Sequence record: MN850590.1
Source: Escherichia phage moha
Strand: one strand, 5' to 3'
DNA length: 64,000 nt
In this document: positions 1 through 64,000 of the stretch, one piece after another
How positions within the stretch are numbered: the first letter of the stretch is position 1
Layout: each line of letters starts with the position of its first letter
Position numbers and translations under genes: made by a program
The notes under the pieces: generated by a model
What the model was told of the DNA's origin: nothing
What the model saw: the letters and a program-made list of their open reading frames with translations, nothing else
The model's database searches: none

Positions 1-2
1 CT

Positions 3-80
3 AACATAATCATGTTACCTACTCAGCAGTTTATGTCAAAAGGAAAACGTTTCTCTGCGAATACTGTTTGGAAATCTTAA
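3..80 (+). CDS. possible 3' end of upstream gene (gene 2-like by T4 synteny), truncated by window edge
   Basis: open frame from window start to TAA at 78-80; only 25 codons visible. Confidence 0.25.
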   Translation, partial: NIIMLPTQQFMSKGKRFSANTVWKS

Positions 81-182
81 TTCTATTCTCTTCCGCTCTT
101 CCGATATTCTGTTAAACCGGATTAATGGAAGAGACCTAAAACCATTATACTGCATTTTTATTAAAGCGTTTTTGAGGTGCTT

Positions 183-767
183 ATGACTCGTCCAGCGAGA
201 CAGATTTTTAACCAAACAAATATAACAAACTTTGTTGTGGATATCCCAGATAGTACACGAACTTCAGGTTTTGTGCTCAATGCCCAAACGGCTCCATTAC
301 CAGGTGTGAGAATTCCTGTTGTTGAAACTGTGACGGGCACAATGGGGTTAGGACGTGCAATGCGCGCAGGCACTACATTTGAATATGACCCTTTTATTGT
401 ACGCTTTATAGTTGATGAAGACATGACGTCCTGGATGAACATGTATAAATGGATGCTCAGCACTAATAACTATATAACCGGTCATAATACAGCCCACTCC
501 GATGGTCCTGAGTTTGTTACTTTGCACATTTTAAACAACAATAAGACTGAAGTAGTTTTGACGGCGAATTTCTATAAACCATGGATTTCTGATTTGAGTG
601 AAATTGAATTTAGTTACACTGAAGACTCTGACCCTGCCGTTACATGCGTAGCAACTATTCACTTCGCGTATATGACGATAGAAAAGGATGGTGAAGTCAT
701 TGTATCTCAACAACCACGTCAAGCAGTCGAATCTAAATCCATTTCTAGACACCCTTCCTTGCGTTAA
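183..767 (+). CDS. 3: gp3-like tail completion/sheath stabilizer protein (assigned by position upstream of gene 1)
   Basis: 194-aa ORF, SD gaggtg before ATG 183; synteny 3-1-57A as in T4; identity not verifiable from motif. Confidence 0.6.
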   Translation: MTRPARQIFNQTNITNFVVDIPDSTRTSGFVLNAQTAPLPGVRIPVVETVTGTMGLGRAMRAGTTFEYDPFIVRFIVDEDMTSWMNMYKWMLSTNNYITGHNTAHSDGPEFVTLHILNNNKTEVVLTANFYKPWISDLSEIEFSYTEDSDPAVTCVATIHFAYMTIEKDGEVIVSQQPRQAVESKSISRHPSLR

Positions 768-793
768 TCGCTTCTAGCTCCGTATGTTATAAT
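768..793 (+). promoter_or_regulatory. possible middle (MotA-type) promoter for gene 1
   Basis: GCTTCTA box about 10 bp upstream of TATAAT at 788-793. Confidence 0.3.
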
Positions 794-820
794 CACTCAT
801 AAATTATATGAGGAAAACCT

Positions 821-1555
821 ATGGAGCTAATCTTTTTAAGTGGCATCAAACGTAGTGGCAAAGATACTACTGCTGATTACATCAATTCAAACTTTAAATC
901 TGTAAAATATCAATTAGCATATCCGATTAAAGACGCTCTAGCAATAGCCTGGGGGCGTAAACATGCTGAAAATCCTGATGTATTCACAGAGTTGAAATAC
1001 GAATACTTTGAAGGCATTGGATACGACCGTGAAACACCATTAAATCTCAATAAGTTGGATGTTATTGAATTATTGGAAGAAGCGCTAATTTATTTGCAAA
1101 GTCAATATTTACCGATTAATAATGTTAAAGTATTATCATCGTTAGAAGGTGGATATTCGTATCTAGATATTAAACCATATGAAGCCCTGCGTGAAGCTAT
1201 AAATAATATCAACGACACATGGTCAATCCGCCGTCTTATGCAAGCCCTCGGTACGGATGTTGTCGTTAATTTATTTGACCGTATGTATTGGGTTAAACTT
1301 TTTGCATTAAACTATATGGATTATATTGGAAGTGATTTCGATTACTATGTTGTAACCGATACACGCCAAGTCCATGAAATGGAAACCGCTAGAGCGATGG
1401 GTGCTACAGTTATTCATGTGGTTCGCTCTGGTACGGAATCCACCGATAAACATATTACAGAAGCTGGGTTGCCTATTGAAGAAGGCGATTTAGTTATTAC
1501 AAACGACGGCTCTTTAGAAGAGCTTTATTCTAAAATTGAAACAATCTTAAGGTAA
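821..1555 (+). CDS. 1: deoxynucleoside monophosphate kinase gp1
   Basis: 244 aa; N-terminus MELIFLSGIKRSGKDTTADY matches T4 gp1 P-loop region. Confidence 0.95.
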   Translation: MELIFLSGIKRSGKDTTADYINSNFKSVKYQLAYPIKDALAIAWGRKHAENPDVFTELKYEYFEGIGYDRETPLNLNKLDVIELLEEALIYLQSQYLPINNVKVLSSLEGGYSYLDIKPYEALREAINNINDTWSIRRLMQALGTDVVVNLFDRMYWVKLFALNYMDYIGSDFDYYVVTDTRQVHEMETARAMGATVIHVVRSGTESTDKHITEAGLPIEEGDLVITNDGSLEELYSKIETILR

Positions 1556-1559
1556 TAAA

Positions 1560-2245
<686 letters not shown>

Positions 2246-2258
2246 TTTTAACAAAACA

Positions 2259-2288
2259 GTTTACATAAGGATGATGGTGTGTTACTAT
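2259..2288 (+). promoter_or_regulatory. early promoter with inverted repeat over -10 (PeSL-like)
   Basis: -35 GTTTACA, 17-bp spacer, -10 TACTAT; IR aggatgat..atcatcct. Confidence 0.6.
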
Positions 2289-2322
2289 CATCCTATCAAA
2301 TAAACAGCCTCAAGGAAATAAA

Positions 2323-2610
2323 ATGAAAACCTATAAAGAATTTATATCACCTGTTGCTAACGTTTCTACTCTGACCGAAGCAACCCTTACTTCCGAAGTT
2401 ATTAAAGCAAATAAAGGACGTGAGGGTAAACCAATGATTAGCCTGGTTGACGGCGAAGAAGTAAAAGGTACTGTTTACTTAGGGGATGGATGGTCTGCTA
2501 AGAAAGACGGCGCTACTATTGTTATCTCTCCGGCCGAAGAGACCGCACTGTTTAAAGCTAAGCATATTTCTGTAGCTCAGCTTAAAATTATTGCAAAAAC
2601 TCTTCTGTAA
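2323..2610 (+). CDS. ipI: internal protein I (capsid-targeted, injected)
   Basis: 95 aa; N-terminal capsid targeting sequence MKTYKEFI; T4 position. Confidence 0.85.
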   Translation: MKTYKEFISPVANVSTLTEATLTSEVIKANKGREGKPMISLVDGEEVKGTVYLGDGWSAKKDGATIVISPAEETALFKAKHISVAQLKIIAKTLL

Positions 2611-2613
2611 GTA

Positions 2614-2643
2614 GTTTACATCTTGATAGGACTATGTTATAGT
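2614..2643 (+). promoter_or_regulatory. early promoter cassette (PeSL-like)
   Basis: -35 GTTTACA / 17 bp / -10 TATAGT; IR ataggact..agtcctat. Confidence 0.6.
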
Positions 2644-2680
2644 AGTCCTATCAAAACAAATGAGTAAATGGAGAAATAAA

Positions 2681-2866
2681 ATGAAACGCGCTGAACTGAT
2701 TCGTAATGTTGCTGTAGTAATTGCTTCAATGGCTTTTAGTTTTTCGATGTTTGTAGGATTCATTTGCGGACTACTGACAACAACTGAAAATTCTATCTCA
2801 TTGGTAGTAGCATTTCTAATCGGTTTAATCGCTATCGTTATGGATAAAATTGCAAAAGGTGAGTAA
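2681..2866 (+). CDS. small membrane protein
   Basis: 61 aa, two hydrophobic helices; SD ggag before ATG 2681. Confidence 0.7.
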   Translation: MKRAELIRNVAVVIASMAFSFSMFVGFICGLLTTTENSISLVVAFLIGLIAIVMDKIAKGE

Positions 2867-2867
2867 A

Positions 2868-3230
2868 ATGAAATATCACGTATATGCGGATTTTGAAGCA
2901 AATCCTTCTAAAGACCCTGATTGTCGTTTGATACGCAAACCATTTGATTCAGCAGCTCAAGCATGGACTTGGATTAAATCTAAATCGCCTGGTTATATGT
3001 TCTTTGAAGTAGTCGATGACAATGGTACACTGCATCCAGAACCTACAGAAACTATTAATTTCCTTCTGTTTGCTGGTTACGACTGTTATCCTCTTGGCGG
3101 TATTGATGATCTTGTTGCTACAGGAAAAACTGTTGAGGCTCTTCGCGAAATTTATAAAAACGCAGAAGAAAATTTTGACTGGTATCATATTGTTGATGCT
3201 CACACCTTTGAAGTGGTGGAACATTCATGA
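2868..3230 (+). CDS. hypothetical protein
   Basis: 120 aa; SD ggtgag before ATG 2868. Confidence 0.75.
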   Translation: MKYHVYADFEANPSKDPDCRLIRKPFDSAAQAWTWIKSKSPGYMFFEVVDDNGTLHPEPTETINFLLFAGYDCYPLGGIDDLVATGKTVEALREIYKNAEENFDWYHIVDAHTFEVVEHS

Positions 3231-3517
3231 TTCTTTATGCTAAGGTAAAATCCGTTGAGAATGGATATGAAAGCGACCGAGCTGCAGCTAAAGCACTAGT
3301 CGATTACTATGGTATTTTGACCCACTTTGAAGTTGAAAAGGTTTACGTCGACCGTTCATCTTCACAGGTTAAATTACTTTGGGAAGACCGCAAATTTAAT
3401 AGTGTGAACTTTGATTTCTTTATTGAAACAGAAAAAGGTCCTCTTGAATATGATATTTTCAAGAATCCTTTGAAATTACGTTGCATTGAATATAATTACA
3501 TTAATATGGTACGGTGA
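3227..3517 (+). CDS. hypothetical protein
   Basis: 96 aa; ATGA overlap with upstream ORF. Confidence 0.7.
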   Translation: MILYAKVKSVENGYESDRAAAKALVDYYGILTHFEVEKVYVDRSSSQVKLLWEDRKFNSVNFDFFIETEKGPLEYDIFKNPLKLRCIEYNYINMVR

Positions 3518-3521
3518 GTAA

Positions 3522-4037
3522 ATGAATATTTGTTTAGGCAGTACAATTCCTAAGGGTTACGTAATTGATGTCACTACTTGGGAAAATGACGGCGACAACT
3601 ATAAAACTAAAACGTTGTTTGGTGTAGAAGAGCATGAGCTCCAACAGTTTAAATATCTTTTGAAGAAATTTAAGAGCCGTCATTCCAGCACTAAAGCTGA
3701 ACGTTACTGTGGTAATACACTATTCAGTGATTGTTCGCTTTTAATCTATGAATACTTGGTTGAAGGATTGTTCTCAGACCAGCTTTATCCAGAATTCATT
3801 AAAAAGGTCTTTGATATTGAAGTCGACCTTGGTAATAAATCTGAAGAAGACGAATCGCGTGTATTTGACCTGTTCCATGAGAATGGATATTTAGTATCAG
3901 AAGGTCTCATTGATATTCTTGGTCATGCTTCTGAATATTATGATTATGATTTCTTGCGTGTAGTTGAATGTGTTGAATTTGCTTATATTGAAGAAGAAAT
4001 CGTTTTGCCGACTGTTAAAATGATTGATTTGCTTTAA
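3522..4037 (+). CDS. hypothetical protein
   Basis: 171 aa ORF. Confidence 0.75.
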   Translation: MNICLGSTIPKGYVIDVTTWENDGDNYKTKTLFGVEEHELQQFKYLLKKFKSRHSSTKAERYCGNTLFSDCSLLIYEYLVEGLFSDQLYPEFIKKVFDIEVDLGNKSEEDESRVFDLFHENGYLVSEGLIDILGHASEYYDYDFLRVVECVEFAYIEEEIVLPTVKMIDLL

Positions 4038-4116
4038 GAATTATGTGTTATTATTAATTCATACCCTCTATTACCAAAGGTGCTCTAAAGTGCCTTTCAT
4101 AATAGAAAGTTATTTA

Positions 4117-4191
4117 GGCCCTGTAGCTCAATGGGAGAGCTGTCAGCTCATAACTGATAGGTAGCTGGATCGAAACCAGCCAGGGTCACCA
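4117..4191 (+). tRNA. tRNA, anticodon CAU (Met or Ile2 type), encoded CCA
   Basis: cloverleaf folded by hand: acceptor GGCCCTG/CAGGGTC, D arm GCTC/GAGC, anticodon loop CTCATAA, T arm GCTGG/CCAGC. Confidence 0.75.
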
Positions 4192-4194
4192 ATC

Positions 4195-4271
<77 letters not shown>

Positions 4272-4289
4272 ACTTTAAGTGAGGAAAAT

Positions 4290-4634
4290 ATGAAAGGCAA
4301 TATTTATCTGGTAGTTCATGACTTAACGTTTTATTTTAACGAACGTGAAACAGTTATTTCCGACCGGTTGATTAATTCGTTATATCAACACGCTGATTAC
4401 GTTTATTTCCAAAATGAATTTGGCCATTGGAAGTTTCTTAAAAACCGTTCAGGGTTAACTAGTTTTGAATACTTTGACCGTAAAGACCTTTTAAACGAAA
4501 TTCCATTACAACATCGGTTCCAGAAACGCGAATCACTATACTATTGTCGTCATATACCAAATGCTGAATGTGTTAATGAAGCGATTAATCTATGGCGGCG
4601 GCGTCGAGAGCAAATTGATGATATGCCAAAATAA
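4290..4634 (+). CDS. hypothetical protein
   Basis: 114 aa; SD gaggaaaa before ATG 4290; the listed 4242 start would overlap the tRNA. Confidence 0.7.
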   Translation: MKGNIYLVVHDLTFYFNERETVISDRLINSLYQHADYVYFQNEFGHWKFLKNRSGLTSFEYFDRKDLLNEIPLQHRFQKRESLYYCRHIPNAECVNEAINLWRRRREQIDDMPK

Positions 4635-4639
4635 GAAGC

Positions 4640-4943
4640 CGGGTCGCTACCGGCAAGTCGTCGGACTGATGTTCCCTGAGTAAGGACTGGTCTTAATAAA
4701 TCTTTACGATTTGTTAATATCCCCTTACATCACAGCAGAAACGGCGCACCGAATTATCGATTCGAGGAAATATCTTTGCCGTAAGCCGAGTAGCGTTTTT
4801 GACGGAACGTTCGGATATGGTCGAGATATGGCCTTTTAAAAATATTGAGTAGCGTCAACTGCTTAATAACCGGGTTCGAATCCCGGCGTTTCGTACAAAC
4901 ACTTGCCTTAGCAGGTGGAACCCCGACAAGGTTGCCGCAAGGC
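4640..4943 (+). ncRNA. candidate small stable RNA(s) or degenerate tRNA remnant
   Basis: ~300 bp without credible ORF between tRNAs and terminator; tRNA-like T arm CCGGGTTCGAATCCCGG at 4870-4886 with acceptor-like CGGAACG/CGTTTCG pairing, but no canonical cloverleaf. Confidence 0.3.
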
Positions 4944-4945
4944 TT

Positions 4946-4975
4946 AGCCCCTTCCGAAAGGTCGGGGCTTTTTGG
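4946..4975 (+). terminator. rho-independent terminator
   Basis: hairpin GCCCC-ttccgaaaggtc-GGGGC followed by TTTTT. Confidence 0.7.
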
Positions 4976-5018
4976 CATAATAATAAATAGATAAGTTAAT
5001 TAACTTAGGAAAAGCAAC

Positions 5019-5483
5019 ATGAAATCATACGCTGAATTTTTGACTGAACAATCTAGTTCAGATGTAAAAGCCGCTGCGATTGCAGCAATTCAAGCAGGTA
5101 AATATTCTTACAAAGACGCCTCTGATGAAGAACGTTTCCGTTTTATTAGAGATTTTAAAGCCGAAGGTTTTACTAATGCTAATACTGTTAGCCGAGTTTT
5201 TAAAAGCCTAGCTGCATCAGGTGAATTGTTCCAGAAAGCTACAGGTAAAGCACCTGCGCCAAAAACAGACCCTAAAGCAGCTCAAGAAAAAAATATCGCC
5301 AAAGGAATTATTTCTAAGTATGAAGCAATTCTTAAAGAGCTTTTAGTAATCAAAACAGAAGGCCAGAAACTGGCACGAGCACATAGCTTCAAAGATAATC
5401 CTCACGCTCATAGCCTTGAGTATGTTGAAGATATCCAAAAACTTATTAAAGACCGTATCTGGTCTGCTAAACAAATTAAATAA
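5019..5483 (+). CDS. capsid-targeting-sequence protein (candidate internal protein)
   Basis: 154 aa; N-terminus MKSYAEFLTEQ resembles the internal-protein leader MKTYxEFI. Confidence 0.75.
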   Translation: MKSYAEFLTEQSSSDVKAAAIAAIQAGKYSYKDASDEERFRFIRDFKAEGFTNANTVSRVFKSLAASGELFQKATGKAPAPKTDPKAAQEKNIAKGIISKYEAILKELLVIKTEGQKLARAHSFKDNPHAHSLEYVEDIQKLIKDRIWSAKQIK

Positions 5484-5489
5484 TAGAAT

Positions 5490-5518
5490 GCCCCTTCCTT
5501 ATGGTTGGGGCCTTTTGG
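5490..5518 (+). terminator. rho-independent terminator
   Basis: GCCCC-ttccttatggtt-GGGGC then CTTTTGG. Confidence 0.7.
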
Positions 5519-5549
5519 TATCTAGGGCATAAAAATATTTCATAAAGAT

Positions 5550-5578
5550 GTTTACTTCTTCTAAGGACATGATACTAT
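5550..5578 (+). promoter_or_regulatory. early promoter
   Basis: -35 GTTTAC, ~16-17 bp, -10 TACTAT. Confidence 0.55.
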
Positions 5579-5606
5579 AGACTTATCAACCATAGAGGAA
5601 AATGTT

Positions 5607-6110
5607 ATGAGTCTTTACACTGAACTGAATAAAAAATCTGAAGAATCTGCTGAAACTATTTTTAAAAACGTGCAAAAGCGTATTTTGGAAAAGATGTATG
5701 ATGCAGCATCTAAAGGTGAAAAATCTTGCCGGTTTCCGATGAGGTGTTCTTCTGATTTATGCGCAAATACTATTGAATGGCTGGAAAGTGAAGGTCTTAC
5801 GGTAGAGAAAAACCCGGCGACTTCTATTGACGGCGAATCATATATTAGTATTTCTTGGGATAAATCAAGGGTAGAAGAGAAAGATGGTGATTGGGTTGTA
5901 GATGTTAAAACTTCTGATGGTGGACGTTCTGTTGAAGTTTCGGCTGTAGTTAAAGGTACCCACGAACAAAGGACTTGGGGTTGGGGTGGTGAAGAAAAAG
6001 AAATTGTTCTTAGTGTGATTGCCAGGTCAACTAGTAATAAAATTGCACAAAGCATCATTGACGCTGCAATTGCTGAAGCAGAAAAAATTTGCAAAATTAA
6101 AAATAAATGA
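5607..6110 (+). CDS. hypothetical protein
   Basis: 167 aa; SD agagga. Confidence 0.8.
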   Translation: MSLYTELNKKSEESAETIFKNVQKRILEKMYDAASKGEKSCRFPMRCSSDLCANTIEWLESEGLTVEKNPATSIDGESYISISWDKSRVEEKDGDWVVDVKTSDGGRSVEVSAVVKGTHEQRTWGWGGEEKEIVLSVIARSTSNKIAQSIIDAAIAEAEKICKIKNK

Positions 6111-6169
6111 TGTACAAACGCCAAGGATGGTGGTACTATAGACTTATCAACTACAGAGGAGTAAACAAA

Positions 6170-6334
6170 ATGACTACTTTAATTATTTGGTTCGATGAAA
6201 ATGAAGAAACATACTGTGTGAATATTGGTGAAAGTCCAATGCCTGAATTTGAATCCTCGGATAAAAACTCTGTTGTATCTTGGGCTGAAGGTTATAAAGC
6301 AGCTAAAGGTGACGTTGAAATAATTTACATCTAA
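6170..6334 (+). CDS. hypothetical small protein
   Basis: 54 aa from ATG 6170 with SD agagga; upstream part of listed ORF overlaps previous gene. Confidence 0.6.
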   Translation: MTTLIIWFDENEETYCVNIGESPMPEFESSDKNSVVSWAEGYKAAKGDVEIIYI

Positions 6335-6352
6335 GTAAGTTTATGTTATAGT
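6324..6352 (+). promoter_or_regulatory. early promoter
   Basis: -35 TTTACA / 17 bp / -10 TATAGT. Confidence 0.55.
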
Positions 6353-6380
6353 AGTCCTATCAAATCAAGAGGAAAACAAA

Positions 6381-6608
6381 ATGGCTAAAGTTAGTATTGA
6401 TGTCGTTGATTATGAATACACAGAAGAAGTTATTCGCAACCGCCACCCTGAAGTTCGTATCGATTCAGTCCAAGATTCCAAGTTCTGGACAACTGAGCTT
6501 AATCTGAGTGGTCCTTATGAAGCTGTTAAGAAGTTCATGGTTGAAGAATACTGCGAAGGCATGCACCCCGAAGACGCCAAGTTTTATGTCAATTTGATTA
6601 AAAAATAA
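6381..6608 (+). CDS. hypothetical protein
   Basis: 75 aa; SD agagga. Confidence 0.7.
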   Translation: MAKVSIDVVDYEYTEEVIRNRHPEVRIDSVQDSKFWTTELNLSGPYEAVKKFMVEEYCEGMHPEDAKFYVNLIKK

Positions 6609-6637
6609 TTTACAAACTCTTGAGAGCAGAGTATAAT
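6609..6637 (+). promoter_or_regulatory. early promoter cassette, second copy at 37520
   Basis: -35 TTTACA / 17 bp / -10 TATAAT; IR gagagca..tgctctc around -10. Confidence 0.6.
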
Positions 6638-6678
6638 GCTCTCGTTGGATAATAAACCACCAATTGAAAGGTAATAAT

Positions 6679-7272
6679 ATGAACACACTGAAGAAACTTG
6701 TTGAATTCATCCGCACTAAACTTGGTACTGCTATGGCTAAAAATCTGACTGTCGAAGAACAGTATAACGCAGCTGCAGATAAGTTGATTACCCAAATCAA
6801 AGAACTAAAAACGGCTTCTGTTAAATCTATTAATGAAGAAAAACGTATTCGCGAACTTGTTAATGAAAAGAACAAGCAAGCCGCTTCTAAGGAACGTGAA
6901 ATTCGTAAGCTCCTGGCTGAAGGACAAGATGTTACCATGCATGCTAAGCTTGGTCTTCTGTATCGTCGAACTGCCGAACAACTTAATACAAAAGCTGACG
7001 GGTATGCCGCTATGCGAATTGAAATTGCTCGTAAGGTGGTTGAACTTGATGATGCTCGTCAGAATCTGGCAATCAAACTCGAATACATTCGTGAAACTCG
7101 AGCAGCCAATGCCCTTGGTATCTCTACGGCCGATGATGTAATTGAAATAGCTGCACTGACTAAGGTTGATATCGAAGACACTCTGACTCGTGTTGAAACG
7201 TTCAATGGCACTCCAGCCGGCGTCGAAACCACTTCTGCTGATGTACAAGAATATATTAACTCTTTGAAATAA
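6679..7272 (+). CDS. coiled-coil protein, function unknown
   Basis: 197 aa from ATG 6679 (SD gaaagg); heptad-rich sequence. Confidence 0.8.
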
Positions 7273-7280
7273 AATAATAC

Positions 7281-7302
7281 GGAGGACTCCGGTCCTCCTT
7301 TT
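7281..7302 (+). terminator. rho-independent terminator
   Basis: GGAGGAC-tccg-GTCCTCC followed by TTTT. Confidence 0.7.
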
Positions 7303-7321
7303 GGATAATAAAGGAGTTAAC

Positions 7322-7924
7322 ATGCGAAACCAAAATAATGATATTGACTCAATGTTCGAAGAGTTCCGAGATAAGGTAAATCCACCTACGTCTTTAGTTG
7401 ATTCATTACGATATGTTGCAACCGGACGTAAATGGTACTGGTCGTCTTCTTATGAGACCACCGAGAAAACGGCTAGCCATAGCAGAAAATCTTTATTAGC
7501 CCCAGGTATTATGATTCATGATATCGGAGCTATTGCTAAACTAGTTGCAGACCATGATATTAGATTCACCGATTTCGTTGCTCCTACATGGTCTGTTTGT
7601 TGTTTAAACACTGAATGGGAATATATCAGCGAACGCTCTAAAGATTATTATGGTTTTAGAGATAAGCTTCTGAGGTCTAATATGTTTTATATCGATACAG
7701 AAGTTCTAGTCGATAATAAAAAATATTACTTTACGTTAATCATCGATTCTGAAACTATGTATGAAGGCAAGCCTTTGCTTAAAAGAGTTGATGCTTTAAG
7801 TGCTATTGATGCGCTTTATGAAACTATGGTTGTTAGTCCTAATTTCACTAACAATTTAATCCTTGAGCAATTTATTATGGAATGTAGAGAATATGTCAAA
7901 GCCAACCCTATACATGCCAAGTAA
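7322..7924 (+). CDS. hypothetical protein
   Basis: 200 aa from ATG 7322, SD aaggag. Confidence 0.8.
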   Translation: MRNQNNDIDSMFEEFRDKVNPPTSLVDSLRYVATGRKWYWSSSYETTEKTASHSRKSLLAPGIMIHDIGAIAKLVADHDIRFTDFVAPTWSVCCLNTEWEYISERSKDYYGFRDKLLRSNMFYIDTEVLVDNKKYYFTLIIDSETMYEGKPLLKRVDALSAIDALYETMVVSPNFTNNLILEQFIMECREYVKANPIHAK

Positions 7925-8285
7925 GCCCTGGGCGTATGAATACAAGCGTAAATTAATCCCAAATGAAGTACTATTTGGCCCTATTTTAGCTTTAGCATTT
8001 TTAATCTTTATGATTATAGGAGCTGTTTTAGATTCTAGTGAAGTTATATCGTCTGATGCAGTGTTTTTACTTATTATAGCCGGGTCGTTTATTGTGCCAT
8101 TTTTATTAATGCCTATTAACTGGGTGGGATATTGGTACCAAGGACGTCATTATAGAGCTCGAGTACGCGAATGGAAAATTCAATGTGCAAAAGCTCAAGC
8201 TCAGTATGATGAAGCTGTTAAAAAGTATGAATATGAAGAAGCTATGGAATTCGTTAAGGAAATAAGATGCAAAAGCCTGAACTGA
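7893..8285 (+). CDS. membrane protein
   Basis: 130 aa; two predicted TM helices; start 7893 or 7914 uncertain. Confidence 0.65.
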   Translation: MSKPTLYMPSKPWAYEYKRKLIPNEVLFGPILALAFLIFMIIGAVLDSSEVISSDAVFLLIIAGSFIVPFLLMPINWVGYWYQGRHYRARVREWKIQCAKAQAQYDEAVKKYEYEEAMEFVKEIRCKSLN

Positions 8286-8383
8286 ATTTATGCTGTTTAC
8301 GCTTCTCAAATGATTAGTTATAATGAACTCCTAGCTAGACGTGAAAATGAAACAATCGAAAACTTTATTAAGGAATGTAGAAA

Positions 8384-8689
8384 ATGAGTAAGATTATTGA
8401 AATTAAAGTACCAGAGTTTAATGATGCCAAATCCGCTTCAGATGCAATTTATAAACTTCTGAATCAAGCTGAACGTATCGAAGAAGAAGCAACAAAGATC
8501 GCAGACCAATATGCCGTATCATTTTCTGTAGGTGATTATGGTAGCGGTCGTACTTATTATCCTAAGGGTGAAATCGTATCCCAGTGGATGAAAAATGAAA
8601 TTGAAAATAACGGTGGCGATGTTAAGCGTGAAGGTAATGGTTACATTATTACTGAAGGTGCTTGGGTTTCGTCTTCTGCGTTGTGTTAA
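8384..8689 (+). CDS. small protein, paralog family with C-terminal GWVSSS..C
   Basis: 101 aa ending GAWVSSSALC. Confidence 0.75.
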   Translation: MSKIIEIKVPEFNDAKSASDAIYKLLNQAERIEEEATKIADQYAVSFSVGDYGSGRTYYPKGEIVSQWMKNEIENNGGDVKREGNGYIITEGAWVSSSALC

Positions 8690-8698
8690 GGAATCATT

Positions 8699-8971
8699 AT
8701 GTCTAAAGAACAAACCGAACTGGCTGAAGCTGTAGCAAAAATCTATGCAGCTATTGAGGCTGCCAAAGAAATTGCTGATAAACAAAACACAACATTCAAC
8801 TTGTACCCAGCTTATGGTATGGGTGGAACCTATCATTCACCCGGACATCTTAAAGCCGATCTTGAACGTTGTACAAAAAACGGCTATGCTGAATGGGCTG
8901 ACGTTTACCAATACGACTACAACCTGAGCCTCGAAACTGGTGGTTGGGTCGCATCTTCTCACACTTGCTAA
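8699..8971 (+). CDS. small protein, paralog family with C-terminal GWVSSS..C
   Basis: 90 aa ending GGWVASSHTC. Confidence 0.75.
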   Translation: MSKEQTELAEAVAKIYAAIEAAKEIADKQNTTFNLYPAYGMGGTYHSPGHLKADLERCTKNGYAEWADVYQYDYNLSLETGGWVASSHTC

Positions 8972-8980
8972 GGAAACAAT

Positions 8981-9178
8981 ATGTCTCGTGAATTAGATTG
9001 TGCTGTACGTACGGCAGTAGCTGCCCTGGAAAACCTGTTCCAAATTGCAACAGAAGAACGCGAAGAAGTTACATTATGGATTGAAGATAACGCAGGTCTG
9101 AATCTCCAGGACGCGATCTCATTATCCCACAATAGTATCACTGTTCAAGGCTGGGTATCATCTAGTTATTCTTGCTAA
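8981..9178 (+). CDS. small protein, paralog family with C-terminal GWVSSS..C
   Basis: 65 aa ending QGWVSSSYSC. Confidence 0.75.
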   Translation: MSRELDCAVRTAVAALENLFQIATEEREEVTLWIEDNAGLNLQDAISLSHNSITVQGWVSSSYSC

Positions 9179-9183
9179 AACAG

Positions 9184-9212
9184 TTTACAACAAGATAGGG
9201 CTATGTTATAGT
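9184..9212 (+). promoter_or_regulatory. early promoter cassette (PeSL-like)
   Basis: -35 TTTACA / 17 bp / -10 TATAGT; IR atagggct..agtcctat. Confidence 0.6.
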
Positions 9213-9240
9213 AGTCCTATCAAAACAAATGGAGTCCACA

Positions 9241-9480
9241 ATGATTTATTACGAAAGTATCGGAACCAAAGTGGTTGGTAAAACCATTACTCGTGAAAAG
9301 TTTGCAAAGATATTCGATATGCGTTATAAAAAATCTGAACACAAAGGCATCCGATTCGAAGATGCGCACTGTACAATTTGCCCTTATAATGAAGACATAA
9401 ACGGTACAATCGTTCCATTGGTAGAGGCTTCACATGATGACCTCTGGGATGAATATAATATCGCATGTCGTGAAATTTAA
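9241..9480 (+). CDS. hypothetical protein
   Basis: 79 aa from ATG 9241, SD ggag. Confidence 0.7.
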   Translation: MIYYESIGTKVVGKTITREKFAKIFDMRYKKSEHKGIRFEDAHCTICPYNEDINGTIVPLVEASHDDLWDEYNIACREI

Positions 9481-9508
9481 GTTAATGAATTAATCCGAGG
9501 AAAATATT

Positions 9509-18025: not shown

Positions 18026-18369
18026 CCAAAATGTTGGCTTTAATAGTTGGCTTGGTTTCATTTAATGCTCTTGCTAATACTACATATACTGATGTAACGG
18101 AGTATACAAACAGAACGGCGTCTGATTATTGTGGTAAAAGTCAAGAGTGTAAAGTAGATTTTTCACAAAAATTGTTATATGCGTATAAAGACGGAGAAAA
18201 AGACGGGGCGTCTAGTAGGTTCAAGGCGTCTACCTTAATTAAAAGATACTATAAAAAATGGCAAATATTAGAATGCTCGGTGGCGGAACCTAAAGATAAG
18301 GCAGCATGCAATTCTATGGTGGACCGTCTAGTTGACTCTTATAATAGAGGACTTGCAGCAAGTGATTAA
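18022..18369 (+). CDS. secreted/periplasmic protein
   Basis: 115 aa; N-terminal signal peptide. Confidence 0.75.
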   Translation: MTKMLALIVGLVSFNALANTTYTDVTEYTNRTASDYCGKSQECKVDFSQKLLYAYKDGEKDGASSRFKASTLIKRYYKKWQILECSVAEPKDKAACNSMVDRLVDSYNRGLAASD

Positions 18370-18826
18370 AAACTATATCAAGGGCGATATTGTCGCCCTG
18401 TTTTCTAAAGGTAATAATATTGCTCATGGGTGTAATTGTTTTCATACAATGGGCGCGGGTGTGGCAGGACAATTAGCAAAGGCTTATCCAAAAATTCTGG
18501 AAGCCGATAAACTTCAAACCGAATTCGGAGACGAGTCTAAACTCGGGACTTATTCGGTTTATGAAAAATATTTTAAGACCCATAAAGCTTATTGCTTTAA
18601 TCTTTATACACAGTTTGAGCCGGGACCTAATTTTGAGTACTCTGCTTTAATGAATTGTATAATAGAATTAAATGAATTCGGAAAGAATAAGATAACAAAG
18701 CCTGTAATTTATATGCCAAGAATTGGTGCAGGTATTGGTGGTGGAAACTGGGATGTCATCGAAGAGATTTTAGATACGTATTCCACTAAACTAGAAATTG
18801 TGATTGTTGATTGGGAACCTAAATGA
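18332..18826 (+). CDS. macro-domain protein (ADP-ribose binding/hydrolase fold)
   Basis: 164 aa; GDIVAL..GCNCFHTMGAGVAGQL and IGAGIGGG match macro-domain glycine motifs; start (ATG 18332 or GTG 18362) uncertain. Confidence 0.75.
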   Translation: MTLIIEDLQQVIKNYIKGDIVALFSKGNNIAHGCNCFHTMGAGVAGQLAKAYPKILEADKLQTEFGDESKLGTYSVYEKYFKTHKAYCFNLYTQFEPGPNFEYSALMNCIIELNEFGKNKITKPVIYMPRIGAGIGGGNWDVIEEILDTYSTKLEIVIVDWEPK

Positions 18827-19005
18827 AATTAACTAAAGAAGAGAAAGCTAAACTGTTCGAACTTATCCATGACCTATTGGATGAACAAGCAGCCACCAAT
18901 GCGTATGATGAATATGCTCCTTTAACAGATGAAGAATATCAAGCATTGATGGAATCATTTGACAGGAAAGAACAAGAACTCATTGACTACGTGAATTCAC
19001 TATAA
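18823..19005 (+). CDS. hypothetical acidic protein
   Basis: 60 aa; ATGA overlap. Confidence 0.6.
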   Translation: MKLTKEEKAKLFELIHDLLDEQAATNAYDEYAPLTDEEYQALMESFDRKEQELIDYVNSL

Positions 19006-19014
19006 GGGACTCTT

Positions 19015-19596
19015 ATGGCTAGTTTAATTTTTACCTATGCCGCTATGAACGCTGGTAAGTCTGCTTCATTACTTACTGCCGCACATAACTATAAAGAACG
19101 TGGCATGGGTGTATTAGTTCTTAAACCGGCTATTGATACTCGCGATTCAAAAGGTGAAATAGTCTCTCGTATTGGTATTCGTCAGGACGCCAATATAATT
19201 ACAAAAGACATGGATATCTTTGAATTTTATAAATGGGCTGCAGCACAAAAGGATATTCACTGCGTATTTGTTGACGAAGCTCAGTTCTTAACTACTGAAA
19301 AGGTGTATCAACTTAGTCGTATTGTTGACGTATACAATGTGCCGGTAATGGCATATGGACTACGAACAGATTTTAAAGGTAATCTATTTGAAGGTTCTCA
19401 AGCATTAATGGCTATTGCCGATAAGCTTGTTGAACTTAAAGGTGTCTGTCATTGTGGTAAAAAGGCCACAATGGTAGCTAGAGTCACGGAAGACGGACTT
19501 CCAATTACAGATGGCAGTCAAATTGAAATTGGTGATACCGATAGATATGTGTCATTATGCCGGAAGCATTGGAACGATTTGACAGGGTTGTTATAA
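19015..19596 (+). CDS. tk: thymidine kinase
   Basis: 193 aa; MASLIFTYAAMNAGKSASLL matches T4 Tk; P-loop and CxxC..C zinc site. Confidence 0.95.
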   Translation: MASLIFTYAAMNAGKSASLLTAAHNYKERGMGVLVLKPAIDTRDSKGEIVSRIGIRQDANIITKDMDIFEFYKWAAAQKDIHCVFVDEAQFLTTEKVYQLSRIVDVYNVPVMAYGLRTDFKGNLFEGSQALMAIADKLVELKGVCHCGKKATMVARVTEDGLPITDGSQIEIGDTDRYVSLCRKHWNDLTGLL

Positions 19597-19599
19597 ATA
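19592..19599 (+). promoter_or_regulatory. late promoter box
   Basis: exact TATAAATA 25 bp upstream of next ORF. Confidence 0.5.
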
Positions 19600-19623
19600 C
19601 TAATATCTAACCAAGAGGTATAT

Positions 19624-19836
19624 ATGCAGCAATTAAACGAAAGACAACTTCGTAATCTTACTGTAACCCAATTGGATGAAATCCGAAGAGAATTAGGACA
19701 TTCTATTTCTCATTTAAACGAGGATATCCGTCAAACTGGTTCTAAAGCTGATTATACACGCAAGCGCAAGCTGGAAAAATACCTCACAGATGTTAAGGCC
19801 GTCCAAAGGCGAAAAATAAATACTGGCCAAAATTAA
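19624..19836 (+). CDS. hypothetical protein
   Basis: 70 aa; SD agaggt. Confidence 0.7.
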
Positions 19837-19848
19837 CAGGAGGCCTAT

Positions 19849-20151
19849 ATGGCCTTAAGAGCGATAGCTGTCATAGCGATGCTGGGGTTTTTTGCAGCAA
19901 CAACTCCTATCGTTGGTACTGCACATATCGACCCATATTTTGATAACTTTATGGAATCAGGGATTAAAAACGTATATACTTTGTTTGAAATTCAAAATGT
20001 CGAGAATTCTGAAAAATTCTATAAGTATATGGCAAAGCATTACAAAAATAGCCCCTGTGATGATGCATTTGAATGTTATGAACAAGGCATAAAAACTGCC
20101 AGACAATTTGCCGAGTTCATGAAAATAAAATTAGAGCCTACATCTATCTAA
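19849..20151 (+). CDS. rI: lysis inhibition regulator RI (antiholin)
   Basis: 100 aa; MALRAIAVIAMLGFF...DPYFDNFMESGI...CDDAFEC resembles T4 RI. Confidence 0.85.
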   Translation: MALRAIAVIAMLGFFAATTPIVGTAHIDPYFDNFMESGIKNVYTLFEIQNVENSEKFYKYMAKHYKNSPCDDAFECYEQGIKTARQFAEFMKIKLEPTSI

Positions 20152-20158
20152 TTTACTA

Positions 20159-20187
20159 GCCCCTTCCGAAAGGTCGGGGCTTTTTGG
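20159..20187 (+). terminator. rho-independent terminator (same sequence as 4946)
   Basis: GCCCC-ttccgaaaggtc-GGGGC TTTTT. Confidence 0.7.
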
Positions 20188-20196
20188 CATCTATCA

Positions 20197-20225
20197 GTTT
20201 ACTTCTCCTCAGGTTGTGTTATAGT
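20197..20225 (+). promoter_or_regulatory. early promoter
   Basis: -35 GTTTAC / 17 bp / -10 TATAGT. Confidence 0.55.
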
Positions 20226-20252
20226 AAACCTTACTTACTAGAGGAGAACGTT

Positions 20253-20432
20253 ATGTCACGTAAAGAAAAAATTTCTAAGTTAATGTTTTTGATTGAAGAG
20301 TACGCTAATGCGGTATCTGATTGGGAAAATGCTCATGGTTGCGAAGATGGAGACATCGACATTAACAGAGCTATGAAAAAGATGGCTGACACCCACACCG
20401 AATTGCAAATGTATGTTAACGAGATTATGTGA
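20253..20432 (+). CDS. hypothetical protein
   Basis: 59 aa from ATG 20253, SD gaggaga. Confidence 0.6.
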   Translation: MSRKEKISKLMFLIEEYANAVSDWENAHGCEDGDIDINRAMKKMADTHTELQMYVNEIM

Positions 20433-20439
20433 GGATATT

Positions 20440-20649
20440 ATGCTTTACGATTATACTGGAAAATCTGAAGACGGTGTACTTGAACTTTTACCTGAAAGCG
20501 CTGAAGATGACGATATGGCGATGGTGATGTTTTGTAAAAATGGTCCTGGGGATAAGGGATGGATTTATCTTCGTCAAGAAAATGACTTAATTGTTTTGGA
20601 CCCTAAACAAGTTGAAGAGCTTTATCAACATTTAAAACACAATCGGTAG
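20440..20649 (+). CDS. hypothetical protein
   Basis: 69 aa from ATG 20440, SD gagga. Confidence 0.6.
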   Translation: MLYDYTGKSEDGVLELLPESAEDDDMAMVMFCKNGPGDKGWIYLRQENDLIVLDPKQVEELYQHLKHNR

Positions 20650-20678
20650 TTTACAACTTGATAGGACTATGTTATAGT
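20649..20678 (+). promoter_or_regulatory. early promoter cassette (PeSL-like)
   Basis: -35 GTTTACA / 17 bp / -10 TATAGT; IR ataggact..agtcctat. Confidence 0.6.
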
Positions 20679-20706
20679 AGTCCTATCAAAACAAATGGAG
20701 AACAAA

Positions 20707-20817
20707 ATGAAACTTTTGCTTATCGCTTATGTTGTAGTACAATACAATTATCCGATGTTTACGTATAACATGGTAAATGGTGTAATGAATCTTATTGAAG
20801 CGAGTATGGTAAAATGA
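20707..20817 (+). CDS. possible 36-aa small ORF (not in ORF track)
   Basis: ATG 8 nt after SD ggaga in the conserved cassette; below length cutoff. Confidence 0.35.
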   Translation: MKLLLIAYVVVQYNYPMFTYNMVNGVMNLIEASMVK

Positions 20818-20914
20818 CCTGTGAAATGGATCTTATTTAATTTTTATAGAAATCAGGTTGATGCTCGTCAGAATGATTTGGTGAATTTTGTTGAAACTTT
20901 AATTGGTGAATAAT

Positions 20915-21445
20915 ATGAAAACTGTAATTGAAACGACTGAGTTGTTTGGTGATTTATGTATCGAAAAACGTGGTTATGCGTACGTTCTGACGCAAGAAGA
21001 TGATGTTGTTACTATTCTTCCTATGGAACTAGACAAGATTTTGAAACTCAATCCACCCGGTCATGCATCTGTAATTAACATTGATGAAGACCTTCAAGTT
21101 CGTTTTTATCACGGACTTTATAGTGGGGTTAATATCGAAACCGAAGATGAATGTTTTTCTATTAATAATTGGAAAACATTTGTCACTAAGGTGAAAGAAT
21201 TCATGGAATCTGAAACAGCCAAAAAGGCCAAACTTCAATGGGCTAAATGCCGTAATGCTTTTATTACAAATCAGGAACGCCCTGACTATACAACAGTCCT
21301 GGGAGTTAATCCTTCTTATGAAGACGGTGATGTCGTAGTTATTCGCCAAATTGATGACCTTCGTCAACATATCATTACATTAGACAAAGATGAGGCAGTT
21401 GCTCTTAAAGCTTATCTCGATTCTATTATCCCAACTTTGAAATAA
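20915..21445 (+). CDS. hypothetical protein
   Basis: 176 aa. Confidence 0.8.
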   Translation: MKTVIETTELFGDLCIEKRGYAYVLTQEDDVVTILPMELDKILKLNPPGHASVINIDEDLQVRFYHGLYSGVNIETEDECFSINNWKTFVTKVKEFMESETAKKAKLQWAKCRNAFITNQERPDYTTVLGVNPSYEDGDVVVIRQIDDLRQHIITLDKDEAVALKAYLDSIIPTLK

Positions 21446-21454
21446 GGAATTATT

Positions 21455-21928
21455 ATGATTATCAATGAAAACTCTTGGCACTTTAAAATTTATGCCGCGT
21501 TCAATAGTACATGGAATCGTCCGAAAACGTTGTGTGCTTATTTTTGGAAAACGTTAATCCCGGTATTGTCTGTTTCAATTATTGGATTTGCGATTTTAGC
21601 AGCAGTCACAATCATTGGCCATGAAATTTTAACTAAATTCTTTGTTTTTAGCAGTCTATGGACATTAGTTCCAGCATCAATTGGTGTAGGCATTTTAATG
21701 GTAGCAGTCATGGCTTTTATTTCTACCGGGTTGGTAATTGGCCCGTCTTGGTTGTTAGACAAATATAACGACAGAAAATATTATAAAGAAATTGAGCTCA
21801 TTGCACAAAACCAAGAACGAATTAAAAATGGACTTGAGCCTATTGAACGTAAGAAATCATTAATAGGCGAATACCTTAAAGCTCGTAAAGAAAAAGTCTG
21901 TCCTACTCTTGAATATAAGGCTAAATGA
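21455..21928 (+). CDS. membrane protein
   Basis: 157 aa; three hydrophobic helices. Confidence 0.8.
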   Translation: MIINENSWHFKIYAAFNSTWNRPKTLCAYFWKTLIPVLSVSIIGFAILAAVTIIGHEILTKFFVFSSLWTLVPASIGVGILMVAVMAFISTGLVIGPSWLLDKYNDRKYYKEIELIAQNQERIKNGLEPIERKKSLIGEYLKARKEKVCPTLEYKAK

Positions 21929-22914
21929 TGAAAACAATTGTGAAAACTTATTTTGGTAGCCACCTTTATGGAACGTCTACCCCAGAATCTGACGTTGATT
22001 TTAAAGAAATTTATGTCCCTCATGCTCGTGATATCTTGACCGGTAACGTTAAAGAACACATGAGCAAGAACACGAATAACACATCTTCTAAGAACACAAA
22101 AGACGACGTGGACCATGAGTTGTATAGTCTCAAATATTTCTTTAAACTAGCTGCGGATGGTGAAACCGTCGCATTAGATATGCTTCACACTCCACAAAGT
22201 CTAGTAGTTAAATCTGATTTGCCTGATGTATGGAAGTATATTCAAGATAACAGGTCTCGTTTCTATACCACTAACATGAAATCTTATTTAGGGTATGTCC
22301 GTAAGCAAGCTTCTAAATACGGTGTCAAGGGTTCTCGACTGGCTGTTCTTCGTCAAGCCCTTAAACGTTCTAATGAATGGGGACAATACTTTGATAATGG
22401 TGCAGTAATTCGTTTATCACATATGAAGAATGTTCTGCCTGTAGGTGAATTTGCTTCGTGGGTTGAAACAGAAAACGAGAAAACAGGTAAGCAAACATTC
22501 TATAATCTGTTAGACCGTAAATTCCAAGATACGTTAACCAATAAAGAGTTCAATGCCATCCTGGTTAAACTGGAAGAGAACTACGGTGAACGTGCTCGTA
22601 AGGCAGAAGCCAACGAAGGTATTGACTGGAAAGCATTGAGTCATGCATGTCGTGGTGGACTTCAACTATTGGAAATTTACAAAACCGGCGACCTGGTTTA
22701 CCCACTTCAGGATGCTCCATTTATTCTCGATGTTAAGCTTGGTAAACATACGTTTAAAACTGTACAAGAATTCCTAGAAGATATCGTTGACCAAGTTGAA
22801 CAAGCATCAGAACAAGCCGCTAAGAACGGTATGCAACAAAAAGTAGATATGAGTTTCTGGGATGATTTCCTTGAGCAAGTCTATCTCGAAAATCATAATT
22901 CTTACTATAAATAA
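21925..22914 (+). CDS. putative nucleotidyltransferase (Pol-beta superfamily motif)
   Basis: 329 aa; GSHLYGTSTPESDVDF fits GS-x(9-13)-DxD. Confidence 0.8.
   Translation: MMKTIVKTYFGSHLYGTSTPESDVDFKEIYVPHARDILTGNVKEHMSKNTNNTSSKNTKDDVDHELYSLKYFFKLAADGETVALDMLHTPQSLVVKSDLPDVWKYIQDNRSRFYTTNMKSYLGYVRKQASKYGVKGSRLAVLRQALKRSNEWGQYFDNGAVIRLSHMKNVLPVGEFASWVETENEKTGKQTFYNLLDRKFQDTLTNKEFNAILVKLEENYGERARKAEANEGIDWKALSHACRGGLQLLEIYKTGDLVYPLQDAPFILDVKLGKHTFKTVQEFLEDIVDQVEQASEQAAKNGMQQKVDMSFWDDFLEQVYLENHNSYYK
22906..22913 (+). promoter_or_regulatory. late promoter box
   Basis: exact TATAAATA upstream of 22946. Confidence 0.5.
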
Positions 22915-22945
22915 ATAGATAAATAACCCTTAACTCGAGGTAAAT

Positions 22946-23212
22946 ATGAAAAAATTAGTAATTGGTTTATTCGCAGTAATGATGGCATTCTCTGTTGGTG
23001 CTACCACAGGTGCAGGAGCTGGTGGTAACCAGTCTTCTGGGCCTTCCAATGGTTCGGTAAATGCATCACATTCTCAGGGTATTGAGAACATTAAATCAAG
23101 CTATATTAATAGCACGGCCGGACAAGCAACTGAAGCATGGTCAAAGGGTCGAGTAGTTACTCGCTCCGTATTCTGTGATATGCCTAATTATGTTGCTAAG
23201 TGCGATAAGTAA
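22946..23212 (+). CDS. secreted protein
   Basis: 88 aa; signal peptide, Gly/Ser-rich. Confidence 0.75.
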   Translation: MKKLVIGLFAVMMAFSVGATTGAGAGGNQSSGPSNGSVNASHSQGIENIKSSYINSTAGQATEAWSKGRVVTRSVFCDMPNYVAKCDK

Positions 23213-23216
23213 ATGT

Positions 23217-23236
23217 GGGGACCTTCGGGTCCCTTT
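23217..23236 (+). terminator. rho-independent terminator
   Basis: GGGGACC-ttcg-GGTCCC TTT. Confidence 0.65.
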
Positions 23237-23263
23237 AGGGGGTTAAAATATTTAAAAAAGTAG

Positions 23264-23291
23264 TGTACATGCTTTTAGGATATGATACTAT
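23264..23291 (+). promoter_or_regulatory. early promoter
   Basis: -35 TGTACA / 16 bp / -10 TACTAT. Confidence 0.45.
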
Positions 23292-23321
23292 AGACCTATC
23301 AAAACAAGAGGAGAAAACAAA

Positions 23322-23540
23322 ATGAAAACCAAAATGTTAGAAATGATTCGTGAAGCAGGTGATAAAGGTCTTATGGTTAACACTCGTGATGCAGACCAAC
23401 GTCAAGCATTCGGTGAACTGAAAGCTAAAGGTCTAGTTAAAGCATCCTTAGGAATAGGTAATGCATTACGAGTCACCTTAACCCCAGCCGGTAAAGCAGT
23501 GTTCTTTCAACCTCTTACCAAAAAATCTCGTCGCAAATAA
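23322..23540 (+). CDS. small basic protein (possible DNA-binding)
   Basis: 72 aa. Confidence 0.7.
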   Translation: MKTKMLEMIREAGDKGLMVNTRDADQRQAFGELKAKGLVKASLGIGNALRVTLTPAGKAVFFQPLTKKSRRK

Positions 23541-23542
23541 TT

Positions 23543-23571
23543 GTTTACTTTTGCTTTAAACATGTTATTAT
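23543..23571 (+). promoter_or_regulatory. early promoter
   Basis: -35 GTTTAC / 17 bp / -10 TATTAT. Confidence 0.55.
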
Positions 23572-23609
23572 AGACCTATCGAAACGAAATGAGTAAATTG
23601 GAGAATAAA

Positions 23610-24590
23610 ATGTTCAACGTTCAAATCAAAAAAGGTATCTATCGTAATAACGAAATCTCTGGTTCTTATGTTGCCACAAAGACCTGGTTCCCGGCAAAGC
23701 TTAATCCTGAATGTTCCCACTTAGGTGACGGTAAAATTTTCGTTATGATTGATGGTTCTGAACGTGGAGTATGGGTCTTCAAATCAGACATCGTAATGGA
23801 AGGAGTTGAGACATCACCAGTTGCAGTTGTTGAAAGCACTGAAGATATGAAAACTCGTATCAACAAACGCTTTAAAGTAATGAACATGATGACGAATGGT
23901 ATTATCGATGGCAAAATTCGTTCACTCATTATTTCAGGTGCAGCCGGTATTGGTAAGACGTATTCTCTGGATAAAGCACTTAATAATGCTAATGATAATG
24001 GTTTCATCAAATACAAAAGCATTAATGGTAAAATCTCTGGTATAGGTCTTTACGAACAACTTTGGCTCAACCGTGATGCAGACAGCGTTCTCTTAATCGA
24101 CGACGTTGACGTATTCTCGGATATGGACATCTTGAACCTTCTTAAAGCAGCATTAGATACCGGTGATAAACGCAAAGTTTGCTGGAGCACTGCATCATCT
24201 TATCTTGATGATAAGGGTATCGATAAAGAATTTGAGTTTGAAGGTACTATCGTTTTCATTACAAACGTTGATATCGATAAAGAGTTAGAACGTGGTTCGA
24301 AACTTGCTCCTCACCTTCAAGCTTTAGTATCTCGTTCAGTATATCTCGATCTTGGAGTACACTCTAATGAAGAGATTATGGTTCGAGTTGAAGATGTAAT
24401 ATTATCTACTGACATGATGCAGAAACGTGGCTTGACTGATGCTGAAACGTACAAAGCATTGTCCTGGATGAAGGCTAACGTATCTCGTCTTCGTAATGTG
24501 TCATTACGTACAGCTCTTTATGTAGCAGATTTTATTTCAACTGATAAAGATGGTTGGGAGGAAATCTCTGAAGTAACTTTACTGAAATAA
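23610..24590 (+). CDS. AAA+ family ATPase
   Basis: 326 aa from ATG 23610; Walker A GAAGIGKT, Walker B LLIDDVD. Confidence 0.85.
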   Translation: MFNVQIKKGIYRNNEISGSYVATKTWFPAKLNPECSHLGDGKIFVMIDGSERGVWVFKSDIVMEGVETSPVAVVESTEDMKTRINKRFKVMNMMTNGIIDGKIRSLIISGAAGIGKTYSLDKALNNANDNGFIKYKSINGKISGIGLYEQLWLNRDADSVLLIDDVDVFSDMDILNLLKAALDTGDKRKVCWSTASSYLDDKGIDKEFEFEGTIVFITNVDIDKELERGSKLAPHLQALVSRSVYLDLGVHSNEEIMVRVEDVILSTDMMQKRGLTDAETYKALSWMKANVSRLRNVSLRTALYVADFISTDKDGWEEISEVTLLK

Positions 24591-24728
24591 GCTTATAGGA
24601 AGTTCTGAGGTAACAAAAGCCATAAAGATGAATAATCATATGGCTTACCTCAAAGAAGGACACCAGGAACCTACTGAGGGCATAGAAATATTTAAAAATA
24701 ATGATGTACAAATCAAAGAGGATATGTT

Positions 24729-25016
24729 ATGGATTTTATGCAAAAAATTAAAGCCGCAGTCGAACTCTATGCTCATCGTATGGTTAGTTCTACAATGCAA
24801 TATAGCGAGGAGGTTCGCCAGGATTCTTCCTTGAAAGGAAAAACTAAAGCCTTAATTACCTTAGACCGTTTGCAAAAGAATGCCATAGAGATGCTCCAGT
24901 ACGACAAGGGTGTATATAAGAAAGAACGGGAAGAGAAACTTAAATCTGAAAAATTACAAAAAATCCCGAAGTCTGTTTGGTTCAGTGGAAAAAATACCGA
25001 AAAAAGTTTCTTTTAG
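24729..25016 (+). CDS. hypothetical protein
   Basis: 95 aa. Confidence 0.6.
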   Translation: MDFMQKIKAAVELYAHRMVSSTMQYSEEVRQDSSLKGKTKALITLDRLQKNAIEMLQYDKGVYKKEREEKLKSEKLQKIPKSVWFSGKNTEKSFF

Positions 25017-25018
25017 TT

Positions 25019-25047
25019 GTTTACAAGGTCTATGGTTATGTTATTAT
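25019..25047 (+). promoter_or_regulatory. early promoter
   Basis: -35 GTTTACA / 16 bp / -10 TATTAT; IR ggtctat..atagacc. Confidence 0.55.
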
Positions 25048-25074
25048 AGACCTATCAACTACTGGAGGTAAAAC

Positions 25075-25602
25075 ATGAACGCTAAAGATATTTTCAACCT
25101 GGTAAATTATAACGACGGTAAATTTAAATCTGAAGCACAAAGCAAGTTCTTTAATGACGTTGCTTATGGTAACGAGATTACCGTGGACGGAGGACAGATT
25201 TTCAAATCTCGTTGGAATTGGATTGTTATCATCGATTCAGTTGGAATTGTGGAAGTCTACAAAAACACTAACAAAAAACGTACATTATTCTGGTCTCGTG
25301 AAACTAACGAGCAGTACAAAAAGGATAAAGCATCTCGTTTATCCAAAGTAACCCAGGAAGATATCGACTTCATCAAGAAAGATATCTTAATGTATGAAAA
25401 TTTAATCGCTGAAGACCAGGCAGTACTCGATAAGTTCGATGAAATTAAAGCTTCTCGAGAAATCCCTGACTTCATGAAAGAAACAGTAAACGAACGTTAC
25501 GCTCTCACTTCAGAACGTATCTTGAACTACACAAAACAGAAAGCAGAACGCATTAGTACTCTTCATAAATTCGAAGAACGTTTAAAGACGGTTCACGCAT
25601 AA
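25075..25602 (+). CDS. hypothetical protein
   Basis: 175 aa. Confidence 0.8.
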   Translation: MNAKDIFNLVNYNDGKFKSEAQSKFFNDVAYGNEITVDGGQIFKSRWNWIVIIDSVGIVEVYKNTNKKRTLFWSRETNEQYKKDKASRLSKVTQEDIDFIKKDILMYENLIAEDQAVLDKFDEIKASREIPDFMKETVNERYALTSERILNYTKQKAERISTLHKFEERLKTVHA

Positions 25603-25664
25603 ACGCTTTACCCAAGGACGGGTTATAATGGTTCTGAGTTCCAATTCAATCTGAGGAAATAGTT

Positions 25665-26636
25665 ATGAGTATTACATCTGATGCAGTAAAACATGAAATT
25701 GCCGGTTTATGTGCTTCACAGATTAAAGTATGGTTTGATGGACATAATGATCGACGTTCACTCAATTATGAGCAAATCGCTATTCAGGTTCACCAATTAC
25801 TGGTTAGTAAATTTGATTTCCACATGCCGTCTGAAATCTATACTAATCTGCCACGAGCAATCATTAAAGCATGTAAAGGCTACGGAAAATCAATGGCAGA
25901 TGGAATCTTCAACGCGTTGAATAAACTTAACGTTCTGTCGATGATTAACTCTAATAATATATTGCGTAATCTCGGACGTACCGATTTGTTTGGACGTGAA
26001 CAGGGTAAAATGCCTTTGAAACAGATTATTGCTCATCTTAACCAGAACCAAACACGTTTTCTGGCTGTAGCAGCTCGCTTACAGACTGGCTTAGACCGAC
26101 AGATGAACTTTAAAACTCATCCACGTTATTCAGGTTCATCTGAGTTCTTTAATTGTGAATTACAAAAAGTTGCTGGTAAAACGGTCTTAGTGGTTCGTGT
26201 AACGTTTGAAGGACGACGTCAAGGATATTTTGACTTAATCGGTTCTGGGCTTAAACACTGTGGATTTATTGACGAAGTTGATATCAAGCGTGACGGCATT
26301 GGATATCGTATTGGGTATGTTTGTACTCTTAAAGAAGAAGAAATTTCAGAACCAGTGCCACCTAAGGTTAAAGCTCCTAAAGAAGTTACATACGATATTA
26401 ACCGAGATGATGCTCTTCAAGGCCTTATTGATGAACTAAACGAGGAAGTTATTCCAGTACAGAAATTTGAATCAAAGCACGCTGAGCAAATCAAATACTT
26501 TGAAGCTTTGATTAACGAACTTAATGTAACTATTCAACAGACCGACGATGAAATCTCACGATTAGCAGGGATGAACGGTAAAAATAAAACAGAACGAGCT
26601 AATCTCATTCAAGTAGTAAAACTTCTTAAGGATTAA
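25665..26636 (+). CDS. hypothetical protein with C-terminal coiled coil (first of three similar-architecture genes)
   Basis: 323 aa. Confidence 0.85.
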   Translation: MSITSDAVKHEIAGLCASQIKVWFDGHNDRRSLNYEQIAIQVHQLLVSKFDFHMPSEIYTNLPRAIIKACKGYGKSMADGIFNALNKLNVLSMINSNNILRNLGRTDLFGREQGKMPLKQIIAHLNQNQTRFLAVAARLQTGLDRQMNFKTHPRYSGSSEFFNCELQKVAGKTVLVVRVTFEGRRQGYFDLIGSGLKHCGFIDEVDIKRDGIGYRIGYVCTLKEEEISEPVPPKVKAPKEVTYDINRDDALQGLIDELNEEVIPVQKFESKHAEQIKYFEALINELNVTIQQTDDEISRLAGMNGKNKTERANLIQVVKLLKD

Positions 26637-26638
26637 TA

Positions 26639-26839
26639 ATGGAAATTATTTGTTTTATTTTTGTATATATTGTGTTAGGGTTCATTATAGTAATGATTGG
26701 ACGAAACCACATGGAAATTAGTTCAGGCGGTGAAGCTGTATTTGCCACATTTATTTGGCCTATTCTTGCTTTATTTGGAATAGTTTGGATTGTATCCTGG
26801 CCTTTAGCTAAACTTTATGAAAAAATATTTAGACTATAA
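26639..26839 (+). CDS. small membrane protein
   Basis: 66 aa, two TM helices. Confidence 0.7.
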   Translation: MEIICFIFVYIVLGFIIVMIGRNHMEISSGGEAVFATFIWPILALFGIVWIVSWPLAKLYEKIFRL

Positions 26840-26858
26840 TACGAAAATTGGAACATGT

Positions 26859-26920
26859 AATGAATGCATTAAAATCATAAAACAGTTTACAACCAAGGAT
26901 GGTTGGAGTATAATAAATCT
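26859..26920 (+). repeat. direct repeat copy A (~62 bp), includes promoter
   Basis: near-identical to 27849-27910 (2 mismatches); begins with AATGAATGCATTAAAATCATAA, which in copy B is the 3' coding end of the upstream gene. Confidence 0.85.
26885..26914 (+). promoter_or_regulatory. early promoter
   Basis: -35 GTTTACA / 17 bp / -10 TATAAT. Confidence 0.6.
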
Positions 26921-26940
26921 TTCAACATGAGGAATACAAA

Positions 26941-27870
26941 ATGGCTTTTATTACACGCAAAGAACTTATCAAAGAATTTACTTCGTATAACGACAAAACC
27001 ACCTACCCTAAGCGTAAAGCTCGGACTCCTGCGCAGATTGAACAGATATGTGCGTACTACGGGATTAATTCTCGCAAATTCAGCGACTTTGAATGTGCTA
27101 CCAATGTGCCTGTTAAAGAGCTCACTAAAAATGGCGAGTTCGCTCGTGTTCTGGCTAAACAGAAACTTCGTAATTTTTGTATTGGCGGCGAAGGCCAATA
27201 TTTTGCTAAGCAGTTCCGAAATAACCTTAACAATCTGATGGCTATTGCTTCTCGTATTCGTTCGCAATCAGTTAACATGAAGCATCTGAAGTATACTTAC
27301 GATAAGTTAGAAATCATGGTTATCAGTGAGAACGAGTTCACTCTCACATATAAACCCGAGAACGATAACGTCGCTCGTGTATTCAACCAAGCGTTGGAAG
27401 TGTTAGGCGATAATATTCATCAGATTAAAGCAATTTATTCTCGTGAGCTTAATATTATCGACCCTGTCAAGAATAAGGGTCATATCGCTATTCAAGCTCG
27501 TGTATCTGTTGGTAAAAAAGTTCCTGCACCGTGGTGGCACAAAGACTCTGAGTATTACCAAAATCTTAAAAAGGAAAATGCAATGTTCGAAGGCAATATT
27601 ACAGCAACACCAGTCGGTAATGCAGAGGTTCTAAGCGCATATTCTACTGCTCCATCTATATACACTTCCGCGACGACTAAACTGGAAATCTCTAACAACC
27701 TTCTTCCAGCCGAAGATTACCATTACAACCAAATCAAGGTCACTGTGGACCAACTGTCTGTTGAACTTGACAAAGCACAAGCTAAGCTTCGTGATGCTCA
27801 AAGTGTTGTAACGAATCTCCAGTTGCAGTATTCTAAACTTTTTAACGCAATGAATGCATTAAAATCATAA
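26941..27870 (+). CDS. hypothetical protein with C-terminal coiled coil
   Basis: 309 aa. Confidence 0.85.
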   Translation: MAFITRKELIKEFTSYNDKTTYPKRKARTPAQIEQICAYYGINSRKFSDFECATNVPVKELTKNGEFARVLAKQKLRNFCIGGEGQYFAKQFRNNLNNLMAIASRIRSQSVNMKHLKYTYDKLEIMVISENEFTLTYKPENDNVARVFNQALEVLGDNIHQIKAIYSRELNIIDPVKNKGHIAIQARVSVGKKVPAPWWHKDSEYYQNLKKENAMFEGNITATPVGNAEVLSAYSTAPSIYTSATTKLEISNNLLPAEDYHYNQIKVTVDQLSVELDKAQAKLRDAQSVVTNLQLQYSKLFNAMNALKS

Positions 27871-27910
27871 AATAGTTTACAACCAAGGATGGTTGGAGTA
27901 TAATGAATCT
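27849..27910 (+). repeat. direct repeat copy B
   Basis: see copy A. Confidence 0.85.
27875..27904 (+). promoter_or_regulatory. early promoter
   Basis: -35 GTTTACA / 17 bp / -10 TATAAT. Confidence 0.6.
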
Positions 27911-27932
27911 ATCTTAACGAGAGGAAAATATT

Positions 27933-28883
27933 ATGACACGTTCACATTACATTGAATACTTTGCAGGTCTTATCGCTAACGTTCATGCCCAACGTGCTTC
28001 TGGTGCACTAGGATTTGATGTTCCACACCGAGATGTAGTAAGTGGTATTCTTCGCGATTTTGGTACATACATAGGCCAAGAAAATCATATCTGTAAAGAT
28101 ACTCAAAATGCGTATTCTCATTCGTTAGGGACGTTGCTTCAATGGTTCAAACGTTCTCGTTTATTATCTTCTACTGTAGCTCGCGATAACATTAAAAACT
28201 TTATGAAGCCGAGCTTTATTAAATCTGTGACATCTAAAACCGATTTGGTTGAATTCACTATTGTTAATGATGTTAAAAAGACTCATTTGGCTGATTGGTT
28301 ATCTACCATTCCTGAAACTAAATTTGCTGATAAATTTGCTTGTGAATTCAATAACCAAGTGAATATGCTTTTTAAACATTCTCGTAAATTATTCACAGGC
28401 GGCGATGATCGTACAAATAAAGTTCATGTTAAAGATTGGGTTACTGCAGTATTCAAACCAACCGGTAATGGTAACGCATCATTATCAATTGATATCCAGG
28501 TTCCTTATTACTACTCACGTAATCTCGGTACCATGAAAGCCGAAGAAATTAATAAGCGCAACAAAACCATTCGTTCGCTGTCTTATAAACTTCGCATGAT
28601 GTTAAGAATCATGGACGTGGTAGAAATGTATGATGAAACCGAAGATAATGGTTCAATGTTATACAGTTCTCGCATTCAAATTAAGTTGAAGAACCCTAAC
28701 GAGTATAAGCCTAAGCCTATTAAAGAGCCTAAAGCAGAAAAAGTTGATAACTTAAGAGAAGAACGCGAATATCTCAAATCTCGTCTGAAAGAAGTCGAAG
28801 CCCAGATTGCAGAACAAACTAAATCGTTAAAAGCTCTGAATGCGAAAGCGGATGGTTTACGAAATGCCATTGAGGTGTTATAA
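27933..28883 (+). CDS. hypothetical protein with C-terminal coiled coil
   Basis: 316 aa. Confidence 0.85.
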   Translation: MTRSHYIEYFAGLIANVHAQRASGALGFDVPHRDVVSGILRDFGTYIGQENHICKDTQNAYSHSLGTLLQWFKRSRLLSSTVARDNIKNFMKPSFIKSVTSKTDLVEFTIVNDVKKTHLADWLSTIPETKFADKFACEFNNQVNMLFKHSRKLFTGGDDRTNKVHVKDWVTAVFKPTGNGNASLSIDIQVPYYYSRNLGTMKAEEINKRNKTIRSLSYKLRMMLRIMDVVEMYDETEDNGSMLYSSRIQIKLKNPNEYKPKPIKEPKAEKVDNLREEREYLKSRLKEVEAQIAEQTKSLKALNAKADGLRNAIEVL

Positions 28884-29188
28884 TGAAACTACGTCTTTTA
28901 GAGGATATTGATATGAGCACTAATCATGGCTTGGTTAAGTTTATTGACGATAGTTCAAAGATTGAATTTGTTCAGCGAGATAAAATCCACGGTGAAGAAG
29001 AGTTCGTTCCTCCGGCATGGAACGAAATAATGAAAATGGTTGAACGACGTGAAAATGCTGCCAAATCGGCAGCAAAACATCCATGTCCGGAATGTGGAAC
29101 TATCCAAGTCCAACTGGTTAACTGGACCAGTGATAACTTGAAATTGAAATGCCGTAAATGCTTCCACAAATTTGAGAGAACATTATAA
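28883..29188 (+). CDS. zinc-ribbon protein
   Basis: 101 aa; CPECG...CRKC. Confidence 0.75.
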   Translation: MKLRLLEDIDMSTNHGLVKFIDDSSKIEFVQRDKIHGEEEFVPPAWNEIMKMVERRENAAKSAAKHPCPECGTIQVQLVNWTSDNLKLKCRKCFHKFERTL

Positions 29189-29601
29189 TGAGATATAGCC
29201 TTCGTTGTTTTATCGCAGCTTTAGTTTTTGCTATTATTCCATTCATTTGGAACAGCCAGAATACTTACATGGAAACTAAAGTAATTCCTGTGGAGGTAGT
29301 GGAATTAATCTCAGGTCAATCTACAGGAAAATATTCTAAATTAGAATTTATTGCAGTCTATAAAGATGAGCAAGGACGAGTTTTTGACAGGCGTGTATCG
29401 CCATCGTTTTATACGCTTCTGAATAAAGGTGATACGATAGCTATAGAAATTCGTGAGATGGATATCAAACAAACTACCAAAGATAACTTGATTTGGTTCT
29501 TTGGTACAGTGTTGTTGGTTTCTATCTGTATCACAGGTTTTATTACATGTATTGTATTTGGCATTGCATATTTAATTGATGAAAGGAAAAATAATGTTTA
29601 A
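29188..29601 (+). CDS. membrane protein
   Basis: 137 aa; N- and C-terminal TM helices. Confidence 0.75.
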   Translation: MRYSLRCFIAALVFAIIPFIWNSQNTYMETKVIPVEVVELISGQSTGKYSKLEFIAVYKDEQGRVFDRRVSPSFYTLLNKGDTIAIEIREMDIKQTTKDNLIWFFGTVLLVSICITGFITCIVFGIAYLIDERKNNV

Positions 29602-29857
29602 AGTGTACGGGTATGACTCTACTATTCATAAATGCATTTATTGTGATAATGCGAAACGATTGCTGACTGTTAAGAAACAACCATTCGAATTCATTAATGT
29701 TATGCCGGAAAAAGGTGTGTTCGATGATGAGAAAATTACTGAGCTTCTGGTTAAGCTTGGACGTGAATCACAAGTTGGATTGACTATGCCTCAGGTGTTT
29801 GCTCCTGACGGAAGTCACATTGGTGGATTTGACCAACTACGAGAATATTTTAAATGA
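29594..29857 (+). CDS. nrdC: thioredoxin/glutaredoxin NrdC
   Basis: 87 aa; MFKVYGYDS..HKCIYCDNAKRLL matches T4 NrdC. Confidence 0.9.
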   Translation: MFKVYGYDSTIHKCIYCDNAKRLLTVKKQPFEFINVMPEKGVFDDEKITELLVKLGRESQVGLTMPQVFAPDGSHIGGFDQLREYFK

Positions 29858-30150
29858 GTATTGATTTAACTTTCCCTGGCCCTTATGACCAGGGTGAATT
29901 AGAAGCTTTATTATATCAAGAAATGTGCTCTCGTGCCAAGAACGATATTCAGTATGCTATCGATAATCCATGGGGCGAATTTCGAGTAATGATGGGTAAT
30001 CGAATCATCGGTGTCCAATGGCGATTCGTTGGCCTTGAGCCTGAGGACTATGAAGAAAACGAGCACGGTGACTGGATTCCTGTTGGTGAATATCACTGGG
30101 AATACGGTGGTCCTGATTTTGAAGTCTCTTGTTCATGGGTAGAACAATAA
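29854..30150 (+). CDS. hypothetical protein
   Basis: 98 aa; ATGA overlap. Confidence 0.7.
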   Translation: MSIDLTFPGPYDQGELEALLYQEMCSRAKNDIQYAIDNPWGEFRVMMGNRIIGVQWRFVGLEPEDYEENEHGDWIPVGEYHWEYGGPDFEVSCSWVEQ

Positions 30151-30168
30151 CCTGCTAGAAAATTTTAA

Positions 30169-30525
30169 ATGACATATTCATTAAATCTTAAAGATTTCCA
30201 AGATGTATACGAAGTTTGTGCCAATGAACTTGGTCCTGATGCTCCAACTATTATTGAAGTTTTAAATGTGCTCCCTTCATCATTAGCTTACGAAGCCAAA
30301 TCATGGGGATGGAACGACACTGTCGTTCGTGATGACCTTTACGTCCTGATGAACGACATGATGGTTAAAAAGGCAGAACCGGTTGCACCAATGGTTACCA
30401 TTACCGTTGAAGAATATAATCGCCTGCAAGCCATTGAAGAGCTTCTGTGGAACATTGAATGTGACCTGCCGTCAGGGCTAGAATCCTGGATTGATTATGA
30501 AGAGCTCAATAAACTCCGGGGTTAA
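30169..30525 (+). CDS. hypothetical protein
   Basis: 118 aa. Confidence 0.7.
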   Translation: MTYSLNLKDFQDVYEVCANELGPDAPTIIEVLNVLPSSLAYEAKSWGWNDTVVRDDLYVLMNDMMVKKAEPVAPMVTITVEEYNRLQAIEELLWNIECDLPSGLESWIDYEELNKLRG

Positions 30526-30574
30526 GCCATGGTATTCGGCTCGATGGGAGACAGTCGAGCCAGACGTCGAAACA

Positions 30575-30604
30575 GTTTACAACGACGAAGAAACGTGTTA
30601 TGAT
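30575..30604 (+). promoter_or_regulatory. early promoter
   Basis: -35 GTTTACA / 17 bp / -10 TATGAT; preceded by hairpin GGCTCGA..TCGAGCC. Confidence 0.5.
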
Positions 30605-30653
30605 GAACCTTCAATAAATGAATTAATTGATATGGAGATGGGAAGAGATTATT

Positions 30654-30824
30654 ATGCAAGTTAAATTATTGTACCGTTTATTAAAAAGTGGCGAACACGA
30701 TTGGTATTTGCTTATTAAAACCGATCCGAATTTTTTCTCTGGACAACCATTTACAGTTCGTCCTACTAAACGTCAGCTTCGCAAAGCTAAACGTTCTCAT
30801 CGTAACTTTTATAGAGAATATTGA
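30654..30824 (+). CDS. small basic protein, RPTKRQ-motif family
   Basis: 56 aa ending VRPTKRQLRKAKRSHRNFYREY. Confidence 0.6.
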   Translation: MQVKLLYRLLKSGEHDWYLLIKTDPNFFSGQPFTVRPTKRQLRKAKRSHRNFYREY

Positions 30825-30825
30825 T

Positions 30826-31239
30826 ATGAATATTTCTGAAACTCGCGGTAAATGGTTCAAGATTGTTAAAGAAGATGAAGAACTACAAGTCAAGTTTCCT
30901 GAATTAAAGAAAGATACGATCATCAAGGTAATTGGTACTACTACCGAAGATGGTTATGGCGACCATGGCATTATTGAAGTGATGTTGAACACAGGTGAGA
31001 AACTTTGCATCTATGACCGTGATACTTCTCTTTGGTGCTTCTGGGAATCCCATTCAATAGATGAACTCGAAGAAATTGACCAAGTAGTTTGTGATGGTGG
31101 ACTTGGCGAATTCGAAGGTGAACGTATTTCTTATGCTTTAGCTAAATTAGCCGCCCAAGAAAATAATGACGGTTATGAAGGTAATCTGATGCAAGCCGCA
31201 GCGGAATACATTGAATATTTAGAAAGACGTTTAAGTTAA
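30826..31239 (+). CDS. hypothetical protein
   Basis: 137 aa from ATG 30826. Confidence 0.75.
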   Translation: MNISETRGKWFKIVKEDEELQVKFPELKKDTIIKVIGTTTEDGYGDHGIIEVMLNTGEKLCIYDRDTSLWCFWESHSIDELEEIDQVVCDGGLGEFEGERISYALAKLAAQENNDGYEGNLMQAAAEYIEYLERRLS

Positions 31240-31248
31240 AGGTTTATT

Positions 31249-31428
31249 ATGAAAACTGAACTATTTTATGGCGAAAGAACAAACGGCCAAAAATCCTGGA
31301 AATTTATTATGATTGGGGCTCCAAACAATCCGAACATGAGGACTTCAATCATTTCGGTAACACGTCCTACTAAAAGAATGATTCGACAGTATAAACGTTT
31401 TCATCGAGACTTTTATAACGTTTACTAA
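31249..31428 (+). CDS. small basic protein, RPTKRQ-motif family (not in ORF track)
   Basis: 59 aa, SD aaagg; ends TRPTKRMIRQYKRFHRDFYNVY. Confidence 0.5.
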   Translation: MKTELFYGERTNGQKSWKFIMIGAPNNPNMRTSIISVTRPTKRMIRQYKRFHRDFYNVY

Positions 31429-31430
31429 AT

Positions 31431-31438
31431 TATAAATA
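31431..31438 (+). promoter_or_regulatory. late promoter box upstream of gene 49
   Basis: exact TATAAATA 29 bp before ATG. Confidence 0.5.
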
Positions 31439-31467
31439 CCCTTATCTATATATGGTAAGGGTTTATT

Positions 31468-31941
31468 ATGTTATTATCTGGCAAATTATACAAAGAAGAA
31501 AAACAAAAATTTTATGATGCACAGAATGGTAAGTGTCCTATTTGCCACCGTGAATTAGACTCTGATGTTCAAGGTAACCATCTTGACCACGACCACGAAT
31601 TAAACGGGCCAAAAGCCGGTAGAGTTCGTGGATTACTCTGTAATCTGTGCAACGCAGCAGAAGGCCAAATGAAGCATAAGTTCAATCGTTCCGGTCTTAA
31701 AGGACGTGATGTTGACTACCTCGAATGGCTTGAAGCTCTTCTTGCTTATTTGAAACAAGATTATTCTGATAATAATATCCATCCTAATTTTGTTCCAGAC
31801 AAAACTAAAGAGTTCTCAAGACTAGGTAAAGAGGAAATGATGGCTGAGATGCTTCAAAGAGGATTTGAATATAATGAATCTGACACCAAAACACAGTTAA
31901 TAGCTTCATTTAAGAAGCAACTTAGAAAGAGTTTAAAATGA
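31468..31941 (+). CDS. 49: endonuclease VII (Holliday junction resolvase) gp49
   Basis: 157 aa; CPICHREL..HLDHDHELNG...CNLCN zinc/His-Me region as in T4 endo VII. Confidence 0.9.
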   Translation: MLLSGKLYKEEKQKFYDAQNGKCPICHRELDSDVQGNHLDHDHELNGPKAGRVRGLLCNLCNAAEGQMKHKFNRSGLKGRDVDYLEWLEALLAYLKQDYSDNNIHPNFVPDKTKEFSRLGKEEMMAEMLQRGFEYNESDTKTQLIASFKKQLRKSLK

Positions 31942-33755
31942 CAATTGAAAAAGAAATTGAAGGATTGATTCATAAAACTAATAAAGACCTTTTAAACGAG
32001 AATGCTAATAAAGATTCTCGTGTTTTTCCAACTCAACGGGACCTTATGGCTGGTATTGTGTCTAAACACATTGCCAAAAATATGGTCCCGTCTTTTATTA
32101 TGAAAGCGCATGAAAGCGGAATTATCCATTTCCACGATATTGATTATTCCCCTGCTCTTCCGTTTACTAATTGCTGTTTAGTCGATTTAAAGGGGATGCT
32201 TGAGAACGGATTTAAATTAGGCAATGCTCAAATTGAAACGCCTAAATCGATTGGTGTTGCTACTGCAATTATGGCACAAATTACTGCACAAGTTGCTTCC
32301 CATCAATACGGCGGAACGACTTTTGCTAATGTAGATAAAGTACTTTCTCCTTATGTTAAACGCACCTATGCAAAACATATTGAGGATGCAGAAAAATGGC
32401 AAATCGCTGATGCGTTGAATTATGCTCAATCTAAAACAGAAAAAGATGTATACGATGCATTCCAAGCTTATGAATATGAAGTAAATACTCTTTTTAGTTC
32501 AAACGGGCAAACGCCTTTTGTAACAATTACATTTGGTACGGGAACTGACTGGACTGAACGAATGATTCAGAAAGCAATTCTGAAAAATCGTATTAAAGGT
32601 CTTGGTCGTGATGGGATAACTCCTATTTTTCCTAAACTTGTTATGTTTGTTGAAGAAGGTGTTAATCTTTATAAAGATGATCCAAACTATGATATTAAAC
32701 AACTTGCGTTAGAATGTGCAAGCAAAAGAATGTATCCTGACATTATTTCGGTTAAGAATAATAAAGCTATTACCGGCTCATCTATTCCTGTTTCTCCAAT
32801 GGGTTGTCGTAGTTTCTTGAGCGTATGGAAAGATTCGACTGGTAATGAAATTCTTGATGGACGTAATAATCTTGGTGTTGTAACACTGAATCTTCCTCGT
32901 ATCGCATTAGATTCTTATATTGGAACCCAGTTCAATGAACAGAAATTTGTTGAATTATTCAATGAACGAATGGATTTATGTTTTGAAGCATTGATGTGCA
33001 GAATTAGTTCCTTAAAAGGAGTTAAAGCGACTGTTGCTCCTATTCTTTACCAAGAAGGTGCATTCGGGGTTCGTCTTAAACCTGATGACGACATAATTGA
33101 GTTATTTAAAAACGGTAGAAGTTCAGTGTCTTTAGGGTACATTGGTATTCACGAATTGAATATTCTTGTCGGTCGTGATATTGGGCAAGAAATTTTAACT
33201 AAAATGAATGCTCATCTTAAGCAGTGGACCGAAAGAACTGGATTTGCTTTTAGTTTATATTCTACTCCTGCTGAAAACCTTTGTTATCGCTTCTGTAAAC
33301 TCGATACAGAAAAATATGGAAGCGTAAAAGATGTTACTGATAAAGGCTGGTACACTAATAGTTTCCATGTTTCAGTAGAAGAAAATATTACTCCGTTTGA
33401 AAAGATTTCTCGTGAAGCGCCATATCATTTCATTGCGACAGGTGGTCACATTTCTTACGTTGAACTTCCTGATATGAAAAATAACCTAAAAGGTCTTGAG
33501 GCCGTGTGGGATTATGCTGCACAACATTTAGATTATTTTGGTGTTAATATGCCAGTAGATAAATGTTTTACATGCGGAAGTACCCATGAAATGACTCCTA
33601 CTGAAAACGGATTTGTTTGTTCTATTTGTGGAGAAACTGATCCTAAAAAGATGAACACAATAAGAAGAACATGCGGATATCTTGGAACTCCTAGCGTTGT
33701 TCCATGGAATTTAGGTAAAATGAAAGAAATGGTAAAACGAGTAAAACATGCATAG
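31938..33755 (+). CDS. nrdD: anaerobic ribonucleoside-triphosphate reductase NrdD
   Basis: 605 aa, uninterrupted; C-terminal glycyl radical motif RRTCGYLG and Cys cluster CFTCG..CSICG. Confidence 0.95.
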   Translation: MTIEKEIEGLIHKTNKDLLNENANKDSRVFPTQRDLMAGIVSKHIAKNMVPSFIMKAHESGIIHFHDIDYSPALPFTNCCLVDLKGMLENGFKLGNAQIETPKSIGVATAIMAQITAQVASHQYGGTTFANVDKVLSPYVKRTYAKHIEDAEKWQIADALNYAQSKTEKDVYDAFQAYEYEVNTLFSSNGQTPFVTITFGTGTDWTERMIQKAILKNRIKGLGRDGITPIFPKLVMFVEEGVNLYKDDPNYDIKQLALECASKRMYPDIISVKNNKAITGSSIPVSPMGCRSFLSVWKDSTGNEILDGRNNLGVVTLNLPRIALDSYIGTQFNEQKFVELFNERMDLCFEALMCRISSLKGVKATVAPILYQEGAFGVRLKPDDDIIELFKNGRSSVSLGYIGIHELNILVGRDIGQEILTKMNAHLKQWTERTGFAFSLYSTPAENLCYRFCKLDTEKYGSVKDVTDKGWYTNSFHVSVEENITPFEKISREAPYHFIATGGHISYVELPDMKNNLKGLEAVWDYAAQHLDYFGVNMPVDKCFTCGSTHEMTPTENGFVCSICGETDPKKMNTIRRTCGYLGTPSVVPWNLGKMKEMVKRVKHA

Positions 33756-34578
33756 GTATTATATAATTTATAAAATAACAAATATAATTAATTCAAAGGA
33801 ATATATCGGTGCGCATAGCACCGATAACATAAATGACGGTTATATGGGGTCAGGAACATTGATTCGTGCCGCTTTATTAAAATATGGTAGAAAAAATTTT
33901 AATAAAGAAATTTTACATGTTTTTGATAATGAAAAACAAATGTATGATAAAGAAGCTGAACTTGTAACCGAAGAGTATTGTCTAAAAGAAAATACATATA
34001 ATATTAAACCTGGTGGAAAAGGTGGAACTGCCTATGAACAGACACTTGAACATCGCCGTAAAAATAGTTTAGCAAATAAAGGTAAAAAGAGAACAGAAGA
34101 AACTAAAATAGCTATTTCACGTGCTTTAAAGAAATATAAACGTACGCCAGAGCATCAAGCAAATTTAAATAAAGCCGTAAGCATAGCTATGAAGCGAAAA
34201 GATGTTAGAAGTAAATTAGCTGGAGAGCGGTCTGAGAAAGATAAATTATCTATATCAAACGGTGTTAAAAAATATTACAATTCTTTGAGTGAAGAAGAAC
34301 GCGAACTTCATCGCAAGCGAATTATTGAAGGTAAAAAGAATTCTCCCATGTCATTGGAATCTAGACAAAAGCTTTCAAAAGCTTTAAAAGGGCTTCAAGT
34401 TGGTTCAAAAAATCCAATGTATGGAAAAATTTCTCCAACTAGCAAAACCGTTTCAGTTGACGGTATTAAATATGATTCAATTAAAAAGTGCTCAAATGCC
34501 ATAAAAGTTTCTAGACATCTTATACTAAAACGCTGTAATTCTACTGATGAAGCTTGGAAAAATTGGATATTATTATGA
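33748..34578 (+). CDS. free-standing GIY-YIG homing endonuclease (Seg-like)
   Basis: 276 aa; IIY..(10)..YIGAHS GIY-YIG motif; repeated basic helix motifs in C-terminal half; overlaps nrdD stop by 8 nt. Confidence 0.85.
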   Translation: MHRYYIIYKITNIINSKEYIGAHSTDNINDGYMGSGTLIRAALLKYGRKNFNKEILHVFDNEKQMYDKEAELVTEEYCLKENTYNIKPGGKGGTAYEQTLEHRRKNSLANKGKKRTEETKIAISRALKKYKRTPEHQANLNKAVSIAMKRKDVRSKLAGERSEKDKLSISNGVKKYYNSLSEEERELHRKRIIEGKKNSPMSLESRQKLSKALKGLQVGSKNPMYGKISPTSKTVSVDGIKYDSIKKCSNAIKVSRHLILKRCNSTDEAWKNWILL

Positions 34579-35045
34579 ATTATGATAGATTTTATCCTTG
34601 CGATTTTGTGAATGGCCCTGGTTGCAGGGTCGTTCTTTTCGTTACAGGTTGTTTGCATAAATGCGAAGGGTGTTATAATAAATCAACATGGAATGCTAGA
34701 AATGGTATTCCATTCACCGGAGAGACACTAGAACAATTAATTGAATGTTTGAATAATGATTATATAGAAGGATTGACTATAACCGGAGGTGACCCTCTCT
34801 ATCCTGATAACAGAGATGTGATTCACTCTGTGGTTCAAACTATTAAAAATCTTTATCCCAATAAAAGCATTTGGCTGTGGACAGGATATAAGTTTGAAGA
34901 TATTAAACAGCTAGAAATGCTTAAATATGTTGATGTTATTATTGATGGGAAGTATGAGAAAAATCTTCCGACTAAAAAGCTGTGGCGAGGATCAGATAAT
35001 CAGCGACTTTGGTCAAATACCGATGGGGTGTGGAAACATGATTAA
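34575..35045 (+). CDS. nrdG: anaerobic RNR activating enzyme NrdG (radical SAM)
   Basis: 156 aa from ATG 34575; CLHKCEGC cluster motif. Confidence 0.9.
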   Translation: MNYDRFYPCDFVNGPGCRVVLFVTGCLHKCEGCYNKSTWNARNGIPFTGETLEQLIECLNNDYIEGLTITGGDPLYPDNRDVIHSVVQTIKNLYPNKSIWLWTGYKFEDIKQLEMLKYVDVIIDGKYEKNLPTKKLWRGSDNQRLWSNTDGVWKHD

Positions 35046-35155
35046 ATTGAATTACATTATGGATACTATAAATGATATGATTTTTCGTTTTGGTCCAGAA
35101 TTTTATTCGCAATATAGTTTAATGATTATCAATGCTTAGTTAATTAAGGGTAAAT

Positions 35156-35371
35156 ATGTACAAATTTCGTAAAGGTTTAGCTGATTTTCTTACAACTGTA
35201 ACGTTCTTTTTGTTTATGGCAGTTGGAGCTATTTTTCTTATTCCTTTTACTGGTGTATTTTTCGTGATTAGTTTAATTTCTCCAGAAAAGGGTTTATCCT
35301 CCAGCGAATTCAATGAACGTTTGGACAAAATTACTAATAAACTGAATTCTGTTCTTGATAAAAAGGCTTAA
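35156..35371 (+). CDS. small membrane protein
   Basis: 71 aa. Confidence 0.7.
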   Translation: MYKFRKGLADFLTTVTFFLFMAVGAIFLIPFTGVFFVISLISPEKGLSSSEFNERLDKITNKLNSVLDKKA

Positions 35372-35373
35372 TT

Positions 35374-35691
35374 ATGATTAGTTTTGAGCGGTATGTAGTA
35401 GAGAGTTGGAATGGTTTTGATATGTTCGGTAATGACTATTATTTCTATGAATGTAGTCTGAACCCAAGCTTCTGGGCTGGACGTGAACAAGACCTCGAAG
35501 AAATCAACGCCCGTGCCGATTTGTTAGGTGAACTGCCTACGGTTTATTTTACCTTTGATGAATCCGGCTTCGTTATCCAGGTTTATTTTCCTGAAGAAAA
35601 CTCTGGTGAGGATTCTGTTAATCCTCCTTATTGGGCTTACCAAGGAATTATTTCTCGTGGAACAAAACTCGAACTTAAAGAACAAGATTGA
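35374..35691 (+). CDS. hypothetical protein
   Basis: 105 aa. Confidence 0.7.
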   Translation: MISFERYVVESWNGFDMFGNDYYFYECSLNPSFWAGREQDLEEINARADLLGELPTVYFTFDESGFVIQVYFPEENSGEDSVNPPYWAYQGIISRGTKLELKEQD

Positions 35692-35980
35692 AATTTATGG
35701 CATCCCTGAAGAAGTTGGACGTTGTCCAGGATGTTATACTGTTACAAAACTTTTAAAGGAGCTCAATGCTCCTTATACATTTTATAAAGTCCTCACTAAT
35801 AATGGTAAGATTGAATATGACCGTCCTTTAATCGTATCTCTTGCTAAACGTGCAGGATTCACTTCACTTAATATTCGTTATCCTGTCATATTTTTAAATG
35901 ATAAGAAACAAAAGAATATTGCAGAGTTTAAAAAGTCCTTGATTTCATTAGGATATGACTCTGATATCATAGAAGATTGA
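35657..35980 (+). CDS. nrdH: glutaredoxin-like protein (NrdH-like), start uncertain
   Basis: KIEIYG...CPGCY redoxin motif; only in-frame start near domain is GTG 35657; listed ATG 35528 would overlap upstream gene by 164 nt. Confidence 0.5.
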   Translation: MEQNSNLKNKIEIYGIPEEVGRCPGCYTVTKLLKELNAPYTFYKVLTNNGKIEYDRPLIVSLAKRAGFTSLNIRYPVIFLNDKKQKNIAEFKKSLISLGYDSDIIED

Positions 35981-36004
35981 CCAGGTGCCGCCTGGTCTTC
36001 TTTA
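35978..36004 (+). terminator. terminator-like hairpin
   Basis: GACCAGG-tgccg-CCTGGTC then TTCTTT. Confidence 0.5.
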
Positions 36005-36090
36005 TCTCATTTCTAATATAATCCATTGGAATCTTCACTTCACTATCTCCTTGTGCCCCTCTCAAATCAAAAAAATATTTTCATAAAACA

Positions 36091-36119
36091 GTTTACATCC
36101 TCGATAGATATGTTAAGAT
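36091..36119 (+). promoter_or_regulatory. early promoter
   Basis: -35 GTTTACA / 16 bp / -10 TAAGAT. Confidence 0.45.
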
Positions 36120-36148
36120 TAACACCATCTACCGCAGAGGAAAATAAA

Positions 36149-36331
36149 ATGACAATTGAAGATAAAGAAATTAAGGTTGACCAGTACTATTCTGTCAATG
36201 GTAATGCCATACAGATAACCAGAGTTTCAAGCCTGGATGTTTGGTACCGTTCAATCAAATATCCAGAAATTGGTGAAATGCTTTGTGACCGTGGTATCTT
36301 CTGTTCAATTGCGAAGGAAATTAAGTCATGA
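36149..36331 (+). CDS. hypothetical protein
   Basis: 60 aa from ATG 36149, SD agagga. Confidence 0.6.
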   Translation: MTIEDKEIKVDQYYSVNGNAIQITRVSSLDVWYRSIKYPEIGEMLCDRGIFCSIAKEIKS

Positions 36332-36576
36332 TTAGTTTAGATTCAAAGAAAGTTGTTCTAACCCTTAAAGTTAATGACGAGCGTCCGATATTCATTACCA
36401 TTTCCGATTTGAACGTTGAAATTGCTAATGGCGTTCGTACTTATCAAGCAAATAAAACTCATTGGGATTATATCCCGATGTTGACGCTTACTCAGCGTTT
36501 AGAATCAATCGGTCTTAAAGACCTTTCAGTAAGTGAAGTGAATTTTATCAAACGCGTTGTATCAATCAACCTCTGA
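36328..36576 (+). CDS. hypothetical protein
   Basis: 82 aa; ATGA overlap. Confidence 0.65.
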   Translation: MISLDSKKVVLTLKVNDERPIFITISDLNVEIANGVRTYQANKTHWDYIPMLTLTQRLESIGLKDLSVSEVNFIKRVVSINL

Positions 36577-36583
36577 GGTACTT

Positions 36584-36877
36584 ATGGGTAAAACATATCG
36601 TCGTAAAGATTTGAAAGTTCGCGATTACGACTATTTTGGTAAGCGTAAAGCTCCTGACGGTGTTAGCCACAAAGACATGGTTGAAAACATCTTCCGCTCA
36701 GATAAATGGAAACGTATGAAAGGCGTTGATTCTGAAGTCAAGAATGAAATGAATCGACAACTCCGCAAAGAAGTTCGTAAGTTGAAAAAAGATGTTTACA
36801 GTAAAGAAGAGTATGATTATAATACTTCTCATACTGAAGCCAAACGTAAAGCTAACGAATGTTATCGTTACAGTTGA
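36584..36877 (+). CDS. basic protein
   Basis: 97 aa from ATG 36584; Lys/Arg-rich. Confidence 0.7.
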   Translation: MGKTYRRKDLKVRDYDYFGKRKAPDGVSHKDMVENIFRSDKWKRMKGVDSEVKNEMNRQLRKEVRKLKKDVYSKEEYDYNTSHTEAKRKANECYRYS

Positions 36878-36884
36878 GGAAATT

Positions 36885-37019
36885 ATGAATATCAAACGAA
36901 TGCTTTTTAAGCAGGGATTATATACTTTAAATGTTAATCCAAAGGGTGATACAACTAAATGGTCTGTAAATGACTGGATTAAGTTCATCGATGAAAATGG
37001 GGCCTGGAACACAAAATGA
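36885..37019 (+). CDS. possible 44-aa protein
   Basis: ATG 36885 with SD gaggaaa; longer listed ORF overlaps upstream gene. Confidence 0.45.
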   Translation: MNIKRMLFKQGLYTLNVNPKGDTTKWSVNDWIKFIDENGAWNTK

Positions 37020-37216
37020 ATCCTGAATCTATGTTATCGCAAAAGCTTCGTGAAGAACGTGCCGAATTCTTTGCCAATATGAAACTCAACGGTGTTGAGG
37101 ACGAAGACTTCTTACGCTGGTTCTGGATTTACAAATACAAAGAATGCCAGCACGCTGTACTACTGACTTGTGCAGTTATGTACGAAGGCTGGAAAGGCGC
37201 TAAAAAGTTCGGTTAA
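37016..37216 (+). CDS. hypothetical protein
   Basis: 66 aa; ATGA overlap. Confidence 0.6.
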   Translation: MNPESMLSQKLREERAEFFANMKLNGVEDEDFLRWFWIYKYKECQHAVLLTCAVMYEGWKGAKKFG

Positions 37217-37279
37217 TAATGTACAACGATAGGAAGACATGTTATTATCTTCCTATCGTCTTAAAATGAGGAAAATATC

Positions 37280-37519
37280 ATGGCCCAAGAATTAGATTTT
37301 ATCAAATTCAAAAAACACCTCGACGTTAAAATTGGGGATTCAATTGTTAGGATTGAGTATGACATTTTAACAGATGCTATTACTGTTAGTTGTGATGGAA
37401 ATAGTTTCAGCTTCGATACAACCGAAAACAAATACCCAATCTATAAAGGCATCTTTGATATGGGTGTTGATATTACTCCACGTGATACAAATTACTTACT
37501 TTTCATGCTTAAAAAATAG
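37280..37519 (+). CDS. hypothetical protein
   Basis: 79 aa, SD gaggaaa. Confidence 0.7.
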   Translation: MAQELDFIKFKKHLDVKIGDSIVRIEYDILTDAITVSCDGNSFSFDTTENKYPIYKGIFDMGVDITPRDTNYLLFMLKK

Positions 37520-37548
37520 TATACAAACTCTTGAGAGATGAGTATAAT
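37520..37548 (+). promoter_or_regulatory. early promoter cassette, near-identical to 6609
   Basis: -35 TATACA / 17 bp / -10 TATAAT; IR gagaga..tctctc. Confidence 0.55.
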
Positions 37549-37585
37549 TCTCTCGTTGGATAATAAAATAACCGAGGAAAATAAT

Positions 37586-37918
37586 ATGTCTACTAAAATC
37601 AAAAACGTAGTTAATTCTTTCGCTTTCGATAAAGTTGTTGCTCTTCTGGAATCTGGCAATATTGTTACTCCTCAAGTTCTTGATGCGTGGGAATTCCGTC
37701 TTTATGAAATCATGCAAAAACACGACCAGAAAATTGGACGTAATTCTATTCGTGAAATTCTAGTACAATATATTCTTTCTGAATTTGACGTTGCTGCATT
37801 TGGTGTTGAATCTAAAGCTTATCAGAAACATGAAATCTCTGAAAAGACTATCCGTCGTATGAAAAATCAACGTAAGAAAAAATTCGTTGACCTTAAAATT
37901 GTTAAGGCGGTAAAATGA
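37586..37918 (+). CDS. hypothetical protein
   Basis: 110 aa from ATG 37586, SD gaggaaa. Confidence 0.7.
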   Translation: MSTKIKNVVNSFAFDKVVALLESGNIVTPQVLDAWEFRLYEIMQKHDQKIGRNSIREILVQYILSEFDVAAFGVESKAYQKHEISEKTIRRMKNQRKKKFVDLKIVKAVK

Positions 37919-38142
37919 GCGTATTAACAGAAACTTTGATTAATGACCTGCATCTAGCTGGTTACGAAGTTGGTACAAATAGTCTAGGTCTTCCTCAGAT
38001 TGAAGGTCCTGGATTTATTCTAGAATACGAATTCAAACAATGGTGGTTATATGCTACGGTTGACGATGCGTTGAATATTGATTTCGTTGACCAATTTGAT
38101 TCGCTGGATGCTGCTCTTGAAGCAGCAAAGGAACTAGAATGA
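37915..38142 (+). CDS. hypothetical acidic protein
   Basis: 75 aa; ATGA overlap. Confidence 0.65.
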   Translation: MSVLTETLINDLHLAGYEVGTNSLGLPQIEGPGFILEYEFKQWWLYATVDDALNIDFVDQFDSLDAALEAAKELE

Positions 38143-38408
38143 AATTAACTCGAATCAGTATAACTGAAGAAAAGCTGGGCGAATTTTATGTTGACGAATA
38201 CATGAAAGTCACGTATTTTCCATTCGTTAAAGGTGTTGGTTTTTGGGAAACTCATGTATCTCAATTAAACGAAGGCGACTATAACGAAACACATGAGAAC
38301 TTTTTAGATTTTCTTTATAATGCCGGTCTTACTGAGCTTTATATCGATATCCATGAGTTCAAACGTTTAATGGAAAAAGTGTTTCAGGCTTATTGTTTGC
38401 TCCGATAG
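38139..38408 (+). CDS. hypothetical protein
   Basis: 89 aa; ATGA overlap. Confidence 0.7.
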   Translation: MKLTRISITEEKLGEFYVDEYMKVTYFPFVKGVGFWETHVSQLNEGDYNETHENFLDFLYNAGLTELYIDIHEFKRLMEKVFQAYCLLR

Positions 38409-38413
38409 TATCT

Positions 38414-38451
38414 CGTGCTTTAAGATAGGTCTCTAAATATTATGATATAAT
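38414..38451 (+). promoter_or_regulatory. possible middle promoter for gene 55
   Basis: MotA-box-like GTGCTTTAA followed by TATGAT/TATAAT; spacing ambiguous. Confidence 0.3.
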
Positions 38452-38480
38452 AGACCTATGAATTGAGCCAAGAGGTACTT

Positions 38481-39038
38481 ATGACTGAACAAAAACCTAA
38501 AAATAACTATGTGAATAATAAAGAGCTTCTCGCCGCTATAATCGAGTGGAAAAAGGAGCTCTTAAATAATAAAGACCCAAACAAAATTATTCGTCAGAAT
38601 GATACCATCGGTTTAGCAATTATGCTTATCGCCGAAGGCCTGTCCAAACGTTTCAACTTTTCAGGATATACCCAGTCTTGGAAGCAGGAGATGATTGCAG
38701 ATGGGATTGAAGCCTCTATTAAGGGACTTCATAATTTCGACGAAACTAAGTACAATAACCCACATGCATACATAACTCGAGCTTGTTTTAATGCTTTTGT
38801 CCAACGTATCAAAAAAGAACGTAAGGAAGTTGCAAAGAAATATAGTTACTTCGTTCATAATGTCTACGACAGTCATGACGATGATATGGTAGCGTTGGTA
38901 GATGAAACGTTTATTCAAGACATCTACGATAAAATGACGCATTATGAAGAATCCGCTTATAAAGCTCCTGGGGCTGAAAAGAAGGAAGTTGTTAGCGATT
39001 CGCCTAGTTTGGATTTTTTATATGAGGATGACAATTGA
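38481..39038 (+). CDS. 55: late-transcription sigma factor gp55
   Basis: 185 aa; [56 protein letters not shown] matches T4 gp55. Confidence 0.9.
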
Positions 39039-39237
39039 CATCTCTAACTACTTAGAAGAACCTTTTGACGAAGCAATCCCTTATTTGGTAAAACTGTTGG
39101 GTCGTGAATTTAAAATTAATTTTGACATCGACCCTTTGAACCCACATGACGTGTCATTTTCGATAAACGGGACTCCAGTTGAATATGAGTTCTGTATTGA
39201 AGAGGATGGACGTTTTTATTTTAATTTAATGAGATAA
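39028..39237 (+). CDS. hypothetical protein
   Basis: 69 aa from ATG 39028, overlaps gp55 stop. Confidence 0.55.
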
Positions 39238-39238
39238 T

Positions 39239-39562
39239 ATGACTACCGAGATTATTGAAAATAAAGAAGCAGAAGATGCAGTAGCTAAAATGCTAAAAGA
39301 AATCCAAAAGAAAAATGAAGCTGAAGCACGTAAAAAATCCGAAAAGATTCTTAAAAAGAATCGTTTTGAACTAAACCGTCTTTATGCTCATGCTCAAGAA
39401 GCAGCAATTCAAAACAACTTCGAAGCTTACGAATATGCTATTAAGAAATCTCGGGATATTCTACGACAACCATACAATGACAAGTTAATTAAAATCCAGT
39501 GGGTTACTACTCGTCAGGCTATTGAGGACATCATTAATGGCGCTAGTTCAAACAAAGTTTAA
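39239..39562 (+). CDS. hypothetical protein
   Basis: 107 aa. Confidence 0.7.
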   Translation: MTTEIIENKEAEDAVAKMLKEIQKKNEAEARKKSEKILKKNRFELNRLYAHAQEAAIQNNFEAYEYAIKKSRDILRQPYNDKLIKIQWVTTRQAIEDIINGASSNKV

Positions 39563-39743
39563 ACGTCTGAAGCTGAACGCAGGGTTCACCCTTAAATTGG
39601 GAGGTCCTCTTTGTGTTAAAATTTCTGAAAAGGAATATCACGACGGTTCTATTACAGAAATTTGTCCGCCTATTGTAAAGGCAGACCCAAAACAACTCGT
39701 ATGGGTTGATTCATTTCAAGTTAAGAAATGGTGGAAACGATGA
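39537..39743 (+). CDS. hypothetical protein
   Basis: 68 aa from ATG 39537, SD gagga. Confidence 0.5.
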   Translation: MALVQTKFKRLKLNAGFTLKLGGPLCVKISEKEYHDGSITEICPPIVKADPKQLVWVDSFQVKKWWKR

Positions 39744-39782
39744 GAGAAATCGATTTAGGTATTTTCTGAGAGGTGCTTATGC

Positions 39783-39956
39783 ATGACGAACATCCCGACT
39801 TCTGAAAATTTCGATAAAATCCGTAAAGGCAAAGCAGAAAGAATGAGACGTTTTAAAGAGTCTTATGATAAAGCTAAAGCCGAAGGAACTATTACGTACA
39901 AGCCCATTCGATTTAAAAGTTCAAATGAGCCTCTGTACGGTGTACTATGTGGATAG
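39783..39956 (+). CDS. possible 57-aa basic protein (not in ORF track)
   Basis: SD gagagg before ATG 39783; followed directly by terminator. Confidence 0.4.
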   Translation: MTNIPTSENFDKIRKGKAERMRRFKESYDKAKAEGTITYKPIRFKSSNEPLYGVLCG

Positions 39957-39979
39957 GAACTCTTCGGAGTTCCTTTTTT
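39956..39979 (+). terminator. rho-independent terminator
   Basis: GGAACTC-ttcg-GAGTTCC TTTTTT. Confidence 0.7.
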
Positions 39980-40025
39980 GCTTTATAAACGGATGATAGA
40001 ATGAATTAACTAATGAGGAAATAAT

Positions 40026-41045
40026 ATGAAAATTTTGCACTTAGGCGACTTCCATATCGGAGTCAAACAAGACGACCCATGGGTTCAAGATATTCAACGT
40101 GATGGTATTCGACAAGCAATTGAATACTCTAAGAAACACGGGATTAAAACTTGGATTCAGTACGGTGATTGGTTTGACGTCCGTAAAGCAATAACACATC
40201 GTACAATGGAATTCAATCGTGAAATCGTTGATATGATTTCTAAAGCAGGCATTCACGTTCATGTCACGATAGGAAATCATGACATGGCGTTTAAGAATAC
40301 AATAACACCTAACACTGTTTCTGAATTGTTAACTCAATTTGAAAACTTTACTATTTACGAGCATCCAACTACTGTAGATTTTGACGGATGTCTGATTGAT
40401 ATCGTTCCATGGATGTGTGAAGAAAATACAGGTGAAATCTTAGAGCACATCAAGACTTCTTCCGCAGCGTATTGTGTTGGGCACTGGGAACTGAATGGCT
40501 TTTATTTCTATAAAGGAATGAAGTCTCATGGGCTTGAACCTGATTTCTTAAAGACCTATAAACAAGTCTGGTCCGGCCACTTCCACACAATCTCTGAAGC
40601 TGCTAACGTCAAATATATTGGGACACCATGGACACTTACTGCAGGTGATGAGAACGACCCGCGCGGATTCTGGGTATTTGACACTGATGTTGAACGTATG
40701 GAATTTATTCCTAATGAAACAACATGGCATCGACGAATCACTTATCCGTTTAAAGGCAAAATCAATTATTCTGATTATACTAATCTAGCCTTACGTGTTA
40801 TAGTATCAGAAATTGATTCAGAGTTGACTAAGTTTGAATCTGAACTTGAAAAAGTAGTTCACTCTCTTCGCATGGTTTCTAAAGTTGATAACAGTGTTGA
40901 ATCTGATGACGACCAGGAAATCGAGATTAAATCACTTCAAGATATCATTAAAGAATATATTGACGCGATTCCAGATATCTCAGACGAAGACAGAGAAGCG
41001 CTGGTCAAATATTCCAACGAACTTTATATTGAGGCAACACAATGA
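40026..41045 (+). CDS. 47: recombination nuclease subunit gp47 (Mre11/SbcD-like)
   Basis: 339 aa; phosphoesterase motifs LHLGDFH and GNHD. Confidence 0.9.
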   Translation: MKILHLGDFHIGVKQDDPWVQDIQRDGIRQAIEYSKKHGIKTWIQYGDWFDVRKAITHRTMEFNREIVDMISKAGIHVHVTIGNHDMAFKNTITPNTVSELLTQFENFTIYEHPTTVDFDGCLIDIVPWMCEENTGEILEHIKTSSAAYCVGHWELNGFYFYKGMKSHGLEPDFLKTYKQVWSGHFHTISEAANVKYIGTPWTLTAGDENDPRGFWVFDTDVERMEFIPNETTWHRRITYPFKGKINYSDYTNLALRVIVSEIDSELTKFESELEKVVHSLRMVSKVDNSVESDDDQEIEIKSLQDIIKEYIDAIPDISDEDREALVKYSNELYIEATQ

Positions 41046-41299
41046 CTTTAGATGAATTTAACAATGCTGGGCTCGGGCTTGAAGTTGAAATAGACGTTAA
41101 AGATGATGATGGATTCGAGAACACCATCAAGTATTGGATTGAGCCAATACGCGTTGAAGGCGATGAAGTTAAAGCAGTTCATGTCTGCACCGACTGGGCT
41201 ATTGAATTTAGCTTTAATATAATGGACAACGATACTCCCGGCTCTATTCTTAAAATGGCTGAAGCATGTATTGAGGATGCGTATAATGACGAAGACTGA
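41042..41299 (+). CDS. hypothetical acidic protein
   Basis: 85 aa; ATGA overlap. Confidence 0.7.
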   Translation: MTLDEFNNAGLGLEVEIDVKDDDGFENTIKYWIEPIRVEGDEVKAVHVCTDWAIEFSFNIMDNDTPGSILKMAEACIEDAYNDED

Positions 41300-41525
41300 T
41301 TATGAAATCCATCGTCATGAATTTAGTATTGGTGACGGTTATATTGGTATCGTTGAATGGACTGAGAATTACGAGGAATCAACTCCTCGTTTCTTTGGAA
41401 CAATGTATGTTACTTGCGAGTATGCACCAGGTGTTGTTATGTATGCAGAACTAGATGAATATTTTGCTGATAGAGATGACATGTTAAAATATGTAGAGGA
41501 CTTCATTCGAAGAGAATACATATGA
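41286..41525 (+). CDS. hypothetical protein
   Basis: 79 aa from ATG 41286, SD gagga. Confidence 0.6.
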   Translation: MTKTDYEIHRHEFSIGDGYIGIVEWTENYEESTPRFFGTMYVTCEYAPGVVMYAELDEYFADRDDMLKYVEDFIRREYI

Positions 41526-43210
41526 AATCATTTAAATTAAATCGTGTTCGTTATCAAAACATCATGTCGGTAGGTGGGAATCCTATCGATATCCAATTAG
41601 ATAAAGTCCAAAAGACCTTAATCACCGGTAAAAATGGCGGTGGTAAATCTACGATGTTAGAAGCCATTACTTTCGGACTTTTCGGTAAACCATTTCGTGA
41701 TGTTAAGAAAGGACAAATCATTAATAGCACGAACAAGAAAGAGCTCTTAGTTGAGCTTTGGATGGAATTCGATGATAAAAAATACTTCATTAGACGCGGC
41801 CAAAAGCCCAATATTTTCGAAATCTCCGTTGACGGTGTTCGTCTCGATGAATCTGCCAGCAGTCGTGACTTCCAAGAAGAATTTGAACGTAGCATCGGAA
41901 TGTCATACGCGTCTTTTAAACAAATCGTTGTGCTTGGGACGGCAGGGTATACCCCTTTCATGGCTCTTAGCACCCCTGCTCGTAGAAAACTTGTCGAAGA
42001 CCTTTTAGAAGTCGGCACACTCGCTGAAATGGATAAAATCAATAAGTCTCAAGTTCGAGAACTTAATTCCCAGGGACAAGTTCTCGATGCTAAGAAAGAT
42101 GGTGTTATCCAACAAATTAAGATTTATAACGAGAATATCGAACGTCAAAAGAAATTATCTGGTGATAATGTAGCGCGTCTACAGAATATGTATGACGACC
42201 TAGCCAAAGAAGCTCGTTCATTAAAAGCAGAAATCGAAGAAGCTAATGAGCGACTACTTAATATCGTTCTTGATGAAGACCCTACTGAGGCATTCAACAA
42301 GATAGGACAAGAAGCATTCTTGATTAAATCTAAAATCGACTCATATAACAAAGTTATTAAGATGTATCATGACGGTGGCACATGTCCTACTTGTGCATCA
42401 CAGTTGCACCAGGGTGATCCTATTGTCTCTAAGATTACCGATAAGCTTCACGAATGTAATCACTCATTCGAACAACTTACATGTCACAGAGATAATCTGA
42501 GTGTCCTAGTGGACGAATACAGAGCCAATGTTAAGACTAAACAGGACCTTGCATCTGATATTCGTACCAAGAAACAAGCAATGATTGCCACTATTGATAA
42601 AGCTAAGAAAGTTAAAGCTGCAATAGAGCAAGCCTCAGCAGAATTTATCGACCATGCCGATGAGATAGCTTTGCTTCAAAAAGAACTTGATAAAATCATT
42701 AAAACAAAATCAGATATCGTTCTTGAAAAATACCATCGTGGTATTATCACAGATATGTTAAAAGATTCTGGTATTAAAGGTGCTATCATTAAAAAATATG
42801 TGCCTCTGTTCAACAAGCAGATTAACCATTATCTTAAAATCATGGAAGCTGATTACGTGTTTTCTATTGATGAAGAATTCAATGAATCTATAAAATCACG
42901 TGGTCGTGAAGATTTTAGTTATGCTTCATTTAGTCAAGGTGAAAAAGCACGCATTGATATCGCGTTGTTGTTTACATGGCGAGATATTGCTGAAAAGGTC
43001 TCTGGTGTTAAAATCAACACTCTGATTCTTGATGAGGTTTTTGATGGGGCAGTTGATTCTGAAGCTGTTAAGGCTATAGATACCATTCTTGGAAGTTTAC
43101 AAAATACTAACGTGTTCATTATTTCTCATAGGGACCATGACCCTCAACGTTATGGACAACATTTGCAAATGAGCAAAGTTGGACGATTTACTGTAATGAC
43201 TGTTTCATAA
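41522..43210 (+). CDS. 46: recombination ATPase subunit gp46 (Rad50/SbcC-like)
   Basis: 562 aa; Walker A GKNGGGKST, central coiled coil with CPTC zinc hook, signature SQGEKA, Walker B LILDEVF. Confidence 0.9.
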   Translation: MKSFKLNRVRYQNIMSVGGNPIDIQLDKVQKTLITGKNGGGKSTMLEAITFGLFGKPFRDVKKGQIINSTNKKELLVELWMEFDDKKYFIRRGQKPNIFEISVDGVRLDESASSRDFQEEFERSIGMSYASFKQIVVLGTAGYTPFMALSTPARRKLVEDLLEVGTLAEMDKINKSQVRELNSQGQVLDAKKDGVIQQIKIYNENIERQKKLSGDNVARLQNMYDDLAKEARSLKAEIEEANERLLNIVLDEDPTEAFNKIGQEAFLIKSKIDSYNKVIKMYHDGGTCPTCASQLHQGDPIVSKITDKLHECNHSFEQLTCHRDNLSVLVDEYRANVKTKQDLASDIRTKKQAMIATIDKAKKVKAAIEQASAEFIDHADEIALLQKELDKIIKTKSDIVLEKYHRGIITDMLKDSGIKGAIIKKYVPLFNKQINHYLKIMEADYVFSIDEEFNESIKSRGREDFSYASFSQGEKARIDIALLFTWRDIAEKVSGVKINTLILDEVFDGAVDSEAVKAIDTILGSLQNTNVFIISHRDHDPQRYGQHLQMSKVGRFTVMTVS

Positions 43211-43212
43211 AC

Positions 43213-43236
43213 GCTTTAACACGATGTGGTTATAAT
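43213..43236 (+). promoter_or_regulatory. possible middle promoter
   Basis: MotA-box-like GCTTTA, 12 bp, -10 TATAAT. Confidence 0.4.
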
Positions 43237-43264
43237 GACCACATCAAATTAAATGGAGAACAAC

Positions 43265-43453
43265 ATGGAGTATTCAACTGGACAACATCTTCTCGTTGTC
43301 CCTGAAATTAAAAAATATGTTTTGACCAATACGTTTTCAGGTGAAGAACATATTGTCACTGAACAAATGCTCAAATCTGCTTTTAAAGATGAGTATAATA
43401 AAATAATGTCTAATCGCAATTCCGCATGGACAGTTACCGACTTCTACGAATAA
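43265..43453 (+). CDS. hypothetical protein
   Basis: 62 aa from ATG 43265, SD ggaga. Confidence 0.65.
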   Translation: MEYSTGQHLLVVPEIKKYVLTNTFSGEEHIVTEQMLKSAFKDEYNKIMSNRNSAWTVTDFYE

Positions 43454-43465
43454 GAGAGAAATAAT

Positions 43466-43882
43466 ATGTTTACTACTGCTAAAGGTTTTACCGCTGCTGA
43501 TCTGAAAGTTACTTCTATCCGTACTGACGCTAACCCACATAACCATAATCGTGTTCGTAAAGCATGGGTCCTGCATTGTGATGACGCAAGTGCTAAAAAA
43601 CTCCAATCTTTGCCACAAGAAACTCGTTTTATGATTTATGGTTTTATTGATAACGATGTATCTGATATGTGGATTCATCTGATGCGTAAGCACTATAAAG
43701 ATTCTATTGAAGCTGGCGGAAAAATCGTTCTTGATAAAGACGGTTCTGAGCGTCTGGAAGATTTCTACTGTGTTGATGCCGACGAACAACTAATTGCCGC
43801 TGGTGAAATTGTTGCTTCTAAAATTCCAGAATATATTGAATCACTGCCTGAAGCTATTAAAAAGCAGATGGTTGCTGCATAA
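43466..43882 (+). CDS. rpbA: RNA polymerase-binding protein RpbA-like (by position)
   Basis: 138 aa immediately upstream of gene 45 as in T4. Confidence 0.55.
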   Translation: MFTTAKGFTAADLKVTSIRTDANPHNHNRVRKAWVLHCDDASAKKLQSLPQETRFMIYGFIDNDVSDMWIHLMRKHYKDSIEAGGKIVLDKDGSERLEDFYCVDADEQLIAAGEIVASKIPEYIESLPEAIKKQMVAA

Positions 43883-43924
43883 TAAATTTGTTATAAACTT
43901 TGAATTGTCTTGAAAGGAAATAAA

Positions 43925-44611
43925 ATGAAACTGTCTAAAGATACTATCGCTATTCTGAAAAACTTTGCCTCTATTAACTCCGGCATTCTGCTGAGTCAAG
44001 GTAAATTTATTATGACTCGTGCAGTTAATGGCACCACTTATGCGGAAGCAAATATCTCTGATGAAATTGATTTTGACGTAGCACTTTATGATTTGAATAG
44101 CTTCTTAAGCATTTTGAGTCTAGTGTCCGATGATGCTGAAATTTCAATGCACACCGATGGCAATATTAAAATTGCAGATACACGTTCCACAGTTTATTGG
44201 CCTGCCGCTGACAAGAGCACCATTGTTTTTCCTAATAAGCCAATTCAATTCCCAGTGGCTTCTGTGATTACTGAAATTAAAGCTGAAGACCTTCAACAAT
44301 TGCTTCGAGTTTCACGTGGTCTTCAGATTGATACAATTGCTATTACAAATAAAGATGGTAAAATTGTTATCAATGGCTATAATAAAGTTGAAGATTCTGG
44401 GCTAACTCGTCCTAAGTATTCTTTGACTCTTACCGATTATGATGGTTCTAACAATTTTAACTTCGTAATCAATATGGCTAATATGAAAATCCAGCCAGGT
44501 AACTATAAAGTAATGTTGTGGGGAGCTGGTGATAAAGTTGCAGCCAAGTTTGAAAGCTCTCAAGTAAGTTATGTTATTGCGATGGAAGCCGATTCTACTC
44601 ACGACTTCTAA
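43925..44611 (+). CDS. 45: sliding clamp gp45
   Basis: 228 aa; MKLSKDTIAILKNFASINSGI...MTRAVNGTTYAEANIS matches T4 gp45. Confidence 0.9.
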   Translation: MKLSKDTIAILKNFASINSGILLSQGKFIMTRAVNGTTYAEANISDEIDFDVALYDLNSFLSILSLVSDDAEISMHTDGNIKIADTRSTVYWPAADKSTIVFPNKPIQFPVASVITEIKAEDLQQLLRVSRGLQIDTIAITNKDGKIVINGYNKVEDSGLTRPKYSLTLTDYDGSNNFNFVINMANMKIQPGNYKVMLWGAGDKVAAKFESSQVSYVIAMEADSTHDF

Positions 44612-44686
44612 GTCAAAGCTTTACGTTTATTGTGATACGATTATGGAGGAGAAATCCTCCAGTTTAATGATAATGAGGAAAATTAC

Positions 44687-45649
44687 ATGATTACTATCAA
44701 TTCCAAAGAACACATTCTAGAACAGAAATATCGTCCTTCTTCCATTGACGAATGTATTCTGCCTGCGTATGACCATGAAACATTCAAGTCTTTAGTATCT
44801 AAAGGAAAACTTCCTCATATTATTTTGCACTCTCCTTCTCCTGGTACCGGTAAAACAACCGTAGCAAAAGCATTATGTAATGATATCAATGCCGAAATGA
44901 TGTTCGTCAACGGTTCTGATTGTAAGATTGATTTTGTGCGGGGTCCGTTAACCGCATTCGCTCGTTCAGTCTCAATGGAAGGCAAGCCTAAAGTTATTGT
45001 TATTGATGAATTTGACCGTAGTGGCCTCGCCGAATCACAACGTCACCTTCGTACGTTTATGGAAGAATTCTCTAGTAACTGCTCTATTGTTATTACTGCT
45101 AACAACATCGATGGAATTATTGAACCATTACGTAGTCGTTGTCGAGTTATCGAATTCGGACGTCCAACCGAAGAAGATAAAATCTCGATGATGAAGAAAA
45201 TGATTCATCGTATGGTTGAAATCTGTAAGAATGAAAATATCGAAATCGCTGATATGAAAGTTGTTGCAGCTCTGGTTAAAAAGAACTTCCCAGACTTTCG
45301 TCGCACAATTGGTCAATTAGACCAGTACTCGTCTAAAGGTGTTCTTGATGCGGGTATTTTGTCTATCGTAACTAATGACCGTGGCACAGTCTCTGATGTT
45401 ATCGAAGCAATGAAGAACAAAGATATCAAACAGCTTCGTGCATTAGCTCCAAAATATGCTGCAGATTATTCATGGTTCATCGATAAATTAGTTTCAGAAT
45501 GTTATGACCAAGTTGCACCTGGTAAAAGTATTATTTCGCTTTACGAAATTGCAGGCGAAAATAATAAGTTTCATGGACTAGCAAGTAATATTGAATTACA
45601 TGTTATGTATATGCTTCTTCAACTGACCTGCGAACTGACTTGGAAATAA
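44687..45649 (+). CDS. 44: clamp loader large subunit gp44
   Basis: 320 aa; Walker [15 protein letters not shown] Walker B; matches T4 gp44. Confidence 0.95.
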
Positions 45650-45650
45650 T

Positions 45651-46214
45651 ATGAACTTATTCGATGATGACGTCCAGCTTAACGAGCACCAAATTGCATG
45701 GAAGTCTAATGACGCTGATGCGATTCAAAAATGTGCTGATATGTTTAAAGAAAAACCTGAGAATGAATTCTTTAAAATCATTAATGCTATTAATGAAAAG
45801 AAATCTATGTCAATTGCTCAGGTCGACTACTCAAAATTTATGGTTGAGAACTCGTTATCCCAGTTCCCAGAATGTATGCCAGCTGTTTACATGATGAACT
45901 TAGTCGGTTCTGAATTAAGCGATGAAGCGCACTTCAACTATATGATGGCGGCAATTCCGCGTGGTCGTCGATTCTCTAAATGGGCTAAACTAGTCGAAGA
46001 CACTTCAGAGTTACTAGTTATCAAACTGTTGATGAAACATTACACAATCAACATGAATGATGCTACTGAGTATAAGCGGCTCCTTGAAAAAAATAACAAG
46101 TTGCCAATAGTCCTTAAAGAACTGAAGGCCATGGTCACTGATGAGTTTCTCAAAGAAGTTACAAAAAATGTGAAAGAACAAAAACAATTTAAAAAATTAG
46201 CATTGGAATGGTAA
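45651..46214 (+). CDS. 62: clamp loader small subunit gp62
   Basis: 187 aa; position between 44 and regA. Confidence 0.85.
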
Positions 46215-46216
46215 AA

Positions 46217-46585
46217 ATGATTGAAATTAAATTGAAGAACCCTGAAGATTTTCTGAAAGTCAAAGAGACTTTGACCCGTATGGGCATCGCTAATAACAAG
46301 GATAAAGTTCTTTATCAGTCCTGTCATATCCTCCAAAAGCAAGGTAAGTACTATATTGTCCACTTTAAAGAAATGTTGCGTATGGATGGACGTCAGGTTG
46401 ATATTGATGGTGAAGACTATCAGCGTCGTGATTCGATTGCTCAGTTGCTTGAAGACTGGGGCTTGATTGTTATTGAAGACTCTGCTCGTGAAGATCTGTT
46501 TAGCCTGACTAATAACTTCCGTGTTATCTCTTTTAAACAGAAAGATGACTGGACTTTGAAAGCAAAATATACAATTGGTAATTAA
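46217..46585 (+). CDS. regA: translational repressor RegA
   Basis: 122 aa; MIEIKLKNPEDFLKVKETLTRMGIANNKDKVLYQSCHILQK matches T4 RegA. Confidence 0.9.
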   Translation: MIEIKLKNPEDFLKVKETLTRMGIANNKDKVLYQSCHILQKQGKYYIVHFKEMLRMDGRQVDIDGEDYQRRDSIAQLLEDWGLIVIEDSAREDLFSLTNNFRVISFKQKDDWTLKAKYTIGN

Positions 46586-46589
46586 AGCA

Positions 46590-46610
46590 ATGGGACTTCG
46601 GTCCCATTTG
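46590..46610 (+). promoter_or_regulatory. hairpin upstream of gene 43 (terminator or operator element)
   Basis: ATGGGAC-ttcg-GTCCCAT followed by TTGG and TATAAT. Confidence 0.35.
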
Positions 46611-46666
46611 GAGTATAATAAGTTCATCAACAAACAAAAGACAATAACTCGTCTAAAGGAAATTAA

Positions 46667-49378
46667 ATGAAAGAATTTTACTTAACGGTTGAACAGATTG
46701 GTGATTCAATTTTTGAACGTTACATCGATTCTAATGGCCGTGAACGTACTCGTGAAGTAGAATATAAACCATCACTGTTTGCTCATTGTCCAGAAAGTCA
46801 GGCTACGAAATATTTCGATATCTACGGTAAGCCGTGTACTCGTAAGTTGTTCGCCAATATGCGTGATGCCTCCCAATGGATTAAACGCATGGAAGATATC
46901 GGTCTTGAAGCATTAGGTATGGACGATTTCAAATTGGCGTATTTGTCTGACACTTATAACTATGAAATCAAATACGACCATACAAAAATTCGTGTGGCTA
47001 ACTTCGACATCGAAGTAACATCTCCAGATGGGTTCCCTGAGCCGTCACAAGCAAAACATCCGATTGATGCTATCACCCATTATGACTCAATTGACGACAG
47101 GTTCTACGTATTTGATCTATTGAATTCTCCATATGGTAATGTAGAAGAATGGTCTATTGAAATCGCTGCTAAGCTTCAAGAACAAGGCGGTGATGAAGTT
47201 CCATCCGAAATTATCGATAAAATCATTTATATGCCGTTCGATAACGAAAAAGAATTGTTGATGGAATATCTCAACTTCTGGCAACAGAAAACTCCTGTCA
47301 TTTTGACTGGATGGAACGTTGAGTCATTTGATATTCCATATGTGTATAACCGAATCAAGAATATTTTTGGCGAATCTACTGCGAAACGTTTATCACCACA
47401 TCGTAAAACTCGTGTTAAAGTTATCGAAAACATGTATGGTTCTCGTGAAATCATTACATTGTTCGGTATCTCTGTTCTTGATTACATTGACCTTTACAAA
47501 AAATTCTCTTTTACCAATCAACCGTCGTATTCTCTGGATTACATTTCAGAATTTGAATTGAACGTTGGTAAACTGAAATATGACGGCCCTATTTCTAAGC
47601 TTCGTGAAAGCAATCACCAACGATATATTTCTTATAACATTATCGACGTGTATCGTGTATTGCAAATTGATGCTAAGCGTCAGTTCATCAACTTGAGTTT
47701 GGACATGGGTTATTATGCTAAGATACAGATTCAATCTGTGTTTAGCCCAATTAAAACATGGGATGCTATTATTTTTAATAGCCTTAAAGAGCAGAACAAG
47801 GTGATTCCACAAGGTCGTTCTCACCCTGTTCAACCTTATCCTGGCGCTTTTGTTAAGGAACCTATTCCAAATCGATACAAATATGTAATGAGTTTCGACC
47901 TTACATCTCTGTATCCAAGTATTATTCGCCAAGTGAATATTAGCCCAGAAACAATAGCAGGAACGTTTAAAGTAGCTCCATTGCATGATTATATTAACGC
48001 AATCGCTGAACGTCCTTCTGATGTGTACAGTTGTTCTCCTAACGGCATGATGTATTATAAAGACCGTGACGGTGTTGTTCCAACTGAAATCACTAAGGTC
48101 TTTAATCAACGTAAAGAACATAAAGGTTATATGCTTGCGGCTCAACGTAATGGTGAAATAATTAAAGAGGCACTGCATAATCCTAATCTTTCTGTTGACG
48201 AACCATTAGATGTTGATTATCGTTTCGACTTCAGTGATGAGATTAAAGAAAAGATTAAAAAGTTGTCTGCTAAATCTCTTAATGAAATGTTGTTTAGAGC
48301 TCAACGTACTGAAGTTGCAGGTATGACTGCACAGATTAACCGTAAATTGCTTATCAACTCACTTTATGGTGCACTTGGCAACGTTTGGTTCCGTTATTAT
48401 GATTTGCGTAATGCTACTGCAATCACAACATTCGGTCAAATGGCTTTACAGTGGATTGAACGTAAAGTTAATGAATATCTGAATGAAGTTTGTGGTACAG
48501 AAGGTGAAGCTTTCGTTCTTTATGGTGATACAGACTCTATTTACGTATCTGCTGATAAAATTATCGATAAGGTTGGTGAATCTAAATTCCGTGATACCAA
48601 CCATTGGGTAGACTTCTTAGATAAGTTCGCACGTGAACGTATGGAACCGGCTATTGATAGAGGTTTCCGTGAAATGTGTGAATACATGAACAATAAACAA
48701 CACTTAATGTTCATGGACCGAGAAGCTATCGCTGGTCCTCCGCTCGGTTCTAAAGGTATTGGTGGATTCTGGACTGGTAAGAAACGTTATGCATTAAACG
48801 TTTGGGATATGGAAGGTACTCGTTACGCTGAGCCTAAACTCAAAATCATGGGTCTAGAGACTCAGAAATCTTCGACTCCTAAAGCAGTACAGAAAGCTCT
48901 TAAAGAATGTATTCGTCGTATGCTTCAAGAAGGTGAAGAATCATTACAAGAATATTTTAAAGAGTTTGAAAAAGAATTCCGTCAATTGAATTATATTAGC
49001 ATCGCGTCGGTATCTTCTGCGAATAACATTGCTAAATATGACGTTGGTGGATTCCCTGGTCCTAAATGTCCGTTCCATATTCGTGGAATTCTGACGTATA
49101 ACCGGGCTATCAAAGGTAATATTGATGCTCCACAAGTTGTAGAAGGTGAAAAAGTATATGTTCTGCCTTTACGTGAAGGAAACCCATTCGGTGATAAATG
49201 TATCGCATGGCCTTCTGGTACTGAAATCACAGATTTAATTAAAGACGACGTACTTCATTGGATGGACTACACTGTTCTCCTTGAGAAGACATTTATTAAA
49301 CCACTTGAAGGATTCACATCAGCAGCGAAACTCGATTACGAGAAGAAAGCATCTCTGTTCGATATGTTCGATTTTTGA
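46667..49378 (+). CDS. 43: DNA polymerase gp43 (family B)
   Basis: 903 aa; exo motif FDIEV, pol motifs SLYPSI and YGDTDS; N-terminus matches RB69 gp43 as recalled. Confidence 0.97.
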   Translation: MKEFYLTVEQIGDSIFERYIDSNGRERTREVEYKPSLFAHCPESQATKYFDIYGKPCTRKLFANMRDASQWIKRMEDIGLEALGMDDFKLAYLSDTYNYEIKYDHTKIRVANFDIEVTSPDGFPEPSQAKHPIDAITHYDSIDDRFYVFDLLNSPYGNVEEWSIEIAAKLQEQGGDEVPSEIIDKIIYMPFDNEKELLMEYLNFWQQKTPVILTGWNVESFDIPYVYNRIKNIFGESTAKRLSPHRKTRVKVIENMYGSREIITLFGISVLDYIDLYKKFSFTNQPSYSLDYISEFELNVGKLKYDGPISKLRESNHQRYISYNIIDVYRVLQIDAKRQFINLSLDMGYYAKIQIQSVFSPIKTWDAIIFNSLKEQNKVIPQGRSHPVQPYPGAFVKEPIPNRYKYVMSFDLTSLYPSIIRQVNISPETIAGTFKVAPLHDYINAIAERPSDVYSCSPNGMMYYKDRDGVVPTEITKVFNQRKEHKGYMLAAQRNGEIIKEALHNPNLSVDEPLDVDYRFDFSDEIKEKIKKLSAKSLNEMLFRAQRTEVAGMTAQINRKLLINSLYGALGNVWFRYYDLRNATAITTFGQMALQWIERKVNEYLNEVCGTEGEAFVLYGDTDSIYVSADKIIDKVGESKFRDTNHWVDFLDKFARERMEPAIDRGFREMCEYMNNKQHLMFMDREAIAGPPLGSKGIGGFWTGKKRYALNVWDMEGTRYAEPKLKIMGLETQKSSTPKAVQKALKECIRRMLQEGEESLQEYFKEFEKEFRQLNYISIASVSSANNIAKYDVGGFPGPKCPFHIRGILTYNRAIKGNIDAPQVVEGEKVYVLPLREGNPFGDKCIAWPSGTEITDLIKDDVLHWMDYTVLLEKTFIKPLEGFTSAAKLDYEKKASLFDMFDF

Positions 49379-49418
49379 TATAATACCATGGACGGTAAAC
49401 TAATTAAATGAGAGAAAT

Positions 49419-50054
49419 ATGAAAACTACTCCTATTACTATCGCTATTGACGCAATCGTAAAACAAGCTTCTTCTTTGGCTACTATGGCCAAAGTAATTA
49501 GTCAAAACCCTGCTCGTTATAATGCTATTCTAGAAACTCTTCGACGCCCAGGACTTAGCAATTATGAAAGCCGAGTAATTATTACAGGTGTTGGTAAGAA
49601 TGCTAATATTGCAACTAAAGCTTCTGAGACATTTGCTTCACTCGGTATCCCAAGTATGTACTTGAACACCGGGCATTATTCTCACGGTGATGCAGGATTC
49701 ATTGCGCCTAATGATGTGTTGATTCATATTAGTCGTTCTGGTAAGACCGAAGAAATGATAGGTGTTGCTAAACATCTTCGTATGATTCGTCCGAACGTCA
49801 AACAGATTCTGTTGCATTGTAACCCAGACATTCCACAAGAAAATGAAGCCCTTTTTGATTACTCTTTCTGTACAGGCATCGCAGTAGAGGTTGACGAGAA
49901 CTCTTTAGCTCCGACTATGTCTACTACATTGTTGTTAGCGCTTATCGATACGTTTGCTATCAACCTTTCGTCTGAGCGTGGATTTACCTCTAATGACTTC
50001 CTTAAGTTCCACCCTGGTGGTGCACTAGGTGCCATGTTACGAGGCGAACAATGA
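49419..50054 (+). CDS. SIS-domain sugar-phosphate isomerase (KdsD/GutQ arabinose-5-phosphate isomerase-like)
   Basis: 211 aa; GVGKNANIATK...HGDAGF...ISRSGKTEE aligns with KdsD SIS core GMGKSGHIG..HGDLGM..ISNSGES. Confidence 0.8.
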   Translation: MKTTPITIAIDAIVKQASSLATMAKVISQNPARYNAILETLRRPGLSNYESRVIITGVGKNANIATKASETFASLGIPSMYLNTGHYSHGDAGFIAPNDVLIHISRSGKTEEMIGVAKHLRMIRPNVKQILLHCNPDIPQENEALFDYSFCTGIAVEVDENSLAPTMSTTLLLALIDTFAINLSSERGFTSNDFLKFHPGGALGAMLRGEQ

Positions 50055-50194
50055 AAGCAATAACAATAGGACTTTTACTATTGATGCTTGTCATGACTAT
50101 CTACTGGAGCTTAACAGCTCCAGTAATGATTCCAACACTTGTAATTGGATGGATTATGATTGGACTACAAGCAAAGTATGAATGCTTTAACTAG
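50051..50194 (+). CDS. possible 47-aa membrane peptide (not in ORF track)
   Basis: ATGA overlap with SIS gene stop; hydrophobic with IGWIMIG; sits where T4 imm lies. Confidence 0.4.
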   Translation: MKAITIGLLLLMLVMTIYWSLTAPVMIPTLVIGWIMIGLQAKYECFN

Positions 50195-50235
50195 AATAGT
50201 GTACAATACTCCTACTTACCAATGAGGACTTCAAC

Positions 50236-51921
50236 ATGAAAAAAGCTGTTATTCTTGGTGCTGGATTGGCAACTCGTTTATATCCAATAACGCATCATAT
50301 TCCTAAGGTGCTTGTTAACTATAAACAAGACACTATTCTGAGCAATTTGTATACAATTTATTCTGACCTTGGCGCAGATGAAATTATTGTAGTAGTTCAT
50401 TCAAAATTTGCTGAAACTGTTCGAGCTTATTGTGAGCAAGAAGGGTTCAATGTGACTATTCGTACAGTTGATGAAGCGTATGGATCTGCTTATGCTCTTG
50501 CTAAATTACACAAAGATTTAGACGGCCATAATGTAATTGTTAACTGGTGTGATATTATTCCTGATTTTGGTTCATGGTCTTGGAATGTTAACGCAATCTA
50601 TGTTAAAGGTGACGAATGTCGATATAATTTCGACGGTGAAAATATCACTAACGTAGGTTCAACAGGTGGTAATGTTGTAGGAATTTATCAGTTCAAAGAC
50701 TGGGAATTCTATATGGGTTCTACTGATGAAGAAATTCATGAATACTGCAAAGGACGTGATTTCGTAGAATTCCTTTACGCCAGCGCATTCAATAAATCAG
50801 AGCTTATGAATCTAATTGATTTAGGTGATATGCCTAAACTTGAAAAGGCTCATGAAGTTCGTGAACTTAATCGTAGTTTTAATGCAGTTGAAATTGGTGA
50901 AGAAACTGTAACTAAATTCGCATTGACCGAACAGGGTCGAGCTCTTCAGAAAGATGAGATTTCATGGTATCTTAAAGTGAAATCGGATTCAGTTCCTCAG
51001 TTAGTTTCTGTTAATGAAAATAACTTTGAAATGGAACGCATTAAAGGTAAGCCGGCATTTGAATATATTAAATCCAAATCAAGTCTTGCTCGTCCACAAA
51101 TTGTTGATGCAATTTTAGATGCACTGAAATTCAGCACAGACACTTATTTTGTAAGTCCTGAAACTGTTCGTCGTGATTTCACTAAAGAATTCTATACGAA
51201 AGTTATTGATCGTTGTGAAAGCATTCAACCATTGATTGATTCATTTGGTAAAATCACGCATGTGAACTACACTAAGATTGGACGTCTGAAGCCAATGCTG
51301 AAACAAGCTTTAGAACACCTTATTCGTTATCATAACCGTTCTCAGGGGCAGTACTCTGTTATTCACGGTGACCCGAACTTCAGTAATACTATGATTACTG
51401 ATAACGGCGAAGTCAAGTTTATCGACCCTCGTGGATATTTTGGCGAAACCAAGATTTACGGGCCAAAATTGTATGATGAAGCTAAAGTGCTTTATGCTGT
51501 TTCAGGTTATGATGAATTCAATGCTAATCCGACCTGGGGACAGTTTACTATTGATGAAACAACTTGTAATGTGACTATTAACATCAATCCATTAGTTTAC
51601 AAATATGGAAAGATGAGTTCGTTTAACGAGTATCATCATTTGGCAGTGGCAATTATCTGGATTGCATTAGGTGGTTATTTCAAGAATAATCCACTTAAAG
51701 CGGTAGCCGCATATTATAAAGGTATGGAACTTCTGACTAAGCAATTACGTAACATGGGCCGTGTACTTCAGGACGGCTCTATTAGTTATGACGTAGCAGA
51801 ACCTGTAACGGCTACTCTGATTACAAAAAATCCTGGTAAATGGGTACTAACTGATAAAGAAACTGGTGTTTCCTATCGTCCAATCGGTGGCGATATCACT
51901 CATCAATGGGAACGAATCTAA
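50236..51921 (+). CDS. bifunctional sugar-1-phosphate nucleotidyltransferase / APH-choline-kinase-like sugar kinase
   Basis: 561 aa; N-terminal ILGAGLATRL nucleotidyltransferase loop; C-terminal HGDPNFSN...FIDPRGYFG kinase catalytic/Mg motifs. Confidence 0.85.
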   Translation: MKKAVILGAGLATRLYPITHHIPKVLVNYKQDTILSNLYTIYSDLGADEIIVVVHSKFAETVRAYCEQEGFNVTIRTVDEAYGSAYALAKLHKDLDGHNVIVNWCDIIPDFGSWSWNVNAIYVKGDECRYNFDGENITNVGSTGGNVVGIYQFKDWEFYMGSTDEEIHEYCKGRDFVEFLYASAFNKSELMNLIDLGDMPKLEKAHEVRELNRSFNAVEIGEETVTKFALTEQGRALQKDEISWYLKVKSDSVPQLVSVNENNFEMERIKGKPAFEYIKSKSSLARPQIVDAILDALKFSTDTYFVSPETVRRDFTKEFYTKVIDRCESIQPLIDSFGKITHVNYTKIGRLKPMLKQALEHLIRYHNRSQGQYSVIHGDPNFSNTMITDNGEVKFIDPRGYFGETKIYGPKLYDEAKVLYAVSGYDEFNANPTWGQFTIDETTCNVTININPLVYKYGKMSSFNEYHHLAVAIIWIALGGYFKNNPLKAVAAYYKGMELLTKQLRNMGRVLQDGSISYDVAEPVTATLITKNPGKWVLTDKETGVSYRPIGGDITHQWERI

Positions 51922-52307
51922 TGCCCCGTGTAGAAAACATGCTTAATCTTTGTTTTGATGTCGATGATTGCATCACGGAATGGAATAACAATCGTGATTA
52001 CGTGAACTTCAAACCAGACGTCGAAATGGTGTCTGCCATTAATGCCCTGTATGATGCAGGGCATACCATAACGCTTTACACTGCTCGTGGTATGAAGTCA
52101 GTAGGTCCTGGTCGTATAGCAATTGACATTCTCCCAAGTCTGATTCAGAACTTGGAAAACATTGGTTTGAAGTACCATAATTTGCTAACACATAAACCAG
52201 TATATGATTGGATTATCGACGACAAAGCTATGCGTCCTGATGAATTCAAAGCTCTTATGAATAAAGGCGAATTCGAAACATTTAAATCATATAAACCAAA
52301 TCTATAA
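51921..52307 (+). CDS. HAD-superfamily phosphatase
   Basis: 128 aa from ATG 51921 (TAATG overlap); motif I FDVDDCIT, later TARG and IIDDK. Confidence 0.75.
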   Translation: MPRVENMLNLCFDVDDCITEWNNNRDYVNFKPDVEMVSAINALYDAGHTITLYTARGMKSVGPGRIAIDILPSLIQNLENIGLKYHNLLTHKPVYDWIIDDKAMRPDEFKALMNKGEFETFKSYKPNL

Positions 52308-52364
52308 TAATTTAAGTAAGACCTGCAAAAACCATCGCATCAATTAACGTGAGATGCAAAAAAA

Positions 52365-53525
52365 ATGAATACTTTTAAAATCGGAACGAATTTTGATTTA
52401 GCTCTTCTTGATAAAATCGTAGAGCTCAATAAAACCTATCCTAATAGCTTGATAAACGAAGTATATGGCTCTACAAGAGAAATGGCTTTTGTAGCAGCCA
52501 GACCTGATTTTAGGCTTCCTGACGTTGACAAAAAGATGTTAGAAGACTACGTTAAACGTTGTAACGAATTAGGTATTTGCTTTAACTATACACTCAACAC
52601 GATAAATCCTGGTTCAAAAAGAGAACTAGTTGAGTGGAAGAAGAAAGCTATTCAGGATTATGTTCAGTATCTTTGGTCAATAGGCGTATGGCGTATTACT
52701 ATCGCTAACCCTGTTGTTATGGAAATTGTTCGTGAAGTCAATAAAGATATTGAGATTGAAGTTTCAACAATTCTACATGTCGATGCTGTAACTCAAATAA
52801 AATACTTGCATGACCAATATAACATCAAAAAGGTCTGTTGCGGAATTCATAAGAACCGTTCAGTTTCTTTCCTGAAGCGTGCAGCAGAGTTTTGCAATAA
52901 GAACAATATAATATTTGAAGTTCTTGTAAATGAGTTCTGTTCTAATGCTGGTAAAGGGTATACAACACATTGTAGCTATCGTGACTCTTGCTATATTTTC
53001 CATAGTACTGATGTTACCGCTGATGATGCTAAATCCTTAAATGGATATCCAATGCAACACTGCATTAAAGCTCGTGATACAGACCCATTTAACTGGCTGA
53101 GAACTCGTTTTGTTCGTCCTCAAGATTTGAAACTTTATAATGATATTGGTATCACTCAATTCAAAGTTTCAGGACGTACAGGTAGCACAGACTACATTTT
53201 GAAAGTTCTTGAAGCATACGCTTCTGAAAAGTTTGAAGGTAATTTGTTAGAACTGTGGAAGCCTTTAGAGACTATTTTCACTCTTGAAAACGAAACTGAG
53301 TTTTCACATACAGTAAATATTGAAACCTCTTTGTTAGATGGCTTTTTAGAAAAAAGGTGGTTCAGACATCCAGATTTCGATTGTGCTAATGAAATCTGCG
53401 GGACGACGTGTACATATTGTGAAAGATATTATAAACGTCAATTATCTAAAAACGGGTTAGCAGAAAACTCTATATCTATTATTGATATAACTAACTCTGA
53501 TGACGCTTTGAGGTACCCGGAATGA
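52365..53525 (+). CDS. hypothetical protein with C-terminal Cys cluster
   Basis: 386 aa; CANEICGTTCTYC (C-x3-C-x3-C-x2-C) near C-terminus; no confident fold. Confidence 0.85.
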   Translation: MNTFKIGTNFDLALLDKIVELNKTYPNSLINEVYGSTREMAFVAARPDFRLPDVDKKMLEDYVKRCNELGICFNYTLNTINPGSKRELVEWKKKAIQDYVQYLWSIGVWRITIANPVVMEIVREVNKDIEIEVSTILHVDAVTQIKYLHDQYNIKKVCCGIHKNRSVSFLKRAAEFCNKNNIIFEVLVNEFCSNAGKGYTTHCSYRDSCYIFHSTDVTADDAKSLNGYPMQHCIKARDTDPFNWLRTRFVRPQDLKLYNDIGITQFKVSGRTGSTDYILKVLEAYASEKFEGNLLELWKPLETIFTLENETEFSHTVNIETSLLDGFLEKRWFRHPDFDCANEICGTTCTYCERYYKRQLSKNGLAENSISIIDITNSDDALRYPE

Positions 53526-53761
53526 TTTCTAGAAAAACTTTTAACCACCAACTTAATGAAGAGATTTTGACTATGAAACTGAACACTAATGAACAAATTC
53601 TTAAAAAGGCCCTGATGGGCCTTTTTGAAACTAAAGCGGCTAAAGTGATTAAAGAACCTGTTCAATTAGAATACTACGCTGATGCATTTCTTCATAGTGT
53701 TCTTGGAAGTATCGATGCCGAAGCTTTACGTTATATCAATATTGCCAAGAAATTCAAATAA
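53522..53761 (+). CDS. hypothetical small protein (doubtful)
   Basis: 79 aa; contains terminator-like hairpin GGCCC-tgat-GGGCC TTTTT at 53606-53624. Confidence 0.45.
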   Translation: MISRKTFNHQLNEEILTMKLNTNEQILKKALMGLFETKAAKVIKEPVQLEYYADAFLHSVLGSIDAEALRYINIAKKFK

Positions 53762-53784
53762 GCTTTACGAATTGAGTATATAAT
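53762..53784 (+). promoter_or_regulatory. possible middle promoter
   Basis: GCTTTA box, 11 bp, TATAAT; the box motif is duplicated 40 bp upstream. Confidence 0.4.
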
Positions 53785-53802
53785 AATTGTATTGAGGTAA
53801 AC

Positions 53803-54519
53803 ATGGGAAAACATAACACAATGAAATATATCAAAGCCGCAGATTTTCAAACCGCATTTAAAGCAGTCAATCGTGAAATTTTAGAAAACCCGGAATTCGT
53901 AACTGATTCTCGTATTGGACGTTGTAATGAAATTGGGTCTATGACAGTAGTTGTTGACACTCCATCATCATTCAAAATGACCGACCCACGTATTAACCGC
54001 ATCTCTTATGAATATGCCGAAGACTTCTGGAAGTTTATGATTTCTGGTGGTACCAACGCAGAAGAAGCGTTTAAGGCATATCCTAATGTCGCTAAATTTA
54101 TTTCTAAACCAAAATCAGATGTTTTGCCGGCGAACTTCAACACTTTCTATGGTCCTCGCATTGCGGCTCAATTACCAGCTCTTCTAAAAGAACTTAAAGA
54201 GAAGCCTAACTCTCGAAGAGTTGTGTTCCAAATTCTAGAAAGTTCTGATCAGGCTTTGCTTGATTCGGACGAAACGCTTGAATATCCATGTACTGACTCA
54301 GTGACTTATTATATTCGTGATGGTAAGCTTTATACCCACTGTCATATGCGTTCTCAGAACTGTGCTGTTGTTATGCAGTTGGATTTTTATCTCCAAGGAA
54401 AATTACTTCATTATATCGCTAACGAATGTGGTGTAGAAGTTGGTGATTATACTCATACCATGGTAAGTGCCCATGTGTTTGAACGTGATTTTGATTATGT
54501 TAAAGGATTCCTTGACTAA
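53803..54519 (+). CDS. 42: thymidylate-synthase-fold pyrimidine hydroxymethylase (gp42-like dCMP hydroxymethylase, divergent)
   Basis: 238 aa; NSRR...YPCTDSVTYYIRD...MRSQN pattern parallels T4 gp42 DSRR...MCTNTVQYLIRD...MRSND. Confidence 0.7.
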   Translation: MGKHNTMKYIKAADFQTAFKAVNREILENPEFVTDSRIGRCNEIGSMTVVVDTPSSFKMTDPRINRISYEYAEDFWKFMISGGTNAEEAFKAYPNVAKFISKPKSDVLPANFNTFYGPRIAAQLPALLKELKEKPNSRRVVFQILESSDQALLDSDETLEYPCTDSVTYYIRDGKLYTHCHMRSQNCAVVMQLDFYLQGKLLHYIANECGVEVGDYTHTMVSAHVFERDFDYVKGFLD

Positions 54520-55418
54520 TGGCTATTTTCCGCGTACCTATCTTGAGTATGCGGTCTTATGAAACTGGACAGTATGCTATCCTTAAGGATGGCAACTTCC
54601 AACTTCATTTGCACCGTGCTAATCCAGGTGATGTGATTACATATCCACGTAATGCATCTGATATTAAAGAATGTGAACGTCTTTTCCCAGAATTTAAGTT
54701 TGTTCCATTATGGTATAAAGATAACGCGTATAACACTCGTAAATATTTCTGGTCTGAAAATGAATTTGTGGTTGATTCATTAATTGCTTATTATGATTGT
54801 GATTTTCTAATCACAGATATCACTGGATATGATGGTGCTTTTGATGTAGAATTCAATTTCAATATCACTGCAGACCCTAATAAACCACGTTTTTATATTG
54901 ACGAATTCTTAAAAACTGATATGTTGTCGGTTAATCGTTCACTTCAAACTACTGTGTTGAATGAACGTCAAAAAGAAGTGCTGGTTAACGCAGGTGCAAA
55001 TGGTAATAAGATTATCGTAACGCAGAAAGTTATACGTCCTTCCATCATGCAGCGTCTTGTAGGTGATTTGGCTCCTATTCATCTAGATGGTATTTTTCAT
55101 CCATTTCGAATTAGTGACCCATGCTATCGTTTTGAACAAGTGGTTGAATGTGCAATTCAATTAGGTCAACCGCTTTATATAACCGATCCAAATAATAGCT
55201 TCGACAGAAATAAGTATCCTGAAGAAGCGTTGATTCGAATTTTTAAACCAACTAAAACTGAGTACTATCAAATTCTTAAAGGACGTCCGAAGATTCAATA
55301 TTTCGAAAATCCTGAAGAAGTATTCCATCCAGGTCTTGGTGAGTTCATCTACTTTAATGCTTTAATTTCTTCGCCGTATAATATACCTAAATACGAAGAT
55401 GTCGTAATCGAGGAATAA
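54519..55418 (+). CDS. hypothetical protein at beta-glucosyltransferase position (candidate transferase)
   Basis: 299 aa; TAATG overlap with upstream gene; no motif recognised. Confidence 0.8.
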   Translation: MAIFRVPILSMRSYETGQYAILKDGNFQLHLHRANPGDVITYPRNASDIKECERLFPEFKFVPLWYKDNAYNTRKYFWSENEFVVDSLIAYYDCDFLITDITGYDGAFDVEFNFNITADPNKPRFYIDEFLKTDMLSVNRSLQTTVLNERQKEVLVNAGANGNKIIVTQKVIRPSIMQRLVGDLAPIHLDGIFHPFRISDPCYRFEQVVECAIQLGQPLYITDPNNSFDRNKYPEEALIRIFKPTKTEYYQILKGRPKIQYFENPEEVFHPGLGEFIYFNALISSPYNIPKYEDVVIEE

Positions 55419-55419
55419 A

Positions 55420-55968
55420 ATGGCTAAAATTATTTTAGTAGACGGCCCAGATAATGCTGGTAAAACAACTTTCATTAATGACATAATGGAAATTAGTGAA
55501 AGATATGTAAAGATTGATTTCCCTAAACGAACAGTTGATGGACGTTTCGATGTTAAGTCTCGAAATGAAGTTGGCTGTTTCGAAACGATGTTGAATTATT
55601 TAGACCCTACTAAGATTTATCTGTTAGACCGTGGATATATTAGTAACTGGGTTTATGGACGTATTCGACAAGATGCGGACTCGGTTCTTGATGTTTATGA
55701 ACAGGATTATGTTCGTCTTTGCCAAAACCATGATGTGTTCACAATTATTTTAACACGTAACGAAATGACTGAAAGTTTTGAAGACGACCTTATTACTTTG
55801 TCTTCATTCGGTTTTAATACAGTCATTTCACATTTTGAAGAGTTTGCAATTCATAACAAAATCCAAACGTATCAATTACTTAATCATGATGGTGCTAACA
55901 AAGTTATAGGATTTAATGCAAGCGAACGTAATGATTTGATTACAGAAATCATCAAATGGGCTCGTTAA
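55420..55968 (+). CDS. P-loop kinase (nucleoside/nucleotide kinase-like)
   Basis: 182 aa; Walker A VDGPDNAGKTT; LLDRGY motif. Confidence 0.8.
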   Translation: MAKIILVDGPDNAGKTTFINDIMEISERYVKIDFPKRTVDGRFDVKSRNEVGCFETMLNYLDPTKIYLLDRGYISNWVYGRIRQDADSVLDVYEQDYVRLCQNHDVFTIILTRNEMTESFEDDLITLSSFGFNTVISHFEEFAIHNKIQTYQLLNHDGANKVIGFNASERNDLITEIIKWAR

Positions 55969-55987
55969 GAGCCATTTAAAGTTTTAA

Positions 55988-56013
55988 ATGCTGTATAACC
56001 CTTAGTATATAAT
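55988..56013 (+). promoter_or_regulatory. possible middle promoter for uvsX
   Basis: ATGCTGTA box, ~13 bp, TATAAT. Confidence 0.35.

Positions 56014-64000: not shown

Follow-up and report, generated by a model that had tools for sequence, protein, structure and literature searches.

The window analysed here, the whole 64,000-nt stretch of Escherichia phage moha (MN850590.1), comes from an RB69-like T-even phage, and its positions 4000–6200 are 99.9% identical to Escherichia phage vB_EcoM-172859UKE1 (Mosigvirus). The earlier note had described a 154-aa ORF beginning MKSYAEFLTEQ downstream of the tRNA cluster. The ORF was found at exactly 5019–5483, and the tRNA-Met/tRNA-Arg pair ends 748 nt upstream of it. 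The features of the locus are the following:

4117–4191, tRNA-Met gene, upstream of the ORF
4195–4271, tRNA-Arg gene, upstream of the ORF
4947–4978, + strand, upstream copy of a 32-nt direct repeat, a hairpin with a U-tract that ends the tRNA/rnaD/rnaC unit; left edge of the cassette
4982–4989, + strand, late-promoter motif AATAAATA of the gp55 type with A at −13; predicted transcript start near 4995
5007–5010, + strand, Shine-Dalgarno sequence AGGA, read from the sequence, 8 nt 5′ of the ATG
5019–5483, + strand, coding sequence of 154 aa plus stop with an ATG start, beginning MKSYAEFLTEQSSSD; member of PHROG 2280
5490–5521, + strand, downstream copy of the 32-nt direct repeat, a hairpin with a U-tract; right edge of the cassette

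Between the tRNA genes and the ORF lie a small ORF and then an rnaD/rnaC-like stretch (4629–4978), which is 92.6% identical to the T4 region that carries the stable RNAs rnaD and rnaC and the terminator. Rfam analysis of positions 3900–5700 returned the two tRNAs only, and no model matched rnaC or rnaD. In the record of the nearly identical phage, two small "hypothetical protein" CDSs (172859UKE1_229 and _230, matching ORFs 4711–4839 and 4845–4994) are annotated over this stretch and are probably spurious. The next gene 3′ of the cassette (5607–6110) belongs to PHROG 6869, which has no assigned function. It is preceded, downstream of the second hairpin, by an early-type promoter (GTTTACTTC...GATACTAT, within 5550–5602) that opens the next unit. 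Positions 5550–5602 and 6131–6175 are 77–85% identical to the denV–ipII intergenic region of T4, and such promoter modules seem to recur around the genome.

The two repeat copies that flank the ORF are 81% identical and spaced 543 nt apart in the repeat search. Both were predicted to fold into stable hairpins (−16.7 kcal/mol for 4947–4978, and −16.4 kcal/mol with a z-score of −3.0 for 5490–5521), and a terminator scan gave a match at 4952–4967. The Tequatrovirus slur03 has copies of 36 nt that share 94% identity. Phages T2, T4, and T6 carry one terminator copy and lack the gene; the downstream copy of the window matches the single copy of T2 and T6. When T2, T4, and T6 were aligned with the left and right flanks by blastn, the alignments overlapped by about 35 nt exactly inside the hairpin, indicating that the gene was gained or lost via an event between the repeats. 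The absence of the gene from T2, T4, and T6 also explains why the family has never been studied.

Directly after the first terminator copy stands the late-promoter motif. At the same place AATAAATA is present in RB69, TATAAATA in slur03, fD1, RCIP0032, and fHe-Yen9-01, and CATAAATA in EK29 and Kc304. In T4, TATAAATA is the late promoter and A at −13 is the commonest natural variant, seen at 9 of 50 sites (PMC2988020); the same variant is common in relatives (PMC1524935). The sequence WATAAATA is under-represented in the 64-kb window, with 10 sites against 18.5 ± 4.1 expected and at least 10 in every shuffle, which lends some weight to every site, the one at 4982–4989 included. The + strand holds eight of the ten. 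The depletion suggests selection against accidental late promoters in a mostly early region. No early-type promoter (GTTTAC...TAnnAT) was found upstream of the ORF. A sigma-70 promoter was also considered there and rejected, as the scan gave no + strand site and the GTTTAC −35 element is absent. On the basis of the conserved motif, the protein is predicted to be synthesized late, at the time of prohead assembly.

The protein matched the profile of PHROG 2280, a family of unknown function, over its full length (E-value 1.4e-53, residues 1–154 against positions 1–172 of 178). By tblastn, matches were present in 511 phage records: about 70 of the Mosigvirus type with at least 95% identity, about 400 of the Tequatrovirus type (e.g., RB32ORF133c) with roughly 73%, and about 40 Klebsiella phages matching in the N-terminal half only. 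With the Yersinia homologue as the query 526 records were obtained, to which Serratia, Kosakonia, and Enterobacter phages had been added. Searches of large protein collections returned family members only, as 9 clusters in a word-indexed search and 8 representatives among 1.84 billion proteins in a full HMMER search, and those relatives among the 1.84 billion that could be traced to a source belonged to T4-like phages. In every record sampled the annotation is "hypothetical", and no literature naming RB32ORF133c or RB69ORF149c was found.

Since the CDSs in related records over the neighboring rnaD/rnaC region appear spurious, we also considered that ORF 5019–5483 could be a chance reading frame beside stable RNA genes. 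This is refuted by the dN/dS values, which are 0.09–0.10 against Tequatrovirus orthologues at dS above 1 and 0.06–0.10 over a dS range of 0.4–1.5, and by full-length conservation in more than 460 records. In addition, the ORF is equipped with a ribosome-binding site, a promoter motif, and a terminator of its own, and peptides of an orthologue have been detected by mass spectrometry (see below), so we regard a chance ORF as next to inconceivable. With the domains taken separately, dN/dS was 0.03–0.10. Intact copies of the gene are under strong purifying selection.

In seven of eight loci compared (the window, RB69, slur03, RCIP0032, EK29, Kc304, and PS2) the gene lies right after the tRNA cluster; for the eighth, fHe-Yen9-01, the 1.5 kb retrieved upstream contains no annotated tRNA gene. 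Several genomes carry truncated or frameshifted alleles. Phage fHe-Yen9-01 has tandem paralogues, gp154 and gp153, behind one TATAAATA (922–2037 of the compared stretch), both with the unusual leader ML(Q/E)Y(N/S)EFLKE, and Serratia phage PS2 has a tandem 72-aa copy followed by a full-length copy (1235–1959 of the compared stretch). RB69ORF149c (MKTYAEFLTEA...) occupies the same locus on the minus strand of RB69 (15380–15991) and belongs to the gp154-like branch, with 29% identity to gp154 over 96 aa. The gene is frameshifted, and the rest of its C-terminal part continues in another frame as the annotated ORF148c, which reflects either a pseudogene or an error in the reference sequence. RB69ORF149c (leader MKTYAEFLTE) and gp154 (MLQYNEFLKE) thus represent a paralogous subfamily with the same locus, the same kind of leader, and a similar architecture of a helical N-terminal part, a Pro/Lys linker, and a helical C-terminal part; the similarity to the window protein is distant, 26% in the alignment. 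Finally, one 2.9-kb metagenomic contig encodes a chimeric protein of 94 aa. Its N-terminal two thirds are trna.3-like and match Pfam PF26894 (Phage_T4_Y07C), as does ORF 2850–3230 of the window, and its last 32 residues are of the same type as the PHROG 2280 C-terminus, which implies a natural deletion of the whole tRNA/rnaC region. Presence and absence, broken alleles, and tandem copies are typical of an accessory gene that can be dispensed with but is of use as long as it is intact.

[quoted passage not shown] The parts of the product are listed here, the arrow marking a predicted cut in this and all following leaders:

5019–5048, + strand, leader (capsid targeting sequence) MKSYAEFLTE, with a predicted gp21 cut after Glu10 (L-T-E↓Q)
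5049–5234, + strand, N-terminal domain, residues 11–72, a three-helix, HTH-like bundle
5235–5273, + strand, Pro/Lys/Ala-rich linker, residues 73–85, KATGKAPAPKTDP, disordered, with pLDDT below 50 at residues 79–85 and a KAPAPK motif
5274–5480, + strand, C-terminal part, residues 86–154, a long helical hairpin in the model

Six of the ten leader residues agree with the capsid targeting sequence of T4 IPII and IPIII (MKTYQEFIAE), and seven agree with the leader of the 93-aa ip gene in the window itself. Amber-suppressor experiments with the IPIII leader, as reviewed in an account of the work of Black, showed that targeting depends mainly on residues 4 and 7 and processing on residues 8 and 10, with Asp10 blocking cleavage and leaving targeting intact (PMC9026906). 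The window protein has Y4 and F7, both identical to IPIII, at the targeting positions and L8 and E10 at the processing positions, and L8-T9-E10 conforms to the L/I-x-E motif of gp21. Scanning 578 Met-starts that give at least 50 aa in six frames of the window with the pattern M..[YF]..[FIL][IL].E resulted in four matches against 0.12 expected from composition, and all four are ip-type genes on the + strand. The very similar leader claimed in the earlier note is therefore borne out by the shared residues, by the critical positions, and by the rarity of the pattern. The mature parts are treated below; as to the leader, the window protein is like IPI, IPII, and IPIII of T4 in following the MKTYQEFIAE pattern, including its critical residues and cleavage motif.

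The comparison was extended to homologues from eight taxa, namely seven named genera and one unclassified Klebsiella phage. The leaders were MKSYAQFLNE↓AVLNE↓A, MKTYNEFLNE↓S, MK-FKEFLAE↓A, MK-FKEFLSE↓G, MITFNDILVE↓G, MLKFNEFLAE↓G, MLEYSEFLKE↓L, MKSFNSFLNE↓G, and MKTYAEFLTE. Positions 4, 7, 8, and 10 (aromatic, F or I, L or I, and E, respectively) are kept in all of those sampled, with drift at the other leader positions. Each of them contains L/I-x-E at a distance of 9–11 residues from the N-terminus, followed in some by another such site 4–8 residues further on. The residue after the predicted cut is Gln in the window protein versus Ala, Gly, or Ser in homologues. Known gp21 sites usually have a small residue after the cut, so the Gln is atypical. 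Residues 1–43 gave a weak match to phrog_7857, an "internal virion protein" family. In the AlphaFold model the leader is disordered (pLDDT below 50) and lies outside the folded part, so it was modeled as a flexible propeptide. If it is left in place, the N-terminal peptide of the window protein would be SYAEFLTEQSSSDVK, and after processing it would be QSSSDVK.

From these features, ORF 5019–5483 probably encodes an unnamed T4-type internal protein that is packaged by its leader, processed by gp21, and injected. Alternatively, the leader could be a relic of recombination with an ip gene, and the protein would then be cytoplasmic, late, and not packaged. The ip genes have 5′ ends in common in their DNA, which favors such shuffling, and in Klebsiella phage EK29 the PHROG 2280 leader has diverged (MITFNDILVE) more than those of the classical internal proteins of the same phage, which keep MKTYKEF; this may mean that the leader is less tightly constrained than in the classical proteins. 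We also looked in EK29 for co-variation between this leader and those of the other ip genes and found none. A relic, however, is difficult to reconcile with the retention of positions 4, 7, 8, and 10 across eight taxa at synonymous saturation, with the constant distance of L/I-x-E from the start and the occasional second site, with the conserved late-promoter motif, and with a leader modeled as a disordered propeptide outside the folded domain. We therefore consider the relic improbable and packaging of the protein the better explanation.

The window contains further leader-bearing genes of the ip type:

2323–2610, ipI, matching Pfam IPI_T4 with an E-value of 1e-50
13210–13491, 93-aa ip gene adjoining the lysozyme gene, member of phrog_3499 ("internal head protein"), RB69p127 type
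13970–14230, 86-aa ip gene
14295–14873, ipIII-like gene

Together with ORF 5019–5483 these make the five leader-bearing genes, ipI included, that the earlier note had counted, and its statement that the ORF lies apart from the other ip genes holds as well, for the ORF occupies a third locus directly after the tRNA/rnaC terminator. The name ipII, apparently meant there for the 93-aa gene, has to be dropped, since phrog_3499 is a different family and the gene is not an orthologue of T4 IPII. The RB69 copy of the 93-aa gene has a diverged leader, MKTYMNFYQNLSLNE↓A. As for the expanded repertoire that had been proposed, five genes do exceed the three of T4, but five is normal for the genus and RB69 has six. 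T-even phages have long been known to carry diverse leader-bearing proteins (PMC3012670; PMC9026906), and in view of this and of the six such ORFs in RB69, another member will not surprise a specialist.

Both ipI and ipIII are preceded by early-type promoters (GTTTAC, about 17 nt, TAnnAT) and not by TATAAATA in T4 and in the window, where the promoter regions lie at 2240–2322 and 14215–14294. The window gene, unlike these two, has a late-type promoter motif, indicating that its expression differs from theirs. The 93-aa and 86-aa ip genes of the window (13210 and 13970) have no promoter of their own and lie downstream of the lysozyme gene e; gene e has AATAAATA at 12693–12700.

The precursor has a mass of 17 kDa, and the predicted mature form comprises 144 aa and 16.0 kDa with a pI of 9.6, 13.9% Lys, and 15.3% Ala. 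Nearly the same values apply to the mature IPIII of this phage (pI 9.6, 12.6% Lys, 15.9% Ala), and the window protein resembles IPIII in being small, basic, and rich in Lys and Ala. The three-helix domain was modeled over residues 13–67 (domain model pLDDT 87), and the N-terminal domain is the part conserved across homologues from phages of E. coli, Klebsiella, Yersinia, Kosakonia, and Serratia.

In contrast to the leader, the mature part is without detectable homology to the T4 internal proteins. The protein gave no match to Pfam IPI_T4 (PF11634), and no homology of the mature region to this family or to the IPII and IPIII families (phrog_2667 and phrog_5341) was found. The alignment with IPIII covered the 12 leader columns only, and that with IPII was weak, with 39 columns at 42% probability in hhalign. 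A tblastn search against T4 gave only the N-termini of ipII and ipIII, with E-values of 0.02–0.4. In the comparison of 5019–5147 with T4 ipII (1597–1719 of the compared stretch; tblastn E-value 0.02), weak similarity extended past the leader (YSYKDASDEERF versus HSFHDLPDKDRK), which may reflect either distant common descent or coincidence. Nothing above threshold came from Pfam or NCBIfam, whose weaker hits (GemA, MerR, SelB winged helix, and a histidine-triad domain) amounted to noise, and Foldseek against BFVD found family members only. Altogether, the sequence and fold searches gave no match pointing to a specific target.

Virion mass spectrometry had been suggested as the way to check packaging, and an existing proteome provides it in part. 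Yersinia phage fD1 (phiD1, Tequatrovirus) encodes an orthologue, Gp140, of 157 aa that is 76% identical to the window protein; its gene occupies the same locus and is preceded by TATAAATA. An LC-MS/MS analysis of ultracentrifuged virions counts Gp140 among the particle-associated proteins under its strict criterion (two or more peptides and a mean spectral count of 2 or higher), together with the other two leader-bearing proteins of fD1, the "head protein" Gp129 and Gp146, which is IPI (PMC8309999 Table S3). Gp140 is annotated as hypothetical and particle-associated and was never linked to the internal proteins. It differs from the window protein in being the Tequatrovirus form, with a longer leader and two L-x-E sites (MKSYTQFLNE↓AVLNE↓A). 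The orthologue was detected in purified particles, but in those of another phage and in an unspecific preparation: 113–137 of 277 phage proteins (41–49%) were listed, thymidine kinase, DenV, and NudE among them, alongside 672 co-purified host proteins (PMC8309999). For this reason the detection of Gp140 lends only mild support to packaging, and the many non-structural proteins listed as particle-associated would also be compatible with a relic leader. As the search was fully tryptic, it says nothing on N-terminal processing. The processed N-terminal peptide of Gp140 would be AVLNEASSTEIQAVAK or ASSTEIQAVAK, and the unprocessed one SYTQFLNEAVLNEASSTEIQAVAK. The RB69 "odd RB" paper contains no virion proteome and the fPS phage paper no proteomics. 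Like the T4 internal proteins, the window protein is encoded by a non-essential, polymorphic accessory gene in the region of ipI, the tRNA genes, and e, and it has an orthologue listed as particle-associated; unlike theirs, its gene is at a third locus after the tRNA/rnaC terminator and is absent from T2, T4, and T6.

These observations are consistent with the following course of events. Late in infection, a short transcript of its own would start from the gp55-type promoter AATAAATA between the two copies of the rnaC terminator. The 17-kDa precursor would bind to the scaffolding core of the prohead via its 10-residue leader MKSYAEFLTE, and the prohead protease gp21 would cut after Glu10. The basic mature protein of 144 residues would then stay in the head among the DNA and be ejected with the genome into the next host. 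There, it would most likely neutralize an early-acting defense, the main alternative being a DNA-associated role.

This alternative holds that the protein is packaged but structural, a basic, DNA-associated filler of the head serving charge neutralization and DNA packing or ejection, with no specific target in the host. Such a bulk role has often been proposed for IPII and IPIII, and the lysines of internal proteins contact DNA phosphates in the head according to a review (PMC3012670). The pI of 9.6, the Lys/Ala-rich composition, and the PAPK-type linker, which recall mature IPIII, would fit it too. Against it, the gene is dispensable, as T2, T4, and T6 lack it and frameshifted alleles circulate. 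Moreover, every leader-bearing protein given a function so far is an anti-restriction factor (bioRxiv 2023.04.06.535777; bioRxiv 2025.11.20.689424). We therefore find a purely structural role rather unlikely and favor an injected protein that acts on the host.

The anti-defense role proposed for the PHROG 2280 protein is the most likely one by analogy with characterized proteins of this kind. IPI inhibits GmrS/GmrD and IPII inhibits fused GmrSD/BrxU (bioRxiv 2023.04.06.535777), IPIII is needed on ECOR17, even without its leader (PMC9391042), and the leader-bearing Bas37_0260 inhibits McrBC (bioRxiv 2025.11.20.689424). Bas37_0260, recognized only recently, is likewise a leader-bearing protein of a T4 relative that shares only the N-terminal signal with IPI–III; it is encoded at the ipI locus and was found because that locus is polymorphic (HIDEN-SEQ preprint, 10.1101/2025.11.20.689424). 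It differs from the PHROG 2280 protein in its locus and in that inhibition of McrBC was demonstrated for it, and the likeness drawn here is one of description.

A wider reading, which we put forward only tentatively and hold to be doubtful as a whole, is that the site after the tRNA/rnaC terminator constitutes a third polymorphic ip locus of T-even phages, at which terminator-bounded late cassettes are gained, lost, duplicated, and swapped. The PHROG 2280 protein might then be an abundant injected inhibitor of a defense that is new to the internal proteins, acting via its HTH-like domain and helical hairpin, and might have been overlooked only because T2, T4, and T6 lack the gene.

What is new here is the assignment of PHROG 2280 to the class of internal proteins, the third ip locus with its terminator-repeat cassette, and the link to an existing proteome match. 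Host immunity encounters the internal proteins before any other phage product. All those given a function so far block type IV restriction, namely IPI (GmrS/GmrD), IPII (fused GmrSD), and Bas37_0260 (McrBC), and IPIII has a host-range phenotype (ECOR17) with no target assigned. PHROG 2280 has matches in roughly 500 sequenced T-even-type phages, many of which are candidates for therapy. The probable head-packaged status of its products corrects their annotation and makes them a cheap and concrete target for host-range and anti-defense screens, and the cassette bounded by terminator repeats offers a simple mechanism by which such genes may be gained and lost.

Follow-up and report, generated by a model that had tools for sequence, protein, structure and literature searches.

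Near-identical promoter and stem-loop cassettes at two loci of an RB69-like T-even phage

Two near-identical segments in the genome of an RB69-like phage very probably represent one subfamily of the T-even PeSL (promoter-early stem-loop) cassettes, which would serve as recombination crossover points for gene modules. The sequence analysed here, further referred to as the window, comprises 64,000 nucleotides of Escherichia phage moha (MN850590.1), an RB69-like T-even phage of the genus Mosigvirus that is 99.5% identical to MM02, mar005P1 and JK45 (~99.5% for JK45 and MM02). Modular shuffling mediated by PeSLs has already been published (PMC2839356, PMC4122927); the finding described here is real and is largely explained by it. 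The two copies lie among small ORFs, in the e.x and 55.x regions, and the early genes of the window are on the + strand. The features concerned are the following.

6595 to 6656, + strand: cassette copy A, full 62-nt repeat (local alignment; covariance model, 78.2 bits)
6621 to 6644, + strand: hairpin of copy A (RNA dG -12.6 kcal/mol, z -3.5; covariation in 24 distinct homologues)
6647 to 6656, + strand: leader element GGATAATAAA of copy A (10/11 to the RegB strong-site consensus, PMC3014915)
6679 to 7272, + strand: gene behind copy A, homologue of T4 e.6, 197 aa, no Pfam family (ATK47 annotation, homology)
37506 to 37567, + strand: cassette copy B, full 62-nt repeat (local alignment; covariance model, 74.3 bits)
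37532 to 37555, + strand: hairpin of copy B (5' arm T-GAGAGA, 3' arm TCTCTC-G)
37586 to 37918, + strand: gene behind copy B, homologue of T4 55.2, 110 aa, DUF7570 (homology)

Local alignment of 650-nt stretches around the two loci shows that 56 of 62 bases are identical without a single gap, and nothing aligns in the flanks. This bears out an earlier note on this DNA, which had reported a near-identical cassette at both loci and proposed aligning the segments together with their flanks. The sequence it quoted is present at both loci, and its coordinates (6609-6660 and 37520-37570) are right within a few bases, the repeat beginning 14 nt further upstream. The similarity is not limited to the -35 and -10 hexamers: it spans the AT-rich stop-codon region, the full 17-nt promoter spacer, six bases past the -10 box and GTTGGATAATAAA, and it takes in the hairpin and the first bases predicted as transcribed. 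In the window there are two exact matches to a 45-nt core pattern that has three free positions, while 100 dinucleotide-preserving shuffles predict 0.00. The covariance model, which was made from homologues outside the window and run with filters off, finds its next window match at 13.8 bits. Each copy was also said to precede an unrelated ORF. Indeed the four adjoining ORFs are unrelated: the downstream ones (6679-7272 and 37586-37918) give no alignment at E <= 100, and those upstream (6381-6608 and 37280-37519) are unrelated to each other.

Both copies are built in the same order, with a stop codon in an AT-rich stretch followed by T(T/A)TACA, a 17-nt spacer, TATAAT, the leader, and finally a Shine-Dalgarno sequence with the ATG. 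The -10 box lies between the arms of a 6-7 bp inverted repeat, behind which comes a conserved GGAUAAUAAA element. In copy A the upstream gene stops at TAA (6606-6608) within AT-rich AAAAAATAA, which ends directly before the -35 hexamer. The hexamers TTTACA (6609-6614) and TATAAT (6632-6637) match the sigma-70 consensus at 11/12 positions, and in ATK47 this site is annotated as resembling the consensus of host promoters. Copy B has its stop codon (TAG, 37517-37519) within AT-rich AAAAAATAG, again ending directly before the -35 hexamer, and its hexamers TATACA (37520-37525) and TATAAT (37543-37548) match at 10/12 positions. Judged by these matches both copies are early promoters of the sigma-70 type and presumably active. 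Transcription would be expected to start at the purine just past the 3' arm of the hairpin, which for copy A is base 6644 as predicted from the spacing to the -10 box. The leader opens with (G/A)UUGGAUAAUAAA, contains GGATAATAAA also in copy B (37558-37567), and reaches the Shine-Dalgarno sequence with its ATG after 20-30 nt (AAGG 6668-6671 and ATG 6679 for e.6; GAGG 37574-37577 and ATG 37586 for 55.2).

In copy A the hairpin consists of the 5' arm T-GAGAGC (6621-6627), the loop AGAGTATAAT that holds the -10 box, and the 3' arm GCTCTC-G (6638-6644). A C-G pair of this stem is replaced by A-T in copy B, which is a compensatory change. Within the family, hairpin stability lies between -8.5 and -19.7 kcal/mol; copy B is the weakest (dG -8.5 kcal/mol, z -1.7) and its hairpin does not form when the 141-nt context is folded at minimum energy. 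In total 73 cassette copies were collected from T-even phages and metagenomes, where the genus labels of IMG/VR contigs were deduced from cassette and gene patterns. The helix was tested on 24 distinct cores, retrieved by a pattern leaving both arms unspecified. Here 99.4% of 168 cells are paired, and double changes are seen in four of the seven pairs. None of 500 shuffles reaches the observed pairing, a control that overstates significance because the sequences are related; nonetheless, slid controls (pairing 38-51%) and multiple independent pair types agree with it. The helix is thus kept through compensatory changes, i.e. the cassette contains a selected hairpin, which the earlier note had not mentioned, nor the conserved leader element. 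Imperfect pairs are asymmetric (23 G-U wobbles vs 1 C-A mismatch), which points to the sense strand.

Like a Rho-independent terminator, the hairpin is an intergenic stem-loop at the end of the upstream gene. Unlike such terminators it has a loop of 8-10 nt and a modest stem, and no U-run follows the cassette stem: the 3' arm is succeeded by GTTGGATAA, so that it does not classify as Rho-independent. The terminator scan called neither cassette hairpin; it did call one directly behind the e.6 homologue, upstream of the e.5 homologue.

7281 to 7312, + strand: intrinsic terminator hairpin (7281-7298), then a T-run and the third window copy of TGGATAATAAA (7302-7312)

An Rfam search of the whole window at the gathering threshold yielded two tRNAs only, with no family matching the cassette, and a search of region 6400-6800 gave no match at E <= 1.

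A search for the cassette at variable positions in related genomes, as the earlier note had suggested, was positive. In T-even phages of four genera the cassette precedes seven unrelated genes (motB, 55.2, e.6, ndd and three small ORFs), with at least 12 different genes upstream of it. T4 itself carries a copy of the same cassette before motB (L002). Paralogous copies within a genus differ by 6.8 mismatches per 45 nt on average, against 11.55 for the same locus across genera, and one Mosigvirus e.6 copy is identical to one 55.2 copy over the 45 nt compared. The Mosigvirus copies before e.6, 55.2 and ndd have the stem GAGAGC/GCTCTC in common, whereas the same loci elsewhere show GGGAGT (Tequatrovirus), GGGACC (Dhakavirus) or GGGGTC (Gaprivervirus). 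Before 55.2 of Tequatrovirus PP01 the place of the cassette is taken by a true terminator, with the same GGATAATAAA behind it.

Comparison of genomes also reveals insertions and deletions of whole modules, two of which adjoin the copies in the window.

6318 to 6608, + strand: gene module just 5' of copy A, early promoter-hairpin cassette and Frd3-family CDS
37220 to 37521, + strand: gene module just 5' of copy B, different promoter-hairpin cassette and 79-aa ORF

The module at copy A has its own -35 box (6324-6329) and a -10 box ending at 6352, its CDS (6381-6608) belongs to PF05798, and it is bounded by the 12-nt direct repeat AAATAATTTACA (6318-6329 and 6603-6614). Phage T2 lacks 6330-6602: its sequence matches 6078-6329 and 6603-7367, and the two alignments overlap by 12 nt, placing the junction in the 12-nt repeat. 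A chimeric cassette is present in CEV1 and Jbel, from which 6177-6343 is missing, and JK08 has kept a half-cassette remnant. The frd.3 homologue is found at ~146 kb in other genera and 5' of copy A in Mosigvirus, a difference in position that points to translocation of frd.3 to this site in Mosigvirus. At copy B, the module has a TGTACA-17-TATTAT promoter and a 12-bp stem ACGATAGGAAGA/TCTTCCTATCGT. Its ORF (37280-37519) corresponds to RB69ORF075c, which is found in Mosigvirus only and exists as two alleles. In G2285 (98% identical) the stretch 37227-37521 is absent, with the junction in TACAA of the -35 box; this copy B junction has only 5 nt of shared sequence, so that illegitimate recombination also fits. 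The suggestion that a regulatory cassette was spread by recombination is therefore supported by the variety of contexts, the within-genus likeness and the module-sized indels with junctions inside cassettes, from which we infer the recombination mechanism itself.

PeSLs were reported for RB49/phi1 by Arbiol et al. 2010 (PMC2839356), and for T4/PST and KVP40/nt-1 by Comeau et al. 2014 (PMC4122927). They combine a sigma-70-like promoter, preceded by an AT-rich region with the upstream stop codon, with a stem-loop and a Shine-Dalgarno sequence plus ATG; the stem-loop commonly overlaps the -10 box, and G-T pairs have been noted in the stems (PMC2839356, PMC4122927). The cassettes studied here likewise are intergenic between small early ORFs of the hyperplastic region and combine a promoter, stem-loop, Shine-Dalgarno sequence and ATG with indel junctions. 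The same parts are repeated in the same way through the hyperplastic regions as in RB49, T4/PST and KVP40/nt-1, and indels and replacements between closely related phages likewise have their junctions in or adjoining the cassette, leaving chimeric and half cassettes. Copy A fits the T4/PST-type PeSL promoter TTTACW-N17-TAYWAT (PMC4122927) exactly, and the -35 box of copy B is one base off its TTTACW. Differences concern the host lineage, since RB69-like Mosigvirus is mentioned in neither PMC2839356 nor PMC4122927, and the stem, which is GAGAG(C/A)/(G/T)CTCTC here against GGGG/CCCC in RB49 and AGNA/TCNT reported for PST. Also, the present subfamily can be traced across four genera, before seven genes. 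For RB49/phi1, promoter activity, terminator/attenuator activity and excised mini-circles were shown experimentally (PMC2839356), whereas promoter and attenuator activity of our cassette are predictions from its sequence. Covariation, within-genus homogenisation and the RegB-like leader are absent from the discussion in both PMC2839356 and PMC4122927.

Canonical T4 early promoters (Pe) are 'uber' promoters with UP, -35, TGn and -10 elements (Hinton 2010, PMC2988021). The description of Pe in PMC2988021 includes no structured element around the -10 box such as our cassette has. The cassette resembles Pe in its AT-rich upstream region, (G)TTTAC-type -35 box, 17-nt spacer and consensus -10 box, and in preceding early genes on the early-transcribed strand. 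Unlike Pe, however, neither copy has a TGn extended -10 box (the sequence being GAGTATAAT) and the -35 box of copy B is TATACA. In T4 the genes e, soc, 49 and I-TevI have late promoters embedded in hairpins: the ribosome-binding site is hidden in read-through RNA but not in RNA from the internal promoter. The likeness to our cassettes is that the promoter sits inside the hairpin, that only read-through RNA would be structured, and that one segment may yield two kinds of mRNA. On the other hand, the 3' arm of copies A and B ends ~25-30 nt before the Shine-Dalgarno sequence, so that the ribosome-binding site is not sequestered, and the promoter class is early sigma-70 rather than late gp55. Other early cassettes in the window (e.g. 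16960, 59490 and 13494) have the Shine-Dalgarno sequence within the 3' arm.

Could the likeness also have arisen by convergence, with independent strong promoters driven to one optimum and no shared ancestry or exchange? T4 early promoters do share a consensus beyond the hexamers (PMC2988021), and the invariance of AACTCT and GAGTATAAT in the collected copies is uninformative because the search pattern required both. Yet other early promoters in the window differ in spacers, stems and leaders, scoring at most 13.8 bits against 74-78 bits. Moreover, the arms vary freely while pairing, but copies within a genus have the same arm variant and 3' flank, which is predicted by shared ancestry or exchange and not by convergence. 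We consider convergence very improbable, and the same applies to a reading in which the inverted repeat is no hairpin and forms the operator at which a dimeric DNA-binding protein of phage or host switches the promoter off. The overlap with the -10 box is a classic repressor position, and T4 early promoter shut-off is incompletely understood (PMC3014915, PMC2988021). However, a protein site would conserve bases, whereas the arms GAGAGC, GAGAGA, GGGACC, GGGAGT and GGGGTC each come with a matching partner, and the strand asymmetry of the mismatches is unexpected for a palindrome in duplex DNA. The many genomic contexts and the 12-nt direct repeat flanking the frd.3 module might further suggest a self-inserting miniature element of the transposable or homing kind, instead of a passive substrate of homologous recombination. 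This repeat, though, belongs to both promoters (stop codon and -35 box) and is not a target-site duplication of unrelated sequence. The cassette ends have no terminal inverted repeats, neither locus encodes a transposase or homing endonuclease, and the cassette always has one orientation, directly before a gene start; an autonomous element is the least probable of these readings.

A more speculative idea, which would add to the PeSL explanation and which we hold to be possible but rather unlikely, is that the GGA(U/G)-A-rich leader is a site for the RegB/S1 endoribonuclease and acts as a transcript-specific decay switch. The RegB strong-site consensus is GG*AG/U-RAYARAA, cut at GGAG/U, and secondary structure protects it (Durand et al., as cited in PMC3014915). 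It is matched at 11/11 positions in copy B (GGATAATAAAA) and 10/11 in copy A, and all seven contexts reach at least 9/11 with GGAG and GGAU alternating (counted by eye on the listed cores). GGAKRAYARAA occurs six times in the window against 0.87 expected, three of them at Shine-Dalgarno sites, and regB itself is encoded in the window.

17016 to 17474, + strand: regB endoribonuclease gene (PF10715, E 2.1e-69)

In predicted folds the site is free of structure in the leader that the promoter itself produces, and an outer helix UCU/GGA (ACUCU/GGAGU in T4) appears in folds. It would thus be exposed in the promoter's own immediate-early transcript and partly masked in read-through RNA, where the leader GGA may pair with the conserved spacer UCU and extend the hairpin outward; the two mRNA populations of one gene would then differ in decay. 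Nonetheless, the outer helix of the window copies spans only 3 bp and disappears when the 141-nt context is folded, AT-rich leaders commonly have A-rich sequence after GGA, and RB69-type RegB is described as divergent (PMC3014915). The same element is also found behind plain terminators, where it is possibly just inherited leader sequence.

Returning to the PeSL explanation, host RNA polymerase would fire the promoter right after infection, with e.6 being expressed from copy A or 55.2 from copy B. RNA started at this promoter would not contain the hairpin, which is expected to form only in sense read-through RNA from the promoter of the upstream gene. There it would most likely act as an attenuator or 3'-end barrier that insulates adjoining gene modules. 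Because the cassettes are near-identical repeats of ~50 nt placed around the genome and T4 recombination needs only short homology, they could serve as crossover points. Modules consisting of a promoter and a small ORF would be inserted, deleted and moved at the cassettes, and cassette copies may homogenise each other within a lineage.

Two near-identical early-promoter segments are present in the window, each on the + strand. They agree at 56 of 62 bases without a gap, and local alignment of 650 nt round each copy yields no further match.

6595-6656, + strand: copy A, TGATTAAAAAATAATTTACAAACTCTTGAGAGCAGAGTATAATGCTCTCGTTGGATAATAAA; the gene 5' of it is a Frd3-family ORF, the gene 3' of it the e.6 homologue.
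37506-37567, + strand: copy B, TGCTTAAAAAATAGTATACAAACTCTTGAGAGATGAGTATAATTCTCTCGTTGGATAATAAA; the gene 5' of it is a 79-aa ORF, the gene 3' of it the 55.2 homologue (DUF7570).

The repeat finder groups the copies as a two-copy family (D15, 90% identity). Matches to the 45-nt core number two in the window against none expected from 100 dinucleotide-preserving shuffles, and chance is rejected as an account of the likeness. A covariance model of the family, run with filters off, scores the two sites at 78.2 and 74.3 bits (next match: 13.8). The earlier note had described such a pair of promoter segments standing beside unrelated ORFs, and on both points it holds. Nor is the likeness confined to the generic -35 and -10 hexamers, the outcome it had named as counting against its proposal: identity also spans the spacer, the bases 3' of the -10 box and the first 13 transcribed bases.

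At 99-99.9% identity, the window matches RB69-like T-even Mosigvirus phages, among them MM02, mar005P1, G53 and APCEc01, as well as Shigella phage JK45. It corresponds to JK45 ~79.7-15.7 kb, reverse-complemented; its + strand is therefore the strand of early-gene transcription. Copy A is located just 3' of the tRNA genes within the e.x cluster of small ORFs, and copy B in the 55.x cluster, just 5' of gene 55 (38463-39038). In T4-type genomes, both clusters count among the classic hyperplastic regions. The two tRNA genes at 4117-4268 are Met and Arg according to the annotation of MM02 and ATK47, and in ATK47 an rnaC-like small RNA is annotated just 3' of the equivalent site. Of the full-length matches to the window, JK45 (NC_054940) is the closest; its record is filed as Tequatrovirus, those of the near-identical MM02, mar005P1 and CEV1 as Mosigvirus, and its genus label looks inconsistent with these relatives.

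Both copies show the same order of parts: first the stop codon of the preceding ORF, set in A-rich sequence, then a -35 hexamer that reads TTTACA in A and TATACA in B, and, after a spacer of 17 nt, the -10 box TATAAT. The promoter scan gives 11/12 matches for A and 10/12 for B, and TGn is absent in both. An inverted repeat encloses the -10 box (T-GAGAGC ... GCTCTC-G in A, T-GAGAGA ... TCTCTC-G in B), of which the innermost pair is C-G in A and A-T in B, a double compensating change. Judging from the promoter layout, transcription should start at the purine 7 nt 3' of the -10 box. After this predicted start both copies have the leader TTGGATAATAAA, followed by a locus-specific stretch of 11-16 nt, the Shine-Dalgarno sequence and ATG.

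This arrangement resembles the promoter-early stem-loop (PeSL) cassettes of T4-type phages. In RB49 and phi1 these begin with AT-rich sequence that holds the stop codon of the 5' gene and comprise an early promoter of sigma-70-like type, a stem-loop, often overlapping the -10 box, and the Shine-Dalgarno sequence and ATG of the next gene; promoter and terminator activity were shown for some cassettes, and cassette-flanked indels, chimeric cassettes and excised mini-circles were reported (Arbiol 2010, PMC2839356). The model was extended to T4/PST (TTTACW-N17-TAYWAT with AGNA/TCNT stems) and KVP40/nt-1, and half cassettes were described too (Comeau 2014, PMC4122927). The window cassette agrees with PeSL in every sequence-level criterion. 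Given their anatomy and the junctions described below, we identify A and B as PeSL-type early-promoter/stem-loop cassettes that mark recombination joints of small gene modules.

Indel junctions fall within cassettes in four comparisons. T2 aligns in two pieces, to 6078-6329 and to 6603-7367, which share 12 nt on the T2 side; 6330-6602 is therefore missing there. The 12-nt repeat AAATAATTTACA, which comprises the stop codon and the -35 box, lies at both ends of the window segment without a T2 counterpart. This segment is a full module, consisting of the rest of another promoter-hairpin cassette and the Frd3-family gene. CEV1 and Jbel lack 6177-6343 and have a single chimeric cassette, its left half like promoter 6111 and its right half like promoter 6324. 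In G2285 (98% identical to the window) the cassette stands directly between 55.3 and 55.2. Here the window has 295 bp more (37227-37521), containing a different promoter-hairpin cassette and the 79-aa ORF, and the junction sits in TACAA of the -35 box. The e.6 site itself is variable: in T4 it is occupied by an unrelated promoter, whose own stem brackets the -10 box; in JK08 a new promoter precedes the 3' half of the cassette; and in T2 the cassette lacks 5 nt of its spacer.

Mosigvirus genomes have no frd.3 homologue other than the Frd3-family gene (6381-6608, PF05798), which adjoins the tRNA/e.x region at ~72 kb; the homologue of Tequatrovirus, Dhakavirus and Gaprivervirus (48-59% aa identity) is found at ~146 kb, by frd and gene 32. 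The 79-aa ORF (37280-37519, RB69ORF075c) occurs in Mosigvirus only, with two alleles at the same site (at least 96% and ~60% aa identity), and is absent from G2285.

Homologues of the cassette were collected from annotated phage records and by scanning IMG/VR and a metagenome collection with CAAACTCTNGNNNNNNGAGTATAAT, in which the 5' arm was left free and the 3' arm lay outside the pattern; CTTG and GAGTATAAT, with fixed spacing between them, were elements of the viral-contig scan patterns. This yielded 73 instances with 24 distinct 40-nt cores. The cassette precedes seven unrelated genes (motB, 55.2, e.6, ndd, a 99-aa ORF of the pseT region, a 153-aa ORF after pseT.2 and SP18 gp277), and at least 12 different genes stand 5' of it, so that the variable positions in related genomes which the earlier note advised looking for are indeed found. 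JK45 has four copies (e.6, 55.2, pseT region, ndd). T4 has one, between motB.1 and motB (before motB, on the minus strand of the T4 comparison sequence L002), which the MotB paper does not map as a promoter; the hairpin promoter in the T4 motB-cef intergenic region is a different one. Arm variants and the 3' flank track the genus, not the locus.

Hairpin arms by genus and locus.
Mosigvirus, e.6, 55.2 and ndd copies: GAGAGC/GCTCTC.
Tequatrovirus, e.6 copy: GGGAGT/ACTCCC.
Dhakavirus, 55.2 copy: GGGACC/GGTCC(C/T).
Gaprivervirus, ndd and motB copies: GGGGTC/GACCCC, then ACTGGAG.

Copies at different loci of one genus differ on average at 6.8 positions per 45 nt, whereas copies at the same locus of different genera differ at 11.55 (we inferred the genus labels of some IMG contigs ourselves). 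The ATK47 e.6 copy even equals the G2285 55.2 copy over the 45 nt compared. Such genus-wise likeness is the pattern that exchange between copies within a lineage predicts. Together, the multiple contexts, the genus-wise likeness and the indel junctions inside cassettes support the recombination-mediated spread that had been proposed for the cassette.

Selection on the hairpin was assumed but not tested in the original PeSL papers (PMC2839356, PMC4122927). In the ungapped alignment the 7-pair helix is present in 99.4% of 168 cells, and four of the seven pairs have changed on both sides (G-C/A-U; A-U/G-C; G-C/C-G/U-A; C-G/U-A/A-U). None of 500 shuffles attains the observed pairing or covariation score, a figure that is not a probability, as the sequences are related. 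The multiple independent pair types point in the same direction, as do controls in which the 3' partner was slid by 1-3 columns (pairing falls to 38-51%). The hairpin itself is thus under selection. Wobbles comprise 23 G-U cells against one C-A mismatch, and because the G-U wobbles would be mismatches on the opposite strand, the helix constraint lies on the sense strand; the hairpin is probably selected as sense-strand RNA.

Folded as RNA, the hairpin has a predicted energy of -12.6 kcal/mol in A, -8.5 in B, -19.7 in the T4 copy and -18.3 in a Gaprivervirus copy. In the predicted helix extension, spacer UCU or CUCU, the same in all, pairs with leader GGA or GGAG. Because the predicted start falls just 3' of the 3' arm, RNA from the promoter itself would be unable to form the hairpin, which would be confined to RNA read through from 5' promoters. 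The terminator scan finds no + strand terminator between the 5' promoters (6324, 37220) and cassettes A and B, so read-through RNA should exist. Rfam has no match at the cassette. Reading the hairpin as an intrinsic terminator was rejected, and so were convergence, a protein operator and an autonomous mobile element as accounts of the cassette.

The leader element is GGAUAAUAAA(A/C) in the window and GGAUUAUAAAA, GGAGUAUAAAA, GGAGAAUAAAC or GGAGCACAAAA in other genera. RegB is a phage-encoded endoribonuclease. According to a review of T4 mRNA decay, strong intergenic RegB/S1 sites follow the consensus GG*AGRAYARAA, are cut at GGAG/U and are protected by secondary structure (PMC3014915). Copy B matches the consensus at 11/11 positions and copy A at 10/11. 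Six RegB-type motifs are found in the window where 0.87 would be expected; half of them are Shine-Dalgarno sites of the usual RegB-target kind (three), and the window contains regB itself (17016-17474). Only three occurrences of TGGATAATAAA are found (0.27 expected), the third (7281-7312) directly 3' of an intrinsic terminator hairpin and 5' of the e.5 homologue. Similarly, Tequatrovirus PP01 (comparison sequence L015, ~712-740) has a terminator and then TTTTTGGATAATAAA before 55.2, where other genera have the cassette, and T4 (comparison sequence L010, ~2110-2135) has a hairpin and then TTGGAGTAAATA before e.5. The succession of hairpin and GGA(G/U)-A-rich leader hence recurs with both hairpin kinds, promoter and terminator.

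One reading of these sequences is that hairpin and leader may form a functional pair, the motif being open in the own-promoter transcript and partly paired in read-through RNA. A stronger version would make the cassette a two-state RNA device: the sense-strand hairpin would form only in read-through RNA, where the outer helix would mask the RegB/S1 motif GGA[U/G]-RAYARAA, while the own-promoter transcript would carry the motif unmasked at its very 5' terminus. We consider this device unlikely. The outer helix has just 3 bp in A and B and is lost in the longer context fold. If true, one gene would be expressed from two mRNAs, an immediate-early one of short life and a read-through one resistant to RegB, and a portable module would bring its own programme of timing and decay to any site where recombination places it.

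Further promoter hairpins occur in the window. The + strand promoters 13494, 16960 (which drives regB), 20198, 59490, 5551, 59056 and 36092 have long helices enclosing the -10 box, which reach 14-16 bp and -18 to -22 kcal/mol, and the next gene has its Shine-Dalgarno sequence (GGAG/GAGG) in the 3' arm; the ribosome-binding site would therefore be hidden in read-through RNA and free in own-promoter RNA. The census of -10-enclosing helices at promoter-like sites supplies examples only and no statistics, its threshold of at least six pairs being reached by 54% of random 62-mers. Copies of a second PeSL subfamily, GTTTACA...GATAGGACTATGTTATAGTAGTCCTATCAAAACAAATGGAG, are more numerous: 6-9 are present, with up to 100% identity over 28 nt.

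Sites of the GTTTACA...GATAGGACTATGTTATAGTAGTCCTATCAAAACAAATGGAG subfamily.
2253-2300
2613-2675
6322-6384
9182-9244
10477-10539
20648-20710
61006-61068

Promoter regions 26859-26923 and 27849-27913 (65 nt, 990 bp apart, AATGAATGCATTAAAATCATAAAACAGTTTACAACCAAGGATGGTTGGAGTATAAT...) are 95% identical and represent another locally duplicated early promoter, with a hairpin CAACCA/TGGTTG within the spacer. A terminator-like 34-nt hairpin, TAGCCCCTTCCGAAAGGTCGGGGCTTTTTGGCAT, is identical at 4945-4978 and 20157-20190, 15 kb apart, and a third copy (5488-5521) is 76% identical. Acb2/Tad1 proteins are a family of anti-CBASS/anti-Thoeris sponges. The ORF just 5' of regB (16311-16745) has an Acb2/Tad1 hairpin domain (PF24729, E 1.4e-17).

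Summarizing, the cassette belongs to the published PeSL picture, to which it adds a few observations, and is no new kind; RB69-type phages, compensatory changes, copy homogenisation and RegB are mentioned in neither PeSL paper (PMC2839356, PMC4122927). The model is extended to another lineage and sharpened, and nothing in it is overturned. Module shuffling and early-mRNA decay may be linked through the RegB-like leader, a suggestion open to testing. In this RB69-like genome the junctions allow the mechanism of shuffling to be read off directly, and one subfamily is traced over four genera and seven genes. The case illustrates cleanly, at the level of sequence, the shuffling of small accessory genes by T4-type phages, with short promoter-hairpin cassettes as portable linkers, so that a gene arrives with its own expression signal.

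Follow-up and report, generated by a model that had tools for sequence, protein, structure and literature searches.

A family of phage small proteins with a W-x-x-S-S-x-x-Cys terminus and its linkage to a nucleotidyltransferase-like gene

MenT toxins are nucleotidyltransferases that add nucleotides to the 3′ ends of tRNAs. In MenA1-MenT1 the small gene comes first, and its product, the 68-aa protein MenA1, inhibits MenT1 (PMC10435456). A different relationship is found in the HepT-MntA type VII toxin-antitoxin system, where the Pol-beta-fold nucleotidyltransferase MntA oligo-AMPylates a tyrosine of the neighbouring HepT (PMC7641770). MntA is a minimal nucleotidyltransferase that is encoded upstream of its target, and HepT is an all-helical HEPN RNase with an Rx4-6H motif and the modified tyrosine. 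The antibiotic nucleotidyltransferases ANT(2'') and LnuA act on small molecules and have no companion protein. Lanthipeptide and AviCys precursors, for which S(-3)-x-x-C(0) is the spacing of a common ring size, have a C-terminal S-x-x-C and can occur as several precursor-like genes beside one enzyme.

The locus compared with these systems lies in the window, which is the whole analysed stretch of 64,000 nucleotides of Escherichia phage moha (MN850590.1), an RB69-like T4-type phage of the genus Mosigvirus. Three small genes (ORF1, ORF2 and ORF3) that share a C-terminal tail are followed at some distance by a gene for a putative nucleotidyltransferase with a DUF7277 and a DUF7275 domain (Table 1). 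The architecture of one or more small genes followed by a MenT-fold nucleotidyltransferase is of an already known kind, and is shared with MenAT1 and the DUF1814/AbiEii systems. What is new is the restriction to phages, the added DUF7275, the arrays of one to six companion genes and the near-invariant terminal W-x-x-S-S-x-x-Cys tag. The phage module thus differs from MenAT1 in that it is carried by lytic phages rather than bacterial chromosomes, has one to six upstream genes instead of one, encodes a tail that is not found in MenA antitoxins, and has an enzyme extended by a conserved helical domain of 170 aa, DUF7275, a domain that ANT(2'') and LnuA also lack. HepT-MntA supplies the mechanism proposed below, the modification of a neighbour's side-chain hydroxyl by a Pol-beta-fold nucleotidyltransferase, but in ORF1-3 helix is combined with beta structure and the candidate acceptors are serines; the three proteins have no Pfam HEPN match and no Rx4-6H motif in their sequences.

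The database entries for phrog_899, phrog_4882, phrog_2141, DUF7277 and DUF7275 record no function, tail motif or linkage, and a literature search on the small-protein family and the DUF7277-DUF7275 enzyme found no description of either. The nucleotidyltransferases treated in a survey of jumbo phages (PMC7824862), in a paper on RB69 DNA modification and in the Emajogi overexpression screen are different ones. The two families, labelled as hypothetical or DUF proteins, are among the more widespread unexplained gene pairs of phages of Proteobacteria, and are relevant to the use of nucleotidyl transfer on proteins or tRNA by phages in host takeover or counter-defence.

Table 1. Positions in the window of the small genes, their tails, the downstream genes and putative transcription signals
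Feature	Position	Strand	Description	Basis
Promoter-like site before ORF1	8296..8324	+	TTTACG-17-TATAAT, GCTT about 14 nt before the -10 hexamer	Consensus match
ORF1	8384..8689	+	101 aa, pI 4.7, YGSGRTYYP core, Cys-tail W94-C101	phrog_899 HMM
ORF1 tail	8663..8686	+	WVSSSALC	
ORF2	8699..8971	+	90 aa, pI 5.0, YGMGGTY core	phrog_899 HMM
ORF2 tail	8945-8968	+	W83-C90, WVASSHTC	
ORF3	8981..9178	+	65 aa, pI 4.2, minimal helix-strand-tail form, without YGxGG hairpin	phrog_4882 HMM
ORF3 tail	9152-9175	+	W58-C65, WVSSSYSC	
Second promoter-like site	9184-9212	+	Overlaps the hairpin	Consensus match
RNA hairpin	9194..9221	+	11-bp stem, no U tract	Folding against shuffles
Intervening ORF	9229..9480	+	83 aa, phrog_3723, between trio and enzyme gene	
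Putative partner enzyme	9509..10465	+	318 aa, DUF7277 and DUF7275	Pfam

The three small genes and their family

Several relatives of this region, vB_EcoM_G2469 and moskry among them, are 97-98% identical to it across 1.8 kb. Flanking the trio are tRNA genes and e.6-e.3 on one side and e.2, nudE and e on the other. Both the trio and the DUF7277-DUF7275 enzyme are absent from T4, where e.3 abuts e.2. The original prediction had described three tandem ORFs of 101, 90 and 65 aa, and this layout is borne out, with all three on the plus strand at the coordinates in Table 1; the spacers, which had been put at 9-10 bp, are each 9 nt long. Both spacers read TAA-GGA-xxx-xxx-ATG, so that the stop codon forms part of a TAAGGA Shine-Dalgarno sequence, and it is because of this common 9-nt spacer that the three ORFs fall in one reading frame. 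Nine nucleotides is also the modal spacing between neighbours in the family at large (50 of 108 pairs). The shared frame raised the possibility of stop-codon read-through fusing the three ORFs, which was rejected, with only 57 of the 108 adjacent tail-gene pairs lying in one frame.

ORF1 and ORF2 match phrog_899 (E 4.8e-22 and 5e-19, respectively) and are recovered by an HMM built here from the family alignment, and ORF3 matches phrog_4882 (E 7.7e-37); searches of Pfam, NCBIfam and PADLOC with the three proteins gave no above-threshold match. Ratios of dN/dS against orthologues are 0.06-0.41 for ORF1, 0.09-0.45 for ORF2 and 0.00-0.41 for ORF3, and judged by these values the three are real genes under purifying selection. 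An AlphaFold2 (AF2) model of ORF1 (pLDDT 91.8) has a long helix at residues 15-43 and a beta meander. The proteins begin differently (MSKIIEIKVPE, MSKEQTELAE and MSRELDCAV in ORF1, ORF2 and ORF3) and end alike (GAWVSSSALC, GGWVASSHTC and QGWVSSSYSC). Among 1674 stop-to-stop segments of the window (at least 20 aa, six frames), a C-terminal W..SS..C occurs in three, which are the trio, and the looser SS..C at the C-terminus adds one further segment of 24 aa. Since the trio alone among the 1674 segments ends in W..SS..C, chance occurrence of the motif is excluded.

The tail is not peculiar to this phage. When a profile made from six sequences was run against 1.84 billion representative proteins, it matched 149 clusters of small proteins, nearly all of 65-140 aa and aligned through to the last residue. 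Cysteine is the terminal residue in 136 of the 149, and in these 136 the tail is close to invariant at four positions: W(-7) and S(-4) are each kept in 135, S(-3) is kept in 133 and C(0) in every member. At -5 the residue is S, A or P, the remaining positions vary, and a few members have one extra residue beyond the cysteine. Of the 197 unique tail proteins in another sample, 145 have a distance of 7 from tryptophan to cysteine, 39 a distance of 5 (W-x-P-S-S-C) and 7 a distance of 8, which defines a constant core, W-x-x-S-S, with the terminal cysteine 0-3 residues further on. The proteins are acidic and begin with a helix, which is followed by a short beta unit, a linker that varies and is often acidic, and the terminal W-x-x-S-S-x(0-3)-Cys; in some members W-x-S-S-(G)-C or W-E-S-S-S units are repeated within the acidic linker. 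Larger relatives have additional N-terminal domains, none of them recognised by domain search, ahead of the same C-terminal module of helix, strand and tail. On comparison of the sequences this module of about 60 aa is taken to be the common unit of the family, with ORF3 as its minimal form. When the tail is removed most of the bodies stay in one BLAST single-linkage cluster, and the tail is the only feature common to all of the small proteins. Phages differ in the number of tail genes that they carry, from 0 to 6, and the family as a whole is large, widespread and phage-restricted. The motif shared by divergent bodies that had been noticed in the trio therefore extends to the 136 Cys-terminal relatives, and the combination of a fixed tail with variable bodies strongly argues for the conserved C-terminal function that had been suggested for it.

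With regard to the kinship of the three genes, homology between ORF1 and ORF2 extends from the YG(S/M)G(R/G)TY hairpin through to the C-terminus (BLASTP E 3e-4, 54 aa aligned). Profile comparison of ORF3 with the main family by hhalign aligns the last 16 residues only (probability 89%, E 2e-6). The term paralogs, used in the original prediction for all three, thus holds for ORF1 and ORF2, and for ORF3 it is limited to the link through those 16 residues. Searches by tblastn matched 397 phage records with ORF1, 282 with ORF2 and 251 with ORF3, ranging over Mosigvirus, Dhakavirus (JS98), Karamvirus, phages of Klebsiella, Aeromonas and Yersinia, and some phages that are not T4-like. In Dhakavirus, Karamvirus and Klebsiella phages, separate orthologues of all three genes are present in the same order, which indicates that the duplications behind the trio are ancient; conservation in other T4-like genera is in this way confirmed for each gene. 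The trio had also been called a diversifying family. This is correct in that the bodies diverge around a fixed C-terminal motif, but the old orthologues and dN/dS values of 0.00-0.45 speak for purifying selection, so that recent duplication and positive or diversifying selection are not supported. A relationship to the capsid-targeted internal proteins of T4 was rejected. The capsid-targeting sequence of those proteins is of the MKTYQEFIAE type with an LxE cleavage site, which the N-termini of ORF1-3 do not resemble, and T4, which has ipI-III, lacks the family.

The downstream gene and its linkage to the tail

The association of the tail genes with a second family was found by a forward and a reverse test. 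In the forward test, IMG/VR was scanned with a degenerate DNA pattern encoding YGMGGTY, the family alignment being too variable (it has no conserved stretch of 7-10 columns). The 73 loci obtained lie on contigs of very different length, the smallest being fragments of <2 kb and the largest 390 kb. Clustering of the neighbours at these tail-selected loci yielded one outstanding family, of 300-340 aa and homologous to the enzyme gene of the window. Every one of the 33 tail-gene loci with enough downstream sequence encodes it there on the same strand, and in each of the 11 tail-selected loci that lack it the contig stops short on that side. For the reverse test, 80 loci were chosen by means of the enzyme and tail ORFs were sought on the same strand in the 3 kb upstream of it; one to six were present in 75 of the 80, against 3 tails among the 3758 other ORFs of these loci. 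After dereplication at ≥70% identity, 25 of 26 enzyme clusters have tail genes. The divergent members P0110 and P0147 and five MAG contigs, looked up separately, have the same arrangement. The phages concerned range from 30 to 390 kb, and no other gene family common to these phage types was found among the loci compared. The gap between the last tail gene and the enzyme gene is <100 nt in many other phages; in the window the enzyme gene starts 330 nt past ORF3, on the same strand. The exceptions are a lineage (L118/119/121/151) and the actinophage homologues, which have the enzyme without tail genes, and one tail gene of a jumbo phage that is followed by an AAA_33 kinase gene and has no enzyme gene within 10 kb. 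Given this pattern of co-occurrence, the small proteins and the enzyme very probably form one functional two-part module.

The coupling to a gene for a MenT-like nucleotidyltransferase is a context that the original prediction had missed. The enzyme, assigned to phrog_2141, has DUF7277 at residues 2-101 and DUF7275 at residues 120-305; in a Pfam search at E<=10 these two families alone were returned, and AbiEii/DUF1814 was not. No match was obtained in PADLOC or NCBIfam, and a profile search of PDB sequences gave no MenT. Its residues G6-S7, D25-x-D27, E69 and K125/H128/R129 are invariant and match the motifs of nucleotidyltransferases, so that the G[GS], the [DE]x[DE], the third acidic residue and the K..R motif of the Pol-beta type are all present. 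From these residues and the AF2 model (pLDDT 90.9), DUF7277 is predicted to be a Pol-beta/MenT/ANT-like nucleotidyltransferase with its catalytic residues intact. Structure comparison of the helical DUF7275 domain gave no convincing match. Several of its residues (H194-D195-x-x-H198, E240-E241, E248-R249 and T273-S274...G278) are kept even in the actinophage homologues, which suggests a second, possibly metal-dependent site. Two further conserved residues, Cys243 and Cys272, do not cleanly track the presence of tail genes.

The enzyme has more than 2,100 homologues, all of them unnamed, with more than 2,000 in metagenomes. It occurs in 733 of 50,697 phage records, in T4-like and jumbo phages, phages of roughly 100-150 kb and smaller ones. 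On the bacterial side, 185,579 genomes (one per species) contain five enzyme loci, all on MAG contigs with a phage-type arrangement, and the enzyme therefore appears to be phage-restricted.

Possible roles of the tail

What links the small proteins to the enzyme beyond synteny we infer throughout. The reading preferred here, proposed tentatively and by analogy, is that the small proteins are protein substrates of the enzyme. On balance, the tail would be the point of contact between the two: the enzyme would recognise the small proteins through it. In the substrate reading the tryptophan would serve as an anchor, the terminal cysteine would bind at the H-D-H/E-E site of DUF7275, and NMP (or a phosphoryl group) would be transferred to the hydroxyls of the two invariant serines; serine O-nucleotidylation is proposed as this chemistry with low confidence. 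The paralogues would then be distinct early or middle effectors, all switched on or off by a single enzyme. The substrate reading is favoured because the enzyme's structural relatives are without exception O-nucleotidyltransferases, and HepT-MntA provides a precedent that makes modification of a side-chain hydroxyl in the product of an adjacent gene plausible. Moreover, over the same phage pairs dN is 0.21-0.28 for the enzyme and 0.32-0.53 for the small proteins, as would be expected of one enzyme with many diverging clients that share one handle. Repeated W-x-S-S-(G)-C units in the linkers are likewise expected of a short linear motif for recognition or modification. If the tail is such a modification or docking tag, it could be a compact handle of practical use.

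Several observations weigh against the substrate reading. In structure the enzyme comes closest to the MenT toxins, whose substrates are tRNA 3′ ends and not proteins, and MenA1-MenT1, which has the same small-gene-first order, has an inhibitor as its small protein (PMC10435456). Nor are the two families always coupled, as there are enzyme-only lineages and one lone tail gene, and in the window the trio and the enzyme gene are separated by the 83-aa gene, the hairpin and the second promoter-like site. The substrate reading also gives the invariant cysteine no chemistry.

A further, rather unlikely reading is a new phage protein-modification system in which a MenT-like nucleotidyltransferase joined to a novel metal-binding helical domain would act on a C-terminal W-x-x-S-S-x-x-Cys tag of effectors. 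The reaction could be serine-primed addition of (oligo)nucleotides, or activation and elimination followed by thioether closure by the terminal cysteine. To our knowledge, the logic of a tag plus a tagging enzyme has no described counterpart.

The main rival to the substrate reading is MenAT-like control, a possibility of some weight. Here the enzyme would be a tRNA-directed nucleotidyltransferase for shutting off or repairing translation, and the small proteins would be antitoxin-like inhibitors or regulatory subunits whose tail plugs the active site as a pseudo-substrate. The order of a small gene followed by a nucleotidyltransferase gene is that of MenA1-MenT1 (PMC10435456), the enzyme has a MenT fold in its predicted structure, and phage tRNA genes are nearby. 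One enzyme, however, would not need three to six anciently diverged inhibitors, each under purifying selection, and such old, individually conserved paralogues fit distinct clients better than redundant inhibitors. The small proteins have no sequence or fold similarity to MenA1 or other PDB entries, the enzyme has no DUF1814/AbiEii match even at the permissive Pfam threshold given above, and the module is confined to phages, apart from the five MAG contigs, instead of being a chromosomal toxin-antitoxin system. If the small proteins are inhibitors, lytic phages would have a dedicated MenAT-like system, the first of its kind.

The remaining explanations are less likely than either the substrate or the MenAT-like reading. 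The small proteins could be targeting adaptors, each with a body that binds its own host or phage target and a common tail that docks on the enzyme, so that one nucleotidyltransferase is sent to several targets. An invariant handle with bodies and copy number that vary, a highly conserved enzyme, and larger members that add N-terminal domains before the same helix-strand-tail unit would all suit such a role. In domain searches, though, no body matches a known binding domain, and the tail-less bodies, which mostly form one BLAST cluster, are less diverse than adaptors to unrelated targets should be; a role of this kind is improbable.

The tail could also work independently of the enzyme, as a site for metal binding, redox chemistry or oligomerisation or by imitating the C-terminus of a host protein, with the synteny a product of shared regulation or descent as a cassette. 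From their spacing, W, S, S and C at i, i+3, i+4 and i+7 would occupy one face of a helix, which could be a binding surface or a shared metal site, and the tail gene without a nearby enzyme and the enzymes without tail genes point the same way. Without functional coupling it is nevertheless hard to account for linkage in 25 of 26 enzyme clusters, in phages that range from 30 to 390 kb and have no other gene in common, and the motif is nearly confined to the enzyme's vicinity (the 3 of 3758 ORFs elsewhere in the loci examined), which makes this explanation quite improbable. Less probable still is a RiPP-like route, in which a tail serine would be nucleotidylated or phosphorylated and eliminated to dehydroalanine and the terminal cysteine added to close a C-terminal lanthionine-like thioether ring: the Ser-Cys spacing fits a lanthionine or AviCys ring, the layout of one enzyme with several precursor-like genes resembles RiPP clusters and the conserved His, Glu and Cys of DUF7275 could hold a thiol-activating metal, but the Ser-to-Cys spacing of 0-3 residues does not agree with a fixed ring size, the products are folded domains of 65-170 aa (pLDDT 92) and not leader-core peptides, the neighbouring genes in the loci compared include no dehydratase, cyclase or decarboxylase family of the Lan type by Pfam, and no nucleotidyltransferase is known for such chemistry.

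Transcription signals and the intervening gene

In the window a phrog_3723 gene lies between the trio and the enzyme gene. Its family is present at 12 of the 80 enzyme-selected loci, on T4-like contigs only, and its membership of the module is doubtful. The hairpin ahead of it has a folding energy of -16.1 kcal/mol (z -3.6), and none of 200 shuffled sequences folds as well. The site upstream of ORF1 resembles a T4 middle promoter in sequence. In phage SA79RD a T4-type middle promoter is annotated at the equivalent of this site, and a terminator at the position equivalent to the hairpin.

Spacing of the tail genes

The three genes of the trio, which encode small proteins ending in the Cys-containing tail, are separated by short spacers of a single type. 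Nine nucleotides reading TAAGGAnnnnnn is the modal spacing of adjacent tail genes, found in 50 of the 108 unique pairs; it recurs in very different phages (related loci L080-L159). Because this spacer is modal, consecutive tail genes share a reading frame in 57 of the 108 pairs. The recurrence of the 9-nt spacer suggests either tight translational coupling of the tail genes or a conserved duplication junction.

Features around the tail genes and the enzyme gene
Feature	Location	Position and properties
tRNA-Met (CAT) and tRNA-Arg (TCT) genes	window 4117-4271	~4 kb upstream of the module
e.4	window 7863-8285	directly upstream of the 98-nt gap
Gap between e.4 and ORF1	window 8286-8383	98 nt; promoter-like site retained
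TAAGGAnnnnnn spacers of the trio, 9 nt	window 8687-8698 and 8969-8980	between consecutive tail genes
Hairpin	window 9194-9221	directly 3′ of ORF3; 11-bp stem, -16.1 kcal/mol, z -3.6
83-aa ORF (phrog_3723)	window 9229-9480	between trio and enzyme
101-aa gene (phrog_9798)	window 10537-10842	downstream of enzyme
228-aa gene (phrog_1843)	window 10844-11530	downstream of enzyme
Tail-family gene of a 305-kb jumbo-phage contig	L171 10001-10806	
Tail-family relative, 134-156 aa	L078 1750-2166; likewise L138, L142, L144	within arrays

Unusual members of the tail and enzyme families

Only one tail-family gene, that of the jumbo-phage contig, was found without a gene for the DUF7275 (MenT-like nucleotidyltransferase) enzyme within 10 kb. 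The next gene, after 45 nt, encodes a 160-aa AAA_33 P-loop kinase, which could be an alternative partner for the tail protein, likewise transferring phosphoryl groups to hydroxyls. The L078-type proteins form a branch of the tail family in which the tail is absent or degenerate: they lack the terminal Cys and end in WE(E/T)SAQ.GxDYGWN(V/I), and they contain an internal W-E-A-S-G-G-C unit.

Enzyme homologues of ~250 aa occur in the actinophages WilliamBoone (Gordonia), near tRNA genes, and BillNye (Streptomyces), near a polynucleotide kinase gene. Both conserved DUF7275 cysteines are replaced in these homologues, by Y and I/V, and no tail-bearing gene was found near either of them.

Flanking genes and the RB69 orthologue

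The hairpin that follows the trio is no canonical intrinsic terminator, and the sequence after it is A-rich rather than U-rich; the equivalent position is annotated as a terminator in a relative. The adjoining phrog_3723 ORF is present in T4-like loci only, and its Cys and His residues (HCTICP...H...C) might be zinc ligands. Downstream of the enzyme, conservation of the phrog_9798 and phrog_1843 genes is limited to T4-like relatives, and the phrog_9798 product is probably a membrane protein. Should tRNA be the substrate of the MenT-like enzyme, the upstream tRNA genes could have a bearing on its role.

Compared with most Mosigvirus relatives, the window is missing ~239 bp between e.4 and ORF1, containing most of gene e.3; G2469, moskry, LF82-41, ECO26.1 and others, a minority among the relatives, have the same deletion. 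RB69ORF139c (P0002), which is the orthologue of ORF1 in the RB69 reference genome, is annotated as a truncated protein of 71 aa that ends in GEIVSQWYEK and has lost the tail, probably through a frameshift or sequencing error in the RB69 record.

Follow-up and report, generated by a model that had tools for sequence, protein, structure and literature searches.

A Mosigvirus ortholog of the T4 anti-DarTG2 gene tk.4 (adfM) encodes a predicted macrodomain with a glutamine-type active site

Introduction

Upstream of the thymidine kinase gene of Escherichia phage moha (MN850590.1), an open reading frame (ORF) carries the glycine-rich motifs of a macrodomain, and an earlier note on this DNA proposed that its product could reverse ADP-ribosylation imposed by host defenses. 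Which gene this is, what its active site looks like, and how its product could act are the questions addressed here. All positions refer to the window, i.e., the whole stretch of 64,000 nucleotides that was analyzed.

The gene and its start codon

The following features were recognized in the region. The comparison genome, UGJNEcP1, is a Mosigvirus that is 98 to 99% identical.

17016 to 17474: regB (T4-like order)
17483 to 18025, plus strand: vs.1, PHROG 600, function unknown
18022 to 18369, plus strand: vs (valyl-tRNA synthetase modifier), the upstream neighbor (PHROG 1256, E 1.8e-35; T4-like order)
18332 to 18361, plus strand: TTG-initiated upstream extension of the ORF, probably untranslated, overlapping the 3' end of vs (onset of homology; annotated T4 and UGJNEcP1 starts)
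18346 to 18351, plus strand: Shine-Dalgarno-like AGAGGA, 10 nt 5' of the GTG at 18362 and within the vs coding sequence (CDS), read from the sequence
18362 to 18826, plus strand: GTG-initiated predicted CDS for the Tk.4/AdfM ortholog, encoding one macro domain in 154 amino acids, plus stop (alignment of the T4 and UGJNEcP1 starts; Pfam Macro, 28.3 bits; AlphaFold2 pLDDT, 95.7; 83% identity to T4 Tk.4)
18823 to 19005, plus strand: Tk.1-like 60-amino-acid ORF, the downstream neighbor (PHROG 653, E 1.9e-20; in UGJNEcP1 the collinear ORF is the last small one ahead of tdk)
19015 to 19596, plus strand: tk (thymidine kinase), an ORF at the place of T4 tk and of UGJNEcP1 tdk in the collinear gene order

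The ORF as called mechanically runs from 18332 to 18826 on the plus strand, opens with TTG, and would encode 164 amino acids. It carries all three motifs that had been quoted for it, namely, GDIVAL (nucleotides 18383 to 18400), GAGVAGQ (18452 to 18472), and GAGIGGG (18725 to 18745), and its placement upstream of tk was likewise borne out, with one 60-amino-acid ORF between the two genes. The start at 18332 had to be revised, since it lies 30 nt upstream of the GTG at 18362, with which both the ATG of T4 tk.4 and the annotated UGJNEcP1 start align. The first ten codons of the 164-residue ORF overlap the end of vs (stop at 18369), and all tblastn matches outside Mosigvirus start at its residue 11. 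The GAGGA of the Shine-Dalgarno-like site is conserved when the T4 and UGJNEcP1 sequences are aligned. Given the vs overlap, the onset of the tblastn matches, the aligned T4 and UGJNEcP1 starts, and the conserved AGAGGA, the product is most likely a protein of 154 amino acids (18362 to 18826), and residue numbers below are counted from the GTG at 18362. The TTG at 18332 was rejected as a start on account of the T4 and UGJNEcP1 alignment and the conserved Shine-Dalgarno-like site. An antisense ORF at 18314 to 18472 (52 amino acids) was unsupported and was disregarded.

The last 8 nt of vs (18362 to 18369) overlap the start of the gene, and the equivalent overlap in T4 is ATGA. The start codon thus differs between Mosigvirus (GTG) and T4 (ATG), and both overlap the end of vs. 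This shared arrangement suggests that the gene is translationally coupled to vs.

Orthology with T4 tk.4

The DNA of the region is 99% identical to that of Mosigvirus (RB69-like, Straboviridae) genomes and ~75% identical to that of T4, and the gene order is collinear with T4: regB, vs.1, vs, the gene studied here, a small ORF, tk, and rI.1-like and rI-like genes. The encoded protein showed 83% identity to T4 Tk.4 over residues 11 to 163 of the 164-residue ORF (tblastn). By its full-length identity and its position between vs and tk, the gene is the Mosigvirus ortholog of T4 tk.4 (adfM). It is therefore already known, as a long-annotated T4 ORF with a recently assigned role. The two proteins are close in length (154 amino acids, versus 155 in T4), both genes sit between vs and tk with the same putative translational coupling to vs, and the conserved active-site residues are all identical. 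However, the T4 gene starts with ATG and its product ends in WEPLL, whereas the gene here starts with GTG and its product ends in WEPK, and here a tk.1-like ORF follows directly on the 3' side, the tk.3- and tk.2-like ORFs being missing.

Matches of tk.4 orthologs to the A1pp (macro) domain were reported by Nolan et al. in 2006 (PMC1524935). Johannesman et al. showed in 2025 that T4 keeps its DarTG2 resistance without adfA and adfN, and they predicted that another factor exists (PMC11825919). In a HIDEN-SEQ experiment, in which a T4 transposon library was grown on a DarTG2 host, tk.4 was the only significant hit, and a clean tk.4 knockout sensitized T4 to DarTG2, upon which the gene was renamed adfM (bioRxiv 10.1101/2025.11.20.689424). 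In the same preprint, T4 Tk.4 is described as structurally similar to the DarG protein of Mycobacterium tuberculosis, and enzymatic removal of ADP-ribose by Tk.4 is proposed as "likely." The reversal of host-imposed ADP-ribosylation, suggested earlier as the role of the moha protein, fits these DarTG2 genetics of its 83%-identical T4 ortholog (bioRxiv 10.1101/2025.11.20.689424). The DarTG2 phenotype was demonstrated for the T4 ortholog only, and the Mosigvirus allele differs from it at 17% of residues.

The family is broad: ~2,800 phage records gave tblastn matches, and they span many genera, including phages of Escherichia, Klebsiella, Salmonella, Pseudomonas, Vibrio, Acinetobacter, and Aeromonas. 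T-even phages carry layered anti-DarTG factors, namely, AdfA, the NADAR enzyme AdfN, and the macrodomain protein AdfM, and some of these factors are orphan copies of antitoxin-type enzymes. Database entries now labeled "phosphatase," "hypothetical protein," or "O-acetyl-ADP-ribose deacetylase" could be renamed anti-DarT2 macrodomain (AdfM/Tk.4). The remaining interest is mechanistic, as the protein has an SCO6735-like glutamine in place of the DarG/TARG1 lysine.

Macrodomain identity

The assignment to the macrodomains, made previously from the motifs, was confirmed both by sequence profiles and by the predicted fold. The Pfam Macro profile (PF01661) matched with 28.1 to 28.3 bits against a gathering cutoff of 22, over profile positions 2 to 117 of 118, and it was also matched by 61 of the 70 homologues when these were scanned singly. 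A profile built from the alignment of the 70 homologues (alignment A1) matched the solved macrodomains BT1257 (E 7e-17), TARG1 (1e-16), SCO6735 (4e-14), Poa1p (2e-13), and M. tuberculosis DarG (5e-13). Fold prediction had been proposed as a check, and AlphaFold2 did not reject a macro domain: the model computed from A1 (pLDDT, 95.7; pTM, 0.91) has the three-layer alpha/beta/alpha macro fold, and its top Foldseek match was TARG1 (4J5S; E 2.6e-10). Judged by the profiles and the model, the protein is a free-standing macrodomain of the ALC1-like/Poa1p-like class and a member of the Macro family. Both glycine-rich loops predicted to bind ADP-ribose are conserved in the alignment of the 70 homologues.

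Active site

The following active-site features were mapped.

18425 to 18439, plus strand: H22-G-C-N25-C motif (conservation in A1; mapped via BT1257 and 5E3B; roles from PMC9411070)
18452 to 18472, plus strand: loop 1, GAGVAGQ (G31 to Q37), the putative glycine-rich ADP-ribose-binding loop of the macro fold (G31, G33, and A35 conserved)
18611 to 18613, plus strand: codon of Gln84, in the N80-x-Y82-T83-Q84 motif (invariant in the 70 homologues; profile alignment)
18716 to 18751, plus strand: loop 2, P119-R-I-G122-A-G124-I-G126-G-G-N-W130, the putative diphosphate-binding loop (P119, I121, G122, and G124 invariant)

Among homologues down to ~37% identity, H22, C26, G33, A35, D49, G62, N80, Y82, and Q84 were invariant, as were P119, I121, G122, and G124. 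Nearly invariant in A1 were G8, G23, C24, N25, M30, G31, K60, L61, T83, G88, I125, G127, G128, and W130, with G23, C24, and N25 conserved in at least 90% of the sequences.

The numbering of SCO6735 was transferred by aligning BT1257 to the 5E3B chain (offset, 20), and in this mapping Val25, Asn27, Gln85, Gly126, and Gly128 of SCO6735 correspond to G23, N25, Q84, G122, and G124 of the phage protein. In SCO6735, Asn27, which is also conserved in DarG, positions the catalytic Gln, and the backbone carbonyl of Val25 holds the catalytic water (PMC9411070). Loop 1 aligns with MGAGIA of TARG1 and GWGKGF of BT1257. The position of Gln84 is that of the catalytic Lys84 of TARG1, of Lys80 of DarG, and of the essential Gln85 of SCO6735; the profile alignment sets NLYTQ of the phage protein against LITK of TARG1 and MIGQ of BT1257, and the equivalence of TARG1 Lys84 and DarG Lys80 was taken from PMC9411070. 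In loop 2, G126 is found at the position of TARG1 Asp125 (GAGIG versus GCGLD). Because Q84 stands opposite Lys84 and G126 opposite Asp125, the phage family is, by alignment, devoid of the catalytic residues of both TARG1 and DarG and has a Gln-type active site instead. This residue pattern was observed here together with the macro fold and with the orthology and synteny with T4 tk.4.

Comparison with characterized macrodomains

The Gln-type ALC1-like proteins SCO6735 and BT1257 (PDB 5E3B and 2FG1/2AFC) share only ~27 to 30% identity with the phage protein, which has the Gln at the Lys position, the locking Asn, and the Gly126/Gly128 loop that define the SCO6735 subclass. ADP-ribose that DarT has linked to thymidine in DNA is efficiently removed by SCO6735, for which Gln85 is essential: the Q85A variant is dead and the N27S variant nearly so (PMC9411070). 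The mechanism proposed for SCO6735 is water mediated and backbone assisted (PMC9411070). However, the mobile loop of SCO6735 and BT1257, which is 5 to 6 residues longer and carries Lys89 and Lys94, is missing in the phage family. Against the phage profile, BT1257 has six extra residues (glppir), and the phage loop reads Q-F-E-P-G-P-N-F-E, with no Lys. In SCO6735 and BT1257, this loop with its Lys89 contributes to DNA binding (PMC9411070). The two groups also differ in H-G-C-N-C of the phage protein versus H-[IV]-C-N-D.

DarG of DarTG2 (PDB 5M3I, 5M31/5M3E, and 7OMU) is ~20% identical to the phage protein and has Lys80 in place of the phage Gln; the phage protein differs further in having neither a C-terminal DarT-binding domain nor an adjacent darT gene. 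The DarG equivalog model NF048014 of NCBIfam, which describes a two-domain family of ~340 amino acids, scored 32.1 bits against a cutoff of 250 and was matched at positions 4 to 148 of 338. A DarG antitoxin was thus rejected as the identity of the protein on the basis of this score (32 versus 250 bits), the single domain, the lack of Lys80, and the lack of a darT neighbor, in place of which there are vs and the tk.1-like ORF. Human TARG1/C6orf130 (PDB 4J5S) has both glycine loops and P-R-I-G-x-G in common with the phage protein, whereas its Lys84/Asp125 dyad is replaced by Gln84/Gly126. A TARG1-like mechanism was rejected because both dyad residues are replaced. Poa1p, the yeast ADP-ribose-1''-phosphate phosphatase (PDB 6LFQ), resembles the phage protein in its H-S-C-N-C sequence (H-G-C-N-C in the phage protein) but carries Ser where the phage protein has Gln84 and Leu where it has Asn80, and its C-terminal half aligns weakly (9.8 bits).

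PhiKZ gp104, from a chimallivirus, is also a free-standing phage macrodomain, and its conserved Asn (N23) corresponds to N25 here. It removes DarT2-made ADP-ribose from a TNTC oligonucleotide in vitro (Cell Rep 2026, PMC13309987); mutation of the conserved Asn lowers this activity, and the protein was independently named AdfM (PMC13309987). One name is therefore in use for two remote homologues, T4 Tk.4 (2025 preprint) and PhiKZ gp104 (2026 paper). The hhalign probability for gp104 and the phage protein was 96%, at 21% identity, and BLASTP aligned 23 residues. A single family of T4-type and PhiKZ AdfM proteins was rejected, as these values make them remote homologues at best. A P-T-K motif of gp104 falls, by eye, at the DarG/TARG1 Lys position, where the hhalign alignment is gapped, so there seems to be a contrast between Lys (gp104) and Gln (T4 type) at the catalytic position. 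T4-type and PhiKZ AdfM probably stem from different macrodomain lineages that were recruited independently.

Proposed mechanism and alternatives

We consider it likely that the protein binds the ADP-ribose that DarT2 places on thymidines of single-stranded DNA (ssDNA) and hydrolyzes it by a Gln-based mechanism, so that the phage escapes DarTG2. Expression would be early, from the regB-vs-tk block, with translation coupled to vs via the 8-nt overlap. The host toxin DarT2 modifies thymidines of single-stranded phage DNA, within TNTC motifs, with ADP-ribose, and AdfM would bind the ADP-ribosyl-thymidine, with the two glycine-rich loops clamping the diphosphate. Hydrolysis of the N-glycosidic bond between the ribose and N3 of the thymine would release ADP-ribose and restore replicable DNA; the replication block set by DarT2 would thereby be reversed, and the phage would escape DarTG2 by means of an orphan antitoxin-like enzyme. 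By analogy with SCO6735, catalysis would probably be independent of lysine: the invariant Gln84, held by Asn25, would bring both the transition state and the distal ribose into position, and a backbone-held water would protonate the thymine. For the Mosigvirus protein, both the enzymatic removal of thymidine-linked ADP-ribose (dT-ADPr) and the Gln-based mechanism are what we infer. The alignments also indicate that the SCO6735 mechanism cannot be transferred wholesale to the phage protein, because both the DarG Lys and the SCO6735/BT1257 mobile loop (Lys89) are missing. It also counts against the reading as dT-ADPr hydrolysis that the T4 DarTG2 evidence comes from a preprint and that the Mosigvirus protein differs from that of T4 at 17% of residues and in its C terminus (WEPK).

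It is possible, though we regard it with some doubt, that the T4-type AdfM proteins form a separate lysine-less (Gln84) lineage rather than a captured DarG, with a distinct water-mediated catalysis and potentially a range of substrates wider than dT-ADPr. In its aligned motifs, such a lineage would mix a Poa1p-like H-x-C-N-C with an SCO6735-like N-x-Y-T-Q, without the DNA-binding loop of SCO6735. If so, a wider substrate range, including protein or RNA ADP-ribosylated by defense or phage transferases, could explain the presence of the family in ~2,800 phage genomes.

An unlikely alternative is that the protein mainly acts by stoichiometric binding of DarT2 or of its ssDNA substrate, as an antitoxin mimic, rather than by hydrolysis. 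DarT is inhibited in vitro by the catalytically dead variants SCO6735 Q85A (the strongest inhibitor), DarG K80A, and TARG1 K84A (PMC9411070), and AdfA and AdfB, the other known anti-DarT factors, seem to act by blocking DarT rather than by reversing its activity (PMC11825919). However, the ADP-ribose-binding and catalytic positions are kept across homologues down to ~37 to 40% identity, and this strict conservation indicates selection for catalysis; moreover, the phage protein has no C-terminal domain for DarT binding, the DarG profile being matched in its N-terminal part only (4 to 148 of 338).

We find it similarly improbable that the protein is a broader eraser that reverses the ADP-ribosylation or RNAylation of host proteins by phage Alt, ModA, and ModB or counters other protein- or RNA-directed defenses, with DarTG2 as one target. 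SCO6735 and TARG1, the nearest characterized relatives, accept protein as well as DNA as substrates (PMC9411070), and the spread over ~2,800 records of many genera and hosts is broader than expected of a counter-defense against a single system. Yet wild-type T4 has tk.4 and is nevertheless strongly countered by CmdTAC, an mRNA ADP-ribosyltransferase system (PMC11618068). Against the guanine-modifying DarTG1, T4 needs the NADAR enzyme AdfN and not Tk.4 (bioRxiv 10.1101/2025.11.20.689424; PMC11825919), and the preprint calls tk.4 conditionally essential on the DarTG2 host only (bioRxiv 10.1101/2025.11.20.689424).

A housekeeping role as a Poa1p-like ADP-ribose-1''-phosphate phosphatase or an O-acetyl-ADP-ribose deacetylase, as implied by database labels, is very improbable, considering that Poa1p has Ser at position 84 and Leu at the N80 position and that a pathway producing ADP-ribose-1''-phosphate (Appr-1''-p; Tpt1-type 2'-phosphotransferase) is not known in T4 infection. 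The labels "phosphatase" and "deacetylase" were inherited from the old A1pp domain name (PMC1524935) and not from assays, and the sole reported tk.4 phenotype is specific to DarTG2 (bioRxiv 10.1101/2025.11.20.689424).

Other observations on the locus

A stretch of ~410 bp that is present in UGJNEcP1 (L002, 2988 to 3399), where it holds the tk.3- and tk.2-like ORFs (70 and 68 amino acids), is absent here. The junction (window positions 18815 to 18826) falls at GAACC, a 5-bp microhomology at the very end of tk.4. As a result, the protein ends in WEPK instead of WEPLL, and the stop codon of tk.4 is fused with the start codon of the tk.1-like ORF as ATGA. The N terminus of the Vs.1 ortholog is hydrophobic and, by eye, signal peptide-like; the T4 annotation is "hypothetical," and weak matches to an SLT lytic-transglycosylase domain have been reported for vs.1 orthologs (PMC1524935).

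A scan for sigma-70-like promoters returned 8 sites, versus 10.3 expected in shuffled sequence, i.e., no excess, and is uninformative on expression. According to a 2026 preprint, RIL-seq recovered chimeras between the host small RNA ArcZ and the T2 tk.4 transcript, mislabeled there as "putative thymidine kinase"; in a delta-arcZ host, the level of Tk.4 protein was unchanged (bioRxiv 10.64898/2026.06.19.733364).

Inside the CDS, 20 nt past the start, a perfect 8-bp GC-rich hairpin (AGGGCGAU-AUU-GUCGCCCU; 18381 to 18399, plus strand) has a predicted free energy of -13 kcal/mol (z, -3.1) and is followed by GUUUUCU, with a T-run to 18406. T4 has the same stem. The hairpin forms because, in the GDIVA motif, GGCGAU (Gly-Asp) is nearly the reverse complement of GUCGCC (Val-Ala); it may therefore simply follow from the encoded residues and be neither a terminator nor an attenuator.

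What the first reader, a model, noticed from the sequence alone, without database searches (positions are those of the whole stretch)
25665..28883. Tandem trio of ~310-320-aa coiled-coil-tailed proteins with a duplicated 62-bp junction
Three consecutive genes (323, 309, 316 aa) share an architecture of N-terminal domain, Lys/Pro-rich linker and C-terminal coiled coil. The 62-bp sequence at 27849-27910, which includes the last codons of the second gene plus the promoter of the third, is repeated almost exactly at 26859-26920 upstream of the second gene, where the coding remnant is non-coding. This is a footprint of duplication or cassette recombination.
Basis: seen in the sequence. Interest (0 to 1): 0.5.

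Follow-up and report, generated by a model that had tools for sequence, protein, structure and literature searches.

The report
Recombination scar flanking a phage accessory gene
In a T4-like coliphage, the same promoter-plus-hairpin element sits on both sides of one non-essential gene and carries a leftover of that gene's end. This is a scar of the already described cassette-type recombination by which these phages gain and lose accessory genes, and the three ~310-aa genes are known but separate families, not demonstrable copies of each other.

Summary
Three ORFs of 323, 309 and 316 aa and a 65-nt direct repeat (62/65 identical, 990 nt apart) are at the stated coordinates. The window is a Mosigvirus (RB69-like; proteins A and B are 100% identical to phage moha). 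The genes are homologs of T4 NrdC.6, NrdC.5 (Pfam DUF7235) and NrdC.3. They show no pairwise sequence similarity. Only profile links through NrdC.4, a family absent from this window, tie C firmly and B tentatively together; A is unlinked. The repeat consists of two PeSL-type elements (early promoter with a hairpin in the spacer) flanking gene B. Relatives share a 27-nt identical core at the A>B and B>C junctions. Twenty-one sequenced phages carry the exact deletion product (A-core-C). The window carries the reciprocal, duplication-type junction (B-tail-core-B-leader). Upstream of it lies a ~230-bp Dhakavirus-like insert: a 66-aa membrane ORF plus an 8-codon stub of a foreign nrdC.5 gene. The mechanism (PeSL-mediated modular shuffling) is published, so this is a clean new instance and not a new kind. 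T4 NrdC.5 counters the Dsr1 defence, so the block is probably a counter-defence cassette array.

The parts
25603..25664 (+). nrdC.8>A junction element. It is middle-promoter-like (MotA-box-like GCTTTA 25605-25610, TATAAT 25624-25629) with the spacer hairpin ACCC-AAGGAC-GGGT (25610-25623), i.e. 'PmSL'-like.
   Evidence: Sequence. An annotated relative calls it a T4 middle promoter. Hairpin family and covariation.
25665..26636 (+). Gene A, 323 aa: homolog of T4 NrdC.6 (precomputed Pfam PF26899, phrog_2257). Its last codon and stop (GAT TAA) are of the Dhakavirus type.
   Evidence: (E 6e-21 to T4 NrdC.6).
26637..26865 (+). Dhakavirus-like insert that is absent from all close relatives. It holds the 66-aa two-transmembrane ORF (26639-26839, phrog_7899) and a 25-nt stub of the 5' end of a Dhaka-type nrdC.5 gene (26841-26865, ATG mutated to ACG).
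   Evidence: (70-81% nt identity to Dhaka/Gapriver phages; no record covers 80% or more of the query).
26859..26923 (+). Repeat copy 1: a non-coding 22-nt stub of the gene B tail (26859-26880), -35 GTTTAC (26885-26890), hairpin CAACC-AAGGAT-GGTTG (26890-26905) and -10 TATAAT (26909-26914). The 27-nt recombination core is 26888-26914. The B leader with SD GAGG (26929-26932) follows.
   Evidence: (11/12 match to the sigma-70 consensus).
26941..27870 (+). Gene B, 309 aa: NrdC.5 family (Pfam DUF7235, E 8e-103; phrog_2351). This is the cassette bracketed by the repeat.
27849..27913 (+). Repeat copy 2: the coding tail of B (27849-27870), -35 (27875-27880), hairpin (27880-27895) and -10 (27899-27904). 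The core is 27878-27904. The C leader with SD GAGG (27921-27924) follows.
27933..28883 (+). Gene C, 316 aa: NrdC.3 family (57% identity to T4 NrdC.3; precomputed Pfam PF26897, phrog_1435). It is a remote paralog of NrdC.4.

Best explanation
The region is part of the nrdC hyperplastic region of a T-even-type phage (Mosigvirus, phage moha). It is an array of accessory-gene cassettes. Each cassette is an intergenic promoter element with a small hairpin between -35 and -10 (a PeSL, or for middle promoters a PmSL) followed by an ORF of about 310 aa of the NrdC.6, NrdC.5 or NrdC.3 family. In this lineage the elements on either side of gene B share a 27-nt identical core, and the phage's homologous recombination system uses that core as a crossover site. 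A crossover between the A>B and B>C elements deletes B, which is the state seen in 21 sequenced relatives. Its reciprocal gives a [B-tail]-core-[B-leader] junction, as in a B-B tandem or a circularised B cassette. The window carries this second junction. Of the upstream B copy only the last 22 nt survive. The rest has been replaced, through joints at short homologies (CTTCTTAAGGA on the left, GAAT on the right), by a ~230-bp Dhakavirus-like segment that brings a 66-aa membrane ORF and 8 codons of a foreign nrdC.5 gene. Shown here: the anatomy, both reciprocal junction types, the foreign origin of the insert, and selection on the hairpin. Inferred: the order of events, the promoter activity, and that the 56-65-nt repeat now makes B prone to excision. 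The proteins are three separate known families. By homology to T4 NrdC.5, which overcomes the Dsr1 defence, B is probably a counter-defence factor, and the array is probably a counter-defence gene set that is being shuffled.
For: The repeat and ORFs are verified. Close relatives (SA79RD, L004, L005, mogra) have the same 27-nt core at A>B and B>C but lack the small ORF and the B-tail stub upstream of B. A synthetic A-end + B>C intergenic + C-start query matches 21 phage records as one contiguous piece, up to 95.9% identical. AV110 and p000v are annotated with A directly followed by C. The six-way junction alignment shows that AV110/p000v = left flank of A>B + core + right flank of B>C, and that window copy 1 = left flank of B>C + core + right flank of A>B. 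The insert is 70-81% identical to Dhaka/Gapriver phages, where the same small ORF sits between nrdC.6 and nrdC.5. The homology runs into the first 8 codons of their nrdC.5 and then switches to the B tail at GAAT. Genes A and B form a ~2-kb mosaic patch (66-92% nt identity) inside flanks of 95-100%. The two copies are the best sigma-70 matches in 24.5-29.7 kb (11/12). Hairpin stems co-vary across junctions and genera: 91% of cells paired vs 62% in shuffles (0/500), covariation score 0.75 vs at most 0.22 when slid. The PeSL definition and mechanism are published, with the stem-loop between -35 and -10 as the commonest subclass and the T4/PST promoter form TTTACW-N17-TAYWAT (PMC2839356; PMC4122927). 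T4 nrdC.5 restores infection of dsr1 cells (PMC9391042).
Against: No intact B-B tandem was found in 50,697 phage records. The listed best rows are all two-piece permuted matches to a single B gene. The duplication-type junction occurs nowhere else in viral or metagenome contigs. The intermediate is therefore inferred, and the arrangement rests on one genome. The hairpin is small: the RNA folding energy of the repeat is not better than shuffles (z -0.1 to -0.6). No U-tract follows it, and no + strand terminator is predicted, so the 'terminator' half of the PeSL concept is not supported here. B is only ~23% identical to T4 NrdC.5, so the anti-Dsr1 function is a weak transfer. I did not check genome-wide that the 21 'B-less' phages lack B elsewhere.
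Confidence: 0.8

Rival explanations
1. Circle re-integration instead of unequal crossover. A B cassette excised as a PeSL mini-circle, whose closure junction is exactly B-tail-core-B-leader, re-entered a genome that already carried the Dhaka-type small ORF and nrdC.5. Nearly all of the resident nrdC.5 gene was lost.
For: The window's copy-1 junction is exactly the predicted circle junction. Mini-circles of this kind were shown experimentally in RB49/phi1 (PMC2839356). The 5' stub of a foreign nrdC.5 lies immediately upstream.
Against: Integration by homologous crossover at a PeSL would not leave a B tail joined to codon 8 of another gene, so an extra illegitimate joint is still needed. The backbone on both sides is Mosigvirus-like, not Dhaka-like. 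The data cannot separate this from tandem duplication followed by replacement.
Confidence: 0.2
2. The repeat is simply a regulatory element kept twice by selection (UP element, promoter and hairpin), with no recombination history.
For: The 26 nt upstream of -35 are 81% A+T, which is UP-element-like. The core is conserved at both junctions in all relatives. The hairpin is under selection.
Against: The upstream 22 nt are identical to the coding tail of B, stop codon included. They are absent from the A>B junction of every close relative. Other early promoters in the window share neither the spacer nor the upstream sequence. Deletion variants with crossover in the core exist.
Confidence: 0.04
3. 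A, B and C (with T4 NrdC.4) are ancient tandem duplicates of one gene, so the trio is a single, highly diverged paralogous family whose junction elements were copied along with the genes.
For: The genes have the same size, are adjacent, have the same type of junction element with an AAGGAY hairpin at nearly every junction, and share a similar C-terminal helix and end motif. NrdC.3~NrdC.4 scores 97-98% probability, E 6e-11 to 8e-13. NrdC.5~NrdC.4 scores 58-91%, E 1e-4 to 1e-6. AF2 gives the same order of secondary-structure elements in A and C.
Against: No pairwise BLASTP signal. The three are separate PHROGs and Pfam families. A has no profile link to any other family (best P about 0.002-0.07). 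The B~NrdC.4 link weakened when more sequences were added. Both models are of low confidence (pLDDT 50-54) and the fold searches were uninformative.
Confidence: 0.3
4. Assembly artefact: the insert and upstream repeat copy are a chimera created when a repeat-containing region of a mixed phage lysate was assembled.
For: The arrangement is found in one genome only. It combines sequence of two genera.
Against: The small ORF is intact and only ~80% identical to any known Dhakavirus, so it is not contamination by a sequenced phage. Both joints fall at microhomologies with reading frames preserved for A and B. The two repeat copies differ at a site that is polymorphic among relatives.
Confidence: 0.03

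Closest known systems
PeSL / PmSL cassettes of T4-type phages (Arbiol et al. 2010, PMC2839356; Comeau et al. 2014, PMC4122927)
   Same: An intergenic element in a hyperplastic region. It is laid out as the upstream stop codon in A+T-rich DNA, a sigma-70-like early promoter of the T4/PST form TTTACW-N17-TAYWAT, a stem-loop between -35 and -10, then SD and ATG. Copies flank accessory ORFs that differ between close relatives, and crossovers map inside the element. The nrdC.8>A element has a MotA-box-like GCTTTA and corresponds to the PmSL variant.
   Different: The stem-loop here (NNCC-AAGGAY-GGNN) is not the stem consensus reported for RB49/phi1 (G-run/C-run) or for PST/T4 (AGNA-loop-TCNT). It has no terminator features. 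The flanked genes are ~310-aa members of conserved families, not small ORFans. The repeat also includes 22 nt of coding sequence.
T4 NrdC.5, the counter-defence factor against Dsr1 (Srikant et al. 2022, PMC9391042)
   Same: Gene B belongs to the same Pfam family (DUF7235) and occupies the same position in the nrdC block. In T4 the gene is non-essential and is lost in spontaneous deletions.
   Different: Identity to T4 NrdC.5 is only ~23%. No functional test exists for the Mosigvirus version, and the mechanism of Dsr1 inhibition is unknown.
Integron gene cassettes
   Same: It works in a comparable way: single genes bounded by short conserved recombination sites, excised as circles, giving arrays with variable content. 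The PeSL authors draw this analogy themselves.
   Different: There is no integrase and no attC/attI sites. Each cassette has its own promoter. Recombination is presumably by the general phage homologous recombination system.
Morons of lambdoid phages
   Same: Autonomously expressed accessory genes inserted between other genes.
   Different: Morons are not flanked by conserved repeats that mediate their movement. Here the flanking elements are the crossover sites.

Membership tests
PeSL (promoter-early stem-loop) element | Intergenic position in a hyperplastic region, starting at the stop codon of the upstream gene in A+T-rich DNA and ending with the SD and ATG of the next gene | tested here: met
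   Copy 2: B stop at 27868-27870, SD 27921-27924, ATG 27933. Copy 1: stub stop at 26878-26880, SD 26929-26932, ATG 26941. The 26 nt upstream of -35 are 81% A+T against 63% for the window.
PeSL (promoter-early stem-loop) element | Sigma-70-like early promoter (T4/PST form TTTACW-N17-TAYWAT) | tested here: met
   TTTACA-17-TATAAT in both copies, 11/12 to the consensus, the two best matches in 24.5-29.7 kb. GTTTAC-N18-TATAAT occurs 6 times in the window, all on the + strand, against 0.14 expected. Promoter activity was not measured.
PeSL (promoter-early stem-loop) element | Stem-loop within or next to the promoter (most commonly between -35 and -10) | tested here: met
   CAACC-AAGGAT-GGTTG at 26890-26905 and 27880-27895. 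The stem co-varies in 9 distinct junction elements: 91% paired vs 62% in shuffles (0/500), 4 of 5 pairs with changes on both sides. The folding energy of the whole repeat is not better than shuffles.
PeSL (promoter-early stem-loop) element | The stem-loop acts as a transcription terminator or attenuator | tested here: inconclusive
   There is no U-tract after the stem, and no + strand terminator-like site in 24.5-29.7 kb. A real test needs a reporter assay.
PeSL (promoter-early stem-loop) element | Association with insertions, deletions or replacements between close relatives, with crossovers inside the element | tested here: met
   B is precisely deleted in 21 records, with the crossover inside the 27-nt core. 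The insert next to copy 1 is unique to the window.
PeSL (promoter-early stem-loop) element | Formation of cassette mini-circles during infection | not testable with these tools
   This needs inverse PCR or deep sequencing of infected cells or virions.
NrdC.5 / Pfam DUF7235 (gene B) | Full-length match to the family model above Pfam's gathering score | tested here: met
   PF23882, E 8.3e-103, 344.5 bits against a cut-off of 30, residues 18-308. BLASTP to T4 NrdC.5 gives E 1e-8.
NrdC.5 / Pfam DUF7235 (gene B) | Neutralises the Dsr1 defence system | not testable with these tools
   This is known only for T4 NrdC.5 (PMC9391042). B is ~23% identical to it.
NrdC.6 family (gene A) and NrdC.3 family (gene C) | Significant full-length similarity to the T4 prototypes | tested here: met
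   A vs T4 NrdC.6: E 6e-21. A vs Dhakavirus NrdC.6: E 3e-23. C vs T4 NrdC.3: 57% identity, E 4e-121. Precomputed Pfam families are PF26899 and PF26897.
Single paralogous family comprising A, B and C | Detectable homology between the members (sequence, profile or fold) | tested here: inconclusive
   BLASTP: none. hhalign: C~NrdC.4 solid, B~NrdC.4 58-91% probability, A none. AF2 pLDDT is 50-54 and Foldseek was uninformative.
Thioredoxin (the name given to A and B in GenBank records) | Thioredoxin or glutaredoxin domain | tested here: not met
   No thioredoxin-fold Pfam hit in A, B or C, even at E<=1. The label has spread from the neighbouring nrdC gene name.

The most novel reading that the evidence does not exclude
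NrdC.6, NrdC.5, NrdC.4 and NrdC.3 are one very diverged superfamily of early-expressed counter-defence proteins with a common build: a variable target-binding N-region, a bb-a-bb module, a hypervariable linker and a C-terminal oligomerising helix. Each would be aimed at a different host immune system (NrdC.5 at Dsr1). The conserved AAGGAY hairpin in their junction promoters would be a dedicated signal, for a recombination or RNA-processing factor, that keeps the array shuffling as cassettes.
Probability: 0.15. Interest if true: 0.6.

Novelty: new member of a known kind. Interest (0 to 1): 0.3.

Why it matters
This is a very clean natural example of promoter/hairpin-mediated cassette exchange in T-even phages. 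Both reciprocal junction types of one crossover can be read in sequenced genomes, and the crossover can be placed inside a 27-nt core. It extends the PeSL picture from small ORFans to ~310-aa conserved accessory genes, one family of which has a demonstrated counter-defence role. The practical prediction is that gene B in this phage is now bracketed by a 56-65-nt repeat and should be lost at a measurable rate. That matters if B determines which defence-carrying hosts the phage can infect, for example in phage-therapy cocktails. It does not reveal a new kind of element or mechanism.

Tried and rejected
(1) Pairwise BLASTP of A, B and C gave nothing. (2) Searches against PDB sequences with profiles of A, B and C gave no hit at E<=1, apart from two coiled-coil-type chance hits for A. 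(3) AF2 models of C and A had pLDDT 53.5 and 49.9 because only close relatives were available for the alignments. I used them for secondary-structure order only. Foldseek against BFVD was uninformative: the self-hit had TM 0.28, and no NrdC.5, NrdC.4 or NrdC.3 entries appeared among A's hits. (4) An exhaustive HMM search of 1.84 billion representatives with the B profile found only B's own cluster. (5) The word-indexed homolog searches reached only close relatives, and the viral-contig locus search gave 7 loci. (6) The search for an intact B-B tandem gave only permuted two-piece matches to single B genes among the best rows. (7) Exact-pattern searches for the chimeric joint and for the duplication-type junction found nothing in viral and metagenome contigs, and the small ORF's exact product is not on record elsewhere. 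(8) The first promoter pattern used a spacer that was too short and found nothing; this was corrected. (9) RNA folding of the repeat as a whole was not better than shuffles, so I rejected the idea of a large structured RNA. (10) The T4 genome review was not available. The T4 transcription review mentions extra consensus regions in early promoters but does not describe this hairpin.
Full report
**Where we are.**
The window is from a T-even-type phage. Megablast of 25000-29500 hits 636 phage records, mostly Escherichia and Shigella phages. The best hits are Mosigvirus (RB69-like) at 92-93% identity. Proteins A and B are 100% identical to proteins of Escherichia phage moha. The finding lies in the block upstream of nrdC. 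The conserved neighbours are an NrdC.10-like ATPase (23589-24590), NrdC.8 (25075-25602), NrdC.2 (28883-29188), NrdC.7 (29188-29601), NrdC (29576-29857), endonuclease VII and NrdD.

**Checking the observation.**
- The three ORFs are as described: 323, 309 and 316 aa.
- The direct repeat is 26859-26923 / 27849-27913, 65 nt, 62/65 identical, spacing 990 nt.
- Copy 2 holds the last seven codons of gene B (stop included), GTTTAC, an 18-nt spacer and TATAAT. Copy 1 is non-coding.
- Six GTTTAC-N18-TATAAT sites occur in the window, all on the + strand, against 0.14 expected. Only these two share the spacer. The repeat is therefore far more than promoter hexamers.
- Two details need correction. A 66-aa two-transmembrane ORF (26639-26839) separates the first and second gene. 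The linker of B is not Lys/Pro-rich.

**What the three genes are.**
- A is a homolog of T4 NrdC.6 (E 6e-21).
- B is a homolog of NrdC.5 (Pfam DUF7235, E 8e-103).
- C is a homolog of NrdC.3 (57% identity).
- They belong to three PHROGs and three Pfam families.
- BLASTP finds nothing between any pair.
- With family alignments built from 17 loci, hhalign links NrdC.3 to NrdC.4 firmly (97-98% probability, E down to 8e-13). NrdC.4 is a fourth member of the block in T4 and is absent from this window.
- hhalign links NrdC.5 to NrdC.4 only tentatively: 91% with few sequences and 58% with more. NrdC.6 is linked to nothing.
- The AF2 models of C and A are of low confidence (pLDDT 53.5 and 49.9). They give the same order of elements: about 150 helical residues, bb-a-bb, a disordered linker and a long C-terminal helix. 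The fold searches were uninformative.
- A shared layout is therefore plausible. Common ancestry of B and C through NrdC.4 is possible. Paralogy of the whole trio is unproven.
- None of the three has a thioredoxin domain, despite that label in many GenBank records.

**The junction elements.**
Nearly every gene-to-gene junction with an intergenic spacer in the nrdC.8-to-nrdC.3 block has the same kind of element. This holds in Mosig-, Tequatro-, Dhaka- and Gapriver-viruses. The element is a promoter (early-type GTTTAC or MotA-box-type GCTTTA) whose spacer holds a hairpin with a constant loop, AAGGAY, and a stem that changes by compensatory substitutions. The one clear exception is T4 nrdC.6>nrdC.5, where the annotated 70-nt gap looks like frameshifted coding sequence.

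On nine distinct elements, 91% of cells pair against 62% in shuffles (0/500). Four of five pairs change on both sides. The covariation score is 0.75, against at most 0.22 for slid controls.

This layout matches the published PeSL/PmSL definition. The stem-loop between -35 and -10 is the commonest subclass, and TTTACW-N17-TAYWAT is the T4/PST promoter form. The stem sequence differs from the published consensus, and I see no terminator features.

**The recombination history.**
In the close relatives SA79RD, L004, L005 and mogra, the A>B and B>C elements share a 27-nt identical core, TACAACCAAGGATGGTTGGAGTATAAT, with different flanks.

I built the junction expected if B were excised by a crossover in this core. 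Twenty-one phage records contain it as one contiguous match of up to 95.9% identity. In AV110 and p000v, A is annotated directly next to C. The alignment shows left flank of A>B + core + right flank of B>C.

Copy 1 in the window is the reciprocal: left flank of B>C (the B tail) + core + right flank of A>B (the B leader). This is the junction of a B-B tandem or of a circularised B cassette. The part that is really duplicated is 56 nt with one mismatch, at a site that is polymorphic among relatives.

**The foreign insert.**
The relatives go from the A stop to the core in about 5 nt. The window has roughly 250 extra bases.
- The insert is 70-81% identical to Dhaka- and Gapriver-viruses, where the same small ORF lies between nrdC.6 and nrdC.5.
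- The homology starts inside the last codon of A. The window has GAT TAA like Dhakavirus, where Mosigvirus relatives have GAA TGA.
- It continues through the first eight codons of the Dhaka-type nrdC.5 gene (23/29 nt, ATG changed to ACG).
- It switches to the B tail at a shared GAAT.

The upstream cassette is therefore a wreck: 8 codons of a foreign nrdC.5 fused to 7 codons of B. Genes A and B as a whole form a ~2-kb patch of 66-92% identity within flanks of 95-100%.

I found no intact B-B tandem and no second instance of the scar. The order of events is therefore inferred. It could be tandem duplication followed by replacement, or circle re-integration.

**Function.**
The only experimental handle is T4 nrdC.5. 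It is a non-essential early gene whose expression restores infection of cells carrying the Dsr1 sirtuin defence (PMC9391042). Three further observations fit a counter-defence gene set under arms-race pressure and frequent exchange:
- the indel-rich linkers;
- the presence/absence polymorphism of B, which is missing in 21 records while 161 records match the B query;
- the different block compositions in different genera.6-.5-.4-.3 in T4.6-.5-.3 in Mosigvirus and .6-small-.5-.4 in Dhakavirus.

For B in this phage, at ~23% identity to T4 NrdC.5, this remains an inference.

One possible consequence of the scar is that B now has a consensus GTTTAC -35 and an A+T-rich upstream stretch, where relatives have ATGTAC directly after the A stop. 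This may raise its early expression, but that was not tested.

**Verdict.**
The 'cassette recombination' reading is right and can be made precise. The 'trio of related proteins' reading is at best partly right. The mechanism is already described, so this is a new and unusually legible instance of a known kind.

Noticed in passing
window 6095-6175: A fourth CCAAGGATGG hairpin-promoter element (GTACAAACGCC-AAGGAT-GGTGGTACTAT) lies between the 167-aa ORF ending at 6110 and the next gene. This promoter subtype is therefore not confined to the nrdC block. The 10-mer occurs 4 times in the window against 0.09 expected.
   Followed up: partly
window 26906-26909 and 27896-27899; also the Dhaka, Gapriver and T4 nrdC.4>nrdC.3 junctions: A GGAG lies immediately 3' of the hairpin in most early-type elements (GGTTG-GAG-TATAAT). 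From my own knowledge, GGAG is the cleavage motif of the T4 RegB endoribonuclease, so these could be processing sites on read-through transcripts. This is speculation and was not tested.
   Followed up: no
L002 (T4 NC_000866) nrdC.6/nrdC.5 junction, record ~51996-52130: The T4 reference nrdC.6 (275 aa) looks frameshifted near its 3' end. Another frame reads through the annotated 70-nt gap as DDEIFRLSGLSSKAKSEREKLIKIVDLLKS*, which matches the C-terminus of NrdC.6 in the window and in Dhakavirus. T4-like relatives (L007-L010, RB32) have a 295-296-aa version.
   Followed up: partly
P0022 (RB69 NrdC.5, 300 aa): The RB69 reference NrdC.5 diverges completely from all relatives over its last ~60 residues. 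That pattern is typical of a frameshift in the linker region.
   Followed up: no
window 29800-30150: The 98-aa ORF 29854-30150 downstream of nrdC is absent from SA79RD, L005 and mogra but present in L004. It is another presence/absence polymorphism in the same hyperplastic region. L004 also lacks window ~24600-24750.
   Followed up: no
window 28855-28884: A consensus GTTTAC-N18-TATAAT lies inside the last codons of gene C and overlaps the start of nrdC.2 (the C stop and the nrdC.2 ATG overlap as TAATG). It has no hairpin in the spacer.
   Followed up: no
GenBank records of relatives: Most genes of the block (nrdC.2-nrdC.11 homologs, including A and B of phage moha) are annotated 'thioredoxin' in many records. 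The label has evidently spread from the gene-name prefix nrdC. No thioredoxin domain is detectable in A, B or C.
   Followed up: yes
L006-L008 (Tequatrovirus-like viral contigs), NrdC.3 genes: Some T4-like contigs carry an NrdC.3 allele that is 77-78% identical to the window's C, whereas T4 itself is 57% identical. Their neighbouring NrdC.4 and NrdC.5 genes are T4-like (91-97%). This indicates allele exchange of single cassettes between genera.
   Followed up: no
window 27000-27100 (gene B codons ~16-70): The N-terminal ~55 residues of B differ sharply from all other Mosigvirus B proteins (66-70% nt identity, against about 90% for the rest of the gene). This lies directly downstream of the scar and suggests that the recombinant tract extends into B.
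   Followed up: partly

Follow-up and report, generated by a model that had tools for sequence, protein, structure and literature searches.

The Seg proteins, SegH included, share an intronless homing lifestyle according to the T4 review PMC2988022, and the title of the paper by Sandegren, Nord and Sjöberg (2005; NAR 33:6203), as cited there, calls SegH a homing endonuclease whose gene replaces mobC. The segH genes of phages RB3, T6, LZ2 and U5 occupy the same nrdD/nrdG position as the open reading frame (ORF) described here and do so in the same orientation, with the same 8-nt and 4-nt overlaps and the same recoded nrdD tail. SegH reportedly cleaves DNA and is proficient in homing, and it is said to cut both segH-carrying and segH-less DNA. 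In T4, the same slot is filled in the same orientation by mobC, which also overlaps nrdG. MobC, however, is an HNH protein (PF01844), that is, a member of a nuclease family unrelated to SegH, and its first codons repeat those with which nrdG begins (MNYDR). In the records seen, mobC and segH were mutually exclusive.

At the DNA level, segH is 68-69% identical over its first ~270 nt to segB of T4 and the homologues of segB, whereas the C-terminal regions are unrelated at that level. The sites differ as well, that of SegB being the tRNA region, while the site and presumed target of segH is nrdD/nrdG. The similarity of T4 SegG to SegH was not detectable by BLASTP. Among proteins of known structure, comparison was made with I-TevI, the endonuclease of the T4 td intron (PDB entries 1LN0 and 1MK0 for the catalytic domain, 1I3J and 1T2T for the DNA-binding domain). 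The identity between the two amounts to ~25%; unlike I-TevI, SegH is free-standing, shows no evident zinc finger and possesses a much longer NUMOD3-like helical array.

The segH gene and its neighbours

The window analysed here, a stretch of 64,000 nt of Escherichia phage moha (MN850590.1), contains an ORF between nrdD and nrdG (Table 1), the product of which is identical to SegH of RB3 in 276 of 276 residues (GenBank ABI48949.1, record AY262138.2) and to SegH of T6 in 270 of 276 (98%; ABI48947.1). In the short GenBank records of RB3 (AY262138.2), T6 (AY262137.2) and LZ2 (AY262139.2), this ORF is flanked by partial nrdD and nrdG genes and annotated as 'SegH, homing endonuclease', and PHROG 314 ('homing endonuclease') matches the window protein with an E-value of 2.4e-60. 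The region is also 96.6-97.7% identical to that of many T-even phages, where the ORF is labelled 'segH', 'homing endonuclease' or 'segD'. The ORF is very probably segH, the free-standing and intron-less gene for a GIY-YIG homing endonuclease of T-even phages, lodged within the nrdD-nrdG operon as a cassette that lacks a promoter of its own. The first-pass annotation had proposed a free-standing GIY-YIG homing endonuclease from the letters of the DNA, and this proposal is borne out by the identity to RB3 SegH together with a fold and an architecture of the I-TevI type. The element in this slot is not a new one, SegH having been named and characterised before. The putative activity and cleavage site of SegH are taken here from the title of the 2005 paper and the GenBank annotation. 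That the element already had a name and a characterisation had been missed in the earlier reading.

Table 1. Coordinates of the features of the nrdD-segH-nrdG region in the window.
Feature	Position	Strand	Remarks
nrdD, anaerobic ribonucleotide reductase large subunit	31938..33755	+	single ORF, 605 aa, upstream neighbour of segH
segH-linked variant 3' end of nrdD	33681..33755	+	left edge of mobile cassette
16-nt insertion GGTAAAACGAGTAAAA relative to the empty allele	33731..33746	+	junction alignment of window, T2, T4, BEU50
10-mer CATGCATAGG, common to the empty allele	33747..33756	+	junction alignment
segH coding sequence	33748..34578	+	ATG start, 276 aa plus stop
GIY-YIG catalytic domain, aa 1-96	33748..34035	+	Y8, Y19, G21, E69, N85
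NUMOD3-like helical repeat linker, aa 98-228	34039..34431	+	Pfam NUMOD3 3.1e-8
C-terminal I-TevI-type helix-turn-helix DNA-binding domain, aa 226-273	34423..34566	+	
nrdG, activase	34575..35045	+	Fer4_12 7e-49; right edge of cassette

Both overlaps described for the 276-aa ORF in the first-pass annotation are present in the sequence. The segH ATG (33748-33750) overlaps the end of nrdD, with its stop codon TAG at 33753-33755, by 8 nt, and the segH TGA (34576-34578) reaches into the nrdG start as ATGA. The start of nrdG was taken as the ATG at 34575-34577, in line with T2, T6 and RB3, where an ATG overlapping the preceding stop is annotated. The TTG at 34554 only marks the longest ORF in mechanical terms. 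The product of nrdG also matches the Pfam model Radical_SAM. The product of nrdD is matched by Pfam NRDD from end to end (1.5e-171) and by Gly_radical (7e-25), and nrdD is, as had been claimed, uninterrupted. Since it forms one ORF, it is devoid of the I-TevII intron found in T4, JK45, N2, SP21535 and LH2. The gene for endonuclease VII precedes nrdD, which gives the gene order of T-even phages (49-nrdD-X-nrdG), here with nrdD free of an intron.

The dN/dS ratio between segH of the window and the 94.5% identical copy of LH2 is 0.10, indicating that the protein is under purifying selection. In phage sutha, segH is frameshifted, a 4-nt insertion splitting the ORF; such a split is an expected decay stage of a homing element.

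Domain architecture of SegH

SegH has the GIY-YIG alpha/beta fold, in which the GIY...YIG motif takes the form IIY8...Y19-I-G21, with Y8, Y19 and G21 invariant in 30 homologues. The best match among the GIY-YIG models is Pfam SegE_GIY-YIG. When the single SegH sequence was used, the curated GIY-YIG models scored below their cut-offs (PF19835, 18.6 versus 25 bits; PF01541, 8.7 versus 22.6 bits), and so did NCBIfam TIGR01453 over residues 7-274 (50.2 bits, cut-off 56.05) and the Pfam I-TevI DNA-binding domain; a model cut-off, however, is a detection threshold and not a defining property of the GIY-YIG family. SegH homologues at 33-65% identity carry precomputed matches to PF01541 or PF19835.

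Searches of PDB sequences with either the single protein or a 30-sequence profile led to no significant match, and the link to I-TevI was therefore drawn from fold comparison and hhalign. The latter aligned the SegH family profile with T4 I-TevI at 94.7% probability (E 6e-8), bringing Y8, Y19, G21 and N85 of SegH into line with Y6, Y17, G19 and N90 of I-TevI. The invariant E69 of SegH was placed one column off E75 of I-TevI, and the stretch containing I-TevI Arg27 was gapped in this alignment.

The I-TevI-like modular build is found in SegH, a NUMOD3 linker being followed by a C-terminal I-TevI-type helix-turn-helix. The repeated C-terminal DNA-binding-like motifs noticed in the first-pass annotation proved to be real: the NUMOD3 match reaches 3e-8, with its best stretch at residues 200-228 and three stretches detected at the relaxed threshold of E<=10, and the structure model of the linker contains seven helices (residues 100-109, 117-129, 134-149, 151-158, 163-179, 182-198 and 203-213). 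This linker is presumed to track the DNA minor groove.

Occupancy of the nrdD-nrdG slot and the edges of the cassette

The nrdD/nrdG flanks were matched by ~890 records of the phage collection, among which the slot between the two genes was found in three states, namely with segH, with mobC or empty. The gene segH is present in some 70 records (69-72) and the HNH gene mobC in 32, while in most of the remaining ones nrdD and nrdG abut directly with an ATGA overlap and the span is 823 bp shorter (for example, T2, G8, RB51, RB69 and RB32). Klebsiella phage Roth04 harbours yet other ORFs at this position. The comparison of the junction across related phages, which the first-pass annotation had called for, thus revealed a strong presence/absence polymorphism, with the nearest relatives of the window on the empty side, and not the conservation in all relatives that had been named as speaking against a mobile element. 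The presence of the nrdD intron with I-TevII is independent of that of segH: both are present in N2, SP21535 and LH2, the intron only in JK45, and segH only in the window, T6 and C2-3.

Upstream of ~33680, the window contains ordinary nrdD in comparison with empty-site phages. The variant 3' end of the gene that follows is 97-100% identical to segH-carrying phages and 64-66% identical to phages with an empty or mobC-filled slot. Over its 75 nt, 0-2 mismatches were counted against RB3, N2, SP21535, T6 and C2-3, versus 17-18 against WFbE185, JK45, T2 and G8, and the first 42 nt (33681-33722) contain 17-18 substitutions, amino-acid changes among them (NPNERGF to TPSVVPW). The nrdD tail of the window encodes ...GTPSVVPWNLGKMKEMVKRVKHA before the stop, that of empty-site phages ...GNPNERGFNLGKNKEIMHRVKHQ. 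The recoded tail was found in 80 phage records, and hybrid junctions that combine mobC with a nrdD tail of the segH type were found in 8.

The BLAST homology to WFbE185 and JK45 stops at 33730, immediately ahead of the 16-nt insertion. This insertion shifts the nrdD frame, with the result that the gene ends in ...VKRVKHA-TAG and its length of 605 aa is kept. In the empty allele, the ATG-CAT-AGG of the shared 10-mer is read as the nrdD codons M-H-R, which are followed by V-K-H-Q and the stop; in the window, it serves as the segH start M-H-R, and the other frame supplies the nrdD stop TAG. The C-termini of nrdD are similar in the two alleles (KEMVKRVKHA in the window, KEIMHRVKHQ in the empty allele). 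The body of segH (33757-34574) stands in for 11 nt of the empty allele, and the resulting arithmetic (16 + 818 - 11 = 823) equals the observed 823-bp difference in span. The same 10-mer, CATGCATAGG, is the switch point in the hybrid records, where the recoded tail is followed by a relic of the ancestral tail and mobC. The reuse of the nrdD M-H-R codons as the segH start, together with a frame-restoring insertion of 16 nt, may be an undescribed detail of the way in which nrdD is preserved.

The closest genomes to the window over 25 kb are those of JK45, JK36 and WFbE185 (~97%), and the junction is empty in JK45 and WFbE185. Homology to these two is broken over 33681..34574 and resumes exactly at the nrdG ATG (34575), at 98.2-98.8% identity. 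The block in between shows only 0-3 nt differences from RB3, N2 and SP21535, which diverge from the window by 8-38 nt per 150 in their downstream flanks, and is 99.6-99.8% identical to segH carriers with far more diverged flanks on that side. From 34975 on, the window has 0-3 mismatches per 150 nt against JK45/WFbE185, versus 4-38 against N2/SP21535/T6/C2-3-type phages; the short record of RB3 does not extend this far. The cassette therefore has a history different from that of the surrounding genome, and its edges are sharp. This pattern of block versus flanks is the prediction of homing into an empty site. A longer co-conversion tract into nrdD upstream of 33681 was not detectable, as mismatches per 150 nt fail to separate segH-carrying from empty-site phages there. 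In its background, segH of the window differs from the reference SegH phages, since the genome is of the JK45/WFbE185 type, phages that normally have an empty site.

On the other side of the insertion, most segH-carrying phages differ by 10-16 linked substitutions over the first ~50 nt of nrdG, among them a codon change from D to C. Such a segH-linked nrdG head is present at the SegH loci of RB3, T6 and N2, whereas in the window and in C2-3 nrdG begins with 50 nt of the T2 version, as at empty sites. Of the records examined, C2-3 is the only one to share exactly this combination of segH and an empty-type nrdG head; TH58 and LZ2, whose nrdG heads were not inspected, come next by overall identity across the segH/nrdG joint. 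In an empty genome, both segH-linked clusters would together span ~125 bp, beginning ~75 nt ahead of the nrdG ATG and ending ~50 nt past it. Because substitutions linked to segH are concentrated to the left and to the right of the insertion point, the nrdD-nrdG junction of phages without segH, proposed in the first-pass annotation, is plausible as the target of SegH, and the ~125-bp span could plausibly correspond to the footprint of a long I-TevI-like enzyme. The cleavage sites of free-standing endonucleases can, according to the review PMC2988022, lie hundreds of bp from the gene, and a more distant SegH site is thus possible too. If the nrdG head belongs to the SegH target, the phage of the window may carry a self-cleavable site.

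That the window captures a recent cross-lineage homing event, in which an RB3-type segH cassette entered a JK45/WFbE185-type genome with the conversion tract ending exactly at the nrdG ATG, is a tentative reading and seems rather doubtful. Should it be true, the window and WFbE185 would make up a near-isogenic natural system for mapping the target determinants of SegH and the immunity substitutions. Near-isogenic empty-site relatives provide ready-made substrates for mapping SegH specificity. The segH gene represents here an ordinary but clean, textbook case of intronless homing, in a slot contested by the unrelated endonucleases SegH and MobC, and its importance beyond annotation is slight. 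Mildly new are only three comparative points, namely the origin of the segH start codon in the nrdD tail, the hybrids of recoded tail and mobC, and the unusual position of segH beside an empty-site nrdG head.

Homing, expression and alternative readings

Judging from what is known of seg genes, SegH would, in a mixed infection, cut both DNA strands of a co-infecting segH-less phage at the nrdD/nrdG junction or close to it, and recombinational repair would use the segH-carrying genome as the template from which segH is copied along with the variant nrdD tail linked to it. The function of the host genes would be kept because the nrdD C-terminus supplied by the cassette is recoded but unchanged in length, and because the ATGA coupling to nrdG is retained. 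The gene would be translated from the nrdD transcript, starting from an ATG placed 8 nt before the nrdD stop and served by a weak GAG Shine-Dalgarno sequence, and its expression is probably low. Neither an exact T4 late promoter (TATAAATA) nor a good MotA box was found directly upstream of segH. Good signals occur no closer than 31850, where a MotA-type site precedes nrdD, and 31431, where a late promoter precedes gene 49; the + strand has a single sigma-70-like site, located within nrdG. The fold of 33715-33840 (z = -1.9) shows no RNA structure over the segH start, the stable hairpin being located downstream of the start codon. A promoter-less cassette, an overlapping ORF and coupled translation at a low level constitute the pattern given for segC, segF, mobA and mobC in the review PMC2988022, and the predicted expression layout of segH fits this promoter-less, overlapping-ORF pattern of the T4 free-standing endonucleases.

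Homing may, on the other hand, be only part of the reason for which segH is kept. The gene could benefit the phage by excluding the nrdD-nrdG alleles of competitors (marker exclusion) or through local recombination or amplification, an explanation that we hold to be possible yet unlikely. The purifying selection on SegH (dN/dS 0.10) is compatible with it, but would be expected equally of an element that is actively homing. The position of the cassette coincides with a mosaic boundary, where JK45-like and RB3-like sequence meet, as is described generally for phage nucleases in the title of PMC10448857; T-even SegB is reported in PMC13096335 to promote the amplification of anti-defence loci, and PMC2988022 links seg genes to T2 marker exclusion. 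However, the sequence bears no sign of a benefit to the host of segH, most relatives manage without the gene, and a frameshifted copy of it exists.

A mobile segH, which remains the preferred reading, also has to be set against a non-mobile passenger that is inactive or has no susceptible targets left and is inherited vertically. T4 does carry defunct endonuclease genes, such as I-TevIII (Table 1 of PMC2988022), and the equivalent of Arg27 was not found in SegH, the respective stretch of the hhalign alignment being gapped. Yet the ORF of the window is intact, identical to the reference SegH and under purifying selection; the absence of segH from the nearest genomes and the sharp edges of the cassette argue for recent lateral acquisition, and empty target sites are abundant in related phages. 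A passenger is thus very improbable. Of even lower probability, close to nil, is the view that the ORF encodes a group I intron endonuclease and belongs to an intron of nrdD or nrdG, although the best NCBIfam match, TIGR01453, is named 'group I intron endonuclease' and some records are labelled in this way (KAW3E185). This view was rejected, since the ORFs of nrdD and nrdG are each complete and overlap segH at its two ends, and since only the 16-nt insertion separates the nrdD homology from the segH start, too short a distance to accommodate intron RNA. In relatives, the genuine nrdD intron with I-TevII is situated ~1.3 kb upstream; the window does not contain it. As regards naming, the label 'segD', which appears in the genome records of RB3, RB5, RB6, RB7, RB9 and RB10, is a mislabel, the proper name of the gene being segH.

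Hybrid junctions and the mobC insertion

The first five codons of T4 mobC (ATGAATTATGACAGA, encoding MNYDR) are the same as those of nrdG; hence, the start of nrdG was duplicated by the insertion of mobC. segH, in contrast, reuses codons of the nrdD tail, and the two endonuclease genes thus represent differing solutions. A recoded nrdD tail of the segH type is also present in eight records (seven phages) that harbour mobC rather than segH. The order in these records is segH-type tail, ancestral-tail relic (ATGCATAGGGTTAAACACCAATGA), mobC, with the shared 10-mer CATGCATAGG, which encodes M-H-R of nrdD in the empty allele and contains the segH start in the window, serving as the switch point between recoded tail and relic. 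Such junctions are either segH/mobC recombinants or preserve the tail in its pre-segH state.

Features of the nrdD/nrdG junction in the window and in the corresponding regions of other phages (L-numbers)
Feature	Source	Coordinates
nrdD without intron	window	31938-33755
9-bp inverted repeat	window	33804-33826
Terminator-like hairpin	window	34610-34635
Repeated MNYDR start codons	T4 (L002)	1953-1975 and 2575-2597
segH broken into two ORFs	sutha (L005)	1946-2780
Recoded tail with mobC	BEU50 (L006)	1895-2015
Recoded tail with mobC	SHFML-11 (L015)	
Recoded tail with mobC	ELT1, BCPEco_001, BCPShso_001, BCPSen_003, 215Ecol030PP	
222-aa ORF in place of nrdD	FL18 (L017)	1909-2577
DUF7415 ORF and 278-aa "endonuclease"	Klebsiella phage Roth04 (L007)	1913-2954

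Decay and alternative occupants of the slot

The segH of phage sutha is a copy of the element in decay, in which four inserted nucleotides (ATAA) at around codon 28 break the reading frame in two. The 222-aa ORF of FL18 resembles SegG at its N-terminus (KTPPYYYIGSK) and contains a NUMOD3 motif. It is joined in frame to the end of the recoded nrdD tail (final ~22 codons), after which come intact segH and nrdG. In this phage a second seg-like gene appears to have displaced nrdD, leaving the phage without it. The ORFs found at the junction of Roth04, where the "endonuclease" yields only a weak I-HmuI NUMOD-like match, would constitute a third type of occupant.

Hairpins, gene naming and the nrdD intron

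The perfect inverted repeat TATCGGTGC / GCACCGATA (loop of 5 nt) falls within the segH codons of the YIG motif (EYIGAHSTD) and forms the sole stable hairpin of the mRNA's 5' region, leaving the start codon uncovered. The terminator-like hairpin, which has 11 pairs and precedes TTTTCGTT, is located in the 5' coding region of nrdG, 35 nt past the ATG. Since T2, an empty-site phage, has the same hairpin sequence, it lies outside the segH cassette.

In the genome records of RB3, RB5, RB6, RB7, RB9 and RB10 (KM606994-KM606999 and NC_025419) segH is labelled "segD", and RB3 record AY262138.2 names the same gene segH. The former label is probably a propagated mis-annotation, because segD of T4 has genes 23 and 24 as its neighbours.

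A group I intron with I-TevII interrupts nrdD in JK45 (L019), a close relative of the window, but the window's own nrdD lacks it. Several segH carriers also possess this intron (N2, L009; SP21535, L008; and LH2, L011); the intron in nrdD and the adjoining segH are two mobile elements that assort independently.
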